Shown here one piece after another: positions 1-64,000 of a stretch of 64,000 bases of DNA. Position 1 is the stretch's first letter. Each line of letters starts with the position of its first letter. A program made the position numbers and the translations under genes. The notes beneath the pieces are model-generated. The model worked only from the letters and a program-made list of their open reading frames with translations, did no database searches and had not been told where the DNA came from. The DNA comes from Patescibacteria group bacterium. Its GTDB lineage: Bacteria > Patescibacteriota > CPR2 > UBA1875. The DNA is taken from positions 75,806-139,805 of the forward strand of contig JBGSRK010000011.1 of NCBI GenBank assembly GCA_041737595.1, written 5' to 3'.

Positions 1-685
1 AAAAGAAATACGACCAATGGGAAGATCAGCTCGTGGTGTTAGAGGAATAAAACTTCGAAAAGGTGATAGGGTAATTGGAATGGATATTGTTATCCCTGGT
101 TCAGAGCTTGTTGTTATCACAGAAAATGGATATGGGAAAAGAACAAGTATTGATCAATTCACTCCACATCACCGAGGTGGGGTTGGAATAAAAGCAGGTG
201 TTGTTACCCAAAAAACCGGAAAAACTGTTGATATTAAAACCATCACCGAAATAAAAGATGATCTTGTTGTTATCTCTAAACAAGGAACAATTATAAGAAT
301 ACCTTTGAAAAATATTTCAAAAATTGGTAGAGCGACTCAAGGTGTTAGAATTATGAAGGTTTCTGATGGGGATAATATTTCTTCTATTGCCAGTATCCCT
401 AAAATAAAAGATCCAGAAGAAAATCAAGAATTAGATAATGCAAAACAACCAGAATTAAATCTTGGTACAAAAAAGAAAGTAATAGTAAGCAAGAAAAAAA
501 CTGAAAAAAAGCCAAATGTTAATAAAAAACCGGTTGTCTCATTATCTACTAAAACAGAAAAAAAACCTGTTAAAACTAAACAAAATGATTTTAAAAAACA
601 AAAAAAATCTGGTTTTATAGTTAAGAAAATATCAGATAAAAAATCGAATCAAAAATCTGGCTTTAAAATAAAAAAAATAAAATAG
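1..685 (+). CDS. gyrA: DNA gyrase subunit A, C-terminal beta-pinwheel plus Lys-rich tail (5' partial)
   Basis: Blade repeats MGRSARGVRGIKL, RGGVGIKA, IGRATQGVRIM; the gene begins upstream of the window. Confidence 0.9.
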   Translation, partial: KEIRPMGRSARGVRGIKLRKGDRVIGMDIVIPGSELVVITENGYGKRTSIDQFTPHHRGGVGIKAGVVTQKTGKTVDIKTITEIKDDLVVISKQGTIIRIPLKNISKIGRATQGVRIMKVSDGDNISSIASIPKIKDPEENQELDNAKQPELNLGTKKKVIVSKKKTEKKPNVNKKPVVSLSTKTEKKPVKTKQNDFKKQKKSGFIVKKISDKKSNQKSGFKIKKIK

Positions 686-959
686 TCATTAATATCATTC
701 TATAATTAGAGATATAACAAAAAAGAGACCGGTAATGTCTCTTTTTGATTGCAAAAATATCCCCAACAATCTATTTATAATAATATATAAGCATAAGTAC
801 ATTATGTACTTCACTTTAGGGGAGTATCTATTATTTATTTTTTTATATATATGTTTTATTTTCTGGGCTGATTGAAAGTTTTTTGTTTTAGATATATAAT
901 ATTCAGTTCGGCAAATGCCGGGTAACTTATACATCGAATACAGGAAGAGGGTGTTTTAG

Positions 960-2084
960 ATGAAGATCGATCATGTGACCTTCTTTCTGAGGGTCCATAA
1001 GGTGTCGATTGAAACAGAGATAGATGTCGAAGAGATTGGTTACGGAATCAAACTCTATCGTGTTCCAACATTCAATATTGTTCGTGATGGTGAACGATCT
1101 CGAGAAATCCGTCCAGGGTCAATCATCAGTGTCTTTTCGAAGGCAGGGAAAGTTGCTCAGGTCTATGATCTTTCTACTGCCATTCGGGCCTTCAGAGACC
1201 ATATCCCAAAATCAGCTCAAACGGATTGGGAATGGGTCGAGGCTTGGGTGCCGAAACTTACACACGCTCAGGTTATTCTCGATTCTTGGTCCAAAGGCGG
1301 TCGAGAACATCAAGACGAGGTTCACAGAATCCTTTCTGAGTTCGTGTCAGATACAGCCAAGATGAACTCAAAGGGGAAGAAAGAAGCCAGAGATCTAGTG
1401 CGGAAGTTCGAGAACTTGCGCGACAAACTTGATCGCGTAAATCCGCCAGCAGCCGCAACAGTTGTTGCAACTGCGATTCGTCGGCTCAGAGTACATCGAG
1501 TGAAGATCGGGAAAACCGGGGTAAGAGCAGAACGTTGCTATTATTCCTTGGTCGAGATCAGAGCTCAGTATAGCGAATCACTTGAGCACATTCGATCTGA
1601 ATCGAAGTACATTGGTTCAAACCCAACAGCTGCGATGAGAGCATTTGATCGGATCGATCGGGAGCTTGCAACTCTCAAAATTGCACCTTATCTGCGTCCG
1701 GCACAGGAAGCACATAAGATGCTCGATCAGGCCAAGAAAGTCTATCGTGAGGTTGGCTGGAAACCGGCGAGGGATATTATGCATGATGTGATGTTTCCGT
1801 TCTCGGTCGAAAAAACCCTGACGGAGATTACAGAACTTTCTCATCGACTACCCGCAAAGGATGATCTTATTGGTCTTGAGAAGTTCGCAGAACTCCTCGT
1901 CAAATACCAAAAGCGTCTCGAACCTGTAACGAAGCTTCAGACTTCTAACTACCAGTGTCTTGCATCGGCGGTTTGTGTTCTTCTCGGAGAAGTCACAAAT
2001 GCACTCAGCGAAGGACAGTGGTATCTCACTCGTAGGAAGCTTGAAGCTGTTGACATTCGTATTCGATTCGAACCTAGGGGGTGA
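960..2084 (+). CDS. hypothetical helical protein, higher GC than flanks
   Basis: 374-aa ORF with RBS-like gagggtg upstream and a terminator downstream; no motif recognised. Confidence 0.7.
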   Translation: MKIDHVTFFLRVHKVSIETEIDVEEIGYGIKLYRVPTFNIVRDGERSREIRPGSIISVFSKAGKVAQVYDLSTAIRAFRDHIPKSAQTDWEWVEAWVPKLTHAQVILDSWSKGGREHQDEVHRILSEFVSDTAKMNSKGKKEARDLVRKFENLRDKLDRVNPPAAATVVATAIRRLRVHRVKIGKTGVRAERCYYSLVEIRAQYSESLEHIRSESKYIGSNPTAAMRAFDRIDRELATLKIAPYLRPAQEAHKMLDQAKKVYREVGWKPARDIMHDVMFPFSVEKTLTEITELSHRLPAKDDLIGLEKFAELLVKYQKRLEPVTKLQTSNYQCLASAVCVLLGEVTNALSEGQWYLTRRKLEAVDIRIRFEPRG

Positions 2085-2089
2085 TTTTC

Positions 2090-2128
2090 GGCCCCGCACA
2101 TAGATTTATGTGCGGGGCTTTCATTTTT
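2090..2128 (+). terminator. intrinsic terminator
   Basis: gccccgcacata-gatt-tatgtgcggggc hairpin followed by T-rich tract. Confidence 0.75.
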
Positions 2129-2359
2129 ATATTTTATCTAAATTAATTATGATTTTTTTGTGGATAAAATGCTCTTGACGTTTATAATCATGGGAGTAAT
2201 ATTGTAAATGTAATCTTTCGGGTAAAGCTCGAAGGGTGGATATAAAAACAAAAACCAGTATTCTATGGGCACAAGTCTATGGAAAGAAACAATGTTTTCT
2301 TTCTTTTGGCATGTGCCTAATTTGTTTAAATAATTAATTAGGTGAGGGTAAAGGAGTAT

Positions 2360-5300
2360 ATGATGAAGTTAAAATGGTTAGAAAAAGCTAAAAAAATTGT
2401 CTCAAGTGTTTTATTTTTACAAATGTTATTTGCATTACTGGTACCAGCGATGACATTTGCAGCAGCTCCGACAATTTTTTATATTGATAAAAATGATTCT
2501 GCGATTCCTATTTTTCGCACTTCTGATAGTACACCAACAATTACGGGGGGAGTTGACACATCGGCAACCTCTATAACCATAACGATAAATACATATTCTT
2601 GTACAACAACACCAGTTTCTGGTGGTTGGTCATGTGATGGCGCCTTTATTACAACACCCCTAACAGCGAATGTAGTATATCCAATTTCTTGGGTAGCCTC
2701 AAATGCAGATGGCTTTATATCTGGGACAGACGCAACAGGGGTTGTTTACGATACTATTGCTCCTGTAATTTCTGAAAATATGCCAGTTATCACACCCACA
2801 AACGATACTACTCCAAGATATGAGTTTAATGTCGATAGTACTAGTGCAATTACCTATGGTGGAGATTGTTCTTCCCCAGAGGGTCAAGCTTATGCCACTA
2901 GACAACAGGTAGACTTCAATACACTGTCAGATGGTTTATATAGTAATTGTACAATCTTTGTTACAGATCGAGCCGGTAATGTTAGTAATACTATAACTGT
3001 TTCTCCATTTACGGTAGATACTACGGGTCCAACGCTTGATCCTGTGGGGTTTAAATATGCGACACCAACAAATACTGATTGGGTGGGCCCACTCACTGGT
3101 GATCTTGCATCTGGTTGGAACTTAGACAGAGATGGGAATGCATCCACAAATTACTATCTTGATTTCACAGACACTACAGTTGCAGATGAAAATATAATGA
3201 ATCAGTATTTTCCATTGTACATTTCGGATTTAGTAGGAGTAACTGCCCCCGAGTTGGTTGTTTATTATGTTAACCGTGGAGTTCCAGAACCATTTTTGAC
3301 TTATCTTACAGATGCTGCAAACAATGCTGGACCATTTGCATATATAAAGGGAATAGGGTCGAGTAGCCACCCTACTCTTATAGATGGTGCGAAACACGAC
3401 ATACTGGCTATAGATGAACCAATGGCTATACCTGGAGATTTTCCAGAAGGTGAATACACGGTTAGTGGTGTTATTGGTGATGTCTTGGGAAATGCATCAA
3501 CCACTTATGATTTCAAACTAATTATAGGTGACATCACGGCTCCAGTTATTTCTGGGCTTACCACAATCTCGACTCCTTCTGCAAATACTACTCCATCATT
3601 CGATTTTGACTCTGACGAAGAGGGCACACTAAATATTTCAGGGTCAGGATGTACTGTATCCAGCTTTTCTGTAGTTGCTGGTTCTAATACATTTACTTTT
3701 GATTCTTTATCAGATGGTACTTATGATTGTAGTATTACAGTTACAGACGATGCTGATAATGTAAGTAATTCACTATCTCTTGATCAATTTGTGGTAGATA
3801 CCACCGCTCCAGCAACAACATACGCTATTACTGGCGGTACAGCAGGTAATAGTGGTTGGTACAAGGGTGTAACTCCTCCTACTATTACTCTTTCAACAGA
3901 ATCAACGGCTACAATCCACTGGCAATGGGAAAGTGAAGGCTGGAACTCTGGTTTGACTGATCAAACACCTGCAGTTACTGAAGGCGAAAGAACTATAGAA
4001 TATTATTCAGTAGATATTGCTACCAATGAAGAATCTCCACATAAGACCGCAACTGTAAAATATGACGCTACAGCTCCAACTGGTACTGTTGTAATAAACA
4101 GCGATGCAACCTGGGCAAAAAGCGTTGATGCAACACTTACGCTATCAGCAAGTGACGGTTTATCGGGTGTTTCACAGATGCTTATAGCAAATAATACAAG
4201 CTACCAAGGTCCATTTACTTATGTACCTGGATCTTATGCTTGGACACTGAACTCAAACGAGGGTACAAAAACCGTAAGGGTAAAATATATTGATGCGGCT
4301 GGTAACGAAATGGCTGTAGGTACACCTGATACTATAAAACTTGATACAACTGCACCAAGAGTAACTAATCTTGAGGTTGTAGACCCTGACGCTGGTCTTA
4401 TACCTTATCCAGACATGGATCCATATGCTGTGGGTGATCACATGATTCGCGTGCGTGCGGAAGTATATGATGACTTGGGAATAAACGATTCAGGTCTGAA
4501 TATCTCTAGTTGTCAAATAACAGTAGACGGTTCAAACTGGACACAGTTCAGTGCTTGGTATAACGCTGGGAAAAATAGGTGTGTCGGTGATATTCCTGCA
4601 AACTATTTCTCTGATGGACAGTTAGTTAGTGGATTCAATGTTCGTGTCAGTGACGTTGCCGGAAATATTGGGGTTGGTGTAGGAACAGGTAGAATTATAG
4701 ATTCATTGGCTCCCGTACTTGACACGATGACAGTTACACCTAGATATATGGACACAGTAGCTGGAACTATAAATGCAGAATCTGTAGTTACCGAGAATCC
4801 ATCAGCTTCTGGTGTTGCAAATTGTGAACAAAGGTATTGGCTCAATCTATATGACGGTGACTCTAGTGATGACTGGTCAGACTGGGTTACTACTACGTAT
4901 GCTGACGGTAAATGTCAAATAAGTATGGGCGGACTTCAAGACGGACGAATCTATCAATTCGAGTTCCGTGCAACAGATAATGTTGGTCATGTAAGTAATA
5001 TTGCTTCAAGTGGGCCAGTATTAGTTGACGATATAGCACCGACGGTTACATTTGTTGATCCCACTCTGGCTGACGGTGTTTCAACCGCTCAAAACAGTCA
5101 AACTTTTAAAATTGAAACGGATAGTGACGCCGATTCTTGTTCAATTGACCTTGGATTGGGCTCAGGGACATTTGAAGATGGAACACTTACCGGTTGGACA
5201 ACGGGTGGAACTGTCCCATGGGTAATAAGCTCAGACGCATATACTGGCAGTTATTCCGCGAAGAGCGGCAATCTAGCATGGCGTAATGGCGTTAACTCGT

Positions 5301-7348
5301 GGATTTATAAAACAGTAGATGTCCCCTTTAACACTACAATAGATTTTGACTGGAAGGTTAGTTCTGAGTCGGGTTATGATTATCTCAGCTTTTATCTAGA
5401 CAACAACCAACTCAACGCAATGAGTGGCGAAATAGGTTGGACGCACTTATCATATCCGATATCAGCGGGTTCCCACACGATAAAATGGTATTATTCTAAA
5501 GATGGTAGCGTTACATCCGAGCAGGACTCTGGTTGGATTGATAATGTCGCAATTAGTGGGGTAGATCTTGGTCTTCTGAATGGAGACATGGTAGACAATG
5601 GTGACGGTACTTGGTCTTATGGGCCAGTAACCTTACCTGACGGTCCAAGAAGCTACACTGTAACCTGTGTTGATCAGGTCGGTAATACAACAACGACTGG
5701 ATCACGAAGCCTAACAATCGACACAACCGCACCATCTATTCCTGGGACACCAACACCAAACAGGACAGATCCTACTAAAAATCAGTGGGTAACATGGTCA
5801 TGGGGCGCTTCGACCGACCTATATTCTGGCATTGACCATTATGAATGGGTTATTCAGAAAGATAGAGTTCAGGTCGCAAGTGGGAATGTTGCCAGTGATG
5901 TTACTAATAAAAACAAGTCACTTACTTGGGGTGACGGTGAATATGTGTTCCTAGTACGTGCTGTTGATGGGCTGGGTAATACTTCTGAATACTCCTTCTC
6001 TGACCCATTAACATTAGATCAAACCTCCCCTGTTGCGCCAAGTCTTGATTGGCCATATGATCCATACTATACACAAGATCAAACGATTACCTTCGACTGG
6101 GTTTCAGTTGACGATGCATACAGATATCGCATTGAATTCTGTGCCGAGGATCCAGGTGACGCGGGTGATGTATGTAATAGTGTTATCGATGAAAAGATGG
6201 GGGTATCAAACACATACAAGACTTATACTTTTAGTTCGTCAGATATGAACGTTTGGTGGAGAGTTCGTACCCGAGATGAAGCTGGTAACCTAAGCCCATG
6301 GGGCGAATCTAGGAAGGTTGTAATCGATAACACTGCACCAGTTTCTTCGGTAGATACTCTCGCACAATATATTAATACCGAGAAATTCAATATAAATATT
6401 ACCGCGAATGATCTAGCCCCAACTCTTAATATTAATAATTTAGTAAAAGCTAATGGTCTAATAGAAAATCAAGGTAGTGGAGTAGATTATATTGAACTTT
6501 GGTACCGAAAAGATAAAACTGATGTTAATATTGCTGATCTAAGTAGATTTGCAGAGATGCCAGCAAATGGTTACACCAGATATTGTACTGGGACACCTGA
6601 GGCTGCACTTTATGCAGAAGATATTGTCGTTGATGATGGCAGTCCGTGTTATTTTGATCCAACTCAACCTATAGAATTTGATACTACATTAACTGGTGGA
6701 GACGGTTTCTATGAGTTCTATTCAATTGCAGTCGATAATGCTGGTAATCGAGAAATAGTACCAATGACAGGTCTCCCTGGACTTTACCCATTATTAGAAG
6801 AAGGTGTAATAATAGGGGCAGAAGTTCTCCCAGATACATCTACTACTGTTGATACTAAATCGCCCGTGATTACATTAATTGGCAACAGCCCAATGACTGT
6901 TACCCAAGGAACAATATTTACAGACCCTGGAGCATCAACAGATGATGGTACAGCAGTTGTCCAATCTGGTTCTGTAGATACTAATGTAGTTGGTTCATAC
7001 TTAAGATATTATGACGCCACAGATCTTGCTGGTAATGTCGCAGATCAAGTTACTCGAACCGTAAATGTAATAGCGGCACCAGTTCTTTTGAGCCCACTTG
7101 CTACAACAGTTGGGGGAGATACTGGTCTTACTGAAGAGGTTCTTGGGGCTACTGACGAAAATGTAGATGGACAAGAAAAAGAAGTAAAAGGGTCAGAAGA
7201 TACTAATACTGAAGATAAAAATAGTGATACTAAAACCGATGGAACATTTCTTGGTCTTATGTGGTATTGGTGGGTATTAATAGTTGCTGGGCTAGTTGGT
7301 GGATGGTGGTGGTTTGCTGCCTGGCGTAGACGTAGAGAAGAAGACTAA
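2360..7348 (+). CDS. large cell-surface protein with repeated Ig-like/Fn3 domains, DUF5011-like domain and C-terminal TM anchor
   Basis: Signal peptide ending TFAAA, repeated DxAGN and DTTAP motifs, C-terminal WYWWVLIVAGLVGGWWWFAAWRRRR; aggag RBS before ATG 2360. Confidence 0.85.
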   Translation: MMKLKWLEKAKKIVSSVLFLQMLFALLVPAMTFAAAPTIFYIDKNDSAIPIFRTSDSTPTITGGVDTSATSITITINTYSCTTTPVSGGWSCDGAFITTPLTANVVYPISWVASNADGFISGTDATGVVYDTIAPVISENMPVITPTNDTTPRYEFNVDSTSAITYGGDCSSPEGQAYATRQQVDFNTLSDGLYSNCTIFVTDRAGNVSNTITVSPFTVDTTGPTLDPVGFKYATPTNTDWVGPLTGDLASGWNLDRDGNASTNYYLDFTDTTVADENIMNQYFPLYISDLVGVTAPELVVYYVNRGVPEPFLTYLTDAANNAGPFAYIKGIGSSSHPTLIDGAKHDILAIDEPMAIPGDFPEGEYTVSGVIGDVLGNASTTYDFKLIIGDITAPVISGLTTISTPSANTTPSFDFDSDEEGTLNISGSGCTVSSFSVVAGSNTFTFDSLSDGTYDCSITVTDDADNVSNSLSLDQFVVDTTAPATTYAITGGTAGNSGWYKGVTPPTITLSTESTATIHWQWESEGWNSGLTDQTPAVTEGERTIEYYSVDIATNEESPHKTATVKYDATAPTGTVVINSDATWAKSVDATLTLSASDGLSGVSQMLIANNTSYQGPFTYVPGSYAWTLNSNEGTKTVRVKYIDAAGNEMAVGTPDTIKLDTTAPRVTNLEVVDPDAGLIPYPDMDPYAVGDHMIRVRAEVYDDLGINDSGLNISSCQITVDGSNWTQFSAWYNAGKNRCVGDIPANYFSDGQLVSGFNVRVSDVAGNIGVGVGTGRIIDSLAPVLDTMTVTPRYMDTVAGTINAESVVTENPSASGVANCEQRYWLNLYDGDSSDDWSDWVTTTYADGKCQISMGGLQDGRIYQFEFRATDNVGHVSNIASSGPVLVDDIAPTVTFVDPTLADGVSTAQNSQTFKIETDSDADSCSIDLGLGSGTFEDGTLTGWTTGGTVPWVISSDAYTGSYSAKSGNLAWRNGVNSWIYKTVDVPFNTTIDFDWKVSSESGYDYLSFYLDNNQLNAMSGEIGWTHLSYPISAGSHTIKWYYSKDGSVTSEQDSGWIDNVAISGVDLGLLNGDMVDNGDGTWSYGPVTLPDGPRSYTVTCVDQVGNTTTTGSRSLTIDTTAPSIPGTPTPNRTDPTKNQWVTWSWGASTDLYSGIDHYEWVIQKDRVQVASGNVASDVTNKNKSLTWGDGEYVFLVRAVDGLGNTSEYSFSDPLTLDQTSPVAPSLDWPYDPYYTQDQTITFDWVSVDDAYRYRIEFCAEDPGDAGDVCNSVIDEKMGVSNTYKTYTFSSSDMNVWWRVRTRDEAGNLSPWGESRKVVIDNTAPVSSVDTLAQYINTEKFNINITANDLAPTLNINNLVKANGLIENQGSGVDYIELWYRKDKTDVNIADLSRFAEMPANGYTRYCTGTPEAALYAEDIVVDDGSPCYFDPTQPIEFDTTLTGGDGFYEFYSIAVDNAGNREIVPMTGLPGLYPLLEEGVIIGAEVLPDTSTTVDTKSPVITLIGNSPMTVTQGTIFTDPGASTDDGTAVVQSGSVDTNVVGSYLRYYDATDLAGNVADQVTRTVNVIAAPVLLSPLATTVGGDTGLTEEVLGATDENVDGQEKEVKGSEDTNTEDKNSDTKTDGTFLGLMWYWWVLIVAGLVGGWWWFAAWRRRREED

Positions 7349-7366
7349 AAATTATTAGTAGTCATA

Positions 7367-7401
7367 ACAAAAGATGGACCTTCGCGAAGGTCCATCTTTG
7401 T
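7367..7401 (+). terminator. intrinsic terminator
   Basis: aaagatggaccttcgcgaaggtccatcttt perfect inverted repeat. Confidence 0.75.
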
Positions 7402-7875
7402 TCTCTTTATCCTAAATATTAAAACGTATGTACTTCACTTTAGCGAAGTATAAAAACAAATTTTTTAAAGTTGATGTTCAATTAAAAAATCTATAATTAT
7501 TCCTATTGAATAAAAGTCTGGTTGTGATATATTTTATATACTCTTTCGGGTAAAAGCTTTGGCCACCTGTGACGATATAACGAGACCAAAAAGCTTCTGA
7601 AGGGGAAAGAAACAAATAGCTTACGAAAAGACTTGTAGGCAAAATCAAAAATAAAACTTAGTTACAATCGGAGGGATTGTATTTTTTTGTTTTCTTTTTT
7701 CGCTGCAGAAAAAGAGAGAATAACAAATCAATCCATAAAATTAAATCTAAAATAAAGTACAAAAAAATATGGTAATCAAAATATCCGATCACACAATTTG
7801 GTTAAAAAAATTGTACTAATAAAAAATTATTAAAATTATAAATTTCTTTCGGGGGAAGAAGGGGAAATATATCCT

Positions 7876-9480
7876 ATGTTCAGAAAATTCAAGAAATGTA
7901 TTTCTGTTTTTATGGCAACTCTTATCCTTGTTAATGTTTTTGTTCCCTCAATTGCTTTTGCTGGAACAGATGAAATTATCATTGAAAAGACACAACAAAC
8001 AGAACAAGTACAATTGGTTGAAGAACCAGTTGTAGAAGAAGAAGTAACTCCAGAAATCATTTCTTTATCAATCGAATCAAATAACCCAAATTCAAAATGG
8101 GCGAAAAAAGACAATATTGTCACTATTAATTTTGTGTCAAATATAGAATTGATTTCTCCAACTGTTGTTGTAGATAGTATCCCTATTGGAGGGGATAACG
8201 CAACAGTTCGAGATAATAACCCATTAATAGTTGAGCCTGAATATCAATTTACTTATGTTGTTGGCGGTATAGCAGAAATAAATGATGATTCATTTGACTT
8301 TACTATTTCAGATGATAGCACGGAATTAGCCGATCAATCTGACCTAGAGGTTGGGCAAAATGTTACCATAGATAATACAAGTCCTGTTATTACATTATAT
8401 TCAGATTATATGACTGCCGAAGAACTTAAAAAATCTATAAGTTTAACAGAATCACAAAAATTAGTAGATGATGGAGTTTTTGTCGATGAATCAACTGGAG
8501 AAGTTGTTTTAAAGACAACTTGGGACGTTCCAATTAAAAATGTTGATGGTAGTTATACATATAATGTAACTTACACTGCAGAAGATAATGCTGGAAATGT
8601 AACAGAAAAAATTGGGGTTTTAGTTAGTTTAGAACCAAATTTTACTGACAAAAGAATCACAAGCACAGTTCTAGAAATAGAACTTTTGGGTGACGCAACT
8701 ACACAAGCTGAGCTTGGTAAAATATATGAAGATTTAGGTGCTAAATATACTTGGGATGGAGTTAAGCCAGTTTACGCCTGGGTAACTGGTGATTTAAACA
8801 CCCTAGTTTCTAAAGACGATTATTCACTTACTTATAATGGGAATATTGAGTCTGAATATGCTCCATTAGAATCAGTAAGCACACTTGACCCTATTAATGT
8901 AACAAGAACAATTAAAGTATCTGACACCGTTGCCCCAGGGCAGGTGAAAGATTTTTATCTTGTCTCAGGGAACGGGTATATCGATCTTCACTGGGTGAAC
9001 CCAACAGATGATGATTTCGCAGGTGTTCAAATATGGAAAAGCACAACCGAAGGTCAAATGGGCGAAATGATACTTTTTACATCAAAAGTAACAGTATCAT
9101 ACGAAGATGCTAATGTGTTAAATGGTACCACTTATTATTACACCTTAGTTGCAGTTGATTTATCTGCCAATTCAGGCAGTCCAACAAATCAGTTATCTGC
9201 TACTCCAATAGCCCCACAAATTGTTTCTGCTGACACTTCATTTGGTTATGATTCGTATTCTTATCAGGAAATAACCGATGAAAAAGATGGAGAAGTAAAA
9301 TCAGGAGAATCAAATGACAAAAAAGTAGAAACAGAAAACAGCGTATTACCACTTCTTGGTTTTATTGCACTTCTTATTCTTCTTGCAACTGGTTTGTACT
9401 TGATATATCTTCAAAATCCAGAATGGTTTACATGGCTTTTCTTTTGGAGAAAAAAGAAAATAAAAAACGGTAAAAAATAA
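7876..9480 (+). CDS. cell-surface protein with Ig-like and Fn3 domains and C-terminal TM anchor
   Basis: Signal peptide, DNTSP/EDNAGN motifs, Fn3 signature LNGTTYYYTLVAVD, C-terminal hydrophobic helix plus basic tail. Confidence 0.8.
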   Translation: MFRKFKKCISVFMATLILVNVFVPSIAFAGTDEIIIEKTQQTEQVQLVEEPVVEEEVTPEIISLSIESNNPNSKWAKKDNIVTINFVSNIELISPTVVVDSIPIGGDNATVRDNNPLIVEPEYQFTYVVGGIAEINDDSFDFTISDDSTELADQSDLEVGQNVTIDNTSPVITLYSDYMTAEELKKSISLTESQKLVDDGVFVDESTGEVVLKTTWDVPIKNVDGSYTYNVTYTAEDNAGNVTEKIGVLVSLEPNFTDKRITSTVLEIELLGDATTQAELGKIYEDLGAKYTWDGVKPVYAWVTGDLNTLVSKDDYSLTYNGNIESEYAPLESVSTLDPINVTRTIKVSDTVAPGQVKDFYLVSGNGYIDLHWVNPTDDDFAGVQIWKSTTEGQMGEMILFTSKVTVSYEDANVLNGTTYYYTLVAVDLSANSGSPTNQLSATPIAPQIVSADTSFGYDSYSYQEITDEKDGEVKSGESNDKKVETENSVLPLLGFIALLILLATGLYLIYLQNPEWFTWLFFWRKKKIKNGKK

Positions 9481-9588
9481 AATCTAAATATAAAATAAAA
9501 ATAAAAAAAGATGCAGCGCAAGGTCTTATGGTTATAAACTATAGAAACACACCTTGCGCTGTTTCTTATAAAAAATTACAATATATAT

Positions 9589-10167
9589 ATGGCAATAATA
9601 AATCCTTATGATTTAAGAAAAAAGTTTTTTTTAAACCCTCAAAAAGTTGTAGACGAACTCGAAATTGAAACAGGCAAGATAGTTTTAGATTTTGGTGCAG
9701 GTTCTGGATTTTGGACCTTGCCCCTTGCTCGTAAAGTAGGTGCAAAAGGGATGGTTATTGCAGTTGATAGATCAGAAGAAAATCTTTCTATAATAAGAAG
9801 AAAAGCTGAACAATTTGGTTTTTCGAATATAAAACTTTTAAGAGCGCCATATAACAGTAAAATTATTACAGTTGATGAAAAGGTAGACTATATAATTATT
9901 TCAAACATATTAACATTAATTGGGAAGACAAAAAGTTTAATTGCAGCAACAAAAAAAGTTGCAAATATTGGAACAAAATTAATAATTATAGACTGGAAAC
10001 AGGGTACAATGTTTGGGACAGACCCTGGGTTTAATATTAATGAGCAAGAAATTATACAATCGGCAAATGAATCTGGATATGAGTTTATTAAATTATTAGA
10101 TGCTGGGTCATTCCATTTCGCTTTATATTTAAACTATACGGGAGAGATTTATGAAAAAAGAAAATAA
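9589..10167 (+). CDS. class I SAM-dependent methyltransferase
   Basis: VLDFGAGSG motif I, VIAVD motif. Confidence 0.85.
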   Translation: MAIINPYDLRKKFFLNPQKVVDELEIETGKIVLDFGAGSGFWTLPLARKVGAKGMVIAVDRSEENLSIIRRKAEQFGFSNIKLLRAPYNSKIITVDEKVDYIIISNILTLIGKTKSLIAATKKVANIGTKLIIIDWKQGTMFGTDPGFNINEQEIIQSANESGYEFIKLLDAGSFHFALYLNYTGEIYEKRK

Positions 10168-10294
10168 AGAAGAAATAAACGAAGGCGATCCAATTTGTGA
10201 AAAATGTGGTAACATTAAGACTTTGGAGGGGGATGATTGGGTATGCTCTCATTGTGATGCTAAAATAGATTTTTTTGGAGACGATAATGAATAA
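10151..10294 (+). CDS. small zinc-ribbon protein (47 aa)
   Basis: Translated by hand: CEKC...CSHC, ggagag RBS; below the ORF-track cutoff. Confidence 0.6.
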   Translation: MKKENKEEINEGDPICEKCGNIKTLEGDDWVCSHCDAKIDFFGDDNE

Positions 10295-10687
10295 AATTAA
10301 AATGTTTTTTTCTAGTGATTATCTTTTTACAGCTACTACTGGTACAAAATTCGAATATATATATATTTGTATTTATCTGTTTTTATTTTATTTGCGATTA
10401 TTGGTTATAAAATATATCTAAAAATTAAAGGAGACAGGCCTAAGGTTTATAAAAAATTTGATAGAATATGGTTTTGGGGTTATCTAACTACTGGAGTAAT
10501 TGGTTTATTTGTATGGTTTTCTAGAACTCAGAATTTACCAATATTTTCAACAAGATTTATTTCTTATTCATTTTTATTAATATTTATATTATTTACTGCA
10601 TATCTTATTTACTTATTTACCGAAAAGACACCGAAAGAATTAAATAAATATTACGAAAAAAAACGCAAAGAAAAATATTTAAAATAA
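10287..10687 (+). CDS. membrane protein, apparently frameshifted at (AT)6 10355-10366
   Basis: ATG 10287 frame joins ORF 10367-10687 if one AT unit is removed. Confidence 0.55.
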
Positions 10688-10721
10688 TAAGCTGATTTTA
10701 AATAAATAGTGAATTTTATTG

Positions 10722-10750
10722 TTGACATTATTCGTAACTTTAGATAGAAT
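10722..10750 (+). promoter_or_regulatory. sigma70 promoter for 16S rRNA
   Basis: TTGACA-17bp-TAGAAT. Confidence 0.7.
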
Positions 10751-10975
10751 CTTAAAGCACATAAAGTAATTTTAACAAAAAGAACTAAACACTCTAACCC
10801 GCCAATTGGCGGAGGTGGTTAAATTTGCTCTTATGTAATAGAAATTTGAAAATTGAATAGTGTTGATAGTATGTACACAAAAAAATCATGTTCTTGTTAA
10901 TTCGAGAAAAAAAGCTCGACTACAGCTTTATAAATGTAGTCAATTGAATGTCAGTTTCATACTGAACAATCAAAC

Positions 10976-12463
<1,488 letters not shown>

Positions 12464-12502
12464 CTAAAGGAAATTAATGCTATATGCATTCAAATCAAGT
12501 TT

Positions 12503-12577
12503 GTCATTCTGAGCGGAAGCGAAGAATCTACTTGAGGGTTCCTTAGGTCGTGGATCTCGACGTTACGTTGAGATGGC
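12503..12577. repeat. REP-like palindromic element
   Basis: gtcattctgagcggaagcgaagaatct with degenerate partner gatctcgacgttacgttgagatggc. Confidence 0.4.
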
Positions 12578-12764
12578 TGTGCATACTTCAACACTATTCA
12601 GTTTTTAAAACACTACCTGCCAGTTGGCAGGTTTTTGTTTAGGAAATGATTGAAATTTTAGAGAAAATAAAGTAAAATTGTCAAGCAAAGTATCTTTGAT
12701 ATTTTTATATTAGTTAAAATATGTTAATTTTAACTCAAGAAAAAGAATGAACTTTTTCTAATGA

Positions 12765-12841
<77 letters not shown>

Positions 12842-12859
12842 AAATAAAAGAGGGATTGT

Positions 12860-13108
12860 ATGTTACAAGCAATTTTATGGGGAGTTATATTTATAGCTTC
12901 AGGTATCGGTCTAGTTGTTTATGCAAGAAAGCTAGTTGAATGGTTTGGTACAATGGCAACAGCTGAGAAATATCTTGGTTCGGGCGGTACTTATTCGGCC
13001 TTAAGAATAATGGGTATTTTATCAATAATTATAGGGATACTCGTAATGACTGGTTTTTTGGATGATGCACTTTTCAGTGTTGTGAAATTGTTTGGCGTTG
13101 AAAGATAG
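12860..13108 (+). CDS. small two-TM membrane protein
   Basis: 82-aa hydrophobic ORF with gaggg RBS between the two tRNAs. Confidence 0.7.
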   Translation: MLQAILWGVIFIASGIGLVVYARKLVEWFGTMATAEKYLGSGGTYSALRIMGILSIIIGILVMTGFLDDALFSVVKLFGVER

Positions 13109-13187
13109 TTTTTGCTAGTTTTTTTTCAGTTGGAATTAATAGATTCCAACTGCAGAGAAAGCAGAGTAGAAGAGTGAAATCCGCCGT

Positions 13188-13264
13188 GGGCCTGTAGCTC
13201 AGTTGGCTAGAGCGCCTCGCTTGCACCGAGGAGGTCGCAGGTTCGATTCCTGTCAGGTCCACCA
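13188..13264 (+). tRNA. tRNA-Ala(TGC), integration target
   Basis: Cloverleaf, anticodon arm cctcg-ctTGCac-cgagg, encoded CCA. Confidence 0.97.
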
Positions 13265-13266
13265 TA
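13257..13266 (+). repeat. att core copy 1 (tRNA-Ala 3' end)
   Basis: GTCCACCATA. Confidence 0.85.
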
Positions 13267-14778
13267 TTACCATCAGAGTCAGAAATATGCTCTTTTATCC
13301 TGAAGGGAAGGGATAAACTGGGTGTTCCAAATCCCGTCGCCAAGGAGTATTCAGGGTTCTGAGTAAAGATCATATTGTGCAAAATGATTTTGGCTTCAGG
13401 ACTGGCTTTCACCCACGTTTCAGCCGGTGTTCCGATGAATCTAAATACTAGCATAAGAGCTTCCTGTATATCAGGGAGTTTTTTAGTTTCTGATTCTTTT
13501 TCGAATTCCCTTAATTGTCTGTCTACTTCCTCAATTTTTGTTTCATATCGGACTCTTAGTCCTTCAGAGCGAGCCTTACGCACAAGATCAACATAGTCCT
13601 CAAGTGCCTGCTCAAGCTCCTTCTTTTCGTTTTCCTTGGCGTCATAGCCAACACTTAAATCCTTAACTTTTTCATCTCAAACCATTGTTGCCATAGCCAT
13701 ACCCATCTCAAGGACTTCTGGCCCAGCATTAATACTTTCAAGAAGTTGTATGTAATCACTCTCTAATTTAATGGGATCGATATTCTTTGGGTTAGCACTA
13801 CATCCTTTATTATTACAGGTATAGTGGGGGTAGTATTTGTATTTGCCTTTACATACACTTCCAGTCATCTTTTTACCACAAACGGCGCAAGTGATAATTC
13901 TTCTCAAGGGAAATTCATAATTATCAGTTAATCGTGTTCTCTTTTCTGGCTTTGCTATTTTTGCCTGAATCTTATAATAGGTTTCTTCAGAGATAATAGC
14001 TTTGTGATGTCCGGGTCTTTTCGTGATTTCCCACTTATCAAACTCAATAATGCCTGCATAAAGCGGCTCTGTTAGTAATCTCTTGATAAGGTCAAAATTC
14101 ACTTGCTTACTATTTCGTCCTATAAGAACATGAAAGTTCTTTGATATTAGATAATTCATGAGATCTGTCTGACTCAATAAGCGGTTTTCTGCAAATGCAT
14201 TTAATCCTTCTGATAGTACACTTGCTATAGACTTAATGGGGACAAGCAGCTTGCCGTGCTCCTTATCTTTCTGATACTCATAACCACAGGGTGCCATAAA
14301 ACACCAATAACCACGCTCAATCCTTGCTTTCATTTTCTGGCAAACTTGTCTTCGGTTTTGCTTGCGTTCAAGCTGATTCTGGGCAGCAAAGATTGTTTCA
14401 ACGAATTCACCCTCAGCACTGTCGTCAAAGTTATAATTCAGACATCGAAGTTTGGCTTCTCTAGCTCTTAGCTCTGACTTTAGTTTTATGTGGACTTCTA
14501 CATCTCTTGCAAATCTCTTTAGGTCATCAAAAATAACAAAATACTTAGTCTGCCAGTTAATGTCTAAAAACCCGATTAATGATTGCATTGCTGGCCGATC
14601 AAATAGCCCCCCTGATATTCCCTCGTCTTTGAACACTTTTTCAACCTGTAGACCAAGTGAGCGGGCATATTCTCTACACCTATGTTCCTGGCTATCCAAA
14701 CCACTGCCTTCTCTGACTTGTTTTTCAGAGGAGACCCGGCAGTATATAACAGCTTTTGTGTAGTTTGCTTCCATTATA

Positions 14779-14991
14779 TTACCTGAAATCGTCTAAATAA
14801 TAATTAATTGATTTATCAATTATCCCAATCAGATAATTTCGGATTTCGGCAACCTTCTCGTCACTTAAATTGAATTTCCCTAAATATTCTTTACACTCCT
14901 CAACACTAATAACCTTAGAGTCGGGAGTTTCGTGAGCACGAAAGGAACCTTGACCAAGACCGTTAACGGCACTACCATGTGAGTTTTTCAT
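14779..14991 (-). CDS. small protein upstream of recombinase (candidate directionality factor)
   Basis: 70 aa, ggaggg RBS; resembles 30932-31114. Confidence 0.6.
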   Translation of the reverse strand: MKNSHGSAVNGLGQGSFRAHETPDSKVISVEECKEYLGKFNLSDEKVAEIRNYLIGIIDKSINYYLDDFR

Positions 14992-15000
14992 ATTCCCTCC

Positions 15001-15056
15001 TATCTGTATATAGATAACTATATACTAATAATATATCTGTATACAGATAGTGTCAA
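15001..15056 (-). promoter_or_regulatory. promoter with two palindromic operators
   Basis: Minus strand TTGACA-17-TATTAT; TATCTGTATACAGATA at 15034-15049 and TATCTGTATATAGATA at 15001-15016. Confidence 0.7.
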
Positions 15057-15167
15057 GAGTAATTTACAAACAAACCGATATATTGTGATTCACCATAAAA
15101 TGATTGACTTTTCTAATAAATTTGACTAACATTACGCTTAAACTAATGGAGGGTAGGAGTATGACTA

Positions 15168-17822
15168 ATGGATCTTCTCCAAGCCCACCTTGCCCCTACA
15201 ACACTAAATGAGTTTCTTGCGGAAGTCAGACCGCTATGGTCTGCTCTGTTGGTTCTCTTGCCTCGTTTGGTTTACTTGTCGATCGGCGTCAGTACCATCT
15301 ACGCCGTTGTTTACTTTCTTTTGAAATACCTTCGGCCACTAGCTACCAAAAGGGAGCCGTTTGTATTTTTAGAGCTGACCTTCCCCTCAAATACCAGCAA
15401 GAGCCCTTATTCGACCGAACAGCTATTTTCCCAGCTTCATGCATTAGCCAAACAAAATAAGTTCTTTAGTAAAAAGGGTTATTCACTAGAAATAGCCGCT
15501 TCAAAAGAACAGGGAATCAGATATATCCTTGGAGCATCAGAAGACGATGCTGAGATTATTGAGAAGGGCCTTCTTTCTTACTTGCCAGGTTTAAAGATTA
15601 AGGAGATTAAAGACTATCTGCCCGCTGATCTTAAGCTCGACAAAAAGAGCAGTTTAATCGAATTCAAGTTGAAAGGCGACATTGCATTTCCTCTTCAGAA
15701 GCATCTCAAGCTTACCGAGCATGACCCAATCTCGTTTCTAACTGGCAATATGACTAAGTTAAACAAAAATGATCTAATGGTTTTTCAGGCGATTATCACT
15801 CCACTAAGGCACCAAAGCCAGGAAGGTAGGCACATCTTCGATGTTAGACATAAGATTTATGGCCAAGAGGCCTTAATCGAGGAACTGTCCCAAAGGCAGT
15901 GGCGAAAACAGTGGTCTGATTCGCCTTTCGTCGTAATAAAATGGATCCTGAAAGCTTTTGGCTTTGTTATGAGTTTTCTTTTAAGCATGGTTCAAGCTTT
16001 TATGGACCATCGGAGTAGTAATATCTCTTATCTCCAGAATAAGCCGTCAGGAGTAAATAAAGAAGCGACCCAGAACCCTTATGAAGAAGAGCTAAAGCAG
16101 GAGGTCAAGGGTAAAGTTGAACAACCGTTATTTGAAACTTCTTTGCGGCTGTTCATTAAAACTAGCGAACATGCTCAAGTAAGGGTAAGGACTGCGGGAT
16201 TTTTAGCCTCTTTTAACTCACTTGGTACCTCGTTTCAGTCCCTAGTTCTAAAAAAGGATAAACGATTACAGTTTCCAACTAGACTCAACCAGTTTTTAGT
16301 AAGACAGGTTTCTCCCGAGGGCAACCCAGTTCTTTCGATCACTGAACTTGCCGACATCTACCATTTCCCATTTACTAGCACTACTAAGACTGAAGACCTT
16401 GTAAAGAGCCACAGCCAAGAATTGCCAGCTCCTTTATCTCTTAAAAATAACGATAACCTTGATGTTGTCTTTGGCATTAATAATTATGGTAATGCAGCTA
16501 GCGATATCGGCCTCACAGATGATGATCGGTCCCGTCACATGTATTTGATTGGACAGACCGGCTCCGGTAAATCAACAATCATTTACCACATGGCATCTGA
16601 CGATATTAGGAAGGGTCGAGGCGTTTGTGTCGTCGATCCTCATGGTGACTTAGCCGAAGGACTTTTAGAAGAAGTTCCCGATTCAAGGATAAACGACGTT
16701 ATCTACCTAAATCCATTTGATATCAAACATCCCATCGGTATTAACCTTTTAGAGCTAACTCCAGGGCTAGAACCAGACGAAGCGGAGCTAGAGAAGGAAA
16801 TTGTTTGTGAAAGCGTGATATCTATCCTACGAAGAATCTTTAGAAAAGATGAGAACACTGATTCACACAGAATTGAATATATCCTAAGAAATGCTATCTA
16901 TACCGCCTATACCGTCCCAGATGCGACCATCTTCACCGTTTACGACCTTTTGAATGAGCCAAGCTTTAGAAAACAAGTAACACGGGACCTTGCTGACCCT
17001 AATCTCAAGAAGTTTTGGAAAAACGAGTTTGGTAAAGCTGGTGACTATCAAGTTGTTAAGATGGCAGGTGGTGTCACGGCTAAAATCGGTAGATTTTTGT
17101 TCTCGCCAATCGCTAAAAGAATCCTAGAGCAAAAACACTCAACGATAGATTTCGACGAGATTGTTGATAATGAAAAGATTCTGCTTTGTAACCTTGCCGA
17201 AGGTAAGCTAGGTGAAGATACGGCTCAGCTTCTAGGCACGGCCATTATCGCGAAGATCCATCTAGCCATGACTAGGCGCGCTCAGATGGACGCGACCAAA
17301 AGAAAACCTTTTTATCTCTTCGTTGATGAGTTCCAAAACTTTGCTACCAGTTCCTTTACTCGATTGCTTTCCGGAGGCAGAAAGTACGGGCTTAGAGTTA
17401 CTATCGCAGAACAATCAACCGCCCAGCAAGATGATCGAAACATTATCAATGTTATTCTCGCTAACGTTGGCACAGTGGTATGCTTTAGGACGGCTAGTCC
17501 ACTAGACGAGGGACTGATGATGCCTCAGTTTGCACCGCTTGTCGATGTAGGTGACATCGCCAATCTACCTCGGCACCATTTCTACATTAGACTAGCCGCT
17601 CTCGAGCCAGAGGATGCCTTTTCTGGTGAAACCCTCCCAATTCCTACAAGGAACGACAAAGAACGAGTAATGAGGGTTATAAAGGCCTCAAGGAAGAACT
17701 ATGCTATTACCTATGAGAAGCCAGTAGCAGAAACAAAGACACCAGAGGTACTAGAGAAAAAACCCAAAGTTAAAAAAGAGAAGGAAAAGGACTTGCCACA
17801 GGAGGTTAATGCACTCAGCTAG
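15168..17822 (+). CDS. type IV secretion coupling protein / VirD4-TraG-like ATPase
   Basis: Walker A GQTGSGKS, VVDPHGDL, Walker B LFVDEFQNF, GRKYGL; N-terminal TM. Confidence 0.85.
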   Translation: MDLLQAHLAPTTLNEFLAEVRPLWSALLVLLPRLVYLSIGVSTIYAVVYFLLKYLRPLATKREPFVFLELTFPSNTSKSPYSTEQLFSQLHALAKQNKFFSKKGYSLEIAASKEQGIRYILGASEDDAEIIEKGLLSYLPGLKIKEIKDYLPADLKLDKKSSLIEFKLKGDIAFPLQKHLKLTEHDPISFLTGNMTKLNKNDLMVFQAIITPLRHQSQEGRHIFDVRHKIYGQEALIEELSQRQWRKQWSDSPFVVIKWILKAFGFVMSFLLSMVQAFMDHRSSNISYLQNKPSGVNKEATQNPYEEELKQEVKGKVEQPLFETSLRLFIKTSEHAQVRVRTAGFLASFNSLGTSFQSLVLKKDKRLQFPTRLNQFLVRQVSPEGNPVLSITELADIYHFPFTSTTKTEDLVKSHSQELPAPLSLKNNDNLDVVFGINNYGNAASDIGLTDDDRSRHMYLIGQTGSGKSTIIYHMASDDIRKGRGVCVVDPHGDLAEGLLEEVPDSRINDVIYLNPFDIKHPIGINLLELTPGLEPDEAELEKEIVCESVISILRRIFRKDENTDSHRIEYILRNAIYTAYTVPDATIFTVYDLLNEPSFRKQVTRDLADPNLKKFWKNEFGKAGDYQVVKMAGGVTAKIGRFLFSPIAKRILEQKHSTIDFDEIVDNEKILLCNLAEGKLGEDTAQLLGTAIIAKIHLAMTRRAQMDATKRKPFYLFVDEFQNFATSSFTRLLSGGRKYGLRVTIAEQSTAQQDDRNIINVILANVGTVVCFRTASPLDEGLMMPQFAPLVDVGDIANLPRHHFYIRLAALEPEDAFSGETLPIPTRNDKERVMRVIKASRKNYAITYEKPVAETKTPEVLEKKPKVKKEKEKDLPQEVNALS

Positions 17823-17952
17823 GTCATGAAAATAGTGTACACTTACGTCCACTAAATAAGCTGATTTTCGTGCTTAAATCTTATAAAACTACTACGTTAA
17901 TATTTATATACTATATATATCTGACTAGCCAACTAACTAACTTACAAAAACT

Positions 17953-18735
17953 ATGAAGCAAACAACAACACAACCTACAATCAAACAAAGACAAATCGAA
18001 ATACTTATCCTACTCTATCGGTTCCGCTATTTAAATAGAGCTCACATTCAAGCAATACTAGAACATAAATCAAGAAGTAAAATACTAGAATGGTTAAATG
18101 AACTAAAAGAAGAGAACTACATTGAGTGTGAGTTTGACAAGAAAATAGCATCGTCTCCTTCTGTATACTCATTAGCCCCCAAGTCTCGCAGTATCTTAAA
18201 AGATAACCCAATGATCAAACCCAGGCTTCTTGGTCATATTTGGAGGGATAAAACATATTCTGATGAGTTCCGCGATCACTGTCTTTTCTTAGGCGATATC
18301 TACCTCTCGCTGATTACACTCACTAACAAGATCGGAGCAGAACTACATTATTACACCAAGCCAGACCTACATGGTATGGGACACTTGATTACGCCTATCC
18401 CTGACGGCTACTTTGCCATTGAAGAAAACAGCGGGCGAACCAAACGATATTTTCTCGAACTCTTTGACGATCTGCCCCCTAGGTTTTTAAGAACTCGTCT
18501 CAATAGCTACTTTAAGTACTATGATTCGGATGAATGGCAATATAATACCGACAAACCGTTTCCTGAAATCATTATTGTCTGTCCGAGTGATAGAATTAAA
18601 AGCCACCTTAGCTATTATATTCAGAGCAAGCTCGAAGAAGATTCAGAAATTGTTTTCCTCCTAACTACCAAAGAGATCATAAAAGTCCATGGATTGAGTA
18701 GTAAAGCATTACAAAAGATTGCACCGAAGGCATGA
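17953..18735 (+). CDS. replication-relaxation family protein (putative relaxase)
   Basis: N-terminal wHTH (LYRFRYLN...I), PDGYF...YFLE nuclease-like motif; adjacent to coupling protein. Confidence 0.7.
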   Translation: MKQTTTQPTIKQRQIEILILLYRFRYLNRAHIQAILEHKSRSKILEWLNELKEENYIECEFDKKIASSPSVYSLAPKSRSILKDNPMIKPRLLGHIWRDKTYSDEFRDHCLFLGDIYLSLITLTNKIGAELHYYTKPDLHGMGHLITPIPDGYFAIEENSGRTKRYFLELFDDLPPRFLRTRLNSYFKYYDSDEWQYNTDKPFPEIIIVCPSDRIKSHLSYYIQSKLEEDSEIVFLLTTKEIIKVHGLSSKALQKIAPKA

Positions 18736-18775
18736 AAAAAGGCCCGAGAAGTTAAACACTTCCCGAGCCTCTTTT

Positions 18776-19099
18776 CTAGTACTCATCTGCGAGCATCACC
18801 GTCATCGCTCTTTTACAGTCATGAAATAGTGGATCAGCACCATATTCCATGTTCTGATCGTAGTAATCAATCTTCCAGAAGACTTTATCATCTTCCCACT
18901 TCAAACTTCCGAAGTCGTGTTCGCCGTAGGGATCATTATCTTCGTTAAAGTCATTGAACAGTCTAATCCTACCCAATAGACTCTCTAGGTTTCTGATAGC
19001 TTGAACCCCTTGAGTCAAGATGACACCAAACCCTGACTCTCGAAACCGATCATTTAAGACCGCTATGCTTGCAGCCTGAACATCTAACGCACTTACCAT
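18776..19099 (-). CDS. DUF3768 domain protein
   Basis: LNDRFR, NDPYGEHDFG, FWKIDYYD, TVMLADEY. Confidence 0.85.
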   Translation of the reverse strand: MVSALDVQAASIAVLNDRFRESGFGVILTQGVQAIRNLESLLGRIRLFNDFNEDNDPYGEHDFGSLKWEDDKVFWKIDYYDQNMEYGADPLFHDCKRAMTVMLADEY

Positions 19100-19357
19100 T
19101 TCTTTTCTCCTTTCTTTTATTTTTTCTGGGCAAGTCGACCTCTTGCCTCAAGAAGGAGGGAAGAACAGCACTCTGGGCATGTCAAGGTGGAGCCCATCCG
19201 ATTAAAAGCAATAGAAAAAGGGATCACCTTGATGTGCTCAGAACTGTTCTTATAATGAGAAGGAATGGCAGGAGGTCGTTGCACCACACCGAAAACCAGA
19301 AGCTCTTTATTTTTACTCTTAAAAATGCTAGGATTAAGCCAAAGTAAGGAGATTTTT

Positions 19358-19780
19358 ATGGCAGACGAAACCGAAAAGCCTGATGGTAGCAAAACTACTT
19401 TTAGTCATCAACTAAAGCCGGATCAGCCAGAATCGACAGAAGAACCGGTTGATCCTGAAGCTCTTGCTAAAATTGAGAATAGAAAACAGAGAGTCAGTGC
19501 TAATGAGCGCCGACTAGCTGAGAGAAAAGAGCATGGCGAACTATCTGAAGCTGATTTTGGATTTAATGAAGTAAGCCAGCTAGACTCGGCCGGAATTCCT
19601 TTATCACGCAAAGCCGTGGGTAATAGAGCTGTTGTAATAACGCAAGAGGATCTTGAATACCTCGGGGGCATCGAAATGGTTACGGACAATGGAGAAACCG
19701 TGCTATTTTCCCCCGAAGTCACCGGGTATGACCTAGACGAAAGAATTATTATCTGGCCAGAAGAACTTGGCGACATTTAA
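19358..19780 (+). CDS. hypothetical acidic protein
   Basis: aaggag RBS before ATG 19358. Confidence 0.6.
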   Translation: MADETEKPDGSKTTFSHQLKPDQPESTEEPVDPEALAKIENRKQRVSANERRLAERKEHGELSEADFGFNEVSQLDSAGIPLSRKAVGNRAVVITQEDLEYLGGIEMVTDNGETVLFSPEVTGYDLDERIIIWPEELGDI

Positions 19781-19807
19781 ATCATGAAATAGTGAGGCAG
19801 TATATTT

Positions 19808-20434
19808 ATGAAGATACACATACTTGAATCCGAAGACTGGGCAAAGTGCACCCTTAGCAAAGAGGATGTCTCAAAATGGATCACCGAATCAGCTGAAGAA
19901 GCCTCTGCTTTACTTTTGGATGTCATGCCGACCTTAAATATTATCGTTAAGCCAAGTTTACCTCATATATCCAACAACAAGGGCGTTGGTGGTTCTACTT
20001 ACGATTATGAGCTAGTAGACATTACTTTTGATACTGCGATTCCGTTGGGGGTTGATAAGTTTCGTAAATATCTTAGGGAAGCCATCTTTCACGAAATGAA
20101 CCATGCAATGTATTCACGTTTCTTTCCTCGCGAGGGCAGGCAACTTTACTGGACGGTTCTAGAAGGTCTAGGCACCGTTTTCGACCGAGACTACGCCGAT
20201 GGCGAACACTTCACTAATGTCGAGACGGCCACCGATAAAGAAAAGCTGGGATGGCTAAACAAATATATAGTTACTTCTACCAGGTATAGTGATGTTCCTG
20301 ATGACTCGCAAGGTATGGTGTACCAAGTTGGGGTTTGGTTAGTTGATCGGGCAATAAAAAACTCTGGTAATAACGTCGTTGAACTTACACATTTATCGCC
20401 AGACGAGATATTGCAGATGGCTGATATTATATAG
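19808..20434 (+). CDS. putative Zn-dependent protease (DUF2268-like)
   Basis: HEMNH zincin motif plus downstream EGLG. Confidence 0.7.
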   Translation: MKIHILESEDWAKCTLSKEDVSKWITESAEEASALLLDVMPTLNIIVKPSLPHISNNKGVGGSTYDYELVDITFDTAIPLGVDKFRKYLREAIFHEMNHAMYSRFFPREGRQLYWTVLEGLGTVFDRDYADGEHFTNVETATDKEKLGWLNKYIVTSTRYSDVPDDSQGMVYQVGVWLVDRAIKNSGNNVVELTHLSPDEILQMADII

Positions 20435-20577
20435 CTATTTACCAATACCATAATATAATCTGTTCTTATAATTAGAATGATGGCAGGAGGTCAACACACT
20501 TATTACACTTATTCGGATATAATCATTTGATTATTCGTATCAATGTGATACGATTACATAGGAGAAATGATACGAAT

Positions 20578-21633
20578 ATGATTACACAAACACAATTACA
20601 ACAAAAAATTATCTCTATCCTAATTAGGAATGATTCAGTACAATCGTCTGGTGTTTATGACGCCCTTGTATTGGAGGGTCATGAAACGTCTCTTGTGTCC
20701 GTAAAGAGAAATCTGACAGAGATGGTCAGAAATGGGACAATTACCATCCATGGTGGTGGACGCTCAACCTTCTATAAGGTGACTACACTCGGGAGGATAT
20801 TTTTTGAAATTGACTCGAATAAGTATATCGCTATAGAGCCAGATAGACGCTATGGACTTACTGAGTACAATTTTGATTTATTTCCCGATTTTCCTAATGA
20901 AATCTTTGCTACTAATGAACTTAGTCAGTTAGAGTCTGCCACAAAAGATTACCACCAAAGAACAAGGGACATCTCTGCTACTATCGAGGATAAAGAGCTG
21001 CAACGCCTAGTCATAGAGCTTTCTTGGAAGTCCTCAAAGATTGAAGGGAATACATATACTCTCTTAGATACAGAGAAACTGATATTAGAAGGCAAAGAGG
21101 CACCTGGACACACCAAAAATGAGGCCAGAATGATTTTAAATCACAAGGATGCCTTTAACTTTGTGCGGGAGAACAAGGAGTTGTATCGGAATTTGACCGA
21201 GGCAAATATTGAGAAATTACACTCAATTTTGATAAAAGAACTTGGAGTAACCACCGGGTATCGAAAATCGCTTGTCGGCATTACAGGTTCAAAGTACAAA
21301 CCTCTCGATAATATATATCAGATCAATGAAGCAATAAGGCAACTTATCCAAGCTGTTTCCGGAGCAAAAGACCCCTATACTAAGGCGCTACTTGCCCTTA
21401 TTGGAGTTAGTTATATACAGCCGTTTGAGGACGGGAATAAGCGTACAGGTAGACTGCTCGCCAACGCAATACTCTTGGCACACAGTTGCGCCCCACTTTC
21501 ATATAGAAGTGTAGAGGAAGGTGATTATCGAAGTGCGGTCTTAGTATTCTACGAGCTTAACTCAGTTGTACCGATAAAGAAAATATTCATTGATCAATAT
21601 TTGTTTGCTGCTAAGAACTATGCGGTTAATTAG
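20578..21633 (+). CDS. Fic family protein with N-terminal wHTH
   Basis: SSKIEGN inhibitory motif; QPFEDGNKRTGR Fic motif variant. Confidence 0.85.
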   Translation: MITQTQLQQKIISILIRNDSVQSSGVYDALVLEGHETSLVSVKRNLTEMVRNGTITIHGGGRSTFYKVTTLGRIFFEIDSNKYIAIEPDRRYGLTEYNFDLFPDFPNEIFATNELSQLESATKDYHQRTRDISATIEDKELQRLVIELSWKSSKIEGNTYTLLDTEKLILEGKEAPGHTKNEARMILNHKDAFNFVRENKELYRNLTEANIEKLHSILIKELGVTTGYRKSLVGITGSKYKPLDNIYQINEAIRQLIQAVSGAKDPYTKALLALIGVSYIQPFEDGNKRTGRLLANAILLAHSCAPLSYRSVEEGDYRSAVLVFYELNSVVPIKKIFIDQYLFAAKNYAVN

Positions 21634-21892
21634 TAATCGGTTCGTTTTTTTACTCTTTAATTAAAACATTGTTTCTGAATCCATAAAGTGCAGTATATCA
21701 GGAGAAACTTTGTACTTGTTTTGCATTTTCTGATACAATAAACATAAGCTATTTACGGGGGGACAAGAGTGTTCAGACAAGAACAATTTGTACAATTCTA
21801 TAAAACTACAAAAGAATCGCTCCAGGCGGGTCTCCTTAGCTTTGCCTATATAACAAACAGGAGGGACAATATATGTCTATATCAGAACAAAC

Positions 21893-21910
21893 CTCTCTCT
21901 CTCTCTCTCT
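21893..21910 (+). repeat. (CT)9 simple sequence repeat in a short leader ORF
   Basis: Read directly; leader ATG at 21873 with ggaggg RBS. Confidence 0.85.
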
Positions 21911-22020
21911 GTAAGAATCCGAAATTTATGTAAATATTTCCGCTACTTAGAAGCAAGTATACGATCAGTAGGGACGATTTTGTCGTCTCCTTTTGTAATA
22001 AATAAACGCATGGGGGTATT

Positions 22021-22689
22021 ATGAAAATCATAAAGAAGTTACGTTACGTCTGGATGCGACTCAGGTACCGTGTTCATCTACTGGTGAGGCGGATGCACGA
22101 TAGATTATTCGCTAGGAAAAAGCGCTATTACAAGTTTCACCAGAAGCCGTATGCCAAGCATGTAGTACGAGGGCTAAAGGCAATATCGGTAGTACTGATA
22201 CTGGTCGGTGCTATAGGGCTGTTCAATATGTTTAAGCCAGGTAACGCTTGGGCTGCCAGTGTCTACTCTTGGACCCAAACAGACTGGACCTGTGGTGCCG
22301 ATACTAGTAACTTTCCTGTACACCCCACGAACCAAGCAACATGGTGTAAATACTTCTCGAAGGATAGCAGTGTCAGTACTAGTACAGCGGGTACGGTAAC
22401 GCTAAACTCTGGCTCTAGTGCCTTCACCGACAATACTACGGCCGGCTTCAATGCAGGGACCACGAACAATGTTGGGGTAAATGCCAATCAGGCCTTGCTT
22501 TTGAAACCTCTAGGAGCCACGGCCGCAAATGCTTGGGAGTGTGCCAGCGCGTTTGTCTCGGGAGGTGTCTGTTTTAATGCGTGGTTAACGATCACACTGA
22601 AGCGGACAGTTTCACCGATCACGTTCAAAGTCTCACTGAAATTATCTCACTTATGGCTGAGGGACTTTCAGCCGAAGAAAAATCGGTAG
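22021..22689 (+). pseudogene. N-terminal remnant of a secreted/surface protein, fused to a virB4 remnant
   Basis: TM/signal then SWTQTDW; Thr/Ser/Gly-rich composition stops near 22585, where the VirB4 frame begins. Confidence 0.6.
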
Positions 22690-23402
22690 TTGATAGCGCC
22701 ATTATTAAAACTTATCAGAAATCCGGTTTCACCAGAAGGAAGACCACTAAAAAGAACGATAAACCATATCCAAAACTAACCGATCTCTACTCGACCCTAA
22801 AAACAATGAAACAACTGAAACTTTGTCGAAGGCTTGAGAAATACACTAAAGGCTCACTGGCTGAGGTATTTGATACCCAAACCAATATAGAGCTCAATAA
22901 CCGCCTGGTCGTCTTTGACACGAAAGACCTGCCAGAGTCACTCCGTCAGTTAATGCACCTAATTATCGCTCAATATGTTCAAAACCAAGTCAAAAATGAT
23001 ATCTGTAAGCGCATCCTTGTCATAGATGAAGCGTGGTTAATGCTAGAGCACGAAGAAAGCGCTAGATTCATCGCTGGACTAGTTAGAAGGGCAAGAAAGT
23101 ACTATCTAGGAGTCAGTATCATCTCCCAGCAAGCTAATGACTTTCTCTCAAATAGTTATGGGAGAGCGATTGCTTCTCAAAGCGCCCTAAGAATCCTAAT
23201 GCGCCAAGATACCACTACAATCAAGAACGTGGGGATTGAGTTCGGGCTTTCTGAATATGAAGAGAAGTTTCTCCTGACCTGTGAACGAGGAGAGGCTTTA
23301 ATTATTGCCGATCAGCATCATGTAGCGGTTAAGGTAACAGCTTCAGAAGATGAGCATCCATTAATTACAACGGACCCCGCGGAGCTCTCAAGGGCTAAAT
23401 AA
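22581..23402 (+). pseudogene. VirB4-like conjugation ATPase, C-terminal fragment
   Basis: LVIDEAW Walker B, RRARKY, ISQQ; Walker A region absent. Confidence 0.8.
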
Positions 23403-24040
23403 TGGATCCGGCAACTATTAAAGTTATTGCCGCCGCATACTCAATGCGGAAAGAGTTAAAAACAATCTTCTTTACGCTGATTGCTCTTTTAATGATTCCA
23501 GTTGTTGGGGTTATTCTACTTACGCAAGCAGGCATAAACATTATCTCTGACTCTCTTGTTACCCAAGGCAGTAGCCAGACACCCCAGACGGTTAATGTTG
23601 ACATTCATGACCCTAGAACCGGAGCGGTGATCGATAATATCACGGGGCCGGGGATGTGGCCCACTCCGGGAATTGTTACTCTAGAATTTGGACAATCAGA
23701 CCTGCCATATCAAGTTTCCCACACAGGGATTGATATTGCTGATCCAATGGGATAAGTAGGAGCACCGCTTGCAGCCTTTATGGCCGGCAAGGTAACTTAT
23801 GCCGACTCAGACAATTGGGGGTATGGTACTCACGTTATTATTGACCATGGCCACGGTGTTGTTTCGCTATATGGGCATATGGAGTCGCTGAGCGTAACAA
23901 AAGGCCAGCTAGTTGAAGCAGGGACGACAATCGGCCAGGAAGGCTCGACCGGTTGGTCAACTGGACCCCACGTTCATTTTCAAATCACAGTATTTAGTAT
24001 TCCAGTTAACCCGAGGGTATTTCTGGCTGGGAATCCTTAA
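23402..24040 (+). pseudogene. M23 peptidase with in-frame TAA at 23753-23755
   Basis: HTGIDIA motif upstream of the stop; YGH and STGPHVHF in the same frame downstream. Confidence 0.85.
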
Positions 24041-24081
24041 GGGTCTGATATAATCTTTAAGAGCAGGCAGCCACAAAAGTA

Positions 24082-24110
24082 TTGACAAAAGGCAATAAAC
24101 CATGATATAG
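24082..24110 (+). promoter_or_regulatory. promoter of DGR target gene
   Basis: TTGACA-17bp-TATAGT. Confidence 0.6.
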
Positions 24111-24250
24111 TAGCTTGTTATTGTACCTTGTAAATAAATTAGAACTACTCACTATTGGGGTGGCAAAGAGTTTATGAATTTCGTAATTTCTTTGCTGCTC
24201 CAATAAGGGAGCACCGCCGGGAGGCGGATTTGATCGAAAGGGGAGCACCC

Positions 24251-24934
24251 ATGAATGGGAACACCCCGGATCGCAAGTTGCTGAAGCAGATCAATGGGAT
24301 TCAGTCCCGGGTGGGCAGTGCCCTCCTGAACACTGATCTCACCGCAGAGGAGGTCGCGACCTTCCCGGTCAAGAACCTCGGCGAGATTACCGCGGAAGCT
24401 GCCATGTTCATCGTTGCCCGCATCCGTGGTATAGAGCCCGGTCAGCAGGCCAACGCAGTCATCCAGAAGAACCCCGACGGATCTATCAGTGTCGTGAAGA
24501 CCGTTCGCGGTCGCTCCGATGAGGACCTCGTTGCTAGGGTCAAGGAAATGGGCTGGAATTACATCAACCCAGCCATCCGTACTGAGCGTCGCATCAAGGT
24601 CTCAGGCAAGCCCGAGATCGAGACTGGCTCTGAGCGGACTCTGACGATCGAGCAGGTTGTGCCCCAGGATTCGACTTGGAAGTTCAAGAAAGCGGTGGCC
24701 GCTACAAGGCCCACGCCTCTTGGCTTCGACCTCGAGGACATGGTCGACATGCTCGAGCACCGCGACGAACTACTAGCCCTCGGTGTTCGCTGGATCGTTG
24801 CACCTGCTGCGCGTTTCCGTAACGGCAATGGCCACGGGTGCGTCGTCTACGCGAACCTCGAGGACCGCAAGCTCTGCCTGTTTTGGGTCGGGAGCGACTG
24901 GGACGACAACGATTGGTTCGGCTCCAGCAAGTAG
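24251..24934 (+). CDS. DGR target protein (variable region at C-terminus)
   Basis: 3' end is VR; ggggag RBS before ATG 24251; GC-rich. Confidence 0.9.
   Translation: MNGNTPDRKLLKQINGIQSRVGSALLNTDLTAEEVATFPVKNLGEITAEAAMFIVARIRGIEPGQQANAVIQKNPDGSISVVKTVRGRSDEDLVARVKEMGWNYINPAIRTERRIKVSGKPEIETGSERTLTIEQVVPQDSTWKFKKAVAATRPTPLGFDLEDMVDMLEHRDELLALGVRWIVAPAARFRNGNGHGCVVYANLEDRKLCLFWVGSDWDDNDWFGSSK
24805..24930 (+). repeat. DGR variable repeat (VR)
   Basis: 126-bp ungapped match to 25311-25436 with 11 mismatches, all at TR adenines. Confidence 0.95.
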
Positions 24935-24980
24935 CTCTTTGCACCTTGGGGTCTTTGTACTTCTTAGTACTTGGACCCTT

Positions 24981-24997
24981 GTCCCGCGAAGCGGGAC
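24981..24997 (+). promoter_or_regulatory. DGR cis-acting hairpin downstream of VR
   Basis: GTCCCGC-GAA-GCGGGAC, 7-bp stem with GRA loop. Confidence 0.75.
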
Positions 24998-25310
24998 TCG
25001 ACGCACATTTTGCGTCACCATCTCTGCCTCTGGGCCGGTCAATCCGGCTCGGGGGCTTCTTCTTTTGTGGATAAAATGTTAGTCTTAAAGCGGAAAGTAA
25101 ATTAATATGCTTGCGGTCACGGCTACAAGCGATTGAAATCTGGGATAACAAACTCCGGAATGGCGATAGATACGTCTTTTGCTAGTGTGAGCTGTTACTC
25201 TCTAATAGATAAAGATACTTGGTGCAAGATACTGGTGGGAAATCCCCCAGATAAAATACAGCCCAGAGAGAATTCAATGGGCAGTGGAACAGATGGTATT
25301 TTGTGCAATT

Positions 25311-25436
25311 TGCTGCGCGTTTCCGTAACGACAATGGCAACGAGTGCGTCGTCTACGCGAACCTCGAGAACCGCAAGCTCAACCTGAATTGGGTCGAGAA
25401 CGACTGGAACGACAACGATTGGTTCGGCTCCAGCAA
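25311..25436 (+). ncRNA. DGR template repeat (TR)
   Basis: A-rich copy of VR with ten AAC/AAT codons in the target frame. Confidence 0.95.
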
Positions 25437-25442
25437 CTATCT

Positions 25443-25841
25443 TTATTTAAGGGGTGGGGCTAGACAGGTTTTTATCTGTTTGGCCCAGCCACCGAGCATG
25501 CGTCCGACTTCATCTAGTTGCTCCGAGATGGCAGCATATTTTTTGTTATCTAACGCCTTTATTTCCCAAGCAATCCTTAGAAAAAACTTCACAAGGTCAA
25601 GTTTAACCCCTGCTTCAAATACTTGTTCGTATTTTTGATCTCCTCTCAAGTGAGAAGCGTTAAAGGTTAATTCGATTACTATGAGAAGCGCCGAATCGAT
25701 ATTTGCTCCAAGCGAGTACCTTGAGGTTTTAGGAAAGTTAACAAGAAGTTCTTGCCACGATTTGTATGCCTTAACTTGTTTTTGAATTACTGGGAGATCT
25801 ATGCTGGAATTTGTTTTTTCCTTATGAAAATTGCTTTGCAT
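25443..25841 (-). CDS. avd: DGR accessory variability determinant (four-helix bundle)
   Basis: FPKTSRYSLG, LDLVKFFLRIAWE, EVGRMLGGW; lies between TR and RT. Confidence 0.85.
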   Translation of the reverse strand: MQSNFHKEKTNSSIDLPVIQKQVKAYKSWQELLVNFPKTSRYSLGANIDSALLIVIELTFNASHLRGDQKYEQVFEAGVKLDLVKFFLRIAWEIKALDNKKYAAISEQLDEVGRMLGGWAKQIKTCLAPPLK

Positions 25842-26831
25842 GATATTTACTCCAAAGTTATAAGTGTTGATAATCTCCTTGAGGCGTGGAAGGAATTTCG
25901 AGTTCGCAAGTCAAACAAACCGGATGTGCAAGAGTTTGAAGTCAAACTGATAGATGATATTTTAGCATTGCATCGGTCTTTAATGCAAAGTAGATATAAG
26001 CATGGCGGGTACAAAGAATTTGTCATACACGATCCAAAGCAAAGGTTAATTCACAAAGCTATCGTGCGCGACCGGCTACTGCATCACGCTGTTTTTCGAG
26101 TTTTGTATCCATTTTTTGATAAAACATTTATTTGCGATTCATACTCATCAAGAAAAGGCAAAGGCACACATAAGGCCGTTCAGAGATTCAGGGTATTTAT
26201 TAACAAGGTCAGCATTAACAACACTAAAACATGTTGGGTCTTAAAATGTGATATCAAGAAGTTCTTTGCTAGTATTGATCATTCAGTTTTGATTGAAATA
26301 CTCAAAGGTTACATTGATGACGACAAAACCATGCGCTTGCTCACCGAAATTATCTCCAGCTATAACTCCGCGGAAAATATCGGACTACCCCTAGGTAATC
26401 TAACGTCTCAGTTGCTTGTGAATATTTACATGAATGAGTTCGATCAATTTATGAAGCATAAGATGAAGGTAAAATATTATGTCCGTTATGCTGACGATTT
26501 TGTTATTTTGTCTGATGATGAGGATTATTTGCTACAACTTAAACAAACCATCGGGAACTTCTTAGGGATGCATCTAATGCTTGAGCTTCACCCAAAGAAA
26601 ACCGTAATCAGAACCGTTGCTTCAGGTGTTGATTTTCTGGGCTATGTTGTTTTTCCAAAATTTATAGTACTTAGAACGGAGACAAAAAGACGAATGCTAA
26701 AGAAGGTCTCAAAACGGAATATAGACTCTTACCACGGAATCATGAAGCATTGTAACGGATACGGCTTAGAGCAAAAAGTCAGAAAGATTGTGGATAATCA
26801 AGAACTCCAAGAGAGAGGCCCAAAGACGTAA
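25824..26831 (+). CDS. DGR reverse transcriptase
   Basis: DRLLHHA, KCDIKKFFASIDH, GLPLGNLTSQ (DGR-type), RYADD, GVDFLGY; probable start ATG 25824. Confidence 0.95.
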   Translation: MKIALHDIYSKVISVDNLLEAWKEFRVRKSNKPDVQEFEVKLIDDILALHRSLMQSRYKHGGYKEFVIHDPKQRLIHKAIVRDRLLHHAVFRVLYPFFDKTFICDSYSSRKGKGTHKAVQRFRVFINKVSINNTKTCWVLKCDIKKFFASIDHSVLIEILKGYIDDDKTMRLLTEIISSYNSAENIGLPLGNLTSQLLVNIYMNEFDQFMKHKMKVKYYVRYADDFVILSDDEDYLLQLKQTIGNFLGMHLMLELHPKKTVIRTVASGVDFLGYVVFPKFIVLRTETKRRMLKKVSKRNIDSYHGIMKHCNGYGLEQKVRKIVDNQELQERGPKT

Positions 26832-26852
26832 AAGCGGTACCGTGGAACAACG

Positions 26853-27215
26853 TTACTGATCGATTAGGCCTTTAATCTCGTCGTTGATTCTAACCTTCTC
26901 AAGCATGATTGCCGTAAGCAATGACTTTTCTGCTTCAAGGTAGGCCTGTTTCATGGTTACGTCTTTACCGCACTTCTTCTCAAGGAATTCTTGTGCCTCT
27001 TTCGCCATATTTCTAGTAACGCCATTCTTTTCGTACTCTTTCTCGACTGTAAGCCAATATCCTAATCCGTTTCTTAAAGTAGCGTACTTAACCGCATCAG
27101 TTTTTGTTAGTTCCTTGCCGAACTTTACCTTAAACTCGTTTGTCGCTTTTACGATTTCTTCTTCGGTCGGTTTGGGTAATTGAGGTTTTAAATTTGTAAT
27201 TTCTTGTTCTTTCAT
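26853..27215 (-). CDS. hypothetical protein with internal duplication
   Basis: EFKVKFGKELT / EFLEKKCGKDVT repeats. Confidence 0.6.
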   Translation of the reverse strand: MKEQEITNLKPQLPKPTEEEIVKATNEFKVKFGKELTKTDAVKYATLRNGLGYWLTVEKEYEKNGVTRNMAKEAQEFLEKKCGKDVTMKQAYLEAEKSLLTAIMLEKVRINDEIKGLIDQ

Positions 27216-27224
27216 GACTCTTCC

Positions 27225-27857
27225 TTACCTTAATATTACATCCACAATATTAAACACAGCCAGAATACTTTTCAACAGTACTATCATAACTTGAAAAATA
27301 GCCGTAAGCGACCATCTAATAGCAAAAGCTACTGGTTCAATCAGAAATATTTTGATCTTTTGTCTGAAATCTAGTTTTAGATTATGAGGTTGGCTCATGA
27401 GTTTGTATCCGTTTATCAGTTTTTGATTCAGAGTTAAGTTTGACAAAACTTGAGCAGTGAAATCCTCGTCTGCTATCCTTATCATAAGTTCCTTACTTCT
27501 TTTTTGGGAAAGAATGTTGAGACTACCTTCCCAAAGGATTTTACGATCTATCATGGCCACTTTTTCATGAATGGAACCGTCGATATATGTAATGTGAGCT
27601 CCAAGTTTTTTGTAAATCTGAATTGCTGTTCTGATCTCATCTTGAACATATTCTTCATGTTCTAAAACTGGGCGAGTGAATATAAAGACATGGACATTTT
27701 TCCGTTTAAGTTTAAGTAGGGCCCTCCTAAAGAAATCAGCCCTATATTGACTTATAAAGGGACTATAAATAATAACTTCTTTTTCGGCATTTAACATATC
27801 TTTAATCAAAGCGGGGTAAAAAGTAACTTCGTTATATAGGGTGCTTGTTTGATCCAT
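27225..27857 (-). CDS. phospholipase D-like (single HKD) domain protein
   Basis: IYSPFI, HEKVAMID...GSLN. Confidence 0.8.
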   Translation of the reverse strand: MDQTSTLYNEVTFYPALIKDMLNAEKEVIIYSPFISQYRADFFRRALLKLKRKNVHVFIFTRPVLEHEEYVQDEIRTAIQIYKKLGAHITYIDGSIHEKVAMIDRKILWEGSLNILSQKRSKELMIRIADEDFTAQVLSNLTLNQKLINGYKLMSQPHNLKLDFRQKIKIFLIEPVAFAIRWSLTAIFQVMIVLLKSILAVFNIVDVILR

Positions 27858-27908
27858 GTTTTCTCCTTTGTTTATTTAATCTAGAAGTTTTTATTATAAT
27901 TTGATAGA

Positions 27909-28136
27909 ATGATGCTTGTTATGGTAAGTAAAGATGAAAAACCTTTTATAAAACTTGGGAACCAGCTCAAGAAGGCGAGAGAAGACGCTATGCTTAGTCA
28001 ATCCGAGCTAGCGAAGAAATCCGGAGTAAGTCCTAATTACTACGCCGTAGTTGAGCGAGGTGAGGGTAATCTCTCTTATGAAAAACTACAGCGTATTCTA
28101 AAGGTACTTAAAATTAAATCACTTGACGTCAATTAA
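27909..28136 (+). CDS. XRE family HTH regulator
   Basis: LSQSELAKKSGVSPNYYAVVERGE. Confidence 0.9.
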   Translation: MMLVMVSKDEKPFIKLGNQLKKAREDAMLSQSELAKKSGVSPNYYAVVERGEGNLSYEKLQRILKVLKIKSLDVN

Positions 28137-28141
28137 TCGTC

Positions 28142-29758
28142 TTAGCAATCTGGGTTATCTAGAGAATCGTAAATAATCCTTAATTTTGGCTCCCACTCTA
28201 GAGCAATTTTGACAAAGGTGTTCCAATATTTCTGGTTACGGTCCACCATAGAAAATTTATTCAGCCCGATGTCCCTGTTTATCGCATAGATAAGCCCTAA
28301 AGTGAAGGTTCCAAAACCTTCGCTTTTTTGGTAGGAAATTCCGTTTGGAAATACTAACTTTTGGAACCGAGGCTTGATAACATCTGGCATATCTTGCCAT
28401 TGTCTTCCCATATCTGTAATAAACTGTCTGGCATAGTCTAGTGCTGTTTCTAGGTCATATTGTTCAATGCGAGCTTCGCTTAGAGATACCTTGGTAGCAA
28501 CGATTTCATTCTCAACCTCGGCTTTTCTCTCTAGGAATTCTTCCTTATCGTAAGAACCATCTTCCCGCATCTCTTTTACTCGCTTAAGCTTGGCCTTAAG
28601 CCCCTCTAGAGCTTTCTCCACCCTTTCTGCTTCCTGCTCGTAGCTTTTACCCTTTTCTTTCCATACGTCAAGCACAGTGGCTTTGAATAGATTTAGGAAC
28701 TTATCGTTTGGGGTAATTTCTGCAAGCAGCTCAATAAAGTCTTTTTCAAGCTCATCCTTCTTAATTGATTTGCCGTAGAGTGCGCAACTCTTGGTATAGC
28801 AGTGATAGTTTGAATAGATTCCCCCGTGACCACGTGAATTACTTCCCGTTAATGGCTTACCACATTCTGAGCAAAGAACGGTCTTTCTCAGAGAGAATTG
28901 AGGATTGTAACGCTGTCTCTTCGCCTGTACTCTATTCCCGCTTAATATGTAGTTGATTGTATCCATTTCATCTTTTGTTATCATCGGTTTATGTTTTCCA
29001 CGTATCTCCTCACCAGTCCACGGGTTTACGATTATACCTGCATAAAAATGCAAACTTTTATGAAGAATCCGATAGGCAAGGGAGGAAGTGGCTTCTTTAC
29101 CATTAATAGATTTGTAACCAAGACTGTTAAGCTTTCTCGCTATCTCAGATTGAGAATAGATTCCTTTAGCAAATTCCTTCAAAGCAGTTTGTATAATCGG
29201 GAACAGTTCTTTATCAGGTGGTGATGGCATTGTCATCTTTTCACCGTGTTTTTTAGCGTTTAGGCACCTGTATCCTAATGGTGGCTTCCACGGGTATAGT
29301 CCTTGGTTAATCCTTGAACTCATCCCTTCACTACACATCTTTTTCCGAATACCATTATCGTATTCAGCAATTGCGGCTAAAACAGCCTCCATTAGTTTTC
29401 CGCTGGTGCTGTCATCAATCATTGGCTCTTCTACACAGTGAAGGGTTATCCCATAACCAGTTAGAATTTTCTTCACTGCATAGTGGTCTTCTAAATTACG
29501 AGCGAATCTGTTCACGCGTAGAACAGTGAAGACATCAATAGTATCTTTGTTCTTTCTACAAAATTCTAGGGCTTCTAGAAAGGCTTCTCTGTTATTCTTA
29601 TCTAAGCTCTTTGCGCTTTCGCCTTTTTCAATAAAAACTTTTATTACATCAATATTCTTCTGCTTACAATAACGCCTGCAGTAATCCTCTTGGTGCTCTA
29701 GGCTAGTGCCTTTGACTTGTTCGCCAGAGCTGACTCTTGTGTAAATTATACCTTTCAT
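28142..29758 (-). CDS. large serine recombinase
   Basis: YTRVSS, RVNRFARN, PPLGY, CSECG Zn ribbon, coiled coil. Confidence 0.95.
   Translation of the reverse strand: MKGIIYTRVSSGEQVKGTSLEHQEDYCRRYCKQKNIDVIKVFIEKGESAKSLDKNNREAFLEALEFCRKNKDTIDVFTVLRVNRFARNLEDHYAVKKILTGYGITLHCVEEPMIDDSTSGKLMEAVLAAIAEYDNGIRKKMCSEGMSSRINQGLYPWKPPLGYRCLNAKKHGEKMTMPSPPDKELFPIIQTALKEFAKGIYSQSEIARKLNSLGYKSINGKEATSSLAYRILHKSLHFYAGIIVNPWTGEEIRGKHKPMITKDEMDTINYILSGNRVQAKRQRYNPQFSLRKTVLCSECGKPLTGSNSRGHGGIYSNYHCYTKSCALYGKSIKKDELEKDFIELLAEITPNDKFLNLFKATVLDVWKEKGKSYEQEAERVEKALEGLKAKLKRVKEMREDGSYDKEEFLERKAEVENEIVATKVSLSEARIEQYDLETALDYARQFITDMGRQWQDMPDVIKPRFQKLVFPNGISYQKSEGFGTFTLGLIYAINRDIGLNKFSMVDRNQKYWNTFVKIALEWEPKLRIIYDSLDNPDC
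28241..28250 (+). repeat. att core copy 2 (junction of elements 1 and 2)
   Basis: GTCCACCATA (preceded by G, as in the tRNA). Confidence 0.85.
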
Positions 29759-29873
29759 ATTTTCTCCTTAAATCAAATGGGGACAACCCTGCTGTACACA
29801 GACCCTTGCGGATACTGAACAGGATTGCCCCCAAATGGCAATATCCGCAATATGAATCTGTGTACGCTTTAAA

Positions 29874-30596
29874 TTATAACACATTTATGCCTAGTTTCTT
29901 CATTCGTTTTTGTAGAATGTTAAGTTCATCCATCATCTCTTCTGGAGATTTTTCAACAGGTCTGTTATAACGAATTCTTGCTTTTGTAATTTTGAGTAAA
30001 TCCTCTAGGGTATTAGATAGAGCCTTCAGTCTTTTCCCAGTGAAATCTTCTCCCTCAAGTTCATTAACGAAACCAAAGTCCGTAATTTCATTTATTCTTT
30101 CTAACTCGTTGAGGCTTAAAGCGTCAACGGAGGGTATTGTCGGGCTAGTTGTATCCATTTCTATTGCTTTTAGGTATTTAGTTATGCCTTCTGTTGATTT
30201 CTTCATAGCTTCTTGATGAGAAATAGCAAGTAGTATACTCATCTCACGGCGTGCATTATGGTTATAAAGAACATTTAGCGAATACATTAATTCGGGTAAG
30301 TTTTTTTGATTAATTTGTTTGATTGAAGACTCCAACGCTTCTAGTACCAGTTTGTCTTCGCGTTCTGCTTCTTGGTACTGCCACTTAATTTCAGTAAGGT
30401 CAGTTGAAACGCAATAGATGGCAAAACGAATCTGGCACAAGGCAAGTTGTTGCTCTATAGGCATTTTTACAATATAGAGTTCTTCATTTCCTCTTGTCGT
30501 TCTGTTCATTGCAAGATTAAGTATGAAGATGGCTTTTTCTTCAAAAGACATAAAGTCAAAAATGTTGTTAATCTTCTTGTCGTCTTTGGATTGCAT
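29874..30596 (-). CDS. hypothetical protein
   Basis: 240-aa ORF in the recombinase operon. Confidence 0.6.
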   Translation of the reverse strand: MQSKDDKKINNIFDFMSFEEKAIFILNLAMNRTTRGNEELYIVKMPIEQQLALCQIRFAIYCVSTDLTEIKWQYQEAEREDKLVLEALESSIKQINQKNLPELMYSLNVLYNHNARREMSILLAISHQEAMKKSTEGITKYLKAIEMDTTSPTIPSVDALSLNELERINEITDFGFVNELEGEDFTGKRLKALSNTLEDLLKITKARIRYNRPVEKSPEEMMDELNILQKRMKKLGINVL

Positions 30597-30942
30597 TTGT
30601 AATCTCCTCTAATTTAATTTCTATTTGTGATTCCTTTATTGAGGCAAGCATTATATTTGCTAGATAGCCTATGGTATTTGCCTCCTTAGGAGACAGCTCA
30701 CCTTGTCTAATTTCATTGATGCACCTGTTCAGGAGCCTTGTAACGTCTTTTGAGTTACTAACATTGATGCTATCCTGCTCAACTCGGGGCTTCTTTATTT
30801 GTTGCCCGCCTTTTCTTACGGCTTCATATTTTTTATCGCTTAATTCTGGCTCGTGTGAAAAGCAGTAATCATACCCATTTACGGCGTAGGCACAGCATTT
30901 TTGACCATTCGGTTTAATATATTCACAGTGCTTACTCATCAC
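30568..30942 (-). CDS. hypothetical protein with N-terminal C3H zinc finger
   Basis: CEYIKPNGQKCCAYAVNGYDYCFSH. Confidence 0.6.
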   Translation of the reverse strand: MMSKHCEYIKPNGQKCCAYAVNGYDYCFSHEPELSDKKYEAVRKGGQQIKKPRVEQDSINVSNSKDVTRLLNRCINEIRQGELSPKEANTIGYLANIMLASIKESQIEIKLEEITNAIQRRQED

Positions 30943-31114
30943 GGCCTCCCTTATCTAGTAAGTAAAGCTTATGGGGGGTTCCTTGTTTTTCTGCCAGCCA
31001 CTTTTCAAAGATAATGTCTACTAATGAACGAACTGAATCTCTAAGAATCTCTGCATCCCCATCAGATATGGAGGAGTCCCCCAATAATCGTTTTGTTCGC
31101 TCAAGACTAATCAT
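30932..31114 (-). CDS. small protein resembling 14779-14991
   Basis: ISLERTKRLLG-SISD..AEILR versus ISVEECKEYLG-NLSD..VAEIR. Confidence 0.55.
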   Translation of the reverse strand: MISLERTKRLLGDSSISDGDAEILRDSVRSLVDIIFEKWLAEKQGTPHKLYLLDKGGRDE

Positions 31115-31116
31115 TA

Positions 31117-31263
31117 TTATTTACCTATCTGTTCCTCAATAATCTCTTCAAGTAAAAATTTGACGCTTACCCCCTTCTCTGCTGAAGCTAGCTTCATTTT
31201 TTTATGTAGTTCAGAATTGATTCTTACTTGTTTTGATGTTGTTTTGTAAACTTGTCGCTTCAT
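31117..31263 (-). CDS. ribbon-helix-helix type small regulator (48 aa)
   Basis: Translated by hand: KQVRINSELHKKMKLASAEKGVSVKFLLEEII; aggagag RBS. Confidence 0.6.
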   Translation of the reverse strand: MKRQVYKTTSKQVRINSELHKKMKLASAEKGVSVKFLLEEIIEEQIGK

Positions 31264-31544
31264 AATTCTCTCCTTTCAGCCTTAGTATCCTCTCCCTCCC
31301 ACCAGCCGTTTTCCTTCCTCTGAGCAGTAGACTTCACTTAGTGTGTTTATCTACTGGCCTGCTCGTCGTTAAGGTATCCGTGTGGACTTATAGGTCGGGC
31401 TAGCAATCCTGATATATTTCTTTTAAGTCGCATATCACACTTGCTAGTAGTATCTTCCACGACTGTAATTATTATAAAACGAAAAAAATCACCTTAAATT
31501 CTAGGATTCAAGGTGACAGTTAAACTATATTTTATGAAGCGAGA

Positions 31545-32480
31545 TTATTTACCAATTAATCTTTTTCTGATAGCTGATTTAGTAACTCCTGTTTTCTTTC
31601 CAACCATTTCGTATATTTCGGCTTTGCTTCTATACTCACCACTATTGCTAGAGCTAGTCTTTAGCTCACTGAACATCTGGGTTGTTTTTTCTGCCTTGTT
31701 TCTGTCTTTGTAATCACGCTTGACAGCACCTCTTAAGAAGCCCTGAAATCTATCAAGGTTAGAGTCAACTAGGTCCATTATTTCTGATTTAGTTGTATCT
31801 TTATCAAAGACAATGCTACATTCCCAAGAAGCATCGTCATCGCTCCAATTTAATCTAAGGGACGTGCTATTGTTTGCTGGTACTAGTCGATTAAAAAGAA
31901 TCAGCTCAATGATTGCTTTTTTATATCTGTTGGGTAGGTCCCATCTTCTAAGAACGCTGTAAGCCACGGAACCTATTTCCTTATTTGCCTTTGCGATTGC
32001 CCCACCACGGTGAAGTGCCAGCTCTTTTGCCTCTTTGTAATCATTCATAAACCTGCCTATAAACCATTTTTCAAACGCGGGACTTATAGGGTTTTCTTGA
32101 GAAGAATTCAAGAAAATGTAATCAATCGTATATTGAAACTTCTCTGGCAGGTCATTTGATAGAGCAAACCCTGTATTTGGTCTAGGCATTCCAAGCGCTT
32201 TTCTTGCCTCAATCATTGTATTTTTATCTTGTGTAGACAGCTTGTTATGAGCTAGGTCTTTTGCTCTTTCTTTGTAGGGGTAGCTTCCTTTTGATGTTAG
32301 CAATGGCACAACATTATCGGTCAGCATTCTTTTGAAAACGTTTAACTCCCCAATCATATAGTAATCTTTTTCAAAACCAAAGGTTTCCAGTGTCTTTCGA
32401 GTAAAATTACCATTCTCTTGACGATAATCCTCAAAGATACCTGACCTGTTAAGTTGTTCAATAAATCCATTTATATCCAT
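31545..32480 (-). CDS. hypothetical protein with possible C-terminal HTH
   Basis: 311 aa ending VGKKTGVTKSAIRKRL. Confidence 0.6.
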   Translation of the reverse strand: MDINGFIEQLNRSGIFEDYRQENGNFTRKTLETFGFEKDYYMIGELNVFKRMLTDNVVPLLTSKGSYPYKERAKDLAHNKLSTQDKNTMIEARKALGMPRPNTGFALSNDLPEKFQYTIDYIFLNSSQENPISPAFEKWFIGRFMNDYKEAKELALHRGGAIAKANKEIGSVAYSVLRRWDLPNRYKKAIIELILFNRLVPANNSTSLRLNWSDDDASWECSIVFDKDTTKSEIMDLVDSNLDRFQGFLRGAVKRDYKDRNKAEKTTQMFSELKTSSSNSGEYRSKAEIYEMVGKKTGVTKSAIRKRLIGK

Positions 32481-32558
32481 AATTATATTCTAATCCTATA
32501 GGTGTATGTGTGACAAGTCGCTTTGTACACTATCATTTAAGGAGCAAAATGGTTTATA

Positions 32559-33617
32559 ATGACAGTAATGAAAACACCAAGCTTATTTAATAAGATTGAG
32601 GAAAAATCAGGGGATTTTACATTTATTGACCTTTTCGCAGGCATCGGAGGGATTCGGCTTGGCTTTGAACAAAACGGTGGTGAATGTGTTTACTCATCAG
32701 AATGGGATAAATTTGCGCAACTAACATATCAGGCTAATTTTCAAGAATTGCCAAGTGGTGACATTACAAAAATAGACCCGAAAGTAATTCCTCCTTTTGA
32801 TGTGCTAATGGCTGGTTTTCCTTGCCAACCATTCTCTATGGCCGGTAAGAAACGAGGGTTTGAAGATACTCGAGGAACAATGTTCTTTTATATCGCTAAG
32901 ATTATTGAGAAACACAAGCCTAAAGCTATTTTACTTGAGAATGTAAAAAACTTCAGGTCTCACGATAAAGGAAATACATTAAAGACCGTGGTGAGTGTTC
33001 TTGAAGACCTAGGATATTCAATCCAGTACAAGGTTCTAAATGCCAAGGATTTTGGGGTACCTCAGAACAGAGAAAGAATCTATATAGTAGGGTTTAGGGG
33101 CAAGACAAATTTCGAGTTTCCTGAGTCAGTGGGAACAGTGACAAGACTTGGAGATATTCTTGAAAATAATGTTGACTCTAAGTACACCATATCTGATAAA
33201 CTCTGGGCGGGACATCAGAGAAGAAAGGAAATGCATAAAATCAAAGGTAACGGTTTTGGGTACTCCCTTTTTAATGAGGACAGTGTTTATACAAGTACTA
33301 TTTCTGCTAGGTATTATAAGGATGGTTCAGAAATTCTGATTGAACAAAAGGGTAAGAATCCAAGAAAGCTCACCCCAAGAGAGGCTGGGAGGCTACAGGG
33401 GTTCCCAGATAGCTACCTGATACCAGTAAGCGATAATCAGGCTTATAAACAATTCGGTAATAGTGTGGCTGTCCCAGTTATTAATGCAGTTGCTTGTAAT
33501 ATGGTAAAGGGAATGAATGATTTGGCTGAGTCAAAGAATAAAGCCCGTATAAGCGCGGTTGATATAGATGCTATTATGGTTAACAAGGCGGAAGGTGATG
33601 TTTGCTATGAAAATTAA
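32559..33617 (+). CDS. DNA (cytosine-5) methyltransferase
   Basis: FAGIGG, GFPCQ, LLENV, PQNRER, SARYYKDGSEILI, FGNSV. Confidence 0.95.
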   Translation: MTVMKTPSLFNKIEEKSGDFTFIDLFAGIGGIRLGFEQNGGECVYSSEWDKFAQLTYQANFQELPSGDITKIDPKVIPPFDVLMAGFPCQPFSMAGKKRGFEDTRGTMFFYIAKIIEKHKPKAILLENVKNFRSHDKGNTLKTVVSVLEDLGYSIQYKVLNAKDFGVPQNRERIYIVGFRGKTNFEFPESVGTVTRLGDILENNVDSKYTISDKLWAGHQRRKEMHKIKGNGFGYSLFNEDSVYTSTISARYYKDGSEILIEQKGKNPRKLTPREAGRLQGFPDSYLIPVSDNQAYKQFGNSVAVPVINAVACNMVKGMNDLAESKNKARISAVDIDAIMVNKAEGDVCYEN

Positions 33618-34632
33618 TGATTTAGAAATTACACAAACAAAGTTAGACGTAAATTATAAACTATACCTATTTTTAAAAGAGCTAAATGGCGGTAATGGCC
33701 TCACGGAAGCAATGCTTTCATTTTTTTTAGAACTCATCAGTTCTTTTAAGGACGCGGACTATGAAAATGCTAGAAGATTATTTATTGATAAGATTAATAA
33801 TTGGCCTAAGCTGAGCGATAGTAAGAAAGAAAATATACTATCCCTATTTTATGAGATTGATGAAGAAAACGACTTTGTGCTTTTAAAGTTTGCCTTGAAA
33901 ATTCTTGCCGTGAAACCATTGTTACTTGAAGAGGCAAAATTGGCTCAAACATCAAAACTAGTAAACACCGACGGGCTACACCTTCTTTCTCTAGAATTTG
34001 ATAGAATAAGTAAAAGCAAACCATATTATACGCGAGTAAATGGAGCATTGGTTTCATTAGTATTTTTTGAGAAGATTGAAAGTGGCAAAGATGGCTTTCT
34101 TTTGGGAGTTAATGCTGATTTTACAAAATCGCTGATTGAAGAAGCAAAAACAATTTGTAGTATGGGAGTTGAGCCTAATCAGATATTTATGATTATGTTT
34201 ATGGAATGTATCAACCAATCCATAGTATCTGATGCAGGTGGTAGTTATGAGGATAGGATTGAAGATGTTCTCGTTTCAATGGGAATACCAAGAGAAAGTA
34301 TAAAGAAGATTCACGATAAAGATGATAATGCGACAGAATTTGACTTTTTCTTTGAGTTAAATGGTAAAACTATTGGAATTGGAGCTAAAAGAACTTTAAG
34401 AGAACGATATAAGCAATTTATTAAAACAGCTCAAATGTCACAGATAGACATTATGATTGAGGTAACCCTAGGACTTGACCTGACACAAAATAAGGTTGAG
34501 GCAATCGCAAATCACGGCGTCTACCTATTTGTAGCAGATGAGATTTATAATTCACTTGAATACTTACACAAATTTGATAAGGTTTATCCCGTATCAAAGT
34601 TTACTATGGATGTTTTTAAGTCACTCAAATAA
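33607..34632 (+). CDS. putative type II restriction endonuclease (EcoRII-C/Ecl18kI-like)
   Basis: AGGSYE...EFDFF...GAKRTLRERYKQ; overlaps the MTase stop. Confidence 0.75.
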   Translation: MKINDLEITQTKLDVNYKLYLFLKELNGGNGLTEAMLSFFLELISSFKDADYENARRLFIDKINNWPKLSDSKKENILSLFYEIDEENDFVLLKFALKILAVKPLLLEEAKLAQTSKLVNTDGLHLLSLEFDRISKSKPYYTRVNGALVSLVFFEKIESGKDGFLLGVNADFTKSLIEEAKTICSMGVEPNQIFMIMFMECINQSIVSDAGGSYEDRIEDVLVSMGIPRESIKKIHDKDDNATEFDFFFELNGKTIGIGAKRTLRERYKQFIKTAQMSQIDIMIEVTLGLDLTQNKVEAIANHGVYLFVADEIYNSLEYLHKFDKVYPVSKFTMDVFKSLK

Positions 34633-34687
34633 TTACTTAGACAAAGGATGAACAGCACGGTTAAAAACTGAGGTATGGGGCAAAATT

Positions 34688-35152
34688 ATGAACGATTCGA
34701 TGTATTATGAGATAGCTAGGTATATAAAAACGAAAGGCTGGAAAGATTCTCCAGAATCAAATACTTTTTGCGAAGGTAAAAAGATTATTAACAACACCTG
34801 TATTTGTGTCAGTGGATGTGTCGGGAATTGTTCAACTGGTGAGCAACTCAGTGCTAAAGAAACCTTTTTGAATGTAATAGTTAACCACGATATTGAAAGT
34901 AGAGAAATCCATTCAATTACCTTTGGTGTTTTGGCTGGAAAGGATTTCGAGAATAGGAGGGATTGTTTTCGTGTTGATTTTGATAAAAAGGGCTGGCATA
35001 TTGATGCAGAAGGCTATAAGCCACATATGAAGATAAACGCTGATTTAGAAGCTGAGGACCCTAATGAATATACAAAAATAATCGACCTTATAGTGGCATA
35101 TGGCCAAGGATTACCCAGAATGAATGACACTGGTTTGCAACTCGTTTATTAG
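34688..35152 (+). CDS. hypothetical protein
   Basis: 154-aa ORF in the cargo operon. Confidence 0.55.
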   Translation: MNDSMYYEIARYIKTKGWKDSPESNTFCEGKKIINNTCICVSGCVGNCSTGEQLSAKETFLNVIVNHDIESREIHSITFGVLAGKDFENRRDCFRVDFDKKGWHIDAEGYKPHMKINADLEAEDPNEYTKIIDLIVAYGQGLPRMNDTGLQLVY

Positions 35153-35234
35153 CGTTAATTATAAGAGAGCTGACAATTTGGACCGCTTGAAGTAGGATTT
35201 AGCAAATAGCTTAAGGTTTTTCCCTAGGTAGAGT

Positions 35235-36347
35235 ATGATTATGCAAATAGTATATTTCCCATATCTTAATATGCAACAAAAGGACGAATATCTTTTTAAT
35301 GATGGCTATATTAAAATATGGAATTTCAAGCTAAAGGGAAAAGATTATATTAAAGATGTAGAGCTGTACAAAAAAATTAAGGCGTTAGTTTGCTCCAATA
35401 TACACGGAGGAAGAGCAATTGAAGATGTTGGTATCCTAGCTATCGGCAACTGTGATTTTCGTGAGTTTAGCAAAGGCGAAATGGATACCGCCGAAGAACT
35501 GAAGTTTCTTCTTTTTATCTCACACGTATCAAACAACGCAAAACTTGGGCAGGATGTGAATGCTGGTCATTATGCATATACATCAGAAAACTTTGATTTA
35601 GTAATTCAAAACTTCAGGATGGATAACGAATACTTTGGCATTCAGGATGGCTTTATAGTAAGAATGTCAATCGGTGGCTATCAGATTGGAAAGAAAACAT
35701 TCCAAACCCCTGCTTATCTCTTGAAACCAATGGGAATTTCTATGGATGAGAACCTATTAAACTCATTGTTTGAATTGAAGAAAAAGAAACCAACGTTATA
35801 TAACAGAGTTATGGAAGCTATTAAAATATTCTTTCTTAGCTACTATAATTCTCCTGCTTTAAGTCAGAACGCAAGAATACTTTTACAGGTGTCAGCATTT
35901 GAAGTTTTACTTAAAATTCCAAACAGTGAGCAAAGGAGGCATTTCAGAGAAACAATAGAAAGACTGTGCTCTTCATCTAATGAAAAACAAGTATCTTACT
36001 GGTCGGAGGCTTATGGTAGAAAAAAAATAAGAAGAATGGGAACATTGAAGGCCCGCTGGGCTGACGGTTTTTACCTTCTAAGAAATCACATTATTCACGG
36101 AAATAAGATTAAGTCTAAAGAATATCTTTTCTGTAATAAACAAAATTATTTTGATACTTGTCTTCTGTTTTTTATATTATCTATAAAGAGACTTATAGAG
36201 AACGCATTAAAGAAACCCGTCTTTTATGATGCGATAAAATGGTCGAAGCGAAAGGATGATTTCGGCAACATTATTGAGGGCTTTATTTATGAAAATGGTA
36301 CTCTACAGCTTATTGTTGAAAAGGAGCTCTCTAAGTGGGGAATGTAA
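35235..36347 (+). CDS. HEPN domain protein (ApeA-like)
   Basis: SAFEVLL and YLLRNHIIHG (R-x4-H). Confidence 0.75.
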   Translation: MIMQIVYFPYLNMQQKDEYLFNDGYIKIWNFKLKGKDYIKDVELYKKIKALVCSNIHGGRAIEDVGILAIGNCDFREFSKGEMDTAEELKFLLFISHVSNNAKLGQDVNAGHYAYTSENFDLVIQNFRMDNEYFGIQDGFIVRMSIGGYQIGKKTFQTPAYLLKPMGISMDENLLNSLFELKKKKPTLYNRVMEAIKIFFLSYYNSPALSQNARILLQVSAFEVLLKIPNSEQRRHFRETIERLCSSSNEKQVSYWSEAYGRKKIRRMGTLKARWADGFYLLRNHIIHGNKIKSKEYLFCNKQNYFDTCLLFFILSIKRLIENALKKPVFYDAIKWSKRKDDFGNIIEGFIYENGTLQLIVEKELSKWGM

Positions 36348-36379
36348 TTACAACAAACTAACAGAGGAGAACTTGTTAT

Positions 36380-37237
36380 ATGAGAGCTAAAGCTCAGCAT
36401 TATGTGCCAAGATTTTATTTAAAAAACTTTTCTAAAAAAAAGGGCTCAAAGTACATTACTCAGTGCTATAGCAAACAAGATGGCAAGGTCTTTTCTGTAA
36501 ATATTACAAAAATCTGTCAAGAAAATGGGTTCTACGACGTGAAGACGGATGATTATCTGTTTTCAATTGAAGAAAACTTAGCTGAATTTGAGTCAAAGGT
36601 GGCTCCTGTCTATAAAAAACTCGTAGACAGCAAAAAGTTGTCTGTGTTAGACAACGAAGGAAAGATTGCAATTGCTACCTTTGTAATTTTACAAATGCTT
36701 CGGACTCCTGAACAAAGAATATCATTTCGGCATATGGAGCAACAACTTGCTGATAGGTTCCCTGGTTTTGAAAAGAACTTTGTGGGTGAGAGAAACAAAG
36801 AAAATTCAATTTCTCATATTACTTTTTTAAACGAAAATGTTAATGAGTTCGTGTTTATACTAATGCAACTGAAATGGGTGCTAATTTTGGCACCAGACCA
36901 TTCTTTTTGGACTTCAGACAACCCCGTTTATAAACATAACGAACTTAAGTCAAAGTTCCGTGGCACTCTAGGTCTAGCGTGTAAGAGTATTCAGGTTATT
37001 CTTCCTCTGTCACACAATTTGCTGTTAATGATATTTGATGGCGATACCTACACGAATATTAAAACTGATGAGGTTACTGCAAATTCAGAAAATATAAAAC
37101 ACTATAACTTTGGACAAATAGTTTGTTCGATTAGGCATATTTTCGGTGAAAAACCGAACTTTACTCTTGCAGAAAAAATCCTTAGAGAATCTCCTGAATA
37201 TATGAATCCCGATAGGATAAGAACAAAAATGTCTTAG
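36380..37237 (+). CDS. DUF4238 domain protein
   Basis: QHYVPRFYLKNF, FWTSDNPV, LPLS. Confidence 0.85.
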   Translation: MRAKAQHYVPRFYLKNFSKKKGSKYITQCYSKQDGKVFSVNITKICQENGFYDVKTDDYLFSIEENLAEFESKVAPVYKKLVDSKKLSVLDNEGKIAIATFVILQMLRTPEQRISFRHMEQQLADRFPGFEKNFVGERNKENSISHITFLNENVNEFVFILMQLKWVLILAPDHSFWTSDNPVYKHNELKSKFRGTLGLACKSIQVILPLSHNLLLMIFDGDTYTNIKTDEVTANSENIKHYNFGQIVCSIRHIFGEKPNFTLAEKILRESPEYMNPDRIRTKMS

Positions 37238-37458
37238 CTTTTAAATTCAAAATTAAGAGAGAATGTGTTAATATTTATATAGAAAATTGAATATTCGCCT
37301 AACCCTTGTGACTCGTCATAAGGTATGGCATAAAAATCCGTTCAAAGTATAAAGCTCTTCGTCAGAGCACTTTGAACGGTCGTGTCCCGAAAGGGATGTG
37401 GGTGACTTCGGTCATCGCTGGCGGGGAGCTTTTTGATACTCCGTACAAAGGAGAACTT

Positions 37459-37926
37459 GTGAAATCATTTTGTGTAAAATGCGATAAGCAACAGGAAATG
37501 CTGAACGTAAAAGACAAATACTACCCGAAAGTTGGAAAGCCTGGTTTTGAGGGTATATGTTTGATTTGTGGTAGGAAATTGTATAGAGTAGGTTCTGAAA
37601 AGGAAATAAAGAAAGACGATATTGAGAGTCAATATAGCAAGATAGAGGAAATAAAGAATACTTGTATGGCTTGTAAAAATGTATGGTTTTATGGAGTAAA
37701 TGAAAAGCCTAAGGAGTTAAGTATTTCAGACAAGCTTCATAATTTATCGGTGTCGTATGAGAATACAGCAAAAACTGGCTTAGCAATTACTGGATTTTTA
37801 CCAGCTTTTTTACTCCCTGACAAAGAAAAAAGGAAAGCGCCAGAAAACCCAGATAGAAGTAGGTGCCCTAAATGTGGCTCAAAAGCAATAAAGACTAAAA
37901 AGGTTGTCCATAAGTTTAAGAAATAG
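37459..37926 (+). CDS. multi zinc-ribbon protein
   Basis: Four CxxC pairs; aaggag RBS before GTG 37459. Confidence 0.6.
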   Translation: MKSFCVKCDKQQEMLNVKDKYYPKVGKPGFEGICLICGRKLYRVGSEKEIKKDDIESQYSKIEEIKNTCMACKNVWFYGVNEKPKELSISDKLHNLSVSYENTAKTGLAITGFLPAFLLPDKEKRKAPENPDRSRCPKCGSKAIKTKKVVHKFKK

Positions 37927-37990
37927 TCAATTCTAAGCTTTGCCAAGCCCAGAGTTCCGTGATAATTCCGTTCCAACTATTTTTCACGTA

Positions 37991-38000
37991 GTCCACCATA
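37991..38000 (+). repeat. att core copy 3 (right island boundary)
   Basis: GTCCACCATA. Confidence 0.85.
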
Positions 38001-38112
38001 AATTTAATGGCTAAATAGAGCCATTATTTTTATTATGATATAATACATTTATCAGTATAAAATATGGTTTATTGATAGTAAAAAATATTTATAAACGTAA
38101 AAAAAAGGGTCC

Positions 38113-38358
38113 ATGAAAAAAGGGTTAAAAAAGAAAATATATTTAATACTTTGGGTTGTCACAGGAATTTTATCAGGAGTTTTAGTTGCTGGGATTATCG
38201 AACTTAACTATATAAACCAAAGCGACACAACTAATTATATGTTTTTTGTTGTTTATAGTTTAATGATTCTTATCGGGGTTATGTTAGGACTTTGGGTTGG
38301 ACCCAAGGCGTGGCAAAAAATATATATTGAGGGTAAAAGAGGAAAGAAATATATATAA
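38113..38358 (+). CDS. small two-TM membrane protein
   Basis: Two hydrophobic helices. Confidence 0.65.
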   Translation: MKKGLKKKIYLILWVVTGILSGVLVAGIIELNYINQSDTTNYMFFVVYSLMILIGVMLGLWVGPKAWQKIYIEGKRGKKYI

Positions 38359-38423
38359 ATTTTCTAAAGGTTTATATAACTATAATAAAAGAGACCCATT
38401 TTAGTCCCTTTTATTAATTGTGG

Positions 38424-38624
38424 TTATTTTTTTGTACTGAAATCGCCGAACAGTTTATAAAGTAGACAAAATCCAGATAGACCAGTGAATAATGCAATTA
38501 CTCCTAAAACATCTAGAATTATCCCTAGAGTGCTATTCCCTAAATAAAACCATCCAAGCCAAATTAAAACTATTCCTAAAACAACTCGTATTCCTCTATC
38601 AACAGTGCTTTCATTTTGTTTCAT
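38424..38624 (-). CDS. DUF2892 (YgaP-like) membrane protein
   Basis: NESTVDRGIR...GFCLLYKLFG. Confidence 0.85.
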   Translation of the reverse strand: MKQNESTVDRGIRVVLGIVLIWLGWFYLGNSTLGIILDVLGVIALFTGLSGFCLLYKLFGDFSTKK

Positions 38625-38812
38625 AAATTCCTCCTTATAATCATTATACTCCTTTTTTAACTCTATTACGCAGTTAATAAATTTGTTAAGATATAAGCAT
38701 GATAAAAGGATCGCAAATGACTATACTTGGGGGTAGGAAATCTCAGGAATTCAAAACAAAAGTTTTTAATAATATAAAAAATAAAGATAATTTATTGCAG
38801 AGAATGTAAAAT

Positions 38813-40213
38813 ATGACTTTTAATAAAATAAATGAAGAGTGTGGTGTTTTTGGAATTTTTGACCCTGGAGAAGATGTTGCGAGAGTAGCATTTTTCGCGC
38901 TTTATTCACTCCAACATAGAGGCCAAGAAAGTGCAGGGATTGCAACTTTTTGTGGTAAAAAAATAAAAATGATAAAAAGGCTTGGGCTTGTCTCACAAAT
39001 TTTTGATGAAGAAAAACTAAGTTTGCTTGATGGGGATATTGCAATTGCACATAATAGATATTCGACAACAGGTTCAGATGATGTTAAAAATGCTTCTCCA
39101 TTTATTTTTGAATCAGATTTAGGTGAATTCGCAATTGCACATAATGGGAATTTGACAAATACAATTGAGCTAAAGGCGCTTCTTCCTAAAAATATCCACC
39201 TTACTTCAACAACAGATAGTGAAATCCTAGGATACTTAATTGCGAATACAAGTGGTACTACTTTTGAAGAACGAATTAAAAAAGTAATGGTAGACATAAA
39301 AGGGGCATATTCTGTTACATTACTTGCGAAAGATGTTCTTTATGCTTTTAGAGACCCTTTAGGGTTCCGTCCGCTTAGCCTTGCAAAAATAAATTCTGGT
39401 TATGCAGTTGCTTCAGAAACTTGTACTTTTGGAACAATTGGGGCAAAAAGAATCCGTGATATTGGTCCTGGAGAAATTGTCAAAATTAATAGAGATGGTA
39501 TTAAATCTTTTAAATGTCCTTCAAAAAAGAAGGCTTTTTGTATTTTTGAATTTGTATATTTTTCTCGTCCTGATTCGATTTTAAATGGTCAATCTGTTTA
39601 TTCGGTACGGGAAAATCTTGGTAATTTACTTGCTAAATATCATCCAGTAAAAGCAGATATGGTCATTGGAGTCCCAGATTCTGGAATCCCTGCAGCTATT
39701 GGTTATTCGATAGAAAGTGGGATTCCATATAGAGAGGGACTGATAAAAAATCGATATATTGGGAGGACATTCATTAACCCCGACCAAATTGAAAGATTAA
39801 AAACAATAGGGCTAAAGTTGAATGCCCTAAGAAGTGTAATAACTGGTAAAGATATAGTTTTAGTGGATGATTCTATTGTGCGCGGGAATACAATGAAAAA
39901 AATTGTTAAACTTCTTAAAGATAAGGGGGCAAAAAAAGTCCATGTTCGAATTACTTGCCCACCAATCATGCATCCTTGTTTTTTTGGTGTCGACTTTCCG
40001 AGTTATGATGAACTGACTGCAGATTTAAACTCTATTGAAGAAATAAGGAAAATAATTAACGCTGATACATTGGAATTTGTTTCTCTTGATAATTTAGTTA
40101 AGGCAACTAATTTATCTAAAAATGGATTTTGTCTGGCTTGTTTTGACGGTAATTATCCTTGTGAATTAAAAAAGAATGAAAATTTAAAGCTGAAATTAGA
40201 AGAAACAAACTAA
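38813..40213 (+). CDS. purF: amidophosphoribosyltransferase
   Basis: EECGVFG, LQHRGQE, VDDSIVRGNT, CLACF. Confidence 0.97.
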   Translation: MTFNKINEECGVFGIFDPGEDVARVAFFALYSLQHRGQESAGIATFCGKKIKMIKRLGLVSQIFDEEKLSLLDGDIAIAHNRYSTTGSDDVKNASPFIFESDLGEFAIAHNGNLTNTIELKALLPKNIHLTSTTDSEILGYLIANTSGTTFEERIKKVMVDIKGAYSVTLLAKDVLYAFRDPLGFRPLSLAKINSGYAVASETCTFGTIGAKRIRDIGPGEIVKINRDGIKSFKCPSKKKAFCIFEFVYFSRPDSILNGQSVYSVRENLGNLLAKYHPVKADMVIGVPDSGIPAAIGYSIESGIPYREGLIKNRYIGRTFINPDQIERLKTIGLKLNALRSVITGKDIVLVDDSIVRGNTMKKIVKLLKDKGAKKVHVRITCPPIMHPCFFGVDFPSYDELTADLNSIEEIRKIINADTLEFVSLDNLVKATNLSKNGFCLACFDGNYPCELKKNENLKLKLEETN

Positions 40214-40259
40214 TTTTTTGTATGAGACCGATGAACTATTCTTTAGTATAATAACTATT

Positions 40260-41075
40260 ATGAGATCAAAAAAAATAGGTATATTTGATTCAGGGTTTGG
40301 TGGTTTAACTATTCTTTCGGGAATAAAAAAAATACTACCAGATTATGATTATATATATCTTGGCGATACTGCAAGAGCTCCTTATGGTTCACGTCCTCAA
40401 AATGAAATATATAAATTTTCTTCACAAGCTGTAGATTACTTATTTAAAGAAGGCTGTGAAATTATTATTTTTGCCTGTAATACAGCATCGGCTGAAGCAC
40501 TTAGAAAAATTCAACAAGAATATCTACCGAAAAAATATCCAGAAAAAAAAGTCTTAGGAGTAATAATCCCTGCCGCAGAATGGATTTTTGAGAACTATAA
40601 ACCAAAATCTATAGGTGTTATTGGAACTCAAGGTACGATTGAATCAAATTCTTTTTTTTCTGAAATTAAAAAAATAAATAATTCTGTGAATATAATTCAA
40701 AGCGCTTGCCCTCTTTTAGTTCCAATTATTGAAAATGGGGAATATAAATCTCCAAAAACTAATGTTTTATTAAAAAAATATTTAGTTGATATGATAGACA
40801 ATGTAGATATCTTAATTTTAGGTTGTACTCATTACGAAATTATTATTGATGAAATTTCTAAAATTATGGGTCCACAAGTTATTATTGCCAAACAGTCGGT
40901 TATAATAGGGGATAAATTAAAAAAATATTTTGATAAACATCCTGAAATAGAAAATTTAATAAATAAAAATAATAAAATAGATATTCTAACAACTGGTAAA
41001 ATAAGAGAATTTAAATTTTTTAGTGAAAATATTTTAGATTTTGAAACCAATCCTAAAAAAGTAAAAATAGGTTAA
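40260..41075 (+). CDS. murI: glutamate racemase
   Basis: FDSGFGG, ACNTAS, LGCTHY. Confidence 0.95.
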   Translation: MRSKKIGIFDSGFGGLTILSGIKKILPDYDYIYLGDTARAPYGSRPQNEIYKFSSQAVDYLFKEGCEIIIFACNTASAEALRKIQQEYLPKKYPEKKVLGVIIPAAEWIFENYKPKSIGVIGTQGTIESNSFFSEIKKINNSVNIIQSACPLLVPIIENGEYKSPKTNVLLKKYLVDMIDNVDILILGCTHYEIIIDEISKIMGPQVIIAKQSVIIGDKLKKYFDKHPEIENLINKNNKIDILTTGKIREFKFFSENILDFETNPKKVKIG

Positions 41076-41084
41076 AATATAATT

Positions 41085-41969
41085 ATGAGTAATATTTATA
41101 TCGGATATATATTAGCAATTATCACATCTTTAACATTTGCTGTTTATGTGATTCCCAGAAAAATTTCTAAAATTGATTCTGTAAGGTATCTTTTGTGGTT
41201 TAGTTTAGGTCTATTATTTACTGTATTAATTTTTTATATTACTCAAGCTATATTATTAAAAAATCCTGAAGTTATATCTTTGAAGAATTTTATATATTCT
41301 GCGCCAATGGGAGTGATGTGGGCCTTTGGTTCATATGCACTTATTAAAGGGATAGATTCAGTTGGGATATCAAAATCAAATCAATGGAAAAATCTACAGG
41401 GTCCAATTTCTCTTATATTGAGTTTATTTTTATTAAGAGAATTAGCAGAAATCAAAATTATTTTTGTTATTTTAGCCGGTCTTGCAATATTTGGTTCAGC
41501 TTTGGCTATAAATATTGTTACGGAAAAAAAATCAGTTAATAATTCTGGGATACTTTATAGTTTTTTAGCAGCAATATTTTTTGGATCGGCTGCAACATAC
41601 GGAAAATTTTTAGTTAATAGCAATTATTTTTTCACTCAACTTTTTAGCATAGGAATATTTTTTTTAGTAAGTGCTTTTATAATATATACTTTAAAAAAAC
41701 CAAAGATAAAAGGAACTCAAAAAGAAATATATCTACCTATTTTAGGTGGATTTTTGTTTGCCATATCTGCTCTAATGATGTTTCTGACTTATAAATATTT
41801 ACCAGCATCTATCGGGTATACTATTATTCAATTAAATGCTTTATGGGTGGTTCTTGCTGGTATAATAATTTTTAAAGAAATAGATTACAAAAAAAATATG
41901 CTTAGAATAAATATTGGTTTATTTTTGGCTATATTTTCTGTTGTTACTTTATTTTTTGCAAATAAATAA
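41085..41969 (+). CDS. DMT superfamily (GRP/GlcU-like) transporter
   Basis: About 10 TM helices in two repeats; YVIPRK and GIIIFKE motifs. Confidence 0.75.
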   Translation: MSNIYIGYILAIITSLTFAVYVIPRKISKIDSVRYLLWFSLGLLFTVLIFYITQAILLKNPEVISLKNFIYSAPMGVMWAFGSYALIKGIDSVGISKSNQWKNLQGPISLILSLFLLRELAEIKIIFVILAGLAIFGSALAINIVTEKKSVNNSGILYSFLAAIFFGSAATYGKFLVNSNYFFTQLFSIGIFFLVSAFIIYTLKKPKIKGTQKEIYLPILGGFLFAISALMMFLTYKYLPASIGYTIIQLNALWVVLAGIIIFKEIDYKKNMLRINIGLFLAIFSVVTLFFANK

Positions 41970-41974
41970 AAAAA

Positions 41975-43339
41975 CTATTTAAAATATTTTTTTACTAATT
42001 TATTAAACTGAGCACCACGATCAAACTCATTTTTAAATTTTTCAAAACTAGAACCTCCTGGGGAAAATATTATTGTACCTTTATATTTTAATTGAGCAAC
42101 AACCTTAATGATATCTTCTAAATTTTTGTAAGGGACTGAATCAATTTTCATTTCTTTTAAAAGTTTAGTAGTAGCACTCCCTTCTAAAAAGAATGTTTTT
42201 TCTGGTTTTAAATTATTCTTAATCGATTTAGCTATTTTAGTAAAATCCAAATTTTTATCAGTACCACCTGTGATTAAAATTACATTATCATTTTTGTACT
42301 TTTCAATGGCAGCCATAGTTGCTTCTGGCATTGTGCTTGTTGAATCGTTAATAATTTTTAGACTGTTTTTTATATAGATAACCTGTTGCCTGAAAACTGG
42401 ATTTTCTAATTCTTTAATTTTTCCAAATATTTTATTCCAACTTATACCATATAGATATGAAGCAAGTGCAGCAAACATAAAATTTGTTTTTTCGTGTGGA
42501 GCAAAATTTGGGAGTTCTCCAATTTTTTTAGTGGTCTTACCTTTTTTAAAATAAACTTTGTTTTTTTTTGTAAATAGCCCATCTTTATTTTTAGGTAGCT
42601 CTTTCAAAGAAATGTACAATAATTGACTTTTTGGTTTGTCTTTTTCAATATCTTTTCTAATATTTTCATCATTACTAATAATTAAATAATCACTTTCTTT
42701 TTGATTTGCATAAATTAGTTTTTTTATCCTTGAATATCTTTTAATTGTCTTATATCTGTTTAAATGATCGCTATAGATATTAGTTAAAATTGCAATATTA
42801 GGTGAACGATCTTTTTTGGAGATATGTTCTAGTTGGAATGAGGATAGTTCTAAAACAAAAGTATTTGTTTTTTTATCTTGAATCTTAAAAAGAGCTGCTT
42901 CTTGGACATTACCTCCTAAAATAGCATCATCAATAAGTTTTTTTGTCCAAGTAGAAACCGTTGTTTTCCCTCTTGTCCCTGTTATCCCAATAATTTTTAC
43001 GGTTGGATTTTTTTTCTCTATATTTTTTAAGAAAAAAGTGTAGTCACTATAATACTCTTTTTTCAGTTCTTTTAATCTTTTAACAAGTGGTGAAAAATTT
43101 GAAACAGCAGGGTTAAGTATTACGATATCAGCCTTTTTAATGTCTGAAATTCTATTTTTACCAAGAATATAAGTAATATTTTTTGGTAGTTTATCTATCA
43201 TTGGCTGTAGTAAATCTTTGTTACGTAGGTCAGTGATAGTTAGTATGGCACCTTTTTTAATTAGATATTTAGCCATTGCTAAACCACCGCCAATTATCCC
43301 GAGTCCAATTAATAATACTTTTTTGTTTTTTAATTCCAT
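41975..43339 (-). CDS. murD: UDP-N-acetylmuramoyl-L-alanine--D-glutamate ligase
   Basis: GITGTRGKTT, ELSSFQL, DHLNRY, SPGGSSF...RG. Confidence 0.93.
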   Translation of the reverse strand: MELKNKKVLLIGLGIIGGGLAMAKYLIKKGAILTITDLRNKDLLQPMIDKLPKNITYILGKNRISDIKKADIVILNPAVSNFSPLVKRLKELKKEYYSDYTFFLKNIEKKNPTVKIIGITGTRGKTTVSTWTKKLIDDAILGGNVQEAALFKIQDKKTNTFVLELSSFQLEHISKKDRSPNIAILTNIYSDHLNRYKTIKRYSRIKKLIYANQKESDYLIISNDENIRKDIEKDKPKSQLLYISLKELPKNKDGLFTKKNKVYFKKGKTTKKIGELPNFAPHEKTNFMFAALASYLYGISWNKIFGKIKELENPVFRQQVIYIKNSLKIINDSTSTMPEATMAAIEKYKNDNVILITGGTDKNLDFTKIAKSIKNNLKPEKTFFLEGSATTKLLKEMKIDSVPYKNLEDIIKVVAQLKYKGTIIFSPGGSSFEKFKNEFDRGAQFNKLVKKYFK

Positions 43340-43395
43340 GATCTTTATAATTTTACCTTACTTTATATTTTTCTCAATCAGATTTATAATAAGGT

Positions 43396-43614
43396 ATGAG
43401 AAAATTATTACAGTTTATAATATCAGTTGTATTTTTATTCTCATTAGTTTGGAATTTTATTAATATAGACTCAAAGTCTCATTCGGTTTCAGATACTTTG
43501 ATAGGTTTTATACCATTAATGGCTTTAATTGCTATAATATATTTATTGGCTTTTATTATTATAAATGATCTAGATTTAATTTTTTCAAAAGATCGTAAAT
43601 TTAAAAGGAGATAG
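43396..43614 (+). CDS. small membrane protein
   Basis: Two hydrophobic segments. Confidence 0.5.
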   Translation: MRKLLQFIISVVFLFSLVWNFINIDSKSHSVSDTLIGFIPLMALIAIIYLLAFIIINDLDLIFSKDRKFKRR

Positions 43615-43615
43615 G

Positions 43616-44197
43616 ATGAAAAAAATATTAAAAAATGTATGGTTCTGGATAGGAATAATAGTATTAATATTGGTTCTTTCTGGCGGTGGATATTATTTTT
43701 ATAAAAACCAATCGAAATTTAAAACTGAAACAAATAATTCTGAGGAGATATCTAATAATGATCAGGCTACAGAAAAAACTGATGCAGGGGCCACAGAAAC
43801 TGTTATAAACCCAAACGAAGGAGGACCAACCCCGGAAGTTAATACCGCACTATCTGAACTTTCAAATGTAACTTTGACTGCTTATTTGATGACCTTGAAT
43901 ACTACATCTGCAGATGGTAAAACACAAATACCCGCAAATAGTATTCAACCATATTTTTTCCCTTCTGGTTCTGGAGTTTTTAGTATCCAAAAATTAGTTG
44001 GAGTAAATTGGACAGATATTGCTTCAAACATTAGTTATCCCGGCCATGGTGGGATAGCAGGTTCTTATACCACAACTACAGAAGATAATATAAATTACCG
44101 TGTTATCAAAATAGAAAATAATAAGGCCGTATCAGTTTCGAAAATTTTTGTAGTTAAAAGGGCCGATCTTTCTGATGGCTTTAAAACATATAATTAG
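43616..44197 (+). CDS. membrane-anchored hypothetical protein
   Basis: N-terminal TM, polar linker, beta-rich domain. Confidence 0.7.
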   Translation: MKKILKNVWFWIGIIVLILVLSGGGYYFYKNQSKFKTETNNSEEISNNDQATEKTDAGATETVINPNEGGPTPEVNTALSELSNVTLTAYLMTLNTTSADGKTQIPANSIQPYFFPSGSGVFSIQKLVGVNWTDIASNISYPGHGGIAGSYTTTTEDNINYRVIKIENNKAVSVSKIFVVKRADLSDGFKTYN

Positions 44198-44210
44198 GGA
44201 ATGGGGTTAA

Positions 44211-44474
44211 TTGAATTTAGAAAAATTTAAAACTGACACAAAATTATTTAGTTATCTTCTAATGGGGCTTGCGATAATCTTTGTATTAATATTTCTCTTT
44301 GTATTTGGTTTTGCAATAATCTTTTTTGTTATTTTAGTTGGATGGGTAATTTTAGTTTTTTATTATCTAAAATTTTTAGTTAAATATAATTTTACAGCAA
44401 GAATTATAGCAATTATAGTAGCTATATTGTTAACAATCGGAATATTCTTTTTGGCTTATAACCTTTTGTTATAA
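44211..44474 (+). CDS. small membrane protein
   Basis: Highly hydrophobic 87 aa. Confidence 0.55.
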   Translation: MNLEKFKTDTKLFSYLLMGLAIIFVLIFLFVFGFAIIFFVILVGWVILVFYYLKFLVKYNFTARIIAIIVAILLTIGIFFLAYNLLL

Positions 44475-44564
44475 AATAGATAATTAAGATAGCATTGACA
44501 TAAGAATTTTTTAATATATAATAATATTTGTGTCCAAACGGACAGTAACTCAAATTGTCGAAAG

Positions 44565-44942
44565 GTGGTGTTTGGTGTGAGCCGAAAAATTGTGCTTGTA
44601 ATTGAGGATGACCAGATGATAGCTTTGCTTCATCAAACGATCCTTTCTCACAATGGGTACAAGGTGGTTCATGTAATGAGCATTGAAGAAGCGAAGAAAG
44701 TCATTTCTTCGAGTCAAAAAATCGATGCTTTCATCATTGATGGGAACATCATTGGCGGGAAAACGACCGAACTTGTGAAGGATATCAGAAAAAGATATCC
44801 AGATGCAAAATTGGTCGCTGCCTCTAGTGATGATGACATTCAGCGCGAGCTACTTGAAGTCGGTGCCGATACTTCGGCCCAGAAACATGAAGCCGCAACT
44901 CATCTTGTAACCATCATCGAAGACAATACCCACCCCGTGTAA
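44565..44942 (+). CDS. stand-alone response regulator receiver
   Basis: LVIEDD, FIID, conserved Lys; own TTGACA promoter upstream. Confidence 0.85.
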   Translation: MVFGVSRKIVLVIEDDQMIALLHQTILSHNGYKVVHVMSIEEAKKVISSSQKIDAFIIDGNIIGGKTTELVKDIRKRYPDAKLVAASSDDDIQRELLEVGADTSAQKHEAATHLVTIIEDNTHPV

Positions 44943-45007
44943 TGCAACCATTTCGTGTATTCTACGGGGTGTTTGCTTTATTATTAAAAAACAATTAAAG
45001 TTTATAT

Positions 45008-45607
45008 ATGAACTTATACATTCTTCTTACAAATACAGGGACTATTCTTACCCGGATAATTGGTCTTTTCACTGGTTATAAATATAATCATGTTTCTTTT
45101 GGTTTTGATAAAAATCTTGAATGTATATATAGTTTTGGTCGCCTTAAACCTAGAAATCCTTTTATCGGCGGTTTTGTAGAAGAAAATATTAACGAAGGGT
45201 TATATAAAATAAAAAAAAATACAAGAGGGTTAGTATTAAAAATTAAAATAGACAAAAATTTAAAATCAAAAATAGAAGAAAATTTAAAACCATTTATTAC
45301 TGAAAAACATTTATATGGCTATAATACATATGGTCTTATTAATAATGCACTTGGCAGAAATAATAAAAAAAATCATAGAAATTATTTCTGTTCTGAATTT
45401 GCGGCTAAAATTTTTAGTGAAAGTAAAGTCTATGATTTTAAAAAACCTGATGTTTTAGTTAGGCCAGAAGATTTTCTAAAGATAAATAGAGTGGTTACTG
45501 TATATGAAGGATTGCTTATTAATTATAATAAAAAGCTAGTAAAAAAACCCTTGCATTTGTGGATAAGTTTTGTTACAATTTTGAAGCTAATAAAAGGTTC
45601 GGATTAA
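45008..45607 (+). CDS. permuted papain-like (NlpC/P60-related) protein
   Basis: YNHVS and YFCSEF motifs. Confidence 0.7.
   Translation: MNLYILLTNTGTILTRIIGLFTGYKYNHVSFGFDKNLECIYSFGRLKPRNPFIGGFVEENINEGLYKIKKNTRGLVLKIKIDKNLKSKIEENLKPFITEKHLYGYNTYGLINNALGRNNKKNHRNYFCSEFAAKIFSESKVYDFKKPDVLVRPEDFLKINRVVTVYEGLLINYNKKLVKKPLHLWISFVTILKLIKGSD
45551..45579 (+). promoter_or_regulatory. putative promoter for 23S-5S unit with DnaA-box sequence in spacer
   Basis: TTGCAT-17bp-TACAAT; TGTGGATAA at 45558-45566. Confidence 0.5.
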
Positions 45608-46132
45608 ATGAACGCACAACAAAACTCAATAACAGGAGGCGAGGCGTAGTAATACAACCTATTTAATCTCTAGTTTTAGGTCGGCCCGCCGAATTGGCGG
45701 GATTTTTTATTAATAATTCGAGAGTTCAAAAGAAGAAAAACTTAATTGAGCTCTGGAGTAATTGTGTAGAGTAAAGAATAATTAATCTGATATTCTGTAT
45801 TTTTTATCTCAAATAATTATGGAGTTTCAGAAACTTAACAACTTAATAAAAGAAGGCAATTCAAAGCTTTAGATTAGTTATCTAAAGAAATCAAATTCTA
45901 ATCCCAATTGAATTTGCAAGTATGAATTGCCGGTTAAGGGTAGAGTCGAGTCGTTGCAACTACGTTGCACCGAAATTCTAAAATCTTAATTCTAAATTAT
46001 AAAAAAAATACTAAATTTAAATGTTTAAAGCATTAAGATTTAAAAATTATTTAAGATTTAAAAATTTAAAATTAGAGTTTCCGTGCAGCGTAGCTACACG
46101 GTTTGGCTCTTGCAATAAAACTAAATATTACG

Positions 46133-49527
<3,395 letters not shown>

Positions 49528-49728
49528 AAAACTCTATTTATAGAGACCTCATTATTTGAGGCGTAATAGTTTTACTTAACCGGCGATTTGTACTTGTAAA
49601 ATAACAAGTTATTAATACGGGCTTATATAATCACCCGGGGCCGTGTAGTCTCCCCCGCCCGCCTGGCCTAGCCACGCGAGGCCGGACTACACCCCTCGGT
49701 TGATTAACCTGTAATTTGAAGACAGTTT

Positions 49729-49844
49729 TCCCGGTGTCTTTAGCAAAGTGGCCACACCTGTTCCCATCTCGAACACAGAAGTTAAGCACTTTAGCGTCGA
49801 TGGTACTTGGGCTTATGTCCTGGAAGAGTAGATCGATGCCGGGT
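49729..49844 (+). rRNA. rrf: 5S rRNA
   Basis: cccggtgtc...cacctgttcccatctcgaacacagaagttaag...gatgccggg. Confidence 0.93.
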
Positions 49845-49996
49845 AAATTGTTTTTAAATAAAAAGTGTTCCTTTTTTGGAGCGCTTTTTTGTTTTTAACC
49901 ACAAGCAAAATTGAAAAAAATTGTGAGATTTTACGATGATTGTTTATATCAAATAAAGTTATTATATATATAGTAAAGATAAAAGTAGGAGATTTA

Positions 49997-50191
49997 ATGT
50001 CAGGAACAAAAGATGGTGGTATAAAAGCAGCCGAAACCAACAAGTCAAGACACGGTTCTGATTTTTATAAAAAAATCGGTGGCAAAGGTGGACTTGTGGT
50101 TGGTGTTAAAAAAGGGTTTGCAGCAAATCCAGAACTTGCAAGTAAAGCAGGTAAAAAGGGTGGAAAAATTTCTAAGAGAACAAAAAAATAG
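49997..50191 (+). CDS. KGG-repeat general stress protein
   Basis: FYKKIGGKGG, GFAANPELASKAGKKGG. Confidence 0.85.
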   Translation: MSGTKDGGIKAAETNKSRHGSDFYKKIGGKGGLVVGVKKGFAANPELASKAGKKGGKISKRTKK

Positions 50192-50234
50192 ATAAGACGA
50201 ACAATGTTCTTATTATTTAAACGTGGAGGTGAAT

Positions 50235-50381
50235 ATGAGATCAAAATCACCAAGACGAGTCGGGATGAAGAGAGATGTTGGGCATCCAGCCAATTTATAC
50301 TTTCGTCTTATTGAAAAAGGTAGGGCACTTAGAAATAAGATTAAAAACCCTCATCAAAAGTATAAGATAGTAGGCCAATAG
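50235..50381 (+). CDS. small basic hypothetical protein (48 aa)
   Basis: Strong ggaggtg RBS; followed by terminator. Confidence 0.45.
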   Translation: MRSKSPRRVGMKRDVGHPANLYFRLIEKGRALRNKIKNPHQKYKIVGQ

Positions 50382-50387
50382 GCAATC

Positions 50388-50418
50388 AAAAAAACCGGAC
50401 CATGTGTCCGGTTTTTTT
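50388..50418. terminator. bidirectional intrinsic terminator
   Basis: aaaaaaaccggac-catgt-gtccggttttttt. Confidence 0.8.
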
Positions 50419-50529
50419 AGTTAAAATTATTGACCAAAAAGCAAAGCTGTGTTATAATTAATTTGAAATCAAAAAAGTTATTTTTATTTAATATATTTAT
50501 ATCATAATAGTGAGGGAGGTAATTTAACT

Positions 50530-51186
50530 ATGAATTTAGCGCATTATTTAATTTCAGGTGGGATCCCCCAAGAAACAATTTTTTTGCTTCTTTCTTTACC
50601 ATTTATAGCACTTTTGGTAAGTTTTTTTAGACATTTTGTTGGCGTAAAAACATTTGGTATGTATGAGCCGATTGTAATCGCATATTCTTTATATTTTGTT
50701 TCAACAGATTTTTTTGTTGGTTTAAAATTTGGACTACCTATTATATTTTTAGCGTGGATGGTTAGTGAAATTTTAAAAAGAGTATTCGAAAAATCCAAAT
50801 TACATTATATTTCCAAAGTTTCACTCAAAATATCTATTGCTAGCATTGTTATTTTAGGGTTACTGGCTCTTGCAGTATATTTCGGCAAAAATGGATACTT
50901 CACTGTTTCTGCACTTCCAATTGTTATTATTTTAACATTAGTAGAATCAATTAGCCTTTTTCAAATAAAGGCTGGGAGCATGAAAACAAATATTATTACA
51001 CTGGAAACTTTAATTGTTGCGCTTTTAAGTTATGCTTTTATTTCAAGTAATTGGATTCAATTATATATTATTAACAATTATTATTTAATTCTTATCCCAC
51101 TGCTTGGTAGTTATTATGTTGGTAAATGGAAAGGACTTCGAATTTCTGAATATCTTAGATTCAAAAATTCATTAAAAGATGACTAG
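50530..51186 (+). CDS. 7TM domain protein (inactive-transglutaminase-associated type)
   Basis: RHFVGVKTFGMYEP, GKWKGLRISEYLRF. Confidence 0.85.
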   Translation: MNLAHYLISGGIPQETIFLLLSLPFIALLVSFFRHFVGVKTFGMYEPIVIAYSLYFVSTDFFVGLKFGLPIIFLAWMVSEILKRVFEKSKLHYISKVSLKISIASIVILGLLALAVYFGKNGYFTVSALPIVIILTLVESISLFQIKAGSMKTNIITLETLIVALLSYAFISSNWIQLYIINNYYLILIPLLGSYYVGKWKGLRISEYLRFKNSLKDD

Positions 51187-52576
51187 TATTATATCATTTT
51201 TCCAAAATAGAAAAGATATTTTAGGGATGAATGACAGAAATTATTCCTATAAGATTTCTGATTCAAAAAAAATAAGAATAGCTGATAATAAACTGTTAAC
51301 AAAAAAAATATTAAAAAAATCAGATATTCCAACTCCAGAGCTATATGGTGTTATACGTAGTCGTGAACAACTTGAGGCTTTCGATTTTGAAAAACTTCCC
51401 AAAAGTTTTGTTTTAAAACCAGCACGAGGTCTTAAAGGTGCTGGTATTAATATTTATTATAATAGAGGGAAAGATGGTCGCTGGATACTTGCAGATAGAA
51501 AAAAGCATAGTATAGATGATCTTAAGACACATATTGGGAATATATTAGATGGACAATATTCTATTGGTGTAACTCCAAAACCTTCCGCCGCTATATTTGA
51601 AGAAAGAGTAAAAATTCATAATTCTTTTCGATTATATTCATACAGGGGGATACCTGATATTAGGGTTATAGTCTATAAAGGAATTCCTGTAATGGCGATG
51701 TTAAGACTTTCAACCCATGAATCAGGTGGTAAGGCGAATATTTCTCTCGGAGCTATTGGAGTAGGGATTGATATGGCAACAGGGGTTACAACAACCGCAA
51801 TTAAAAATAATTTTTTGATTGAAAATGCTCCTGGAACAAATTTAAAGTTGTCAGGCATAAGAATACCATATTGGACAAAAATTCTAAGAATGTCTAATCG
51901 ATGTTCATCTGCATCTGGTATAAATTATTTAGGGGTTGATGTTATTATTGACAAAGAAAAAGGTCCGCTTATTGTAGAATTAAATGCCAGGCCAGGTCTT
52001 GGTATCCAGTCTGCTAATCAAGCAGGGTTAAAAGAGCGATTATTGCGTGTAAAAAAATTAAAGAATATTACCGAAGACAGGGCTGTACGTCTTGCAAAGG
52101 ATTTGTTTGGGGGTGAAATTGAAGAAGAAATTGAAGAAATTTCCGGTAGAGAAGTCATTGGTTTAAAAGAAAGTGTTATTTTTAAAGGTAAGAATGATGA
52201 AGAAATAAAAGTAGATTGTAAAATCGATACAGGGGCAGAATCTTCCTCTATTGATGAGAAGATTGCTGAATTACTCGGTTATTCGGACGCTGTTAGTGAA
52301 TTTAAAAAAAATATTACAAACGAAATTATAGATCTTAATAAAGAAGATAGAAAAAAAATAATCAAAAAAATGAATATTCATAAAGATATAAGTGCTCTTG
52401 TCCCAATAAAATCAGCTTCTGGTTCTGATTATCGTATTAAGCTAGTGATTCCAGCGAAAATTGGCGAAAAGAATTTTTTAATGAGAGCTACAATTGCAGA
52501 CCGAACAAATCTCACATATCCTGTTATTATAGGTAAAAAAGATTTACGAGAATTTTTAATAGATCCAAGAAAGTAA
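51179..52576 (+). CDS. alpha-L-glutamate ligase-like ATP-grasp fused to RimK-associated protease domain
   Basis: ILGMNDRN, GIPDIRVIV, ELNARPGLGIQ; C-terminal KIDTGA...DRTNLTYPVIIG. Confidence 0.85.
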   Translation: MTSIISFFQNRKDILGMNDRNYSYKISDSKKIRIADNKLLTKKILKKSDIPTPELYGVIRSREQLEAFDFEKLPKSFVLKPARGLKGAGINIYYNRGKDGRWILADRKKHSIDDLKTHIGNILDGQYSIGVTPKPSAAIFEERVKIHNSFRLYSYRGIPDIRVIVYKGIPVMAMLRLSTHESGGKANISLGAIGVGIDMATGVTTTAIKNNFLIENAPGTNLKLSGIRIPYWTKILRMSNRCSSASGINYLGVDVIIDKEKGPLIVELNARPGLGIQSANQAGLKERLLRVKKLKNITEDRAVRLAKDLFGGEIEEEIEEISGREVIGLKESVIFKGKNDEEIKVDCKIDTGAESSSIDEKIAELLGYSDAVSEFKKNITNEIIDLNKEDRKKIIKKMNIHKDISALVPIKSASGSDYRIKLVIPAKIGEKNFLMRATIADRTNLTYPVIIGKKDLREFLIDPRK

Positions 52577-52581
52577 ATATT

Positions 52582-53532
52582 ATGAAAAACATTGTAATTA
52601 TATATAAGAGTGATAATTGGGCAAAGAACAGGCCTATAACCAATGATGTTGCAAGGTCCTCTTATGAAAACTGGCATGAATGGGGCATAGAAAATGATAT
52701 TTCAATATATCATGCAAGTATTGGATGGTACGATTTAGATAAAAATATTTTTGAAAAAACATGGTCATATCGAAGTGGTAAATGGGTTAAAAACAAAAAA
52801 CCGATTAAACCAGATTTAATTTTCGATAAAATAAAAGGTAGTCGGGATTATGAAATGTTCGATTATAAAATGAAAATTAACAAAAAAGTTAAAATCATTA
52901 ATAGCCCCTTGTTTAGAGCATTAATAGATAATAAATTAAACCAATATATTTTATTTTCAGATATTATGCCAGATACCAGATTAATTTCTAACAAAAATGA
53001 ATTAGCTTCTAATTTGCTTGAATTTAGACAGTCAAAAGTTGTTCTAAAACCATTTTATGGATCGGGTGGTTTTGGTATAACTATTTGTGAGAAAGAAGAT
53101 GCTTTAAATATTGATATCGAATACCCAATTTTACTTCAAGAATTTATTAGTGGTGGCGGCATACCAAACTTTTCTAACAAAAATGAATTAGCCGATTTAA
53201 GATTAATATATGTGAATAATAAACTTATATATGCTTTATCAAGAATTGCTAAGGGAGAATCTTTATTTACTAACTTTCATCAAGGCGCTAGTGCAGTTTT
53301 AGTCCCAATAAATAAAATACCCAAAAATACTACATTATTAGCTAATAAGATTATTAAAAAACTATCAATATTTCAAGAAACACATTATTCTTTGGATTTT
53401 ATTTTTGATAAAAATGGTGAAACTATTTTTATGGAAATGAATTCAACCCCAGGGTTAGACTTACTGGGGATAGTCGGTACAAAAGATATAAAAAATAATT
53501 TTTATAAAAAGATAAGCAGGTTAATTGTATGA
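52582..53532 (+). CDS. ATP-grasp domain protein
   Basis: VLKPFYGSGGFGI, DLRL, TNFHQG, MEMNSTPG. Confidence 0.8.
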   Translation: MKNIVIIYKSDNWAKNRPITNDVARSSYENWHEWGIENDISIYHASIGWYDLDKNIFEKTWSYRSGKWVKNKKPIKPDLIFDKIKGSRDYEMFDYKMKINKKVKIINSPLFRALIDNKLNQYILFSDIMPDTRLISNKNELASNLLEFRQSKVVLKPFYGSGGFGITICEKEDALNIDIEYPILLQEFISGGGIPNFSNKNELADLRLIYVNNKLIYALSRIAKGESLFTNFHQGASAVLVPINKIPKNTTLLANKIIKKLSIFQETHYSLDFIFDKNGETIFMEMNSTPGLDLLGIVGTKDIKNNFYKKISRLIV

Positions 53533-54587
53533 AAAATAAAATAAAAATTGCGATAGTTACTTCAGCATTTGGTGACACTGGTGGGCCAGAGGTTGCTACA
53601 TTAAACCTCACGAATGCTTTGGTAAAAAAAAATATTAATGTCACACTATTTGCCCCAGCAGATTTTAATACAAATGCAAAACATGTTTCAACTTTAGAAA
53701 AAAGTATATGGAAAATGGATGATTTTAAGGATCAATCAAGATTTTTGAGAAGAAACTATATTATAGCAAGCCAAACAAAAGTACTGTCATTTAATGACTT
53801 TGATTTAATACACTTACATACCCAAAAATATGCATACTCAATCGGTGTTAATGCTAAATGCCCCTGTATTTTAACTTATCACAGTAAAATTACTAAACCT
53901 GAATTTGAACAAATATCTAAAGGAGGTATATATACAGTTGCTCAGACTAAAAGCCATAGAAATGGGAACAAAACAACCGCGGTTATACCAAATGGTATAG
54001 ATACCTCAAAAATATCTCCATGCTTTGATAAGGGGAAATATTTAATTACTGCAGGAAGACTTAATAACAATAAAGGGATAGATATTGCAATTAAAATAGC
54101 TAAAAAGTCTCAAAAAAAATTAATAATTATTGGTAGAATAGGTATCTCTGATGAAAGAAAAAAATATTATAATGATAAAATTTTACCTTTTTTAAATAAA
54201 AATATCATTCATATTGAAGAAATGCCTCAAAAGGAACTATTTGAATATATTAAAAAAGCTGAAGCACTTTTAATCCCAATTAGACCAGCTAGTGGTTTTG
54301 GTATCAAGATATGCCCACTTTTAGTTATGGAAGCACTTGCATGTGGAACCCCAATAATTGGGACACCTATAAACTCTATGGGGGATCAATTTGATAAAAA
54401 TTCTATAGGTATGCTTTCAAATAATATCAATGATTTAATACAATCTGCAAAAAATACAGATAAATTTGATCGTAAAAAATGTAGAGAGTATGCTGAAAAA
54501 TATTTTGATTCATCAATTATGGCAGAAAAATATTTAAAGTTATACCAAAAAATTTTACAAAATAAAAAATCTAAGTTTCATTTATAA
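53529..54587 (+). CDS. glycosyltransferase family 4
   Basis: GGPE, IPNGID, GRL...KG, MEALACGTPII. Confidence 0.9.
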   Translation: MKNKIKIAIVTSAFGDTGGPEVATLNLTNALVKKNINVTLFAPADFNTNAKHVSTLEKSIWKMDDFKDQSRFLRRNYIIASQTKVLSFNDFDLIHLHTQKYAYSIGVNAKCPCILTYHSKITKPEFEQISKGGIYTVAQTKSHRNGNKTTAVIPNGIDTSKISPCFDKGKYLITAGRLNNNKGIDIAIKIAKKSQKKLIIIGRIGISDERKKYYNDKILPFLNKNIIHIEEMPQKELFEYIKKAEALLIPIRPASGFGIKICPLLVMEALACGTPIIGTPINSMGDQFDKNSIGMLSNNINDLIQSAKNTDKFDRKKCREYAEKYFDSSIMAEKYLKLYQKILQNKKSKFHL

Positions 54588-54589
54588 AA

Positions 54590-55816
54590 CTATTTTAATT
54601 CTCTTATAAAGGATTCGGGAACTAAATTTTTATTAGTCTTGATATAAACTTTCTTATCTTTTTCGCCTGGGTTTACTTCTTCTATTATTAAATTTTTGTC
54701 AGATATTATTTCTGTAATTTTTATTTTTTCGATTCCAATGGGTGAAATGACTTCATAAGATTTATTAATCATAAATTTATTTTTAACAATAATTTCAGCG
54801 ATATTATCTTTAACTGATAAAACATACCCTAAATATCTTGGACCATAAATTGGCGCACGGTCATTAAAAGTTTCACCTTCTTTTGCATCTCCAAAAATAA
54901 AACCAGTAGTATATGGGCGATGAGTAATTTTATCTGCCTCATTTTTCAGTTTTTTTATGTACTTCACTTTAGCGACGTGGTTTGTTAAATTATCTAAACC
55001 AGAGCGATAAAGACGCCCCACAGATGCAAGATAAAAATCTGTTTTGTTACGACCTTCAATTTTAAGAGCATCAACATATGGCGATATTTTATCTAAATAT
55101 TCAATAAGACATAAATCTTTTGAATTCATAATATATGTTCCATTTTCGTTGCTTTCGACTTGCATTAACTGATTTTTTCGAGAGGAATCTTCAATATATA
55201 TATTGTATGGCCAACGACAGGGTTGAGTACATTCTCCTAAATTTGCAGAACGACCAGTAAGTGCGTGAGAAAGTAAGCATCTTCCTGAATATGAAATACA
55301 CATTGCCCCATGAACAAAAACCTCAATTTCCATTTTAGGGACAGCTTTTTTTATTTCTTTAATTTCTCTTAAAGTAGTCTCGCGCCCAAGCACAATTCTT
55401 TTCACCCCAATTGTTTGCCAAAATTTAACTGACTCACTATTAATTGTATTTGCTTGAGTCGAAAGATGAATTGGTACGAGGGGGGCAACCCTTTTTGCGA
55501 TATTAAGAACTCCTGGATCTGCAATTATAAATGCATCTGGTTTTTCGTGGGCTAATTTTTTTATATCCTCTTCAATGCTTTTTAAATGTTTATTGTGCGC
55601 AAAAATATTAAAAGTAATATAAAGCTTTTTATCCAATGAATGGGCGAGTTTGATTGCTTTTTTAATTTCAGTAATATTAAAACGAACTTCTGCTTTTCGG
55701 AGAGAATGTTTATTTAAACCAACATAAACTGCATCTGCACCATAGATGTATGCAATTTTTGCTCTATGTAAATCTCCACCTGGGAGAACTAATTCTGGGA
55801 TAGCTTTATTATTCAT
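54590..55816 (-). CDS. U32 family peptidase (TrhP/YegQ-like)
   Basis: YGADAVY, HGAMCISYSGRCLLS, CTQPCRW, LKIEGR. Confidence 0.92.
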   Translation of the reverse strand: MNNKAIPELVLPGGDLHRAKIAYIYGADAVYVGLNKHSLRKAEVRFNITEIKKAIKLAHSLDKKLYITFNIFAHNKHLKSIEEDIKKLAHEKPDAFIIADPGVLNIAKRVAPLVPIHLSTQANTINSESVKFWQTIGVKRIVLGRETTLREIKEIKKAVPKMEIEVFVHGAMCISYSGRCLLSHALTGRSANLGECTQPCRWPYNIYIEDSSRKNQLMQVESNENGTYIMNSKDLCLIEYLDKISPYVDALKIEGRNKTDFYLASVGRLYRSGLDNLTNHVAKVKYIKKLKNEADKITHRPYTTGFIFGDAKEGETFNDRAPIYGPRYLGYVLSVKDNIAEIIVKNKFMINKSYEVISPIGIEKIKITEIISDKNLIIEEVNPGEKDKKVYIKTNKNLVPESFIRELK

Positions 55817-55923
55817 TTTGCCAAAACATTATATCAATATAAATATTAAAAGTCACAAAATTCAAAAAAGATGTATAATTATATTAATAAAGGGGGAATC
55901 AAGCTAACTAAGGAGGGATCCCT

Positions 55924-56289
55924 GTGTACCTTATTGAAGCTCTTTCTAGTCTCAATGGACAGATCCCTCAGTGTTTGAGGGAACAGTTTGAATCACTACC
56001 GCAACAAGTTCTAGAAGAAACAGTGGTTACTCACATTGGGGAATGTGGGAGTGGCGTAGGATATGTCGCAAGAGTAGTTACGGGTCCAATGGTCCCGTAT
56101 GGTAAAACGGATGGCGTCCTTATTTGCGCCAGTGAACAAATTTGTTCACAATGTGGGCGTTGCCGTCAAATACCTACTAGCTTTATCGGAGTTAATATCC
56201 GAGTAGCGGGGGGAAATAACGGTGGCTCCATTGCTTATCCGTGCTATAAGTTGGACTATGAAGAGTGGATACCAGAGCTGACAAAGTAG
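55924..56289 (+). CDS. hypothetical Cys-containing protein, higher GC
   Basis: aaggaggg RBS; CSQCGRC. Confidence 0.55.
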   Translation: MYLIEALSSLNGQIPQCLREQFESLPQQVLEETVVTHIGECGSGVGYVARVVTGPMVPYGKTDGVLICASEQICSQCGRCRQIPTSFIGVNIRVAGGNNGGSIAYPCYKLDYEEWIPELTK

Positions 56290-56760
56290 TGATATATCAC
56301 TAATTGTGAATAGGTGATGTGTCGTACATTGTTGGCATAGGAGGGGGCGCTTGCCCCCTCTTTCCACTTTAAAACCAAATAAATCAAAAAATAGGTTGAC
56401 AATTATAAAATATTATGATATTATGTACAGTCAACCTAAAAAACGAATAGTTTTAGGTACTGACAAGAAAATTTACATGCAATATGGTGGAGGGTCCTTA
56501 CTGGGGATGTGCCAAGGCGGTTTTGAAGGATACATTATGTGTATCAAAAAAAGCGGGATACGCAATATTTGATCCCACGCTTCTTCGGAGTCACATTGAG
56601 CCTTTGTTGGTTTGGACCTCTTTTGATAATCTTATAGAATTAACAAATATTTAAGGATTTGATAAATATATATTTACCCTTGATAATAAGGGCATGATTA
56701 CTGATTTTTGGGATTCGTACCCTTTACTCGGTGCTTGCCTTTATTAGTAAGGATAAATAA

Positions 56761-57372
56761 ATGAATATAAAAGAAAGATTTAGTTCAATAAAACCCGGTC
56801 AACTAATTATAATATTAGTTATTTTTGTGGTATTCGTTGGTGCTATCGTTGGTATAGTAAATTATCAGAATAAATCAAAATTAAAAAAATTACCTATGCT
56901 TGAAATAATTAGCCCAACAGATGGGGCAATTGTTGCAGATTCACAAATAATTGTAACAGGTGAGACTAATTTAAAAAATATAGTTACTATCAATTCTAAG
57001 GAAGTTAAAATTGATAAAAATGGTAAGTTTTATGAAGAAACACCACTTTCACTTGGTGATAATACTCTATTTGTAGTTGCTAAAAATAGTATTGGTATAA
57101 AAAATGAAAAAAGTATTAAGGTTACAAGAAAAGATGAATCTATACCAGAAAACCCGAATATAACATCAACAAACATAGATGAGAATATCCAAACTGAACA
57201 AACCCCACAAGTAGTAGAACCAGTTACTCAAAATATTACTGGAGATGGAAAAGGGAATCTTTCAACCTCTGGGCCAGAATCTTTTTGGCTTTTAGAATCA
57301 GCATTTCTTTCAGCAGCAGGTGCATCTTGGTTTTCTACAAGAAAAAAACTTAAAGAAATTCTAAAAAAATAA
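56761..57372 (+). CDS. membrane-anchored Ig-like domain protein
   Basis: N-terminal TM, LSLGDNTLFVVAKN Ig motif, LSTSGP plus C-terminal segment. Confidence 0.7.
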   Translation: MNIKERFSSIKPGQLIIILVIFVVFVGAIVGIVNYQNKSKLKKLPMLEIISPTDGAIVADSQIIVTGETNLKNIVTINSKEVKIDKNGKFYEETPLSLGDNTLFVVAKNSIGIKNEKSIKVTRKDESIPENPNITSTNIDENIQTEQTPQVVEPVTQNITGDGKGNLSTSGPESFWLLESAFLSAAGASWFSTRKKLKEILKK

Positions 57373-58335
57373 TTATTTAAATTTATAATTAATAAAATTA
57401 GGGTAACCGCGAATAAAATCATCTGCGGTTACTTTATTTTTACCTTCAATTTTTATAAAGTTAGGAGATATTGTGCCAGATTTCGTTCCGATATAGATTT
57501 TACTATCAGAAATTTCTACTTCACCTGGCTTAAGAGTCCCACTCTTTTTTGAAAGGTGAGAGCCTTTTGAGACCAATAAAGTATAAAAATCAATTTTTTT
57601 ATTATTCCAAAATGAGTAAACACCCGGCCATGGTTGATAAGCACGAGACATTCTTTCGATTTGTTCTGCGGTTTGATTTATAAAATCAATCTTGCCATCT
57701 TCTTTTTTTACCATTTTAGTATAAGTAGCTAATGAATTATTTTGAACAATCCCTTTTAGTTCTCCCGATATCCATTTAGGGACAACTTCTTTTAGCATCT
57801 CCGCACCTAATTTAGCTAATTTTTCCGATAGAGTATAAATATTTTCTGTATCATCTAATAATATCTTTTCCTGTTTTAGAATATCCCCTTCATCCATCCC
57901 TTCAGATATTAACATAATACTAACACCAGTTTCCGTGTCACTATTTAAAATTGGACCAACAATTGGGGCTGGACCTCTATATAGTGGTAGGAGAGATGGG
58001 TGAAAGTTTATCATTTTATATTTAGGTATATCTATAGCTTCAACCGGGATAATCATTCCAAATGCGCCTACAATAACTAAATCTAGTTTTGTTTCTTTTA
58101 TAATCTCTGTTAGTTCTATTTTATTTTGAGGTTGGTAGATAGATATATTATGTTTTTGAGCCGCTTGTTTTACAGGTGATTCCGCTAATTCCTTACCTCT
58201 ACCTTTTGGTTTATCTGGCCTTGTAATGCATCCCGAAAAAACAAACCCCGAACTAATTAGGTGTTCAAAAAGCATGGCACCGATTTCTGGGGTTCCCATA
58301 AACATAATTTTTAAATCTTTATTTATAATATTCAT
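57373..58335 (-). CDS. fmt: methionyl-tRNA formyltransferase
   Basis: FMGTPE, NFHPSLLPLYRGPAPI, MDEGDI. Confidence 0.96.
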   Translation of the reverse strand: MNIINKDLKIMFMGTPEIGAMLFEHLISSGFVFSGCITRPDKPKGRGKELAESPVKQAAQKHNISIYQPQNKIELTEIIKETKLDLVIVGAFGMIIPVEAIDIPKYKMINFHPSLLPLYRGPAPIVGPILNSDTETGVSIMLISEGMDEGDILKQEKILLDDTENIYTLSEKLAKLGAEMLKEVVPKWISGELKGIVQNNSLATYTKMVKKEDGKIDFINQTAEQIERMSRAYQPWPGVYSFWNNKKIDFYTLLVSKGSHLSKKSGTLKPGEVEISDSKIYIGTKSGTISPNFIKIEGKNKVTADDFIRGYPNFINYKFK

Positions 58336-58341
58336 TTAAAA

Positions 58342-58848
58342 CTATTTTTCTAATTCCCCACTCTGTTTTAGCACATATATTTCATCATTTTTTACATGAT
58401 CAATAAAAAGAGTACCATTCATATGATCAATTTCATGTTGAAGAATTCTTGCCATTAACCCTTCGGCCTTGATTTCAATCTTTTTACCTTCTAAGTTTAT
58501 CCCTCGTACTTTAACTTTTTCAAATCTTTCGACTTTGCCGTATTTTCTAGGGACAGATAAACAACCTTCCATATCTTCTATAATTTTTCCTGTACCTTTA
58601 ATAATTTCAGGATTAATAAGTGCATAATACCCATTAGAATTTTCTTCATCCCTAATAATTGTCATTCTTAAAGGTACACCAACCTGGATTGCAGCAATAG
58701 CTACCCCAGATTCATGTTCTGTACCATAACCAAACATTGTTTCAGCCATGTCGGCTGCAAGTTTTTTTATAGAATCATCTACACGAGAAATTTTTTTAGA
58801 TTTTTCGGAAAGAATTGGATTTGGTTTTGTAATAACTTTTAATTTCAT
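58342..58848 (-). CDS. def: peptide deformylase
   Basis: GVAIAAIQVG, EGCLSV, QHEIDH. Confidence 0.96.
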   Translation of the reverse strand: MKLKVITKPNPILSEKSKKISRVDDSIKKLAADMAETMFGYGTEHESGVAIAAIQVGVPLRMTIIRDEENSNGYYALINPEIIKGTGKIIEDMEGCLSVPRKYGKVERFEKVKVRGINLEGKKIEIKAEGLMARILQHEIDHMNGTLFIDHVKNDEIYVLKQSGELEK

Positions 58849-58923
58849 CTAGTGTTATTTTATCAAAAAATTGGCTTTATTAAAATATAAACAGACCAAA
58901 TAGAACTAATAAATATATTTTGA

Positions 58924-59433
58924 TTATTTAACTTCAAAGAATCTATTTTTTGGTGCTCCGCAGACAGGGCAGTTTTCTGGGGGTGGTCCTATATGGGTGT
59001 GCCCACAGACTTCACAAACCCAAACTTCACTAATTTCAAATTCTTTTAAACCTTCTAAAGCTTTTTTATAAAGTTCGGCATGTTCTTTTTCGACTGTATT
59101 TGCTTGAGAAAAACCAATTTTTGCTCTGCTTTCATTTTCTTCTTCTGCTTCTTTAATCATTCCAGGATACATTTTTTCAAATTCATAAGTTTCACCTTCG
59201 ATCGCTTTTTTAAGGTTTTCTTCGGTTGTACCAACACCATTCATATTTCTAAGATGATTTAGGGCGTGGATTGTTTCTGCTTCTGCTGCTGCTCTAAATA
59301 ATTTTGCCACGTCTCTGTAATTTTCTTCATCAGCTTTTTTTGCAAATGCGAGATATTTACGATTTGCTTGAGATTCCCCAGCAAATGCATCTGCTAAATT
59401 TTTTTCTGTTTTAGTCATTTTAACTCCTTTCAT
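58924..59433 (-). CDS. rubrerythrin
   Basis: AFAGESQANRKY, EKEH, CEVCG...CPVCG. Confidence 0.93.
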   Translation of the reverse strand: MKGVKMTKTEKNLADAFAGESQANRKYLAFAKKADEENYRDVAKLFRAAAEAETIHALNHLRNMNGVGTTEENLKKAIEGETYEFEKMYPGMIKEAEEENESRAKIGFSQANTVEKEHAELYKKALEGLKEFEISEVWVCEVCGHTHIGPPPENCPVCGAPKNRFFEVK

Positions 59434-59488
59434 CCTCCATTATAACACTAGTTGAATAGTTATTTTAAGGTGGTAAAATGTTTAATGT

Positions 59489-60529
59489 ATGAAACTTAAA
59501 GCTTTTGGGTTTTTATTTTTTGCTCTAATATTTACAGTTTTCGGGTATTTTATCCAAAAAAATATTTCTGTCATTTTAGATACTTTTAATACAACATTTT
59601 CTAATTTAACATCATATTTACTATATTCTATTATTTTAGTTATTTTATCTTATTTTCTAATTGCTTATTCATTTAAACTGATTTTAAAAATTTTTAATAT
59701 AAAAAGAAATATTTTAGAATCTATAAAATTACAGCTTTCTGCGCTTGCTATTAATATATTGCTACCCGTAATGGGTTTTTCTTCATTAGCTATTTTTGCT
59801 GAAGATGCAGAAGAACATAATGATTCTCGTGCAGCTGAGGTAGCTGCAAGTTTATTGTTCATGATAGGTGATTATACTGGTATTTCAATTATTTTACTTT
59901 TTTCAAATATTTATCTTGCTACCATAAACTCTCTTAATTGGATAACTTTAATCCCTTCTATAATTTTTTGGGCATTAACTTCAACAATGTATGTAGTTCT
60001 TTGGCTTTCAAGAAAAAGGAGAGAATTTATTGTTAAAAAAATCCAAAAATTATTTACTTGGATAGCATATATAGCAAATAAATTTATTAAAAAAGAAATA
60101 AACCCAAAACAATTATCCGTTCGCTTGGTTGATGAATTTGCAAAAGCATCAGAAAAAATATCAACTGATAGAAAACATTGGTATGAAGTTATAGGTTTTT
60201 TACTTACGTCACATTCAATAAGACTTCTAATTCTTTTTCTTATTTTCTTATCATTTGGGCTTGATGCTCAAATTGTTAATGTACTTGTTGGTTATGCGAT
60301 TGGTATTACAATATCAGTTCTTTCACCTACTCCAATGGGGATTGGTTTTGTGGAGGGGGCAATGGGGCTCGCTTATATAAATCTTGGACTTCCTGGAAGT
60401 ATTGTTGGCGCAACAATACTAATTTATCGCGCTATTGTGTTTTGGATACCATTCTTCATTGGATTTATCTTAATGCAAAGCAAAAGACTAAAAAAAATTA
60501 AAGAAGAAATTGAGGAGATGGAATCTTGA
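59489..60529 (+). CDS. lysylphosphatidylglycerol synthase TM / flippase-like protein
   Basis: SPTPMGIGFVEGAM, LIYRAIVFWIP. Confidence 0.85.
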   Translation: MKLKAFGFLFFALIFTVFGYFIQKNISVILDTFNTTFSNLTSYLLYSIILVILSYFLIAYSFKLILKIFNIKRNILESIKLQLSALAINILLPVMGFSSLAIFAEDAEEHNDSRAAEVAASLLFMIGDYTGISIILLFSNIYLATINSLNWITLIPSIIFWALTSTMYVVLWLSRKRREFIVKKIQKLFTWIAYIANKFIKKEINPKQLSVRLVDEFAKASEKISTDRKHWYEVIGFLLTSHSIRLLILFLIFLSFGLDAQIVNVLVGYAIGITISVLSPTPMGIGFVEGAMGLAYINLGLPGSIVGATILIYRAIVFWIPFFIGFILMQSKRLKKIKEEIEEMES

Positions 60530-60693
60530 ATAAAAAATATTTATATATTTTTCTTCTAATTTTATTTTTTTCTCTATGTTTAATAATTTTTTTAAGAACT
60601 ATAACCCCAGAAGACACCTGGTTATGTGAAAATGGTTTGTGGATGAAACATGGCAACCCAGCCTCAGAGATGCCTAAAACTTTTTGCCAATAA
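60526..60693 (+). CDS. small membrane-anchored protein (55 aa)
   Basis: Translated by hand: TM then EDTWLCENGLWMKHGNP. Confidence 0.55.
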   Translation: MNKKYLYIFLLILFFSLCLIIFLRTITPEDTWLCENGLWMKHGNPASEMPKTFCQ

Positions 60694-60744
60694 TTTGGTA
60701 TAATATTATAGAATATAGTTAACCTTAATTTAGAAAGGTAAAAT

Positions 60745-61194
60745 ATGGCAGAAGATAAGAAATTATATCGTTCACGTACGGATAAAGTTTTTTTAGGTGT
60801 TTGTGGAGGACTTGCTGAATATTTTGATCTAGATGCGACAGTTGTAAGATTAATTGCAGTACTTTTAATAATTTGGGGAGGAGTTGGTTTACTTGCCTAT
60901 ATAATTGCAGGTTTTGTAATTCCTGAGGGCCCAGAAGGAGTAAAAATGTCAGATAGAAAAAACAATAAAGAGGATTTCTCAAAGAAAGTGGAATCAGCTG
61001 CTCAACAAATAAAAGAAACGGTTGAAAATAAATCAGGTGGAGATAAAAGTTGGATTGGCGGAGTAATTTTAATAACTCTTGGAATGCTTTTTCTAGTTCA
61101 TCAATTTATTCCATTTTTAGATTTTAGTAAAACCTGGCCACTTTTTTTAATTATTTTAGGGATAATAGTTATTTTTGGCGGTAAAAAGGAGTAA
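60745..61194 (+). CDS. PspC domain protein
   Basis: LYRSRTDKVFLGVCGGLAEYF. Confidence 0.92.
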   Translation: MAEDKKLYRSRTDKVFLGVCGGLAEYFDLDATVVRLIAVLLIIWGGVGLLAYIIAGFVIPEGPEGVKMSDRKNNKEDFSKKVESAAQQIKETVENKSGGDKSWIGGVILITLGMLFLVHQFIPFLDFSKTWPLFLIILGIIVIFGGKKE

Positions 61195-61197
61195 TGT

Positions 61198-62112
61198 ATG
61201 AGATATTTTTGGGGTCTTTTGCTTGTATGTGTGGGGTCAGCATATCTTTCAGCTTCACTCGGTTATATTAATTATAATCAAATAAATCAGCTTTGGTTTT
61301 GGTGGCCATTAATTCTTGTTTTTATTGGTTTTGATTTACTCCTTAAGCGATTCAAATATGGTTGGGTTGGGATGATAGCTCTGACTCTTCTTGCAGGTCT
61401 TGCAGTTTATGATATATCTTTTGCTCCTAAATCATACATAAATCCATCAAATAGATACACTAATGTATCTCGTGAAGTTAAAGAGTCAAAATTAATTATT
61501 GAGAAAGATGAAAATGCCAAAACAGCAGAGATAGTAGTGAAAACAGGGGTAGTTGAATTTAATATTTCAGGTTCTAATAGTAATTTAATTGATGGTAATC
61601 TATTATCAAATTTTGCGGAACTTACATCAAAAAATAATCTTTTAGATAATGTTCAAAAAATAGAACTTTCAACCGAAAGTTTTATGCGGCCAATGATGAT
61701 GTGGTTTGGTGGTAATATAAAAAATAATCTCACACTTTCATTTAATGATAAGTTACCAATATTATTAAAAATAGAAAGTGGTGCATCAAAACTTGATTTT
61801 GATCTTTCAAAATATATTATTTCTGGAGTTGATATTAATTCAGGCGCTTCAAAAATTGATCTAACTCTAGGAGATAAAGTTATCGATGGTGCAAAAATAT
61901 TAGTAGATTCTGGGGCATCAACAATAAATATTTCTGTACCAAAAAAAGTTGGGGTTAGAATAAAAAGTGAAACAGGCCTTGTTACAAAAAATTATGAAGG
62001 GTTTACTTTAAATGGGGATTATTATGAGAATGAAGCATATAAATCTGCAGATAAAAAAATTGAAATTGAATTAAGAGCAGGTGCTTCTACTTTAAATGTA
62101 AGTGAGTATTAG
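61198..62112 (+). CDS. LiaF-related membrane protein with beta-repeat C-terminus
   Basis: WWPLILVFIG; repeated SGAS motifs. Confidence 0.7.
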   Translation: MRYFWGLLLVCVGSAYLSASLGYINYNQINQLWFWWPLILVFIGFDLLLKRFKYGWVGMIALTLLAGLAVYDISFAPKSYINPSNRYTNVSREVKESKLIIEKDENAKTAEIVVKTGVVEFNISGSNSNLIDGNLLSNFAELTSKNNLLDNVQKIELSTESFMRPMMMWFGGNIKNNLTLSFNDKLPILLKIESGASKLDFDLSKYIISGVDINSGASKIDLTLGDKVIDGAKILVDSGASTINISVPKKVGVRIKSETGLVTKNYEGFTLNGDYYENEAYKSADKKIEIELRAGASTLNVSEY

Positions 62113-62155
62113 AAAGTATTAAAATACATACAATAAATGTTTTAATATTTTTAGA

Positions 62156-64000
62156 TTAAAGCAAACTTTCTGGGTTAATATCAACTACCCAACCTGTTTT
62201 TATATTTTCTTTTAGAATTTTATAAATCTGAACTCTAGATATATTATTTTTTATTTTTAAAATTATTTGCCATCTATATTTTCCAGCAATTTTTGCAATA
62301 AAGGCAGACGACGGTCCAAGAACCATTAAATCTCTCTTTTCTTCTGGCAAAGTATTTGTTATATCAATTTTGTTAAGTATTTTAGCTATTCGATCCGCTT
62401 CTTCCGCAGCTTTTTTATTGTCTGGATGTGAATAACTTAATTTTATTAATTCAGAGAATGGGGGATATAAATATTTTTCACGAGATTTAATTTCACGTTG
62501 ATAAAAATCTTTGTAATCATGCTTTGCAGATGCGTTTATTGCGTAATTTTCTGGATCATAGGTTTGTACGATTACTCTTCCTGGGTGATAGCCCCGGCCA
62601 GTTCTTCCTGCAACCTGAGTTAGTAGACTAAAGGTTTTTTCTGCACTTCTGAAATCGGGTAAATTAAGCATTGTGTCGGCAGAAATAACTCCAACTAATG
62701 AAACATTTGGCAAATCCCAACCTTTGGCGATTATTTGAGTTCCGATTAAAATATCAAAATCGCCAGCAGAAAAGTCATTAAATATTTCTTCATGAGATCC
62801 TCTTTTTTTAGTTGTATCTCGATCCATCCTAGCCACTTTCGCTTTTGGAAATAATTTTTTAACTTCTATTTCAGTTTTTTGAGTTCCAAGCCCAAAATAT
62901 CTAATTGCATGAGATGAGCATTTTGGGCAAATAACAGGTACTTTTGTTCTATACTCACAGTGATGGCATTTTAGTATTTCTCCCTCTGATGGGTGGTATG
63001 TAAGTGGAATTTCACAATTTGGACATTCTGAAACTTGGCCACAATCACGACAAACGATAAAAGTTGATGCACCTCTGCGATTTACAAAAAGTATAACCTG
63101 TTTTTTTATTTTTAATGTTTCTGAAATTGCCTCATAAAGGTCATCAGAAATGATAGATTTATTCCCTTTTTTATATTCATCTCTTAAATCAACAACCTTA
63201 ACTGGTGGCATTACATCCTGAACGATTCTTTTTTCTAGAGTACAGAGTGTATATTTATTATCCAGTGCTTTTTTATAAGATTCTATTTTTGGAGTAGCCG
63301 AACCAATAATTAATTTTGCACCCGTTTGTTCACATAGCCATTCAGCTACTTTTGATGTTTCATATCTTGGTGTTTGATCTTGTTTATAACTTGATTCATG
63401 TTCTTCATCTATAAAAATATATTTTAGATTATTTACTGGAGTAAATATTGCAGATCTTGCTCCAAGTACAACTAATTTTTCTCCTGATTTAATTTTTTGC
63501 CAGTTATCAAATTTTTCTGTTTCTTTTAGCCCTGAATGCCAAATAGCAACCTTATCACCAAATCTTTCAATAAATCTTTTTGACGTTTGGGGGGTTAAAG
63601 ATATTTCAGGAATTAATATAATAGAACCACCACCATTTTTAATCGCATCTGCGACAAGTTGTAAATATATCTCTGTTTTACCAGAACCAGTAACCCCAAA
63701 TAATAAATATTTTGAATTTTTATTTCCCTTAAGAATAGAATCATATATTTTTTTCTGATCTAAGGTTAATTTTTGTTTATTTTGAATTTTTATTTTTGGT
63801 TTTATCTCTTTTAAAATCTCTCGTCTTTTTTTACCAAAGTTAAAAGATAGCATGTTTGGGATTACGTCAGAAATATTACAAAAATAATAATCAGCAATTT
63901 TTTGAGCAATAATAAGTTGAACCTCAGTTAAAACAGGTTCTTCGGATAGTACTTTTTTTATTTCTTTTGTTTTGAATTTTGGTTTTTCAACTACTTTAGT
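62156..64000 (-). CDS. priA: primosomal protein N' (5' partial)
   Basis: GVTGSGKTEIY, DEEH, four CxxC, QVAGRTGR; frame open to window edge. Confidence 0.96.
   Translation of the reverse strand, partial: TKVVEKPKFKTKEIKKVLSEEPVLTEVQLIIAQKIADYYFCNISDVIPNMLSFNFGKKRREILKEIKPKIKIQNKQKLTLDQKKIYDSILKGNKNSKYLLFGVTGSGKTEIYLQLVADAIKNGGGSIILIPEISLTPQTSKRFIERFGDKVAIWHSGLKETEKFDNWQKIKSGEKLVVLGARSAIFTPVNNLKYIFIDEEHESSYKQDQTPRYETSKVAEWLCEQTGAKLIIGSATPKIESYKKALDNKYTLCTLEKRIVQDVMPPVKVVDLRDEYKKGNKSIISDDLYEAISETLKIKKQVILFVNRRGASTFIVCRDCGQVSECPNCEIPLTYHPSEGEILKCHHCEYRTKVPVICPKCSSHAIRYFGLGTQKTEIEVKKLFPKAKVARMDRDTTKKRGSHEEIFNDFSAGDFDILIGTQIIAKGWDLPNVSLVGVISADTMLNLPDFRSAEKTFSLLTQVAGRTGRGYHPGRVIVQTYDPENYAINASAKHDYKDFYQREIKSREKYLYPPFSELIKLSYSHPDNKKAAEEADRIAKILNKIDITNTLPEEKRDLMVLGPSSAFIAKIAGKYRWQIILKIKNNISRVQIYKILKENIKTGWVVDINPESLL

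What the first reader, a model, noticed from the sequence alone, without database searches (positions are those of the whole stretch)
13074..38000. att core lies inside the recombinase ORF, so integration swaps the enzyme's C-terminal tail
Seen: the att core read on the minus strand is ATG GTG GAC (M-V-D), in frame in both recombinases. Recombinase 1 continues into antisense tRNA-Ala (MVDLTGIEPATSS...). Recombinase 2 continues into the right end of element 1 (MVDRNQKYWNTFVKIALEW...). The right end of element 2 holds an orphan in-frame tail at 37999-37916 (MVDYVKNSWNGIITELWAWQSLELTIS*). The two element-end tails share WN at positions 9-10 and W at 19, which suggests selection at protein level. 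Inference: the full WN-x8-W enzyme is made only from the excised circle (attP), while the integrated copy has a tRNA-antisense tail, giving a DNA-state-dependent directionality or activity switch. Tandem insertion has given recombinase 2 its neighbour's attP-type tail.
Basis: partly seen in the sequence, partly recalled or inferred. Interest (0 to 1): 0.85.

Follow-up and report, generated by a model that had tools for sequence, protein, structure and literature searches.

The report
Serine integrase whose tail swaps on integration
Two mobile elements sit in tandem behind a tRNA-Ala gene, and each carries a serine integrase whose own reading frame crosses the recombination site, so integration replaces a conserved last helix of the enzyme with unrelated sequence; this arrangement recurs across a large, undescribed integrase family.

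Summary
GTCCACCAT occurs three times (13257, 28241, 37991), against 0.23 expected. It bounds two tandem elements behind tRNA-Ala, and it is in frame (M-V-D) in both large serine recombinases.

It is probably dead.

The proposed tail is real and conserved across the family, as xV[DH]-x5-WNQ[IL]xxEL+EW.
- It ends 22 of 71 genome homologs and 22 of 75 metagenome homologs.
- 40 and 42 homologs instead run into an antisense tRNA exactly at the invariant Val.
- Orphan tails lie at the far end of integrated relatives. All 5 genomes tested by pattern search had one.
- One 7.2-kb circular contig carries the whole gene.

The tail lies beyond the canonical integrase fold. It is predicted to dock at the base of the coiled-coil, the part that sets directionality (score 0.71, best control 0.01).

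The W-N codons (TGGAAC) also mimic the tRNA T-arm (TCGAAC), 5 bp further out. That is the known attP/attB register of these enzymes.

A functional switch is plausible but untested. Contigs showed no circle junctions. Many full-length copies sit on large contigs and are unexplained.

The closest precedent is phage Mx8, which uses a tyrosine integrase. I class this as a new variant of a known kind.

The parts
13188..13264 (+). tRNA-Ala(tgc), the integration target. Its last 8 bases are part of att core 1, and its T-arm GTTCGA lies at 13241-13246.
   Evidence: ARAGORN; Rfam; sequence
13257..13265 (.). att core copy 1 (GTCCACCAT): the junction of the tRNA with the body of recombinase 1
13266..28240 (.). 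Element 1 (about 15 kb), conjugative or mobilisable in type. It carries a coupling protein, Replic_Relax, Fic, VirB4-like pieces, a reverse transcriptase and a PLD nuclease.
   Evidence: Pfam; bounds
13074..14774 (-). Recombinase 1, a large serine recombinase. An in-frame TGA at 13677-13679 falls on an invariant Trp. After MVD the frame runs 60 codons through antisense tRNA-Ala.
28142..28240 (-). Tail 1, the native C-terminal tail of recombinase 1, now read as the end of recombinase 2. Its W-N codons form the DNA motif GTTCCAA at 28220-28226.
   Evidence: it matches the tails of P0066 and P0118
28241..28249 (.). att core copy 2, the junction of element 1 with element 2. Contigs of two runs bridge it.
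28142..29758 (-). Recombinase 2, an intact 538-aa large serine recombinase (P0001). The body is 28250-29758, the core 28241-28249, and the tail is borrowed.
28250..37990 (.). Element 2 (about 9.75 kb). It carries a C5 DNA methylase, an EcoRII-C-like gene, DUF4238 and a LOOT RNA.
37916..37990 (-). Orphan tail 2, the native tail of recombinase 2 (YVKNSWNGIITELWAWQSLELTIS*). Its W-N codons form GTTCCAA at 37970-37976.
37991..37999 (.). att core copy 3, the distal end of element 2
38000..38033 (+). Original tRNA trailer, a hairpin followed by a T run. In relatives the same 34-mer directly follows an intact tRNA-Asn, or follows other orphan tails.

Best explanation
Shown. Two integrative elements lie in tandem at the 3' end of tRNA-Ala. 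Each encodes a large serine recombinase whose attP crossover lies inside its own reading frame, about 30 codons before the stop.

In the un-integrated (attP) form, the enzyme ends in a conserved amphipathic helix (WNQ-I-x-x-EL-x-x-W-x-x-L) that lies beyond the canonical integrase fold. Integration at the tRNA leaves that helix at the far end of the element and fuses the enzyme body to antisense tRNA sequence. A second insertion next to the first gives one enzyme the other's helix, as here for recombinase 2.

The W-N codons (TGGAAC) double as the outer DNA motif of the attP half-site. They copy the tRNA T-arm (TCGAAC) 5 bp further from the centre, which is the known attP/attB register of these enzymes.

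Inferred. The helix fills a hydrophobic groove at the base of the coiled-coil, which controls synapsis and directionality. The attP-encoded and the integrated enzyme would therefore differ in activity or directionality, the full-length form being the integration-proficient one.

Recombinase 1 is probably inactivated by a nonsense mutation.
For: Cores and frames.

Family pattern in genome contigs (79 loci, 73 ORFs reaching the profile end):
- Val at the junction in 71 of 73.
- In 40 of those 71 an antisense tRNA starts within 3 nt of that Val. Counting the window as well, the targets are Ala 27, Glu 5, Lys 3, Met 2, Ile 2, Tyr 1, Arg 1.
- 22 of 71 have the WN tail.

Family pattern in metagenome contigs (80 loci, 75 ORFs reaching the end): 42 tRNA-fused, 22 WN, 7 other, 4 run off the contig.

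Protein searches: WN tails in 10 of 64 recombinase-2 homologs and 7 of 65 recombinase-1 homologs.

Orphan tails at distal ends:
- 5 of 49 loci within 10-kb flanks.
- 3 of 42 metagenome loci.
- 5 of 5 genomes by pattern search, with 1 hit each and 0 for the reversed control pattern. All lie 12.6-18.8 kb upstream on the gene's strand and all translate to full tails.
- 4 more in relatives.

Circular form: L136 is a whole 7366-nt contig with a 127-nt terminal overlap and the full-length gene.

Protein-level selection beyond the att site, from 28 tails:
- E14 in 26 of 28.
- L15 in 24 of 28, using 6 different codons.
- W18 in 22 of 28.
- In codons 10-21, third positions vary most and pN/pS is 0.51, against 0.96 for codons 3-7.

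DNA register: the attB and attP arms match best at a shift of +5 (0.414; next best 0.328 among 19 shifts). The phiC31 cryo-EM preprint (passages read) places the zinc-ribbon domain at positions 17-27 on attP and 5 bp closer on attB.

Structure:
- The AlphaFold model of the native full-length homolog P0015 has mean pLDDT 86, and 83-88 over tail helix 509-531.
- Solved integrases align only up to model residues 484-495, with one row reaching 518.
- Docking of residues 498-532 onto 281-497 scored 0.71, best of 3 controls 0.01. That mark was reached by 58 of 80 solved complexes and 2 of 110 mismatched pairs. The runs agree in at least 91% of contacts, and partner pLDDT is at least 80.
- Contacts join W509, I512, L516, W519, L522 and I526 to F351, V354, F355, V359 and L362 at the start of coiled-coil helix 1, and to L458, F462, L465 and I487.
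Against: No test of activity or directionality was possible. The laid data were contigs only and showed no joint at 28241 or 37991, so excision is not documented.

Full-length genes with no tRNA nearby are common: 22 of 71 and 22 of 75 loci. Some lie on contigs of 0.6-7.3 Mb. Five such genomes hold no neighbouring close family member. The full-length form is therefore not confined to circles.

On the tree the WN and tRNA states are clustered (14 changes against 37.6 when shuffled). This includes a clade of 22 rows with 21 WN. That fits a lineage that keeps the gene whole.

Orphan tails were found in only 5 of 49 and 3 of 42 loci within the flanks held.

N10 is AAC in 25 of 27 cases. This points to a DNA constraint on WN rather than a protein one.

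Dyad symmetry of the rebuilt attP is weak (best 0.35 at centre 5.5), so the crossover dinucleotide is not placed.

The docking is a model's confidence score and used my own alignment.

Recombinase 2 with the neighbour's tail folds with pLDDT 38-56 in the tail, though that alignment is dominated by tRNA-type tails.
Confidence: 0.6

Rival explanations
1. Lock-in by self-truncation. The helix is simply a structural part of the enzyme. Integration cripples the resident recombinase, as with the 'suicidal' SSV-type integrases. The element then stays put unless a full-length enzyme comes from another copy or a tandem neighbour. There is no directionality logic.
For: The tail's conserved hydrophobic face is predicted to bury a groove, so its loss could destabilise the protein. 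Tandem arrays and decaying copies exist: the nonsense codon in recombinase 1, split VirB4 pieces and the split L068. No circle junctions were seen. The SSV precedent comes from the abstract of PMC7253208 in the listing.
Against: The swap removes only an extension beyond the canonical fold. The catalytic, recombinase, zinc-ribbon and coiled-coil parts stay intact. Nearly all tRNA-fused genes are open up to the junction: 40 in the genome set and 42 in the metagenome set, with few broken ones. For Mx8, a review reports that the swapped integrase stays active with altered specificity (passage of PMC6070905).
Confidence: 0.25
2. DNA constraint only. The tail is conserved because it overlaps the attP half-site that the enzyme must bind. 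The peptide itself has no role, and the frame is open by accident.
For: TGGAAC sits where the zinc-ribbon domain should bind and mimics the tRNA T-arm at +5. N10 uses AAC in 25 of 27 cases, and the base before TGG is T in 22 of 28.
Against: Conservation runs to codon 21, about 60 bp from the core. That is beyond the roughly +/-27 bp contacted in phiC31. It shows free synonymous change (L15 has 6 codons) and a third-position entropy maximum. Amino-acid identity is 0.38 in frame against 0.24 and 0.18 out of frame. The helix has a regular hydrophobic face that docks in the model.
Confidence: 0.08
3. The swap is functionally neutral. The att site drifted into the 3' end of the gene through genome compaction, and enzymes with any tail work alike.
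For: Tails read from antisense tRNA differ widely in length and sequence. The enzyme tolerates at least seven tRNA targets.
Against: A neutral appendage would not keep W9, E14, L15, W18 and L21 across enzymes of 37-60% identity, nor in orphan copies that are not part of any gene while integrated.
Confidence: 0.07

Closest known systems
Large serine recombinases / phage serine integrases (phiC31, Bxb1, A118/LI, SPbeta)
   Same: It has the resolvase catalytic domain, recombinase domain, zinc ribbon with four Cys and inserted coiled-coil. The best structural matches are the SPbeta, Bxb1, phiC31 and LI integrases. The outer att motif is shifted 5 bp between attP and attB.
   Different: The target is the 3' end of tRNA genes. 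The Islander paper of 2014 states that serine integrases were not known to target these (passage). The crossover lies inside the enzyme's own ORF. The enzyme has an extra C-terminal helix beyond the solved folds, and that helix is detached by integration.
Myxophage Mx8 integrase IntP/IntX
   Same: attP lies within the integrase coding sequence, and integration creates a new 3' end of int. The altered enzyme is reported to stay active with changed specificity (review passage, PMC6070905). The Islander paper also cites Mx8 and SSV integrases as extending across attP. That the Mx8 target is a tRNA gene is my recollection, not read here.
   Different: Mx8 Int is a tyrosine recombinase. From recollection, its replaced segment is much longer. 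There is no coiled-coil directionality device and no dual-coded T-arm mimic.
SSV-type 'suicidal' integrases of archaeal viruses and plasmids
   Same: The recombination site lies inside the integrase ORF, so integration splits the gene (abstract of PMC7253208).
   Different: These are tyrosine recombinases. The gene is cut into two inactive parts, whereas here it loses only a terminal helix.
Integration-dependent immunity (mycobacteriophage BPs/Brujita type; corynephage CyranoPS)
   Same: attP lies near the 3' end of a gene, so integration at a tRNA removes a short C-terminal tail and changes the protein's behaviour. The CyranoPS repressor loses 15 residues and becomes more protective (passages of 10.64898/2026.10.29.762952).
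   Different: The gene affected there is the repressor, and the integrase is a tyrosine recombinase. Here the recombinase itself is re-tailed.

Membership tests
Large serine recombinase | N-terminal resolvase-type catalytic domain with the catalytic Ser | tested here: met
   PF00239 scores E 4.9e-27 for recombinase 2 and 8.8e-26 for recombinase 1. R8, S10 and S11 are invariant in 38 homologs.
Large serine recombinase | Recombinase domain followed by a zinc ribbon with four Cys | tested here: met
   PF07508 and PF13408 match both enzymes. C296, C299, C320 and C325 are invariant.
Large serine recombinase | Coiled-coil motif inserted in the zinc-ribbon domain | tested here: met
   The model has long paired helices 349-396 and 402-426. 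VIA-align gives Z 17.2 to 9dxh_A, 14.8 to Bxb1 9iu2_A and 13.7 to phiC31 9rah_A, with high rmsd across the flexible domains.
Large serine recombinase | attP and attB half-sites whose outer (zinc-ribbon) motif differs in register by 5 bp | tested here: met
   Among 19 shifts, +5 is best (0.414 against at most 0.328) for 41 tRNA arms and 28 tail arms. TCGAAC lies at 19-24 and TGGAAC at 24-29. In the window, GTTCGA lies 16 nt before core 1 and GTTCCA 21 nt before cores 2 and 3. This is in silico only.
Large serine recombinase | Unidirectional attP x attB recombination, reversed by a directionality factor | not testable with these tools
   No assay was possible. No candidate directionality factor was identified: the small ORFs next to recombinase 2 have no Pfam match.
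Mx8-type integrase with intragenic attP | attP inside the integrase ORF, so that integration gives a new C-terminus | tested here: met
Mx8-type integrase with intragenic attP | Tyrosine recombinase chemistry | tested here: not met
   Both enzymes are serine recombinases. This works like Mx8 but is not a member.
SSV-type split integrase | Integration separates the gene into two non-functional parts | tested here: not met
   Only about 30 codons beyond the canonical fold are detached.

The most novel reading that the evidence does not exclude
The detachable C-terminal helix is a built-in directionality device that reads the state of the DNA. The enzyme made from attP, with the helix clamped on the coiled-coil hinge, integrates. 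The enzyme made from the integrated copy, with the groove empty, behaves differently and may excise without, or with a different, directionality factor.

In some lineages the same intragenic site may serve as an integron-like platform. Recombinase-less cassettes, each bringing its own tail, pile up there; the contig behind L029, L030 and L128 has four.
Probability: 0.25. Interest if true: 0.9.

Novelty: new variant of a known kind. Interest (0 to 1): 0.78.

Why it matters
Serine integrases are major genome-engineering tools. How they choose between integration and excision is a central question, so far answered only by separate directionality-factor proteins acting at the coiled-coil base.

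Here a large natural family rewires the enzyme's own C-terminus with each recombination event, at exactly that place. This offers a natural isoform pair to test.

The family also targets tRNA genes, which a 2014 reference work said serine integrases were not known to do. It does so through a DNA motif that is also two codons of the enzyme, a compact case of dual coding.

It appears to be a main integration system of the elements in Patescibacteria (CPR) genomes, whose mobile elements are poorly known.

Tried and rejected
**Alternative genetic code for recombinase 1.** Under code 4 the only long ORF that gains is recombinase 1. Host and element genes end in TGA. Rejected in favour of a nonsense mutation.

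**Circle junctions or an empty site.** Only Logan contigs of three runs from one study were on hand. None showed a joint at 28241 or 37991. X1 did not cover 36.8-38.1 kb. Contigs cannot show rare forms, so this says nothing either way.

**IMG/VR viral contigs.** 12 loci were found, all distant (23-34% identity). The elements are not catalogued as viruses.

**Dyad symmetry of the rebuilt attP.** It is weak, so the crossover dinucleotide is not placed.

**Tandem neighbours as the reason for full-length genes on large contigs.** No second close family member was found in 5 such genomes.

**Empty tRNA-Ala site in relatives.** Not found among the 31 genomes searched (30 relatives plus the window's own). 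Only the trailer behind a tRNA-Asn, a tRNA-Ala fragment and other occupied sites were found.

**Literature.**
- Six searches found no report of a serine integrase with attP inside its own ORF, or of one targeting tRNA genes.
- The main text of Durrant et al. 2022 has no occurrence of 'tRNA'. Its supplementary tables of 6,207 predicted att sites, and the TIGER/Islander database, could not be seen and may hold such cases.
- The LOOT RNA search gave nothing useful.
- The earlier-findings look-up returned one unrelated note.

**First maximum-likelihood tree.** The run did not finish. FastTree was used instead.
Full report
**What is in the window.**

tRNA-Ile and tRNA-Ala follow the 16S rRNA gene. 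The last bases of tRNA-Ala, GTCCACCA plus T, recur exactly at 28241 and 37991. That is three copies against 0.23 expected, and none of 100 shuffles reached three.

The copies divide the region into element 1 (13266-28240) and element 2 (28250-37990).
- Element 1 carries a type IV coupling protein, a Replic_Relax protein, Fic, VirB4-like pieces, a reverse transcriptase and a PLD nuclease.
- Element 2 carries a C5 methylase with an EcoRII-C-like neighbour, DUF4238 and a LOOT RNA.

Each element has, at its tRNA-proximal end and pointing at the tRNA, a large serine recombinase with Resolvase, Recombinase and Zn_ribbon_recom domains. The two are 29% identical, and their alignment runs to the very residues M-V-D encoded by the core.

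- Recombinase 1 runs into antisense tRNA-Ala.
- Recombinase 2 runs into the right end of element 1.
- An orphan 27-codon frame lies at the right end of element 2.

Beyond the third core lies a 34-nt hairpin trailer. In a relative the same trailer directly follows an intact tRNA-Asn. In other relatives it follows further orphan tails. This fits it being the original tRNA trailer.

Contigs of two runs of one study bridge the element 1/element 2 junction (X1 26928-29394, X2 27573-28349). X1 may be the source sample.

Recombinase 1 has an in-frame TGA at codon 366. In an alignment with 54 homologs that column is Trp in all 54. Host genes use TGA as a stop, and code 4 lengthens no other long ORF of the region. 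I read this as a TGG-to-TGA nonsense mutation. Element 1 is probably decaying, as its VirB4-like gene is also in pieces.

**Is the tail real? Family evidence.**

A search with the C-terminal half of recombinase 2 gave 64 proteins. Ten of them end in xV[DAP]-x5-W[NK]-x-[IL]-x-x-[ED]L-x-x-W. Most others end in peptides typical of antisense tRNA, such as GLEPATSS and RIELPTQQCEC.

The same split holds for recombinase 1. 7 of 65 homologs end in WN-type tails (one is WH). Those tails (WNTF.EIALEWEP.LR.IYD) match the window's tail 1. Tail 1 is therefore recombinase 1's own tail, now fused to recombinase 2.

In 79 loci from species-representative genomes, 73 ORFs reach the end of the family profile.
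- 71 of them have Val at the junction.
- In 40 of those 71, ARAGORN finds an antisense tRNA beginning within 3 nt of that Val codon.
- 22 have the WN tail and no tRNA within 400 nt.
- 9 are other or cut off.

With the window included, the targets are Ala 27, Glu 5, Lys 3, Met 2, Ile 2, Tyr 1 and Arg 1.

In 80 metagenome loci, 75 ORFs reach the profile end: 42 are tRNA-fused, 22 WN, 7 other and 4 run off.

The test was to find a conserved tail just beyond the distal att of integrated homologs. It passes.
- Within the 10-kb flanks held, I found a core-matched, in-frame WN tail upstream in 5 of 49 non-WN genome loci.
- I found one in 3 of 42 metagenome loci, plus one with a weaker core match.
- Most elements are longer than the flanks. 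I therefore searched five whole genomes of tRNA-Ala-fused loci for GTGGAC-N15-TGGAAC. Each had exactly one hit, and the reversed control pattern had none. Every hit lies on the recombinase's strand, 12.6-18.8 kb upstream of the junction, and translates to a full tail such as LVDLVRNQWNEILRELAEWNQLKIAHEALLATR*.
- Four more orphan tails turned up in relatives of the window's genome.
- One whole contig, L136 (7366 nt), has a 127-nt terminal overlap, which marks it as a circle of about 7.2 kb. It carries the full-length gene ending ...LVDSLRNSWNQIIEELQAWQGF....

**Protein or DNA constraint?**

Both apply. Over 28 tails:
- V1 and W8 are invariant.
- N9 is present in 27, as AAC in 25 of those.
- E14 is present in 26.
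- L15 is present in 24, spread over six codons.
- W18 is present in 22.
- L21 is present in 17.

After WN (codons 10-21), entropy is highest at third positions (1.35, 0.92, 1.57). In-frame amino-acid identity (0.38) exceeds that of the other frames (0.24, 0.18). pN/pS is 0.51, against 0.96 for the five codons between core and WN. That stretch lies about 26-62 bp from the core, beyond the roughly +/-27 bp that phiC31 integrase contacts on attP (passages). Protein-level selection is the simplest reading there.

The W-N codons themselves are different. TGGAAC at positions 24-29 of the attP arm corresponds to TCGAAC, the antisense of the tRNA T-arm, at positions 19-24 of the attB arm. Among 19 shifts, +5 gives the best match (0.414; next best 0.328). 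The phiC31 cryo-EM preprint states that the zinc-ribbon domain binds positions 17-27 on attP and sits 5 bp closer to the centre on attB.

So WN is also the enzyme's outer DNA recognition motif, copied from the target tRNA in the register expected for attP. The near-fixed AAC codon fits this. The register shift is visible in the window itself: GTTCGA lies 16 nt before core 1, and GTTCCA lies 21 nt before cores 2 and 3.

**Where the tail sits.**

An AlphaFold model of a native full-length homolog (P0015, 532 aa, alignment of 26 WN-tailed proteins) has mean pLDDT 86.
- The junction Val502 lies in helix 498-507.
- The tail forms helix 509-531, with pLDDT 83-88.

The best structural matches are the SPbeta, Bxb1, phiC31 and LI integrases. 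Their alignments stop at model residues 484-495, with one row reaching 518. The junction helix and tail are therefore an extension beyond the known fold. The integrated enzyme keeps all canonical domains.

Docking the tail (498-532) against residues 281-497 gave a score of 0.71, with the best of 3 controls at 0.01.
- That mark was reached by 58 of 80 solved complexes and by 2 of 110 mismatched pairs.
- The runs agree in at least 91% of contacts, and partner pLDDT is at least 80.
- My own alignment was used, so the calibration holds only roughly.

The conserved face W509, I512, L516, W519, L522, I526 meets two groups of residues. One is F351, V354, F355, V359 and L362 at the start of the first coiled-coil helix. 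The other is L458, F462 and L465 of the conserved RFQKLVFP helix, plus I487.

In phiC31 the directionality factor binds at the base of the coiled-coil and touches the extreme C-terminus (passage). This is the basis, by analogy only, for thinking the swap changes directionality.

Recombinase 2 with its borrowed tail folds with pLDDT 38-56 in the tail. The alignment used there is mostly tRNA-tailed, so I give this little weight.

**What does not fit neatly.**

Full-length genes are not confined to circles. All 22 WN loci from genomes carry non-CPR depositor labels. Several lie on contigs of 0.6-7.3 Mb. Five such genomes hold no close neighbour copy.

On a FastTree of 139 enzyme bodies, the WN state needs 14 changes against 37.6 when shuffled. 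It is therefore clustered, with one clade of 22 rows holding 21 WN. Even so, at least 7 switches are forced by supported branches. Examples are L031 (tRNA-Ile-fused) next to L130 (WN), and L048 (WN) inside CPR tRNA-fused rows. Some lineages may keep the gene whole by means I could not see.

One clue is a contig of about 38.6 kb that appears in three data sets (L029, L030, L128). Its recombinase is followed by four further in-frame core-plus-tail copies, 1.0-1.45 kb apart. The last equals the own tail of a close relative. It looks as if recombinase-less cassettes had been inserted one after another into the intragenic site.

**Comparison with known systems and novelty.**

The enzymes are large serine recombinases by every sequence and fold criterion tested.

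The idea of an attP inside the integrase gene is known for two groups, both tyrosine recombinases.
- For phage Mx8, integration gives int a new 3' end and the enzyme stays active with altered specificity (review passage).
- For SSV-type integrases the gene is split (abstract).

Tail removal by integration is also known for repressors (CyranoPS passages).

The Islander paper of 2014 states that serine integrases were not known to target tRNA genes. Six literature searches found no report of a serine integrase with an intragenic attP or a tRNA target. Supplementary tables of large att-site surveys could not be seen.

I class this as a new variant of a known kind. The anatomy is well supported. 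The functional switch is plausible and testable, but not shown.

Noticed in passing
L029:11400-16600 (same in L030 and L128): The recombinase is followed by four more in-frame core-plus-tail copies (12453, 13898, 15037, 16386). Each unit of 1.0-1.45 kb holds a variable minus-strand ORF (95-225 aa, no confident Pfam match), a conserved block of about 300 nt with a 62-73 aa ORF, and a hairpin arm. The last tail equals the own tail of relative L035. The whole looks like an integron-like cassette array built on the intragenic att site. L118 has one extra tail.
   Followed up: partly
window 37296-37416: A LOOT RNA (Rfam RF03000, 90 bits) lies inside element 2, just upstream of and overlapping the start of the 184-aa ORF 37372-37926. 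A literature search gave nothing on its function.
   Followed up: partly
window 38000-38033: A 34-nt hairpin trailer (AAATTTAATGGCT...AGCCATTATTTTTAT) is 88-100% conserved behind tRNA or att ends in six relatives of other genera and families. This is unusually high for an intergenic terminator. In G022 it occurs twice, 7.6 kb apart, each time behind an orphan tail.
   Followed up: partly
window 46135-49530: The 23S rRNA match spans 3396 nt for a model of 2925 positions, so it holds an insertion of about 470 nt. The rRNA genes are also unlinked: the 16S gene is at 10976-12463, with protein genes and the two elements in between.
   Followed up: no
window 12860-13108: An 82-aa ORF sits between tRNA-Ile and tRNA-Ala, in what is usually a plain spacer.
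   Followed up: no
window 24805-25442 and 25752-26831: Element 1 has a 132-nt direct repeat (90% identity, 506 nt apart) just upstream of a reverse-transcriptase gene (RVT_1, E 1e-25). This is possibly a retron or a group II intron remnant.
   Followed up: no
L070:3156 and 4954: A second copy of core plus tail lies 1.8 kb downstream of the recombinase in a Sumerlaeota contig. It has a 1-nt insertion that breaks the frame.
   Followed up: no

What the first reader, a model, noticed from the sequence alone, without database searches (positions are those of the whole stretch)
24251..26831. Complete DGR with adenine-specific mutagenesis carried on a conjugative element
Seen: VR 24805-24930 and TR 25311-25436 differ at 11 of 126 positions, every one an A in TR. 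RT with LGNLTSQ/YADD, an avd-like gene and a GAA-loop hairpin after VR are all present. VR peptide NGNGHGCVVYANLEDRKLCLFWVGSDWDD versus TR NDNGNECVVYANLENRKLNLNWVENDWND. Established: this is the signature of mutagenic retrohoming. The DGR genes are intact while neighbouring transfer genes are broken, suggesting the host retains the diversifier.
Basis: partly seen in the sequence, partly recalled or inferred. Interest (0 to 1): 0.8.

Follow-up and report, generated by a model that had tools for sequence, protein, structure and literature searches.

The report
CPR-type DGR with structured leader RNA
This is a genuine, complete diversity-generating retroelement, a reverse-transcriptase system that rewrites the tip of one small binding protein at adenine-coded positions; it is the ordinary kind found in ultra-small Patescibacteria and lies in the decayed remains of a transfer element, and its less ordinary feature is a conserved folded RNA just ahead of the template.

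Summary
VR 24805-24930 and TR 25311-25436 differ at 11 of 126 positions, all of them A in TR (p about 1e-7).

All parts of a DGR are present:
- a 227-aa target gene with a C-terminal VR;
- an IMH and hairpins after the VR;
- the TR;
- avd, which lies on the minus strand;
- an RT that groups with phage DGR RTs and not with group II intron RTs.

The layout TR-(avd)-RT is "architecture B3" of Wu et al. 2018, the norm in CPR/Patescibacteria. The element is therefore a new member of a known kind. This scan has noted many like it in other genomes.

The target belongs to a rare unnamed family and is modelled as a C-type-lectin-like fold. The surrounding "conjugative element" is a remnant: VirB4 is truncated, the M23 hydrolase has a stop codon, and pilin, VirB6 and VirB3 were not found.

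Added here:
- A roughly 215-nt structured RNA lies directly 5' of the TR (25098-25312). It has strong covariation, occurs in 27 of 151 sampled phylum genomes, sits beside inverted avd plus RT wherever examined, and is absent from Rfam 15.
- A second, decaying DGR lies elsewhere in the genome.
- The target genes are sharply GC-rich.

Current activity could not be tested because no raw reads were available.

The parts
24082..24111 (+). Promoter-like site of the target gene (TTGACA, 18 nt, TATAGT, with TG before the -10)
   Evidence: 11 of 12 consensus matches. This is a consensus match only.
24251..24934 (+). Target (variable-protein) gene, 227 aa. It is GC-rich and has no Pfam, NCBIfam or PHROG family. 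Residues about 70-227 are modelled as a C-type-lectin-like fold.
   Evidence: ORF and RBS. 0 families. Rare family. AF2 pLDDT above 90 for residues 71-227. VIA-align top rows are C-type lectin-like domains, Z 5.6-4.1. GC 0.59 against 0.375 for the RT.
24805..24930 (+). Variable repeat (VR), codons 186-227 of the target
   Evidence: 11 of 126 differences from TR, all A in TR.
24903..24936 (+). IMH-like 3' end of VR: an invariant GC-rich stretch, then the first VR/TR-discriminating bases (GCAAG|TAG in VR against GCAAC|TAT in TR)
   Evidence: Alignment of 3 TRs and 4 VRs. The G-versus-C/A difference after GCAA is kept in all three loci.
24949..25016 (+). Three hairpins after the VR: 24949-24978, 24981-24997 (GAA loop) and 25000-25016
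   Evidence: DNA fold -36 kcal/mol, z -7.06, 0 of 200 shuffles as good. The GAA-loop hairpin is kept in L003 through a compensatory change, and hairpins stand at the same place in L008 and L007.
25026..25056 (+). Intrinsic-terminator-like hairpin plus T-run that ends the target transcript
   Evidence: 13-pair stem followed by TTCTTCTTTT.
25098..25312 (+). Conserved structured RNA domain directly 5' of the TR (model R1, 215 positions, 58 pairs), presumed 5' part of the template RNA
   Evidence: On 18 instances 92.5% of 1005 cells pair and 52 of 58 pairs show compensatory change, against 39.5-44.8% and 27-31 pairs for the slid controls. No Rfam 15 match.
25311..25436 (+). Template repeat (TR). 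It has 33 A, none at a third codon position among the 31 in whole codons. IMH* runs on to 25442.
25443..25841 (-). avd (accessory variability determinant), 132 aa. It is inverted between TR and RT, and its start overlaps the RT start by 18 bp.
   Evidence: Pfam bAvd 62.7 bits against cut-off 40. NCBIfam DivGenRetAVD 76.7 bits, just under cut-off 80. PHROG 3206.
25824..26831 (+). DGR reverse transcriptase, 335 aa, with LGNLTSQ and YADD
   Evidence: RVT_1 1e-25. PDB 8ub7_A 5.7e-42. PHROG 1423 2.7e-101. Tree.
22581..24040 (+). Context: VirB4 C-terminal fragment (22581-23402) and M23 peptidase pseudogene with one in-frame TAA (23402-24040)
26853..29758 (-). Context conserved with relative L003: orf120 (26853-27215), PLD-like protein (27225-27857) and an HTH gene (27909-28136, + strand). 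A large serine recombinase (28142-29758) follows.
13677..18735 (.). Context, other end of the island beside tRNA-Ala: serine recombinase (13677-14774, -), T4SS coupling protein (15168-17822, +), Replic_Relax protein (17953-18735, +)

Best explanation
The locus is a complete diversity-generating retroelement of the Patescibacteria (CPR) type, laid out as target-VR, terminator, structured RNA, TR, inverted avd, RT.

Inferred mechanism, by homology with the Bordetella phage system:
1. An RNA is made from the + strand. It starts shortly before 25098 and carries the folded 215-nt domain followed by the TR.
2. The RT, with Avd, copies the TR into cDNA and puts random bases opposite template adenines.
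3. The cDNA replaces the VR at the 3' end of the target gene. It is guided by the GC-rich IMH and the hairpins after the VR.

This recodes up to 20 codons, about 1e18 peptides, on the C-terminal strands of a small C-type-lectin-like protein.

Shown here: the parts, their family membership, the adenine-only VR/TR pattern, and the same pattern in relatives. Inferred: the transcript, the role of the 5' RNA domain as the scaffold for RT-Avd, and present-day activity (my estimate about 0.6-0.7).

The cassette lies in a decayed integrative, T4SS-bearing island beside tRNA-Ala.
For: VR/TR pattern
- 11 of 11 mismatches are at TR adenines (p 9.5e-8), all at codon positions 1 or 2.
- TR has 31 A in 20 whole codons and none at a third position, giving about 1e18 peptides.

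Protein parts
- RT: best solved relative 8ub7_A at 5.7e-42, next 1.5e-17. PHROG 1423 at 2.7e-101. In an 11-row tree the four CPR RTs form a 100/100 clade with phage DGR RTs including BPP-1 Brt, and a 100/100 branch separates that group from three group II RTs. The [IL]GxLTSQ motif is shared with Brt.
- Avd.

Layout
[quoted passage not shown] 2018 (PMC5758913, passages read).
- Roux et al. 2021 describe a Patescibacteria-restricted clade 2 whose targets lack recognisable TM or other domains (PMC8144416, passages read).

Relatives with the same target family
- L003: 11 of 11 mismatches at TR A. L008: 24 of 24, and 25 of 25 substitutions.
- L035: 11 of 11, and 16 of 17.
- A relative's contig in run X3, from another study, differs from this VR at 18 listed places, all TR-A positions. 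No difference is listed between 25193 and 25451, which includes the TR.

Sequence elements
- IMH/IMH* difference conserved. Hairpins.
- 5' RNA domain: 18 instances, 92.5% of cells paired, 52 of 58 pairs compensatory. All 11 newly found loci have inverted avd on its 3' side and 10 have the RT; in L048 the RT is cut off by the contig end.

Internal contrast
- The genome's second DGR has 4 non-A mismatches among 19 and a stop in avd.
Against: - No raw reads were on offer. Only assembled contigs could be laid, and these drop rare variants. Within-population VR variation, the direct sign of current activity, is therefore untested.
- The list of X3 differences was truncated (109 rows not shown). 'No difference in TR' rests on the rows listed.
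- No promoter for the TR RNA reached the scan's threshold between 25057 and 25311.
- Avd scores 76.7 bits against the NCBIfam equivalog cut-off of 80.
- The fold assignment rests on modest Z values (5.6 at best) from a 19-sequence alignment, and Foldseek found nothing at E <= 0.001.
- The RT tree has no retron or other RT classes.
- The covariation alignment was fitted to the model, which favours the structure.
Confidence: 0.92

Rival explanations
1. The cassette is a structurally intact but no longer active DGR. On this view the VR/TR pattern records past homing in an ancestor, and the element is drifting along with the decaying island around it.
For: - The neighbours are decayed: VirB4 is truncated and M23 carries a stop.
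- A second DGR in the genome is visibly decaying.
- The contig of the possible source run X1 is identical to the window, with no variant listed.
Against: - All four parts are open and conserved: RT 72% and Avd 80% identical to L003.
- There is not one non-A mismatch in 126 nt, whereas the decaying DGR2 has 4 in 120.
- The relative in X3 differs in VR at 18 listed places, all TR-A positions, while no TR difference is listed.
- Contigs cannot show rare variants, so the identity with X1 says little.
Confidence: 0.3
2. The two repeats are an ordinary segmental duplication that diverged by chance or by a general mutational bias, next to an unrelated reverse transcriptase such as a group II intron or retron RT.
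For: NCBIfam's best-scoring model for the RT is the group II intron RT/maturase (150.3 bits). NCBIfam returned no DGR RT model among its matches.
Against: - The chance that all 11 differences fall on TR adenines is 9.5e-8.
- The same one-directional pattern recurs in five further VR/TR pairs of relatives.
- The group II score is half its cut-off of 300, and the retron St85 score is 66.7 against 235.
- The tree and the SQ motif place the RT with DGR RTs.
- Avd is adjacent.
Confidence: 0.01
3. The folded RNA ahead of the TR is not part of the template RNA. It would instead be an independent regulatory element, for example a leader that controls transcription into TR and RT, or an sRNA that merely travels with the cassette.
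For: - No transcript data exist.
- In the Bordetella system the essential RNA element (Sp) lies 3' of the TR, not 5' (PMC7826257, passages read).
Against: - The domain ends 5 nt before the TR in the window.
- It keeps the same position and strand in all 18 instances.
- No conserved structure was found 3' of the TR in five loci. The 5' domain is therefore the only conserved RNA structure found next to the template.
Confidence: 0.25

Closest known systems
CPR/Patescibacteria DGRs: architecture B3, TR-(avd)-RT (Wu et al. 2018, PMC5758913), and DGR clade 2 (Roux et al. 2021, PMC8144416)
   Same: The gene order, with avd inverted between TR and RT. A cellular, small-genome Patescibacteria host. A target without recognisable TM or Pfam domain. 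A C-terminal VR with Asn (AAC/AAT) codons. Passages read.
   Different: Nothing in kind. This target family is rare and unnamed: 21 representatives in 1.84 billion proteins and 5 of 401 phylum genomes. I found no description in those papers' passages of the 5' structured RNA or of the GC-rich targets, but I did not read their supplements or the whole text.
Bordetella phage BPP-1 DGR (mtd-avd-TR-brt)
   Same: The RT is its closest solved relative and shares the [IL]GxLTSQ motif. Both have Avd, adenine-specific VR/TR differences, a GC-rich IMH and a hairpin after the VR.
   Different: - Here avd is on the opposite strand and lies between TR and RT.
- In BPP-1 the functional RNA element (the 140-nt Sp, with priming from Sp A56) lies 3' of the TR (PMC7826257). 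Here the conserved structure lies 5' of the TR and none was found 3' of it.
- The target is a 227-aa cellular protein, not a phage tail fibre.
Legionella pneumophila DGR on an integrative and conjugative element (as summarised in the introduction of Wu et al. 2018)
   Same: A cellular DGR carried within an integrative element that bears T4SS genes.
   Different: - The Legionella target LdtA is an exported lipoprotein. This target shows no signal peptide or hydrophobic N-terminus by eye; no predictor was run.
- Here the T4SS genes are of the monoderm (CD1110/PrgI) type, and the element is degraded.
RT-1 to RT-19 RNA motifs near reverse transcriptase genes (Weinberg et al. 2017, PMC5737381)
   Same: Structured RNAs found beside bacterial RT genes, which the authors suggested may belong to retrons or DGRs (passage read).
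   Different: No Rfam 15 family matched 24050-25600, even at E <= 1, other than three weak unrelated rows. I did not compare with motif files that may not be in Rfam.

Membership tests
Diversity-generating retroelement (DGR) | TR/VR pair whose differences fall at adenines of the TR | tested here: met
   11 of 11 differences in 126 nt, p 9.5e-8.
Diversity-generating retroelement (DGR) | Reverse transcriptase of the DGR clade, with [I/L]GxxxSQ in place of the QGxxxSP of group II intron RTs (motif rule recalled) | tested here: met
   The RT has LGNLTSQ, BPP-1 Brt has IGSLTSQ and one group II row has QGGPLSP. The clade with phage DGR RTs is split from group II RTs by a 100/100 branch (11 rows, no retron rows). 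PDB best hit 8ub7_A at 5.7e-42.
Diversity-generating retroelement (DGR) | VR at the 3' end of a protein-coding target gene, in the same orientation as the TR | tested here: met
   The VR covers codons 186-227 of a 227-codon ORF. Both repeats lie on the + strand.
Diversity-generating retroelement (DGR) | Accessory protein Avd | tested here: met
   Pfam bAvd 62.7 bits (cut-off 40). PHROG 'Avd protein of DGR' 9.8e-22. NCBIfam equivalog 76.7 bits, just under its cut-off of 80.
Diversity-generating retroelement (DGR) | IMH at the VR end that differs from IMH* at the TR end, with a GC-rich hairpin downstream of the VR only | tested here: met
   Conserved VR/TR difference right after GCAA in three loci. 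Hairpins 24949-25016, conserved with a compensatory change in L003. This is sequence-level evidence only.
Diversity-generating retroelement (DGR) | VR displayed on a C-type lectin (or Ig) fold | tested here: inconclusive
   The AF2 model is confident for residues 71-227. By my reading of the titles, about 40 of the top 50 VIA-align rows are C-type lectin-like domains, plus TvpA (2y3c_A, Z 4.6) and FGE-like folds. The best Z is only 5.6, and Foldseek found nothing at E <= 0.001.
Diversity-generating retroelement (DGR) | Ongoing mutagenic homing (VR heterogeneity in a population) | not testable with these tools
   Only assembled contigs of the runs were available.
CPR-type DGR, architecture B3 | Order TR, avd on the reverse strand, RT | tested here: met
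   TR 25311-25436 (+), avd 25443-25841 (-), RT 25824-26831 (+). The definition comes from PMC5758913.
Integrative and conjugative element | Integrase or recombinase at an end of the island | tested here: met
   Large serine recombinases at 13677-14774 and 28142-29758. The left one lies beside tRNA-Ala 13188-13264. The island's exact ends were not determined.
Integrative and conjugative element | Relaxase and coupling protein | tested here: inconclusive
   The coupling protein has TrwB/TraG-D_C domains, and a Replic_Relax protein scores 7.5e-11. No MOB typing was run.
Integrative and conjugative element | Complete mating-pair-formation set (VirB4 ATPase, VirB6-like, VirB3-like, pilin, cell-wall hydrolase) | tested here: not met
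   VirB4 lacks residues 1-312 of the L003 protein, and M23 has an in-frame stop. The pilin, TrbL-like and PrgI proteins of L003 gave no tblastn match in the window. A separate full-length VirB4 lies on contig C108.

The most novel reading that the evidence does not exclude
The 215-nt folded RNA directly 5' of the TR is an undescribed, phylum-wide RNA component of CPR-type DGRs. On this reading it is the docking and priming scaffold for RT-Avd, taking the role that the 3' spacer (Sp) plays in the Bordetella phage element. The most abundant DGR clade in nature would then assemble its template RNP in a different geometry from the model system. The RNA's existence and its linkage to the cassette are well supported here. 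That it is undescribed, and that it has this role, are the uncertain parts.
Probability: 0.35. Interest if true: 0.6.

Novelty: new member of a known kind. Interest (0 to 1): 0.4.

Why it matters
The DGR itself adds one more, well-documented example of the CPR-type system, with a rare target family and a setting inside a decayed T4SS island.

The useful outputs are practical:
- A calibrated covariance model of the RNA that precedes the template in these elements. It found DGR cores in 27 of 151 sampled Patescibacteria genomes, and all 11 that were checked were confirmed.
- A concrete, testable question for DGR mechanism: how the template RNP assembles and primes when avd is inverted and there is no 3' spacer.
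- An internal pair of one intact and one decaying DGR in a single genome, which shows what loss of activity looks like.
- A repeated, unexplained observation that the whole target gene stays at 55-62% GC inside 35-40% GC cassettes.

Tried and rejected
- Remote VRs. A 146-nt TR query against the whole 1.09-Mb genome found only the TR and the VR.
- Read-level VR polymorphism. The look-up of sequencing runs listed 6 runs, all kept as contigs and none on record as RNA, so there is no RNA holder listed. On laying 4 of the 6 (X1, X2, X3, X5), the X1 contig is identical to the window. X2 has gaps at 24879-25000 and 25300-25386 at depth about 5. These could be VR heterogeneity or simply low cover, and I draw nothing from them.
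- Foldseek against the PDB: no match at E <= 0.001.
- Protein atlas: the nearest clusters are unnamed Minisyncoccota proteins, which is uninformative.
- PDB sequence search: nothing for the target (best E 0.1) or for Avd (0 hits).
- Viral contigs: no relative of the target.
- Empty-site search. purF (38813-40213), used as a right-hand anchor, was found in only 2 of the 20 relatives searched, so no empty site could be defined. The island's borders remain open.
- A T4SS-specific role for the target. The same target family with its DGR stands away from any VirB4, M23 or PLD gene in L008 and L035, so the link is not general.
- A-depletion as the cause of the high GC. Both A and T are low in the non-VR part of the gene, so this is rejected.
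- Structure 3' of the TR: none is conserved in five loci.
- Retron rows for the tree. The control-genome search returned no loci, so the tree has none.
- Literature. I found no description of the 5' RNA with the terms. '8UB7' occurs in no held paper. Paul et al. 2017 is not held, and it may bear on the RNA and on target classes.
Full report
**Observation.**
The repeat finder gives a single long direct repeat in 23000-28000: 24805-24936 and 25311-25442, 132 nt at 90% identity. Base by base, 24805-24930 and 25311-25436 differ at 11 of 126 positions. Every one is A in the downstream copy (7 G, 3 T and 1 C in the upstream copy). The downstream copy has 33 A among its 126 bases, so the chance that all 11 fall on A is 9.5e-8. 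All 11 lie at codon positions 1 or 2 of the ORF that holds the upstream copy. Two more mismatches, at 24931 and 24934, are not at A and mark where the repeats part.

**The parts.**
- *Target gene.* It runs from 24251 to 24934 (227 aa), behind a near-consensus promoter-like site at 24082-24111 (11 of 12 matches). Three hairpins and a terminator-like stem with a T-run (25026-25056) follow it. This 151-nt stretch folds at -36 kcal/mol as DNA, z -7.06.
- *avd.* It occupies 25443-25841 on the minus strand. It matches Pfam bAvd at 62.7 bits (cut-off 40), PHROG 'Avd protein of DGR' at 9.8e-22 and NCBIfam DivGenRetAVD at 76.7 bits, just under its cut-off of 80.
- *RT.* It occupies 25824-26831 on the plus strand, so the two genes diverge and their starts overlap by 18 bp.
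- *RT relatives.* Its best solved relative is 8ub7_A (5.7e-42, 147.5 bits); the next is a group II intron RT at 1.5e-17. That 8ub7 is the Bordetella phage bRT is my recollection. However, Brt as fetched from the BPP-1 record has the same length (328 aa) and the same N-terminal sequence as the aligned chain.
- *RT family models.* No NCBIfam RT model reached its cut-off: group II 150.3 against 300, retron St85 66.7 against 235.
- *RT tree.* The tree has 11 rows: this RT, three CPR relatives, four phage DGR RTs and three plasmid group II intron RTs. The CPR RTs form a 100/100 clade. It sits with the phage DGR RTs on one side of a 100/100 branch, with the group II RTs on the other. No retron RT was available for the tree.

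**Known layout.**
Wu et al. 2018 define 'TR-(avd)-RT' as architecture B3. [quoted passage not shown] Roux et al. 2021 describe a DGR clade 2 restricted to Patescibacteria, whose targets typically lack recognisable transmembrane or other domains (PMC8144416; passages read).

The host fits. The genome is 1.09 Mb at 97% estimated completeness. It lies in the same order, as grouped by the genome search, as a MAG titled Candidatus Howlettbacteria. The inverted avd, which looks odd against the Bordetella model, is therefore the norm for this group.

**Target protein.**
- It has no Pfam, NCBIfam, PHROG or PADLOC family and no PDB sequence relative (best E 0.1).
- It is rare. There are 4 relatives among 5.8 billion clusters, 21 proteins at E <= 0.001 among 1.84 billion representatives, itself included, and matches in 5 of 401 sampled genomes of the phylum, own genome included.
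- In alignments the relatives vary exactly where the TR has adenines.
- An AlphaFold2 model from 19 sequences has mean pLDDT 83.3, with every 10-residue block from residue 71 on at 90 or more; residues 1-70 are poorly defined helices.
- Foldseek found nothing at E <= 0.001.
- The Foldseek-independent search put C-type lectin-like domains in about 40 of its top 50 rows (my reading of the titles). The best is 7y5n_A at Z 5.6, rmsd 3.5, 101 aligned. The rows include the Treponema DGR variable protein TvpA (2y3c_A, Z 4.6, rmsd 4.7, 128 aligned) and FGE-like folds. No row reached Z 8.

I read this as a compact C-type-lectin-like variable protein, with the fold call supported but not proven. By eye there is no signal peptide or hydrophobic N-terminus; no predictor was run.

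The TR has 31 adenines in 20 whole codons, 11 of them AAC or AAT, and none at a third codon position. Only one of these codons can mutate to a stop. The possible repertoire is about 1e18 peptides.

**Relatives and signs of activity.**
- L003, a 19.8-kb metagenome contig, carries the same block in the same order: VirB4, M23, target, TR, inverted avd, RT, orf123, PLD, HTH. Its proteins are 54-87% identical to the window's, and its 11 VR/TR mismatches are all at TR adenines.
- L008 and L035 have two tandem targets each. Their mismatch counts are 24 of 24, 25 of 25 substitutions, 11 of 11 and 16 of 17 at TR adenines.
- The VR/TR boundary difference (G in VR, C or A in TR, right after GCAA) is kept in the three loci aligned.
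- The GAA-loop hairpin is kept in L003 through a compensatory change.
- Only assembled contigs of public runs could be laid. The possible source run is identical to the window. A diverged relative in a run of another study differs from this VR at 18 listed places, all of them TR-adenine positions. No difference is listed from 25193 to 25451, which includes the TR, but 109 rows of that table were not shown.

This argues for homing in the recent history of the lineage. It does not show activity today.

**The setting.**
- *Island genes.* From tRNA-Ala (13188-13264) onward lie a serine recombinase, a T4SS coupling protein, a Replic_Relax protein, DUF3768, a Fic protein, the VirB4 fragment, the broken M23 gene and the DGR. 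Beyond the DGR come orf120, a PLD-like protein, an HTH gene and a second serine recombinase.
- *Decay.* L003 shows what the intact version holds: VirB2-type pilin, TrbL-like, PrgI, VirB4 of 588 aa and M23 of 205 aa. Of 13 L003 proteins, 7 have a match in the window and 6 do not (KAP NTPase, orf352, pilin, TrbL-like, PrgI, orf203). VirB4 matches only from residue 313, so its Walker A region is missing. This is a remnant of an integrative T4SS element, not a working conjugative element.
- *Literature and a second VirB4.* A 2025 survey reports that T4SS clusters of the monoderm type are widespread and mostly relaxase-less in Patescibacteria (PMC12102498; passages read). This genome has a separate full-length VirB4 on contig C108.
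- *No general T4SS link.* The target family and its DGR also occur away from any T4SS gene. I see no general functional link between the two.

**A second DGR in the same genome.**
tblastn found another RT (50% identical), avd and PLD gene at the start of contig C54. C54 overlaps the start of contig C21 by 141 identical bases. Read across the junction, the order is M23 fragment, a 312-aa GC-rich target of a different family, VR, TR, inverted avd, RT, PLD, and then housekeeping genes.

This copy looks to be decaying. Of its 19 VR/TR mismatches in 120 nt, 15 are at TR adenines and 4 are not. Its avd also has an in-frame TAA at codon 9 with no later start nearby. Its RT reads YCDD, as does the RT of Bacteroides phage p00, whose record annotates DGR repeats, so that alone is not a defect.

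This copy is a useful contrast with the clean pattern of the window's DGR. It also weakens the idea that the host always keeps the diversifier.

**A conserved RNA ahead of the template.**
- *Conservation.* The roughly 250 nt between the target's terminator and the TR are non-coding, yet have 71% mean column identity across four loci. RNAalifold predicts a multi-helix structure in which 16 of 62 pairs are compensatory.
- *Model and local hits.* A covariance model (R1; 215 positions, 58 pairs; window 25098-25312) was built from the four. It also finds the region before the TR of the genome's second DGR (39.4 bits) and two further genomes of the order.
- *Phylum sample.* In an even sample of the phylum it matches 27 of 151 genomes at E <= 0.001, own genome included. 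All 11 new loci fetched have inverted avd on the 3' side of the match and 10 have the RT, in the orientation seen here; in L048 the contig end cuts the RT off.
- *Covariation.* On 18 instances, 92.5% of 1005 cells form standard pairs and 52 of 58 pairs show changes on both sides. With the partner slid by 1-3 columns, 39.5-44.8% of cells pair and 27-31 pairs change on both sides. None of 500 shuffles reached the observed values. The alignment was fitted to the model, which favours the structure, but the margin is large.
- *3' side.* No conserved structure was found 3' of the TR in five loci (-1.7 kcal/mol, 0 compensatory pairs).
- *Databases.* Rfam 15 has no match at gathering scores, nor at E <= 1 apart from three weak unrelated rows.
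- *Bordetella comparison.* In the Bordetella system the essential RNA element, Sp, lies 3' of the TR and supplies the priming site (PMC7826257; passages read).

My inference is that in CPR-type DGRs the 5' domain is part of the template RNA and is the likely RT-Avd scaffold.

My literature searches found no description of it. Weinberg et al. 2017 list RT-associated motifs that I could compare only through Rfam, and Paul et al. 2017 is not held. Earlier notes of this scan report the same RNA before the TR in other genomes, so this is not the first sighting in the scan. I tested it independently here.

**GC-rich targets.**
- The target gene is 59% GC (non-VR part 0.587, GC3 0.73), against 37.5% for the RT and 39.6% for avd. 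The rise is bounded by the gene, and both A and T are low.
- The same holds in L003 (0.62 against 0.35), in L008 (0.55 against 0.39-0.40) and in the second DGR's target.
- On the long contigs of the genome only a handful of 600-nt windows reach 54% GC, and this gene is one of them. The bin also holds many short high-GC contigs that look like contamination.
- Earlier scan notes record GC-rich DGR targets and other GC-rich small genes in this and other CPR genomes.

I have no tested explanation.

**Verdict.**
This is a genuine, complete DGR of the standard CPR type, and so a new member of a known kind. It sits in a decayed T4SS island. The conserved 5' RNA domain and the GC-rich targets are the points worth carrying forward.

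Noticed in passing
G000 contigs C21:1-2000 (reverse strand) and C54:1-2100, joined by a 141-nt identical overlap: A second DGR of the same layout (M23 fragment, 312-aa GC-rich target of another family, VR, TR, inverted avd, RT with YCDD, PLD). It shows 15 A and 4 non-A mismatches among 19, and an in-frame stop at codon 9 of avd. It is probably decaying.
   Followed up: partly
window 24251-24934; L003 9785-10477; L008 2479-3793: Whole target genes hold 55-62% GC (GC3 0.65-0.77) inside cassettes of 35-40% GC. Both A and T are low, and the boundaries are sharp at the gene ends. This is unexplained.
   Followed up: partly
window 24112-24250: The target's 140-nt leader shares a box (TTTGCTGCTCCAA.AGGG) and a following GC hairpin with the leaders in L008 and L035, but not L003. 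Earlier scan notes mention a conserved leader on CPR DGR targets. It was not tested for structure here.
   Followed up: no
window 10976-13264 and 46135-49844: 16S rRNA, tRNA-Ile and tRNA-Ala are separated from 23S and 5S by about 33 kb. That stretch holds the island, a Dcm methylase with an EcoRII-C-like gene (32559-34632) and housekeeping genes. The 23S match spans 3396 nt for a 2925-position model, so it carries insertions.
   Followed up: no
window 37296-37416: LOOT RNA (Rfam RF03000), 90.3 bits, just after a DUF4238 gene.
   Followed up: no
window 22021-22689: This ORF has a basic N-terminus, one hydrophobic stretch and a Thr/Asn/Gly-rich region. It runs into the VirB4 fragment and has no counterpart in L003, so it probably marks the rearrangement that removed the pilin-to-VirB4 genes.
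   Followed up: no
window 25517-25545: A terminator-like hairpin plus T-run on the + strand lies 80 nt after the TR, inside antisense avd. Its T-run comes from the conserved Avd 'KKY' codons, so its meaning as an end of the TR RNA is open.
   Followed up: no
G000, many contigs of 1.5-13 kb (e.g. C127, C34, C5): Dozens of short contigs in the bin have 55-70% GC against 31-37% for the long contigs. This is likely binning contamination.
   Followed up: no
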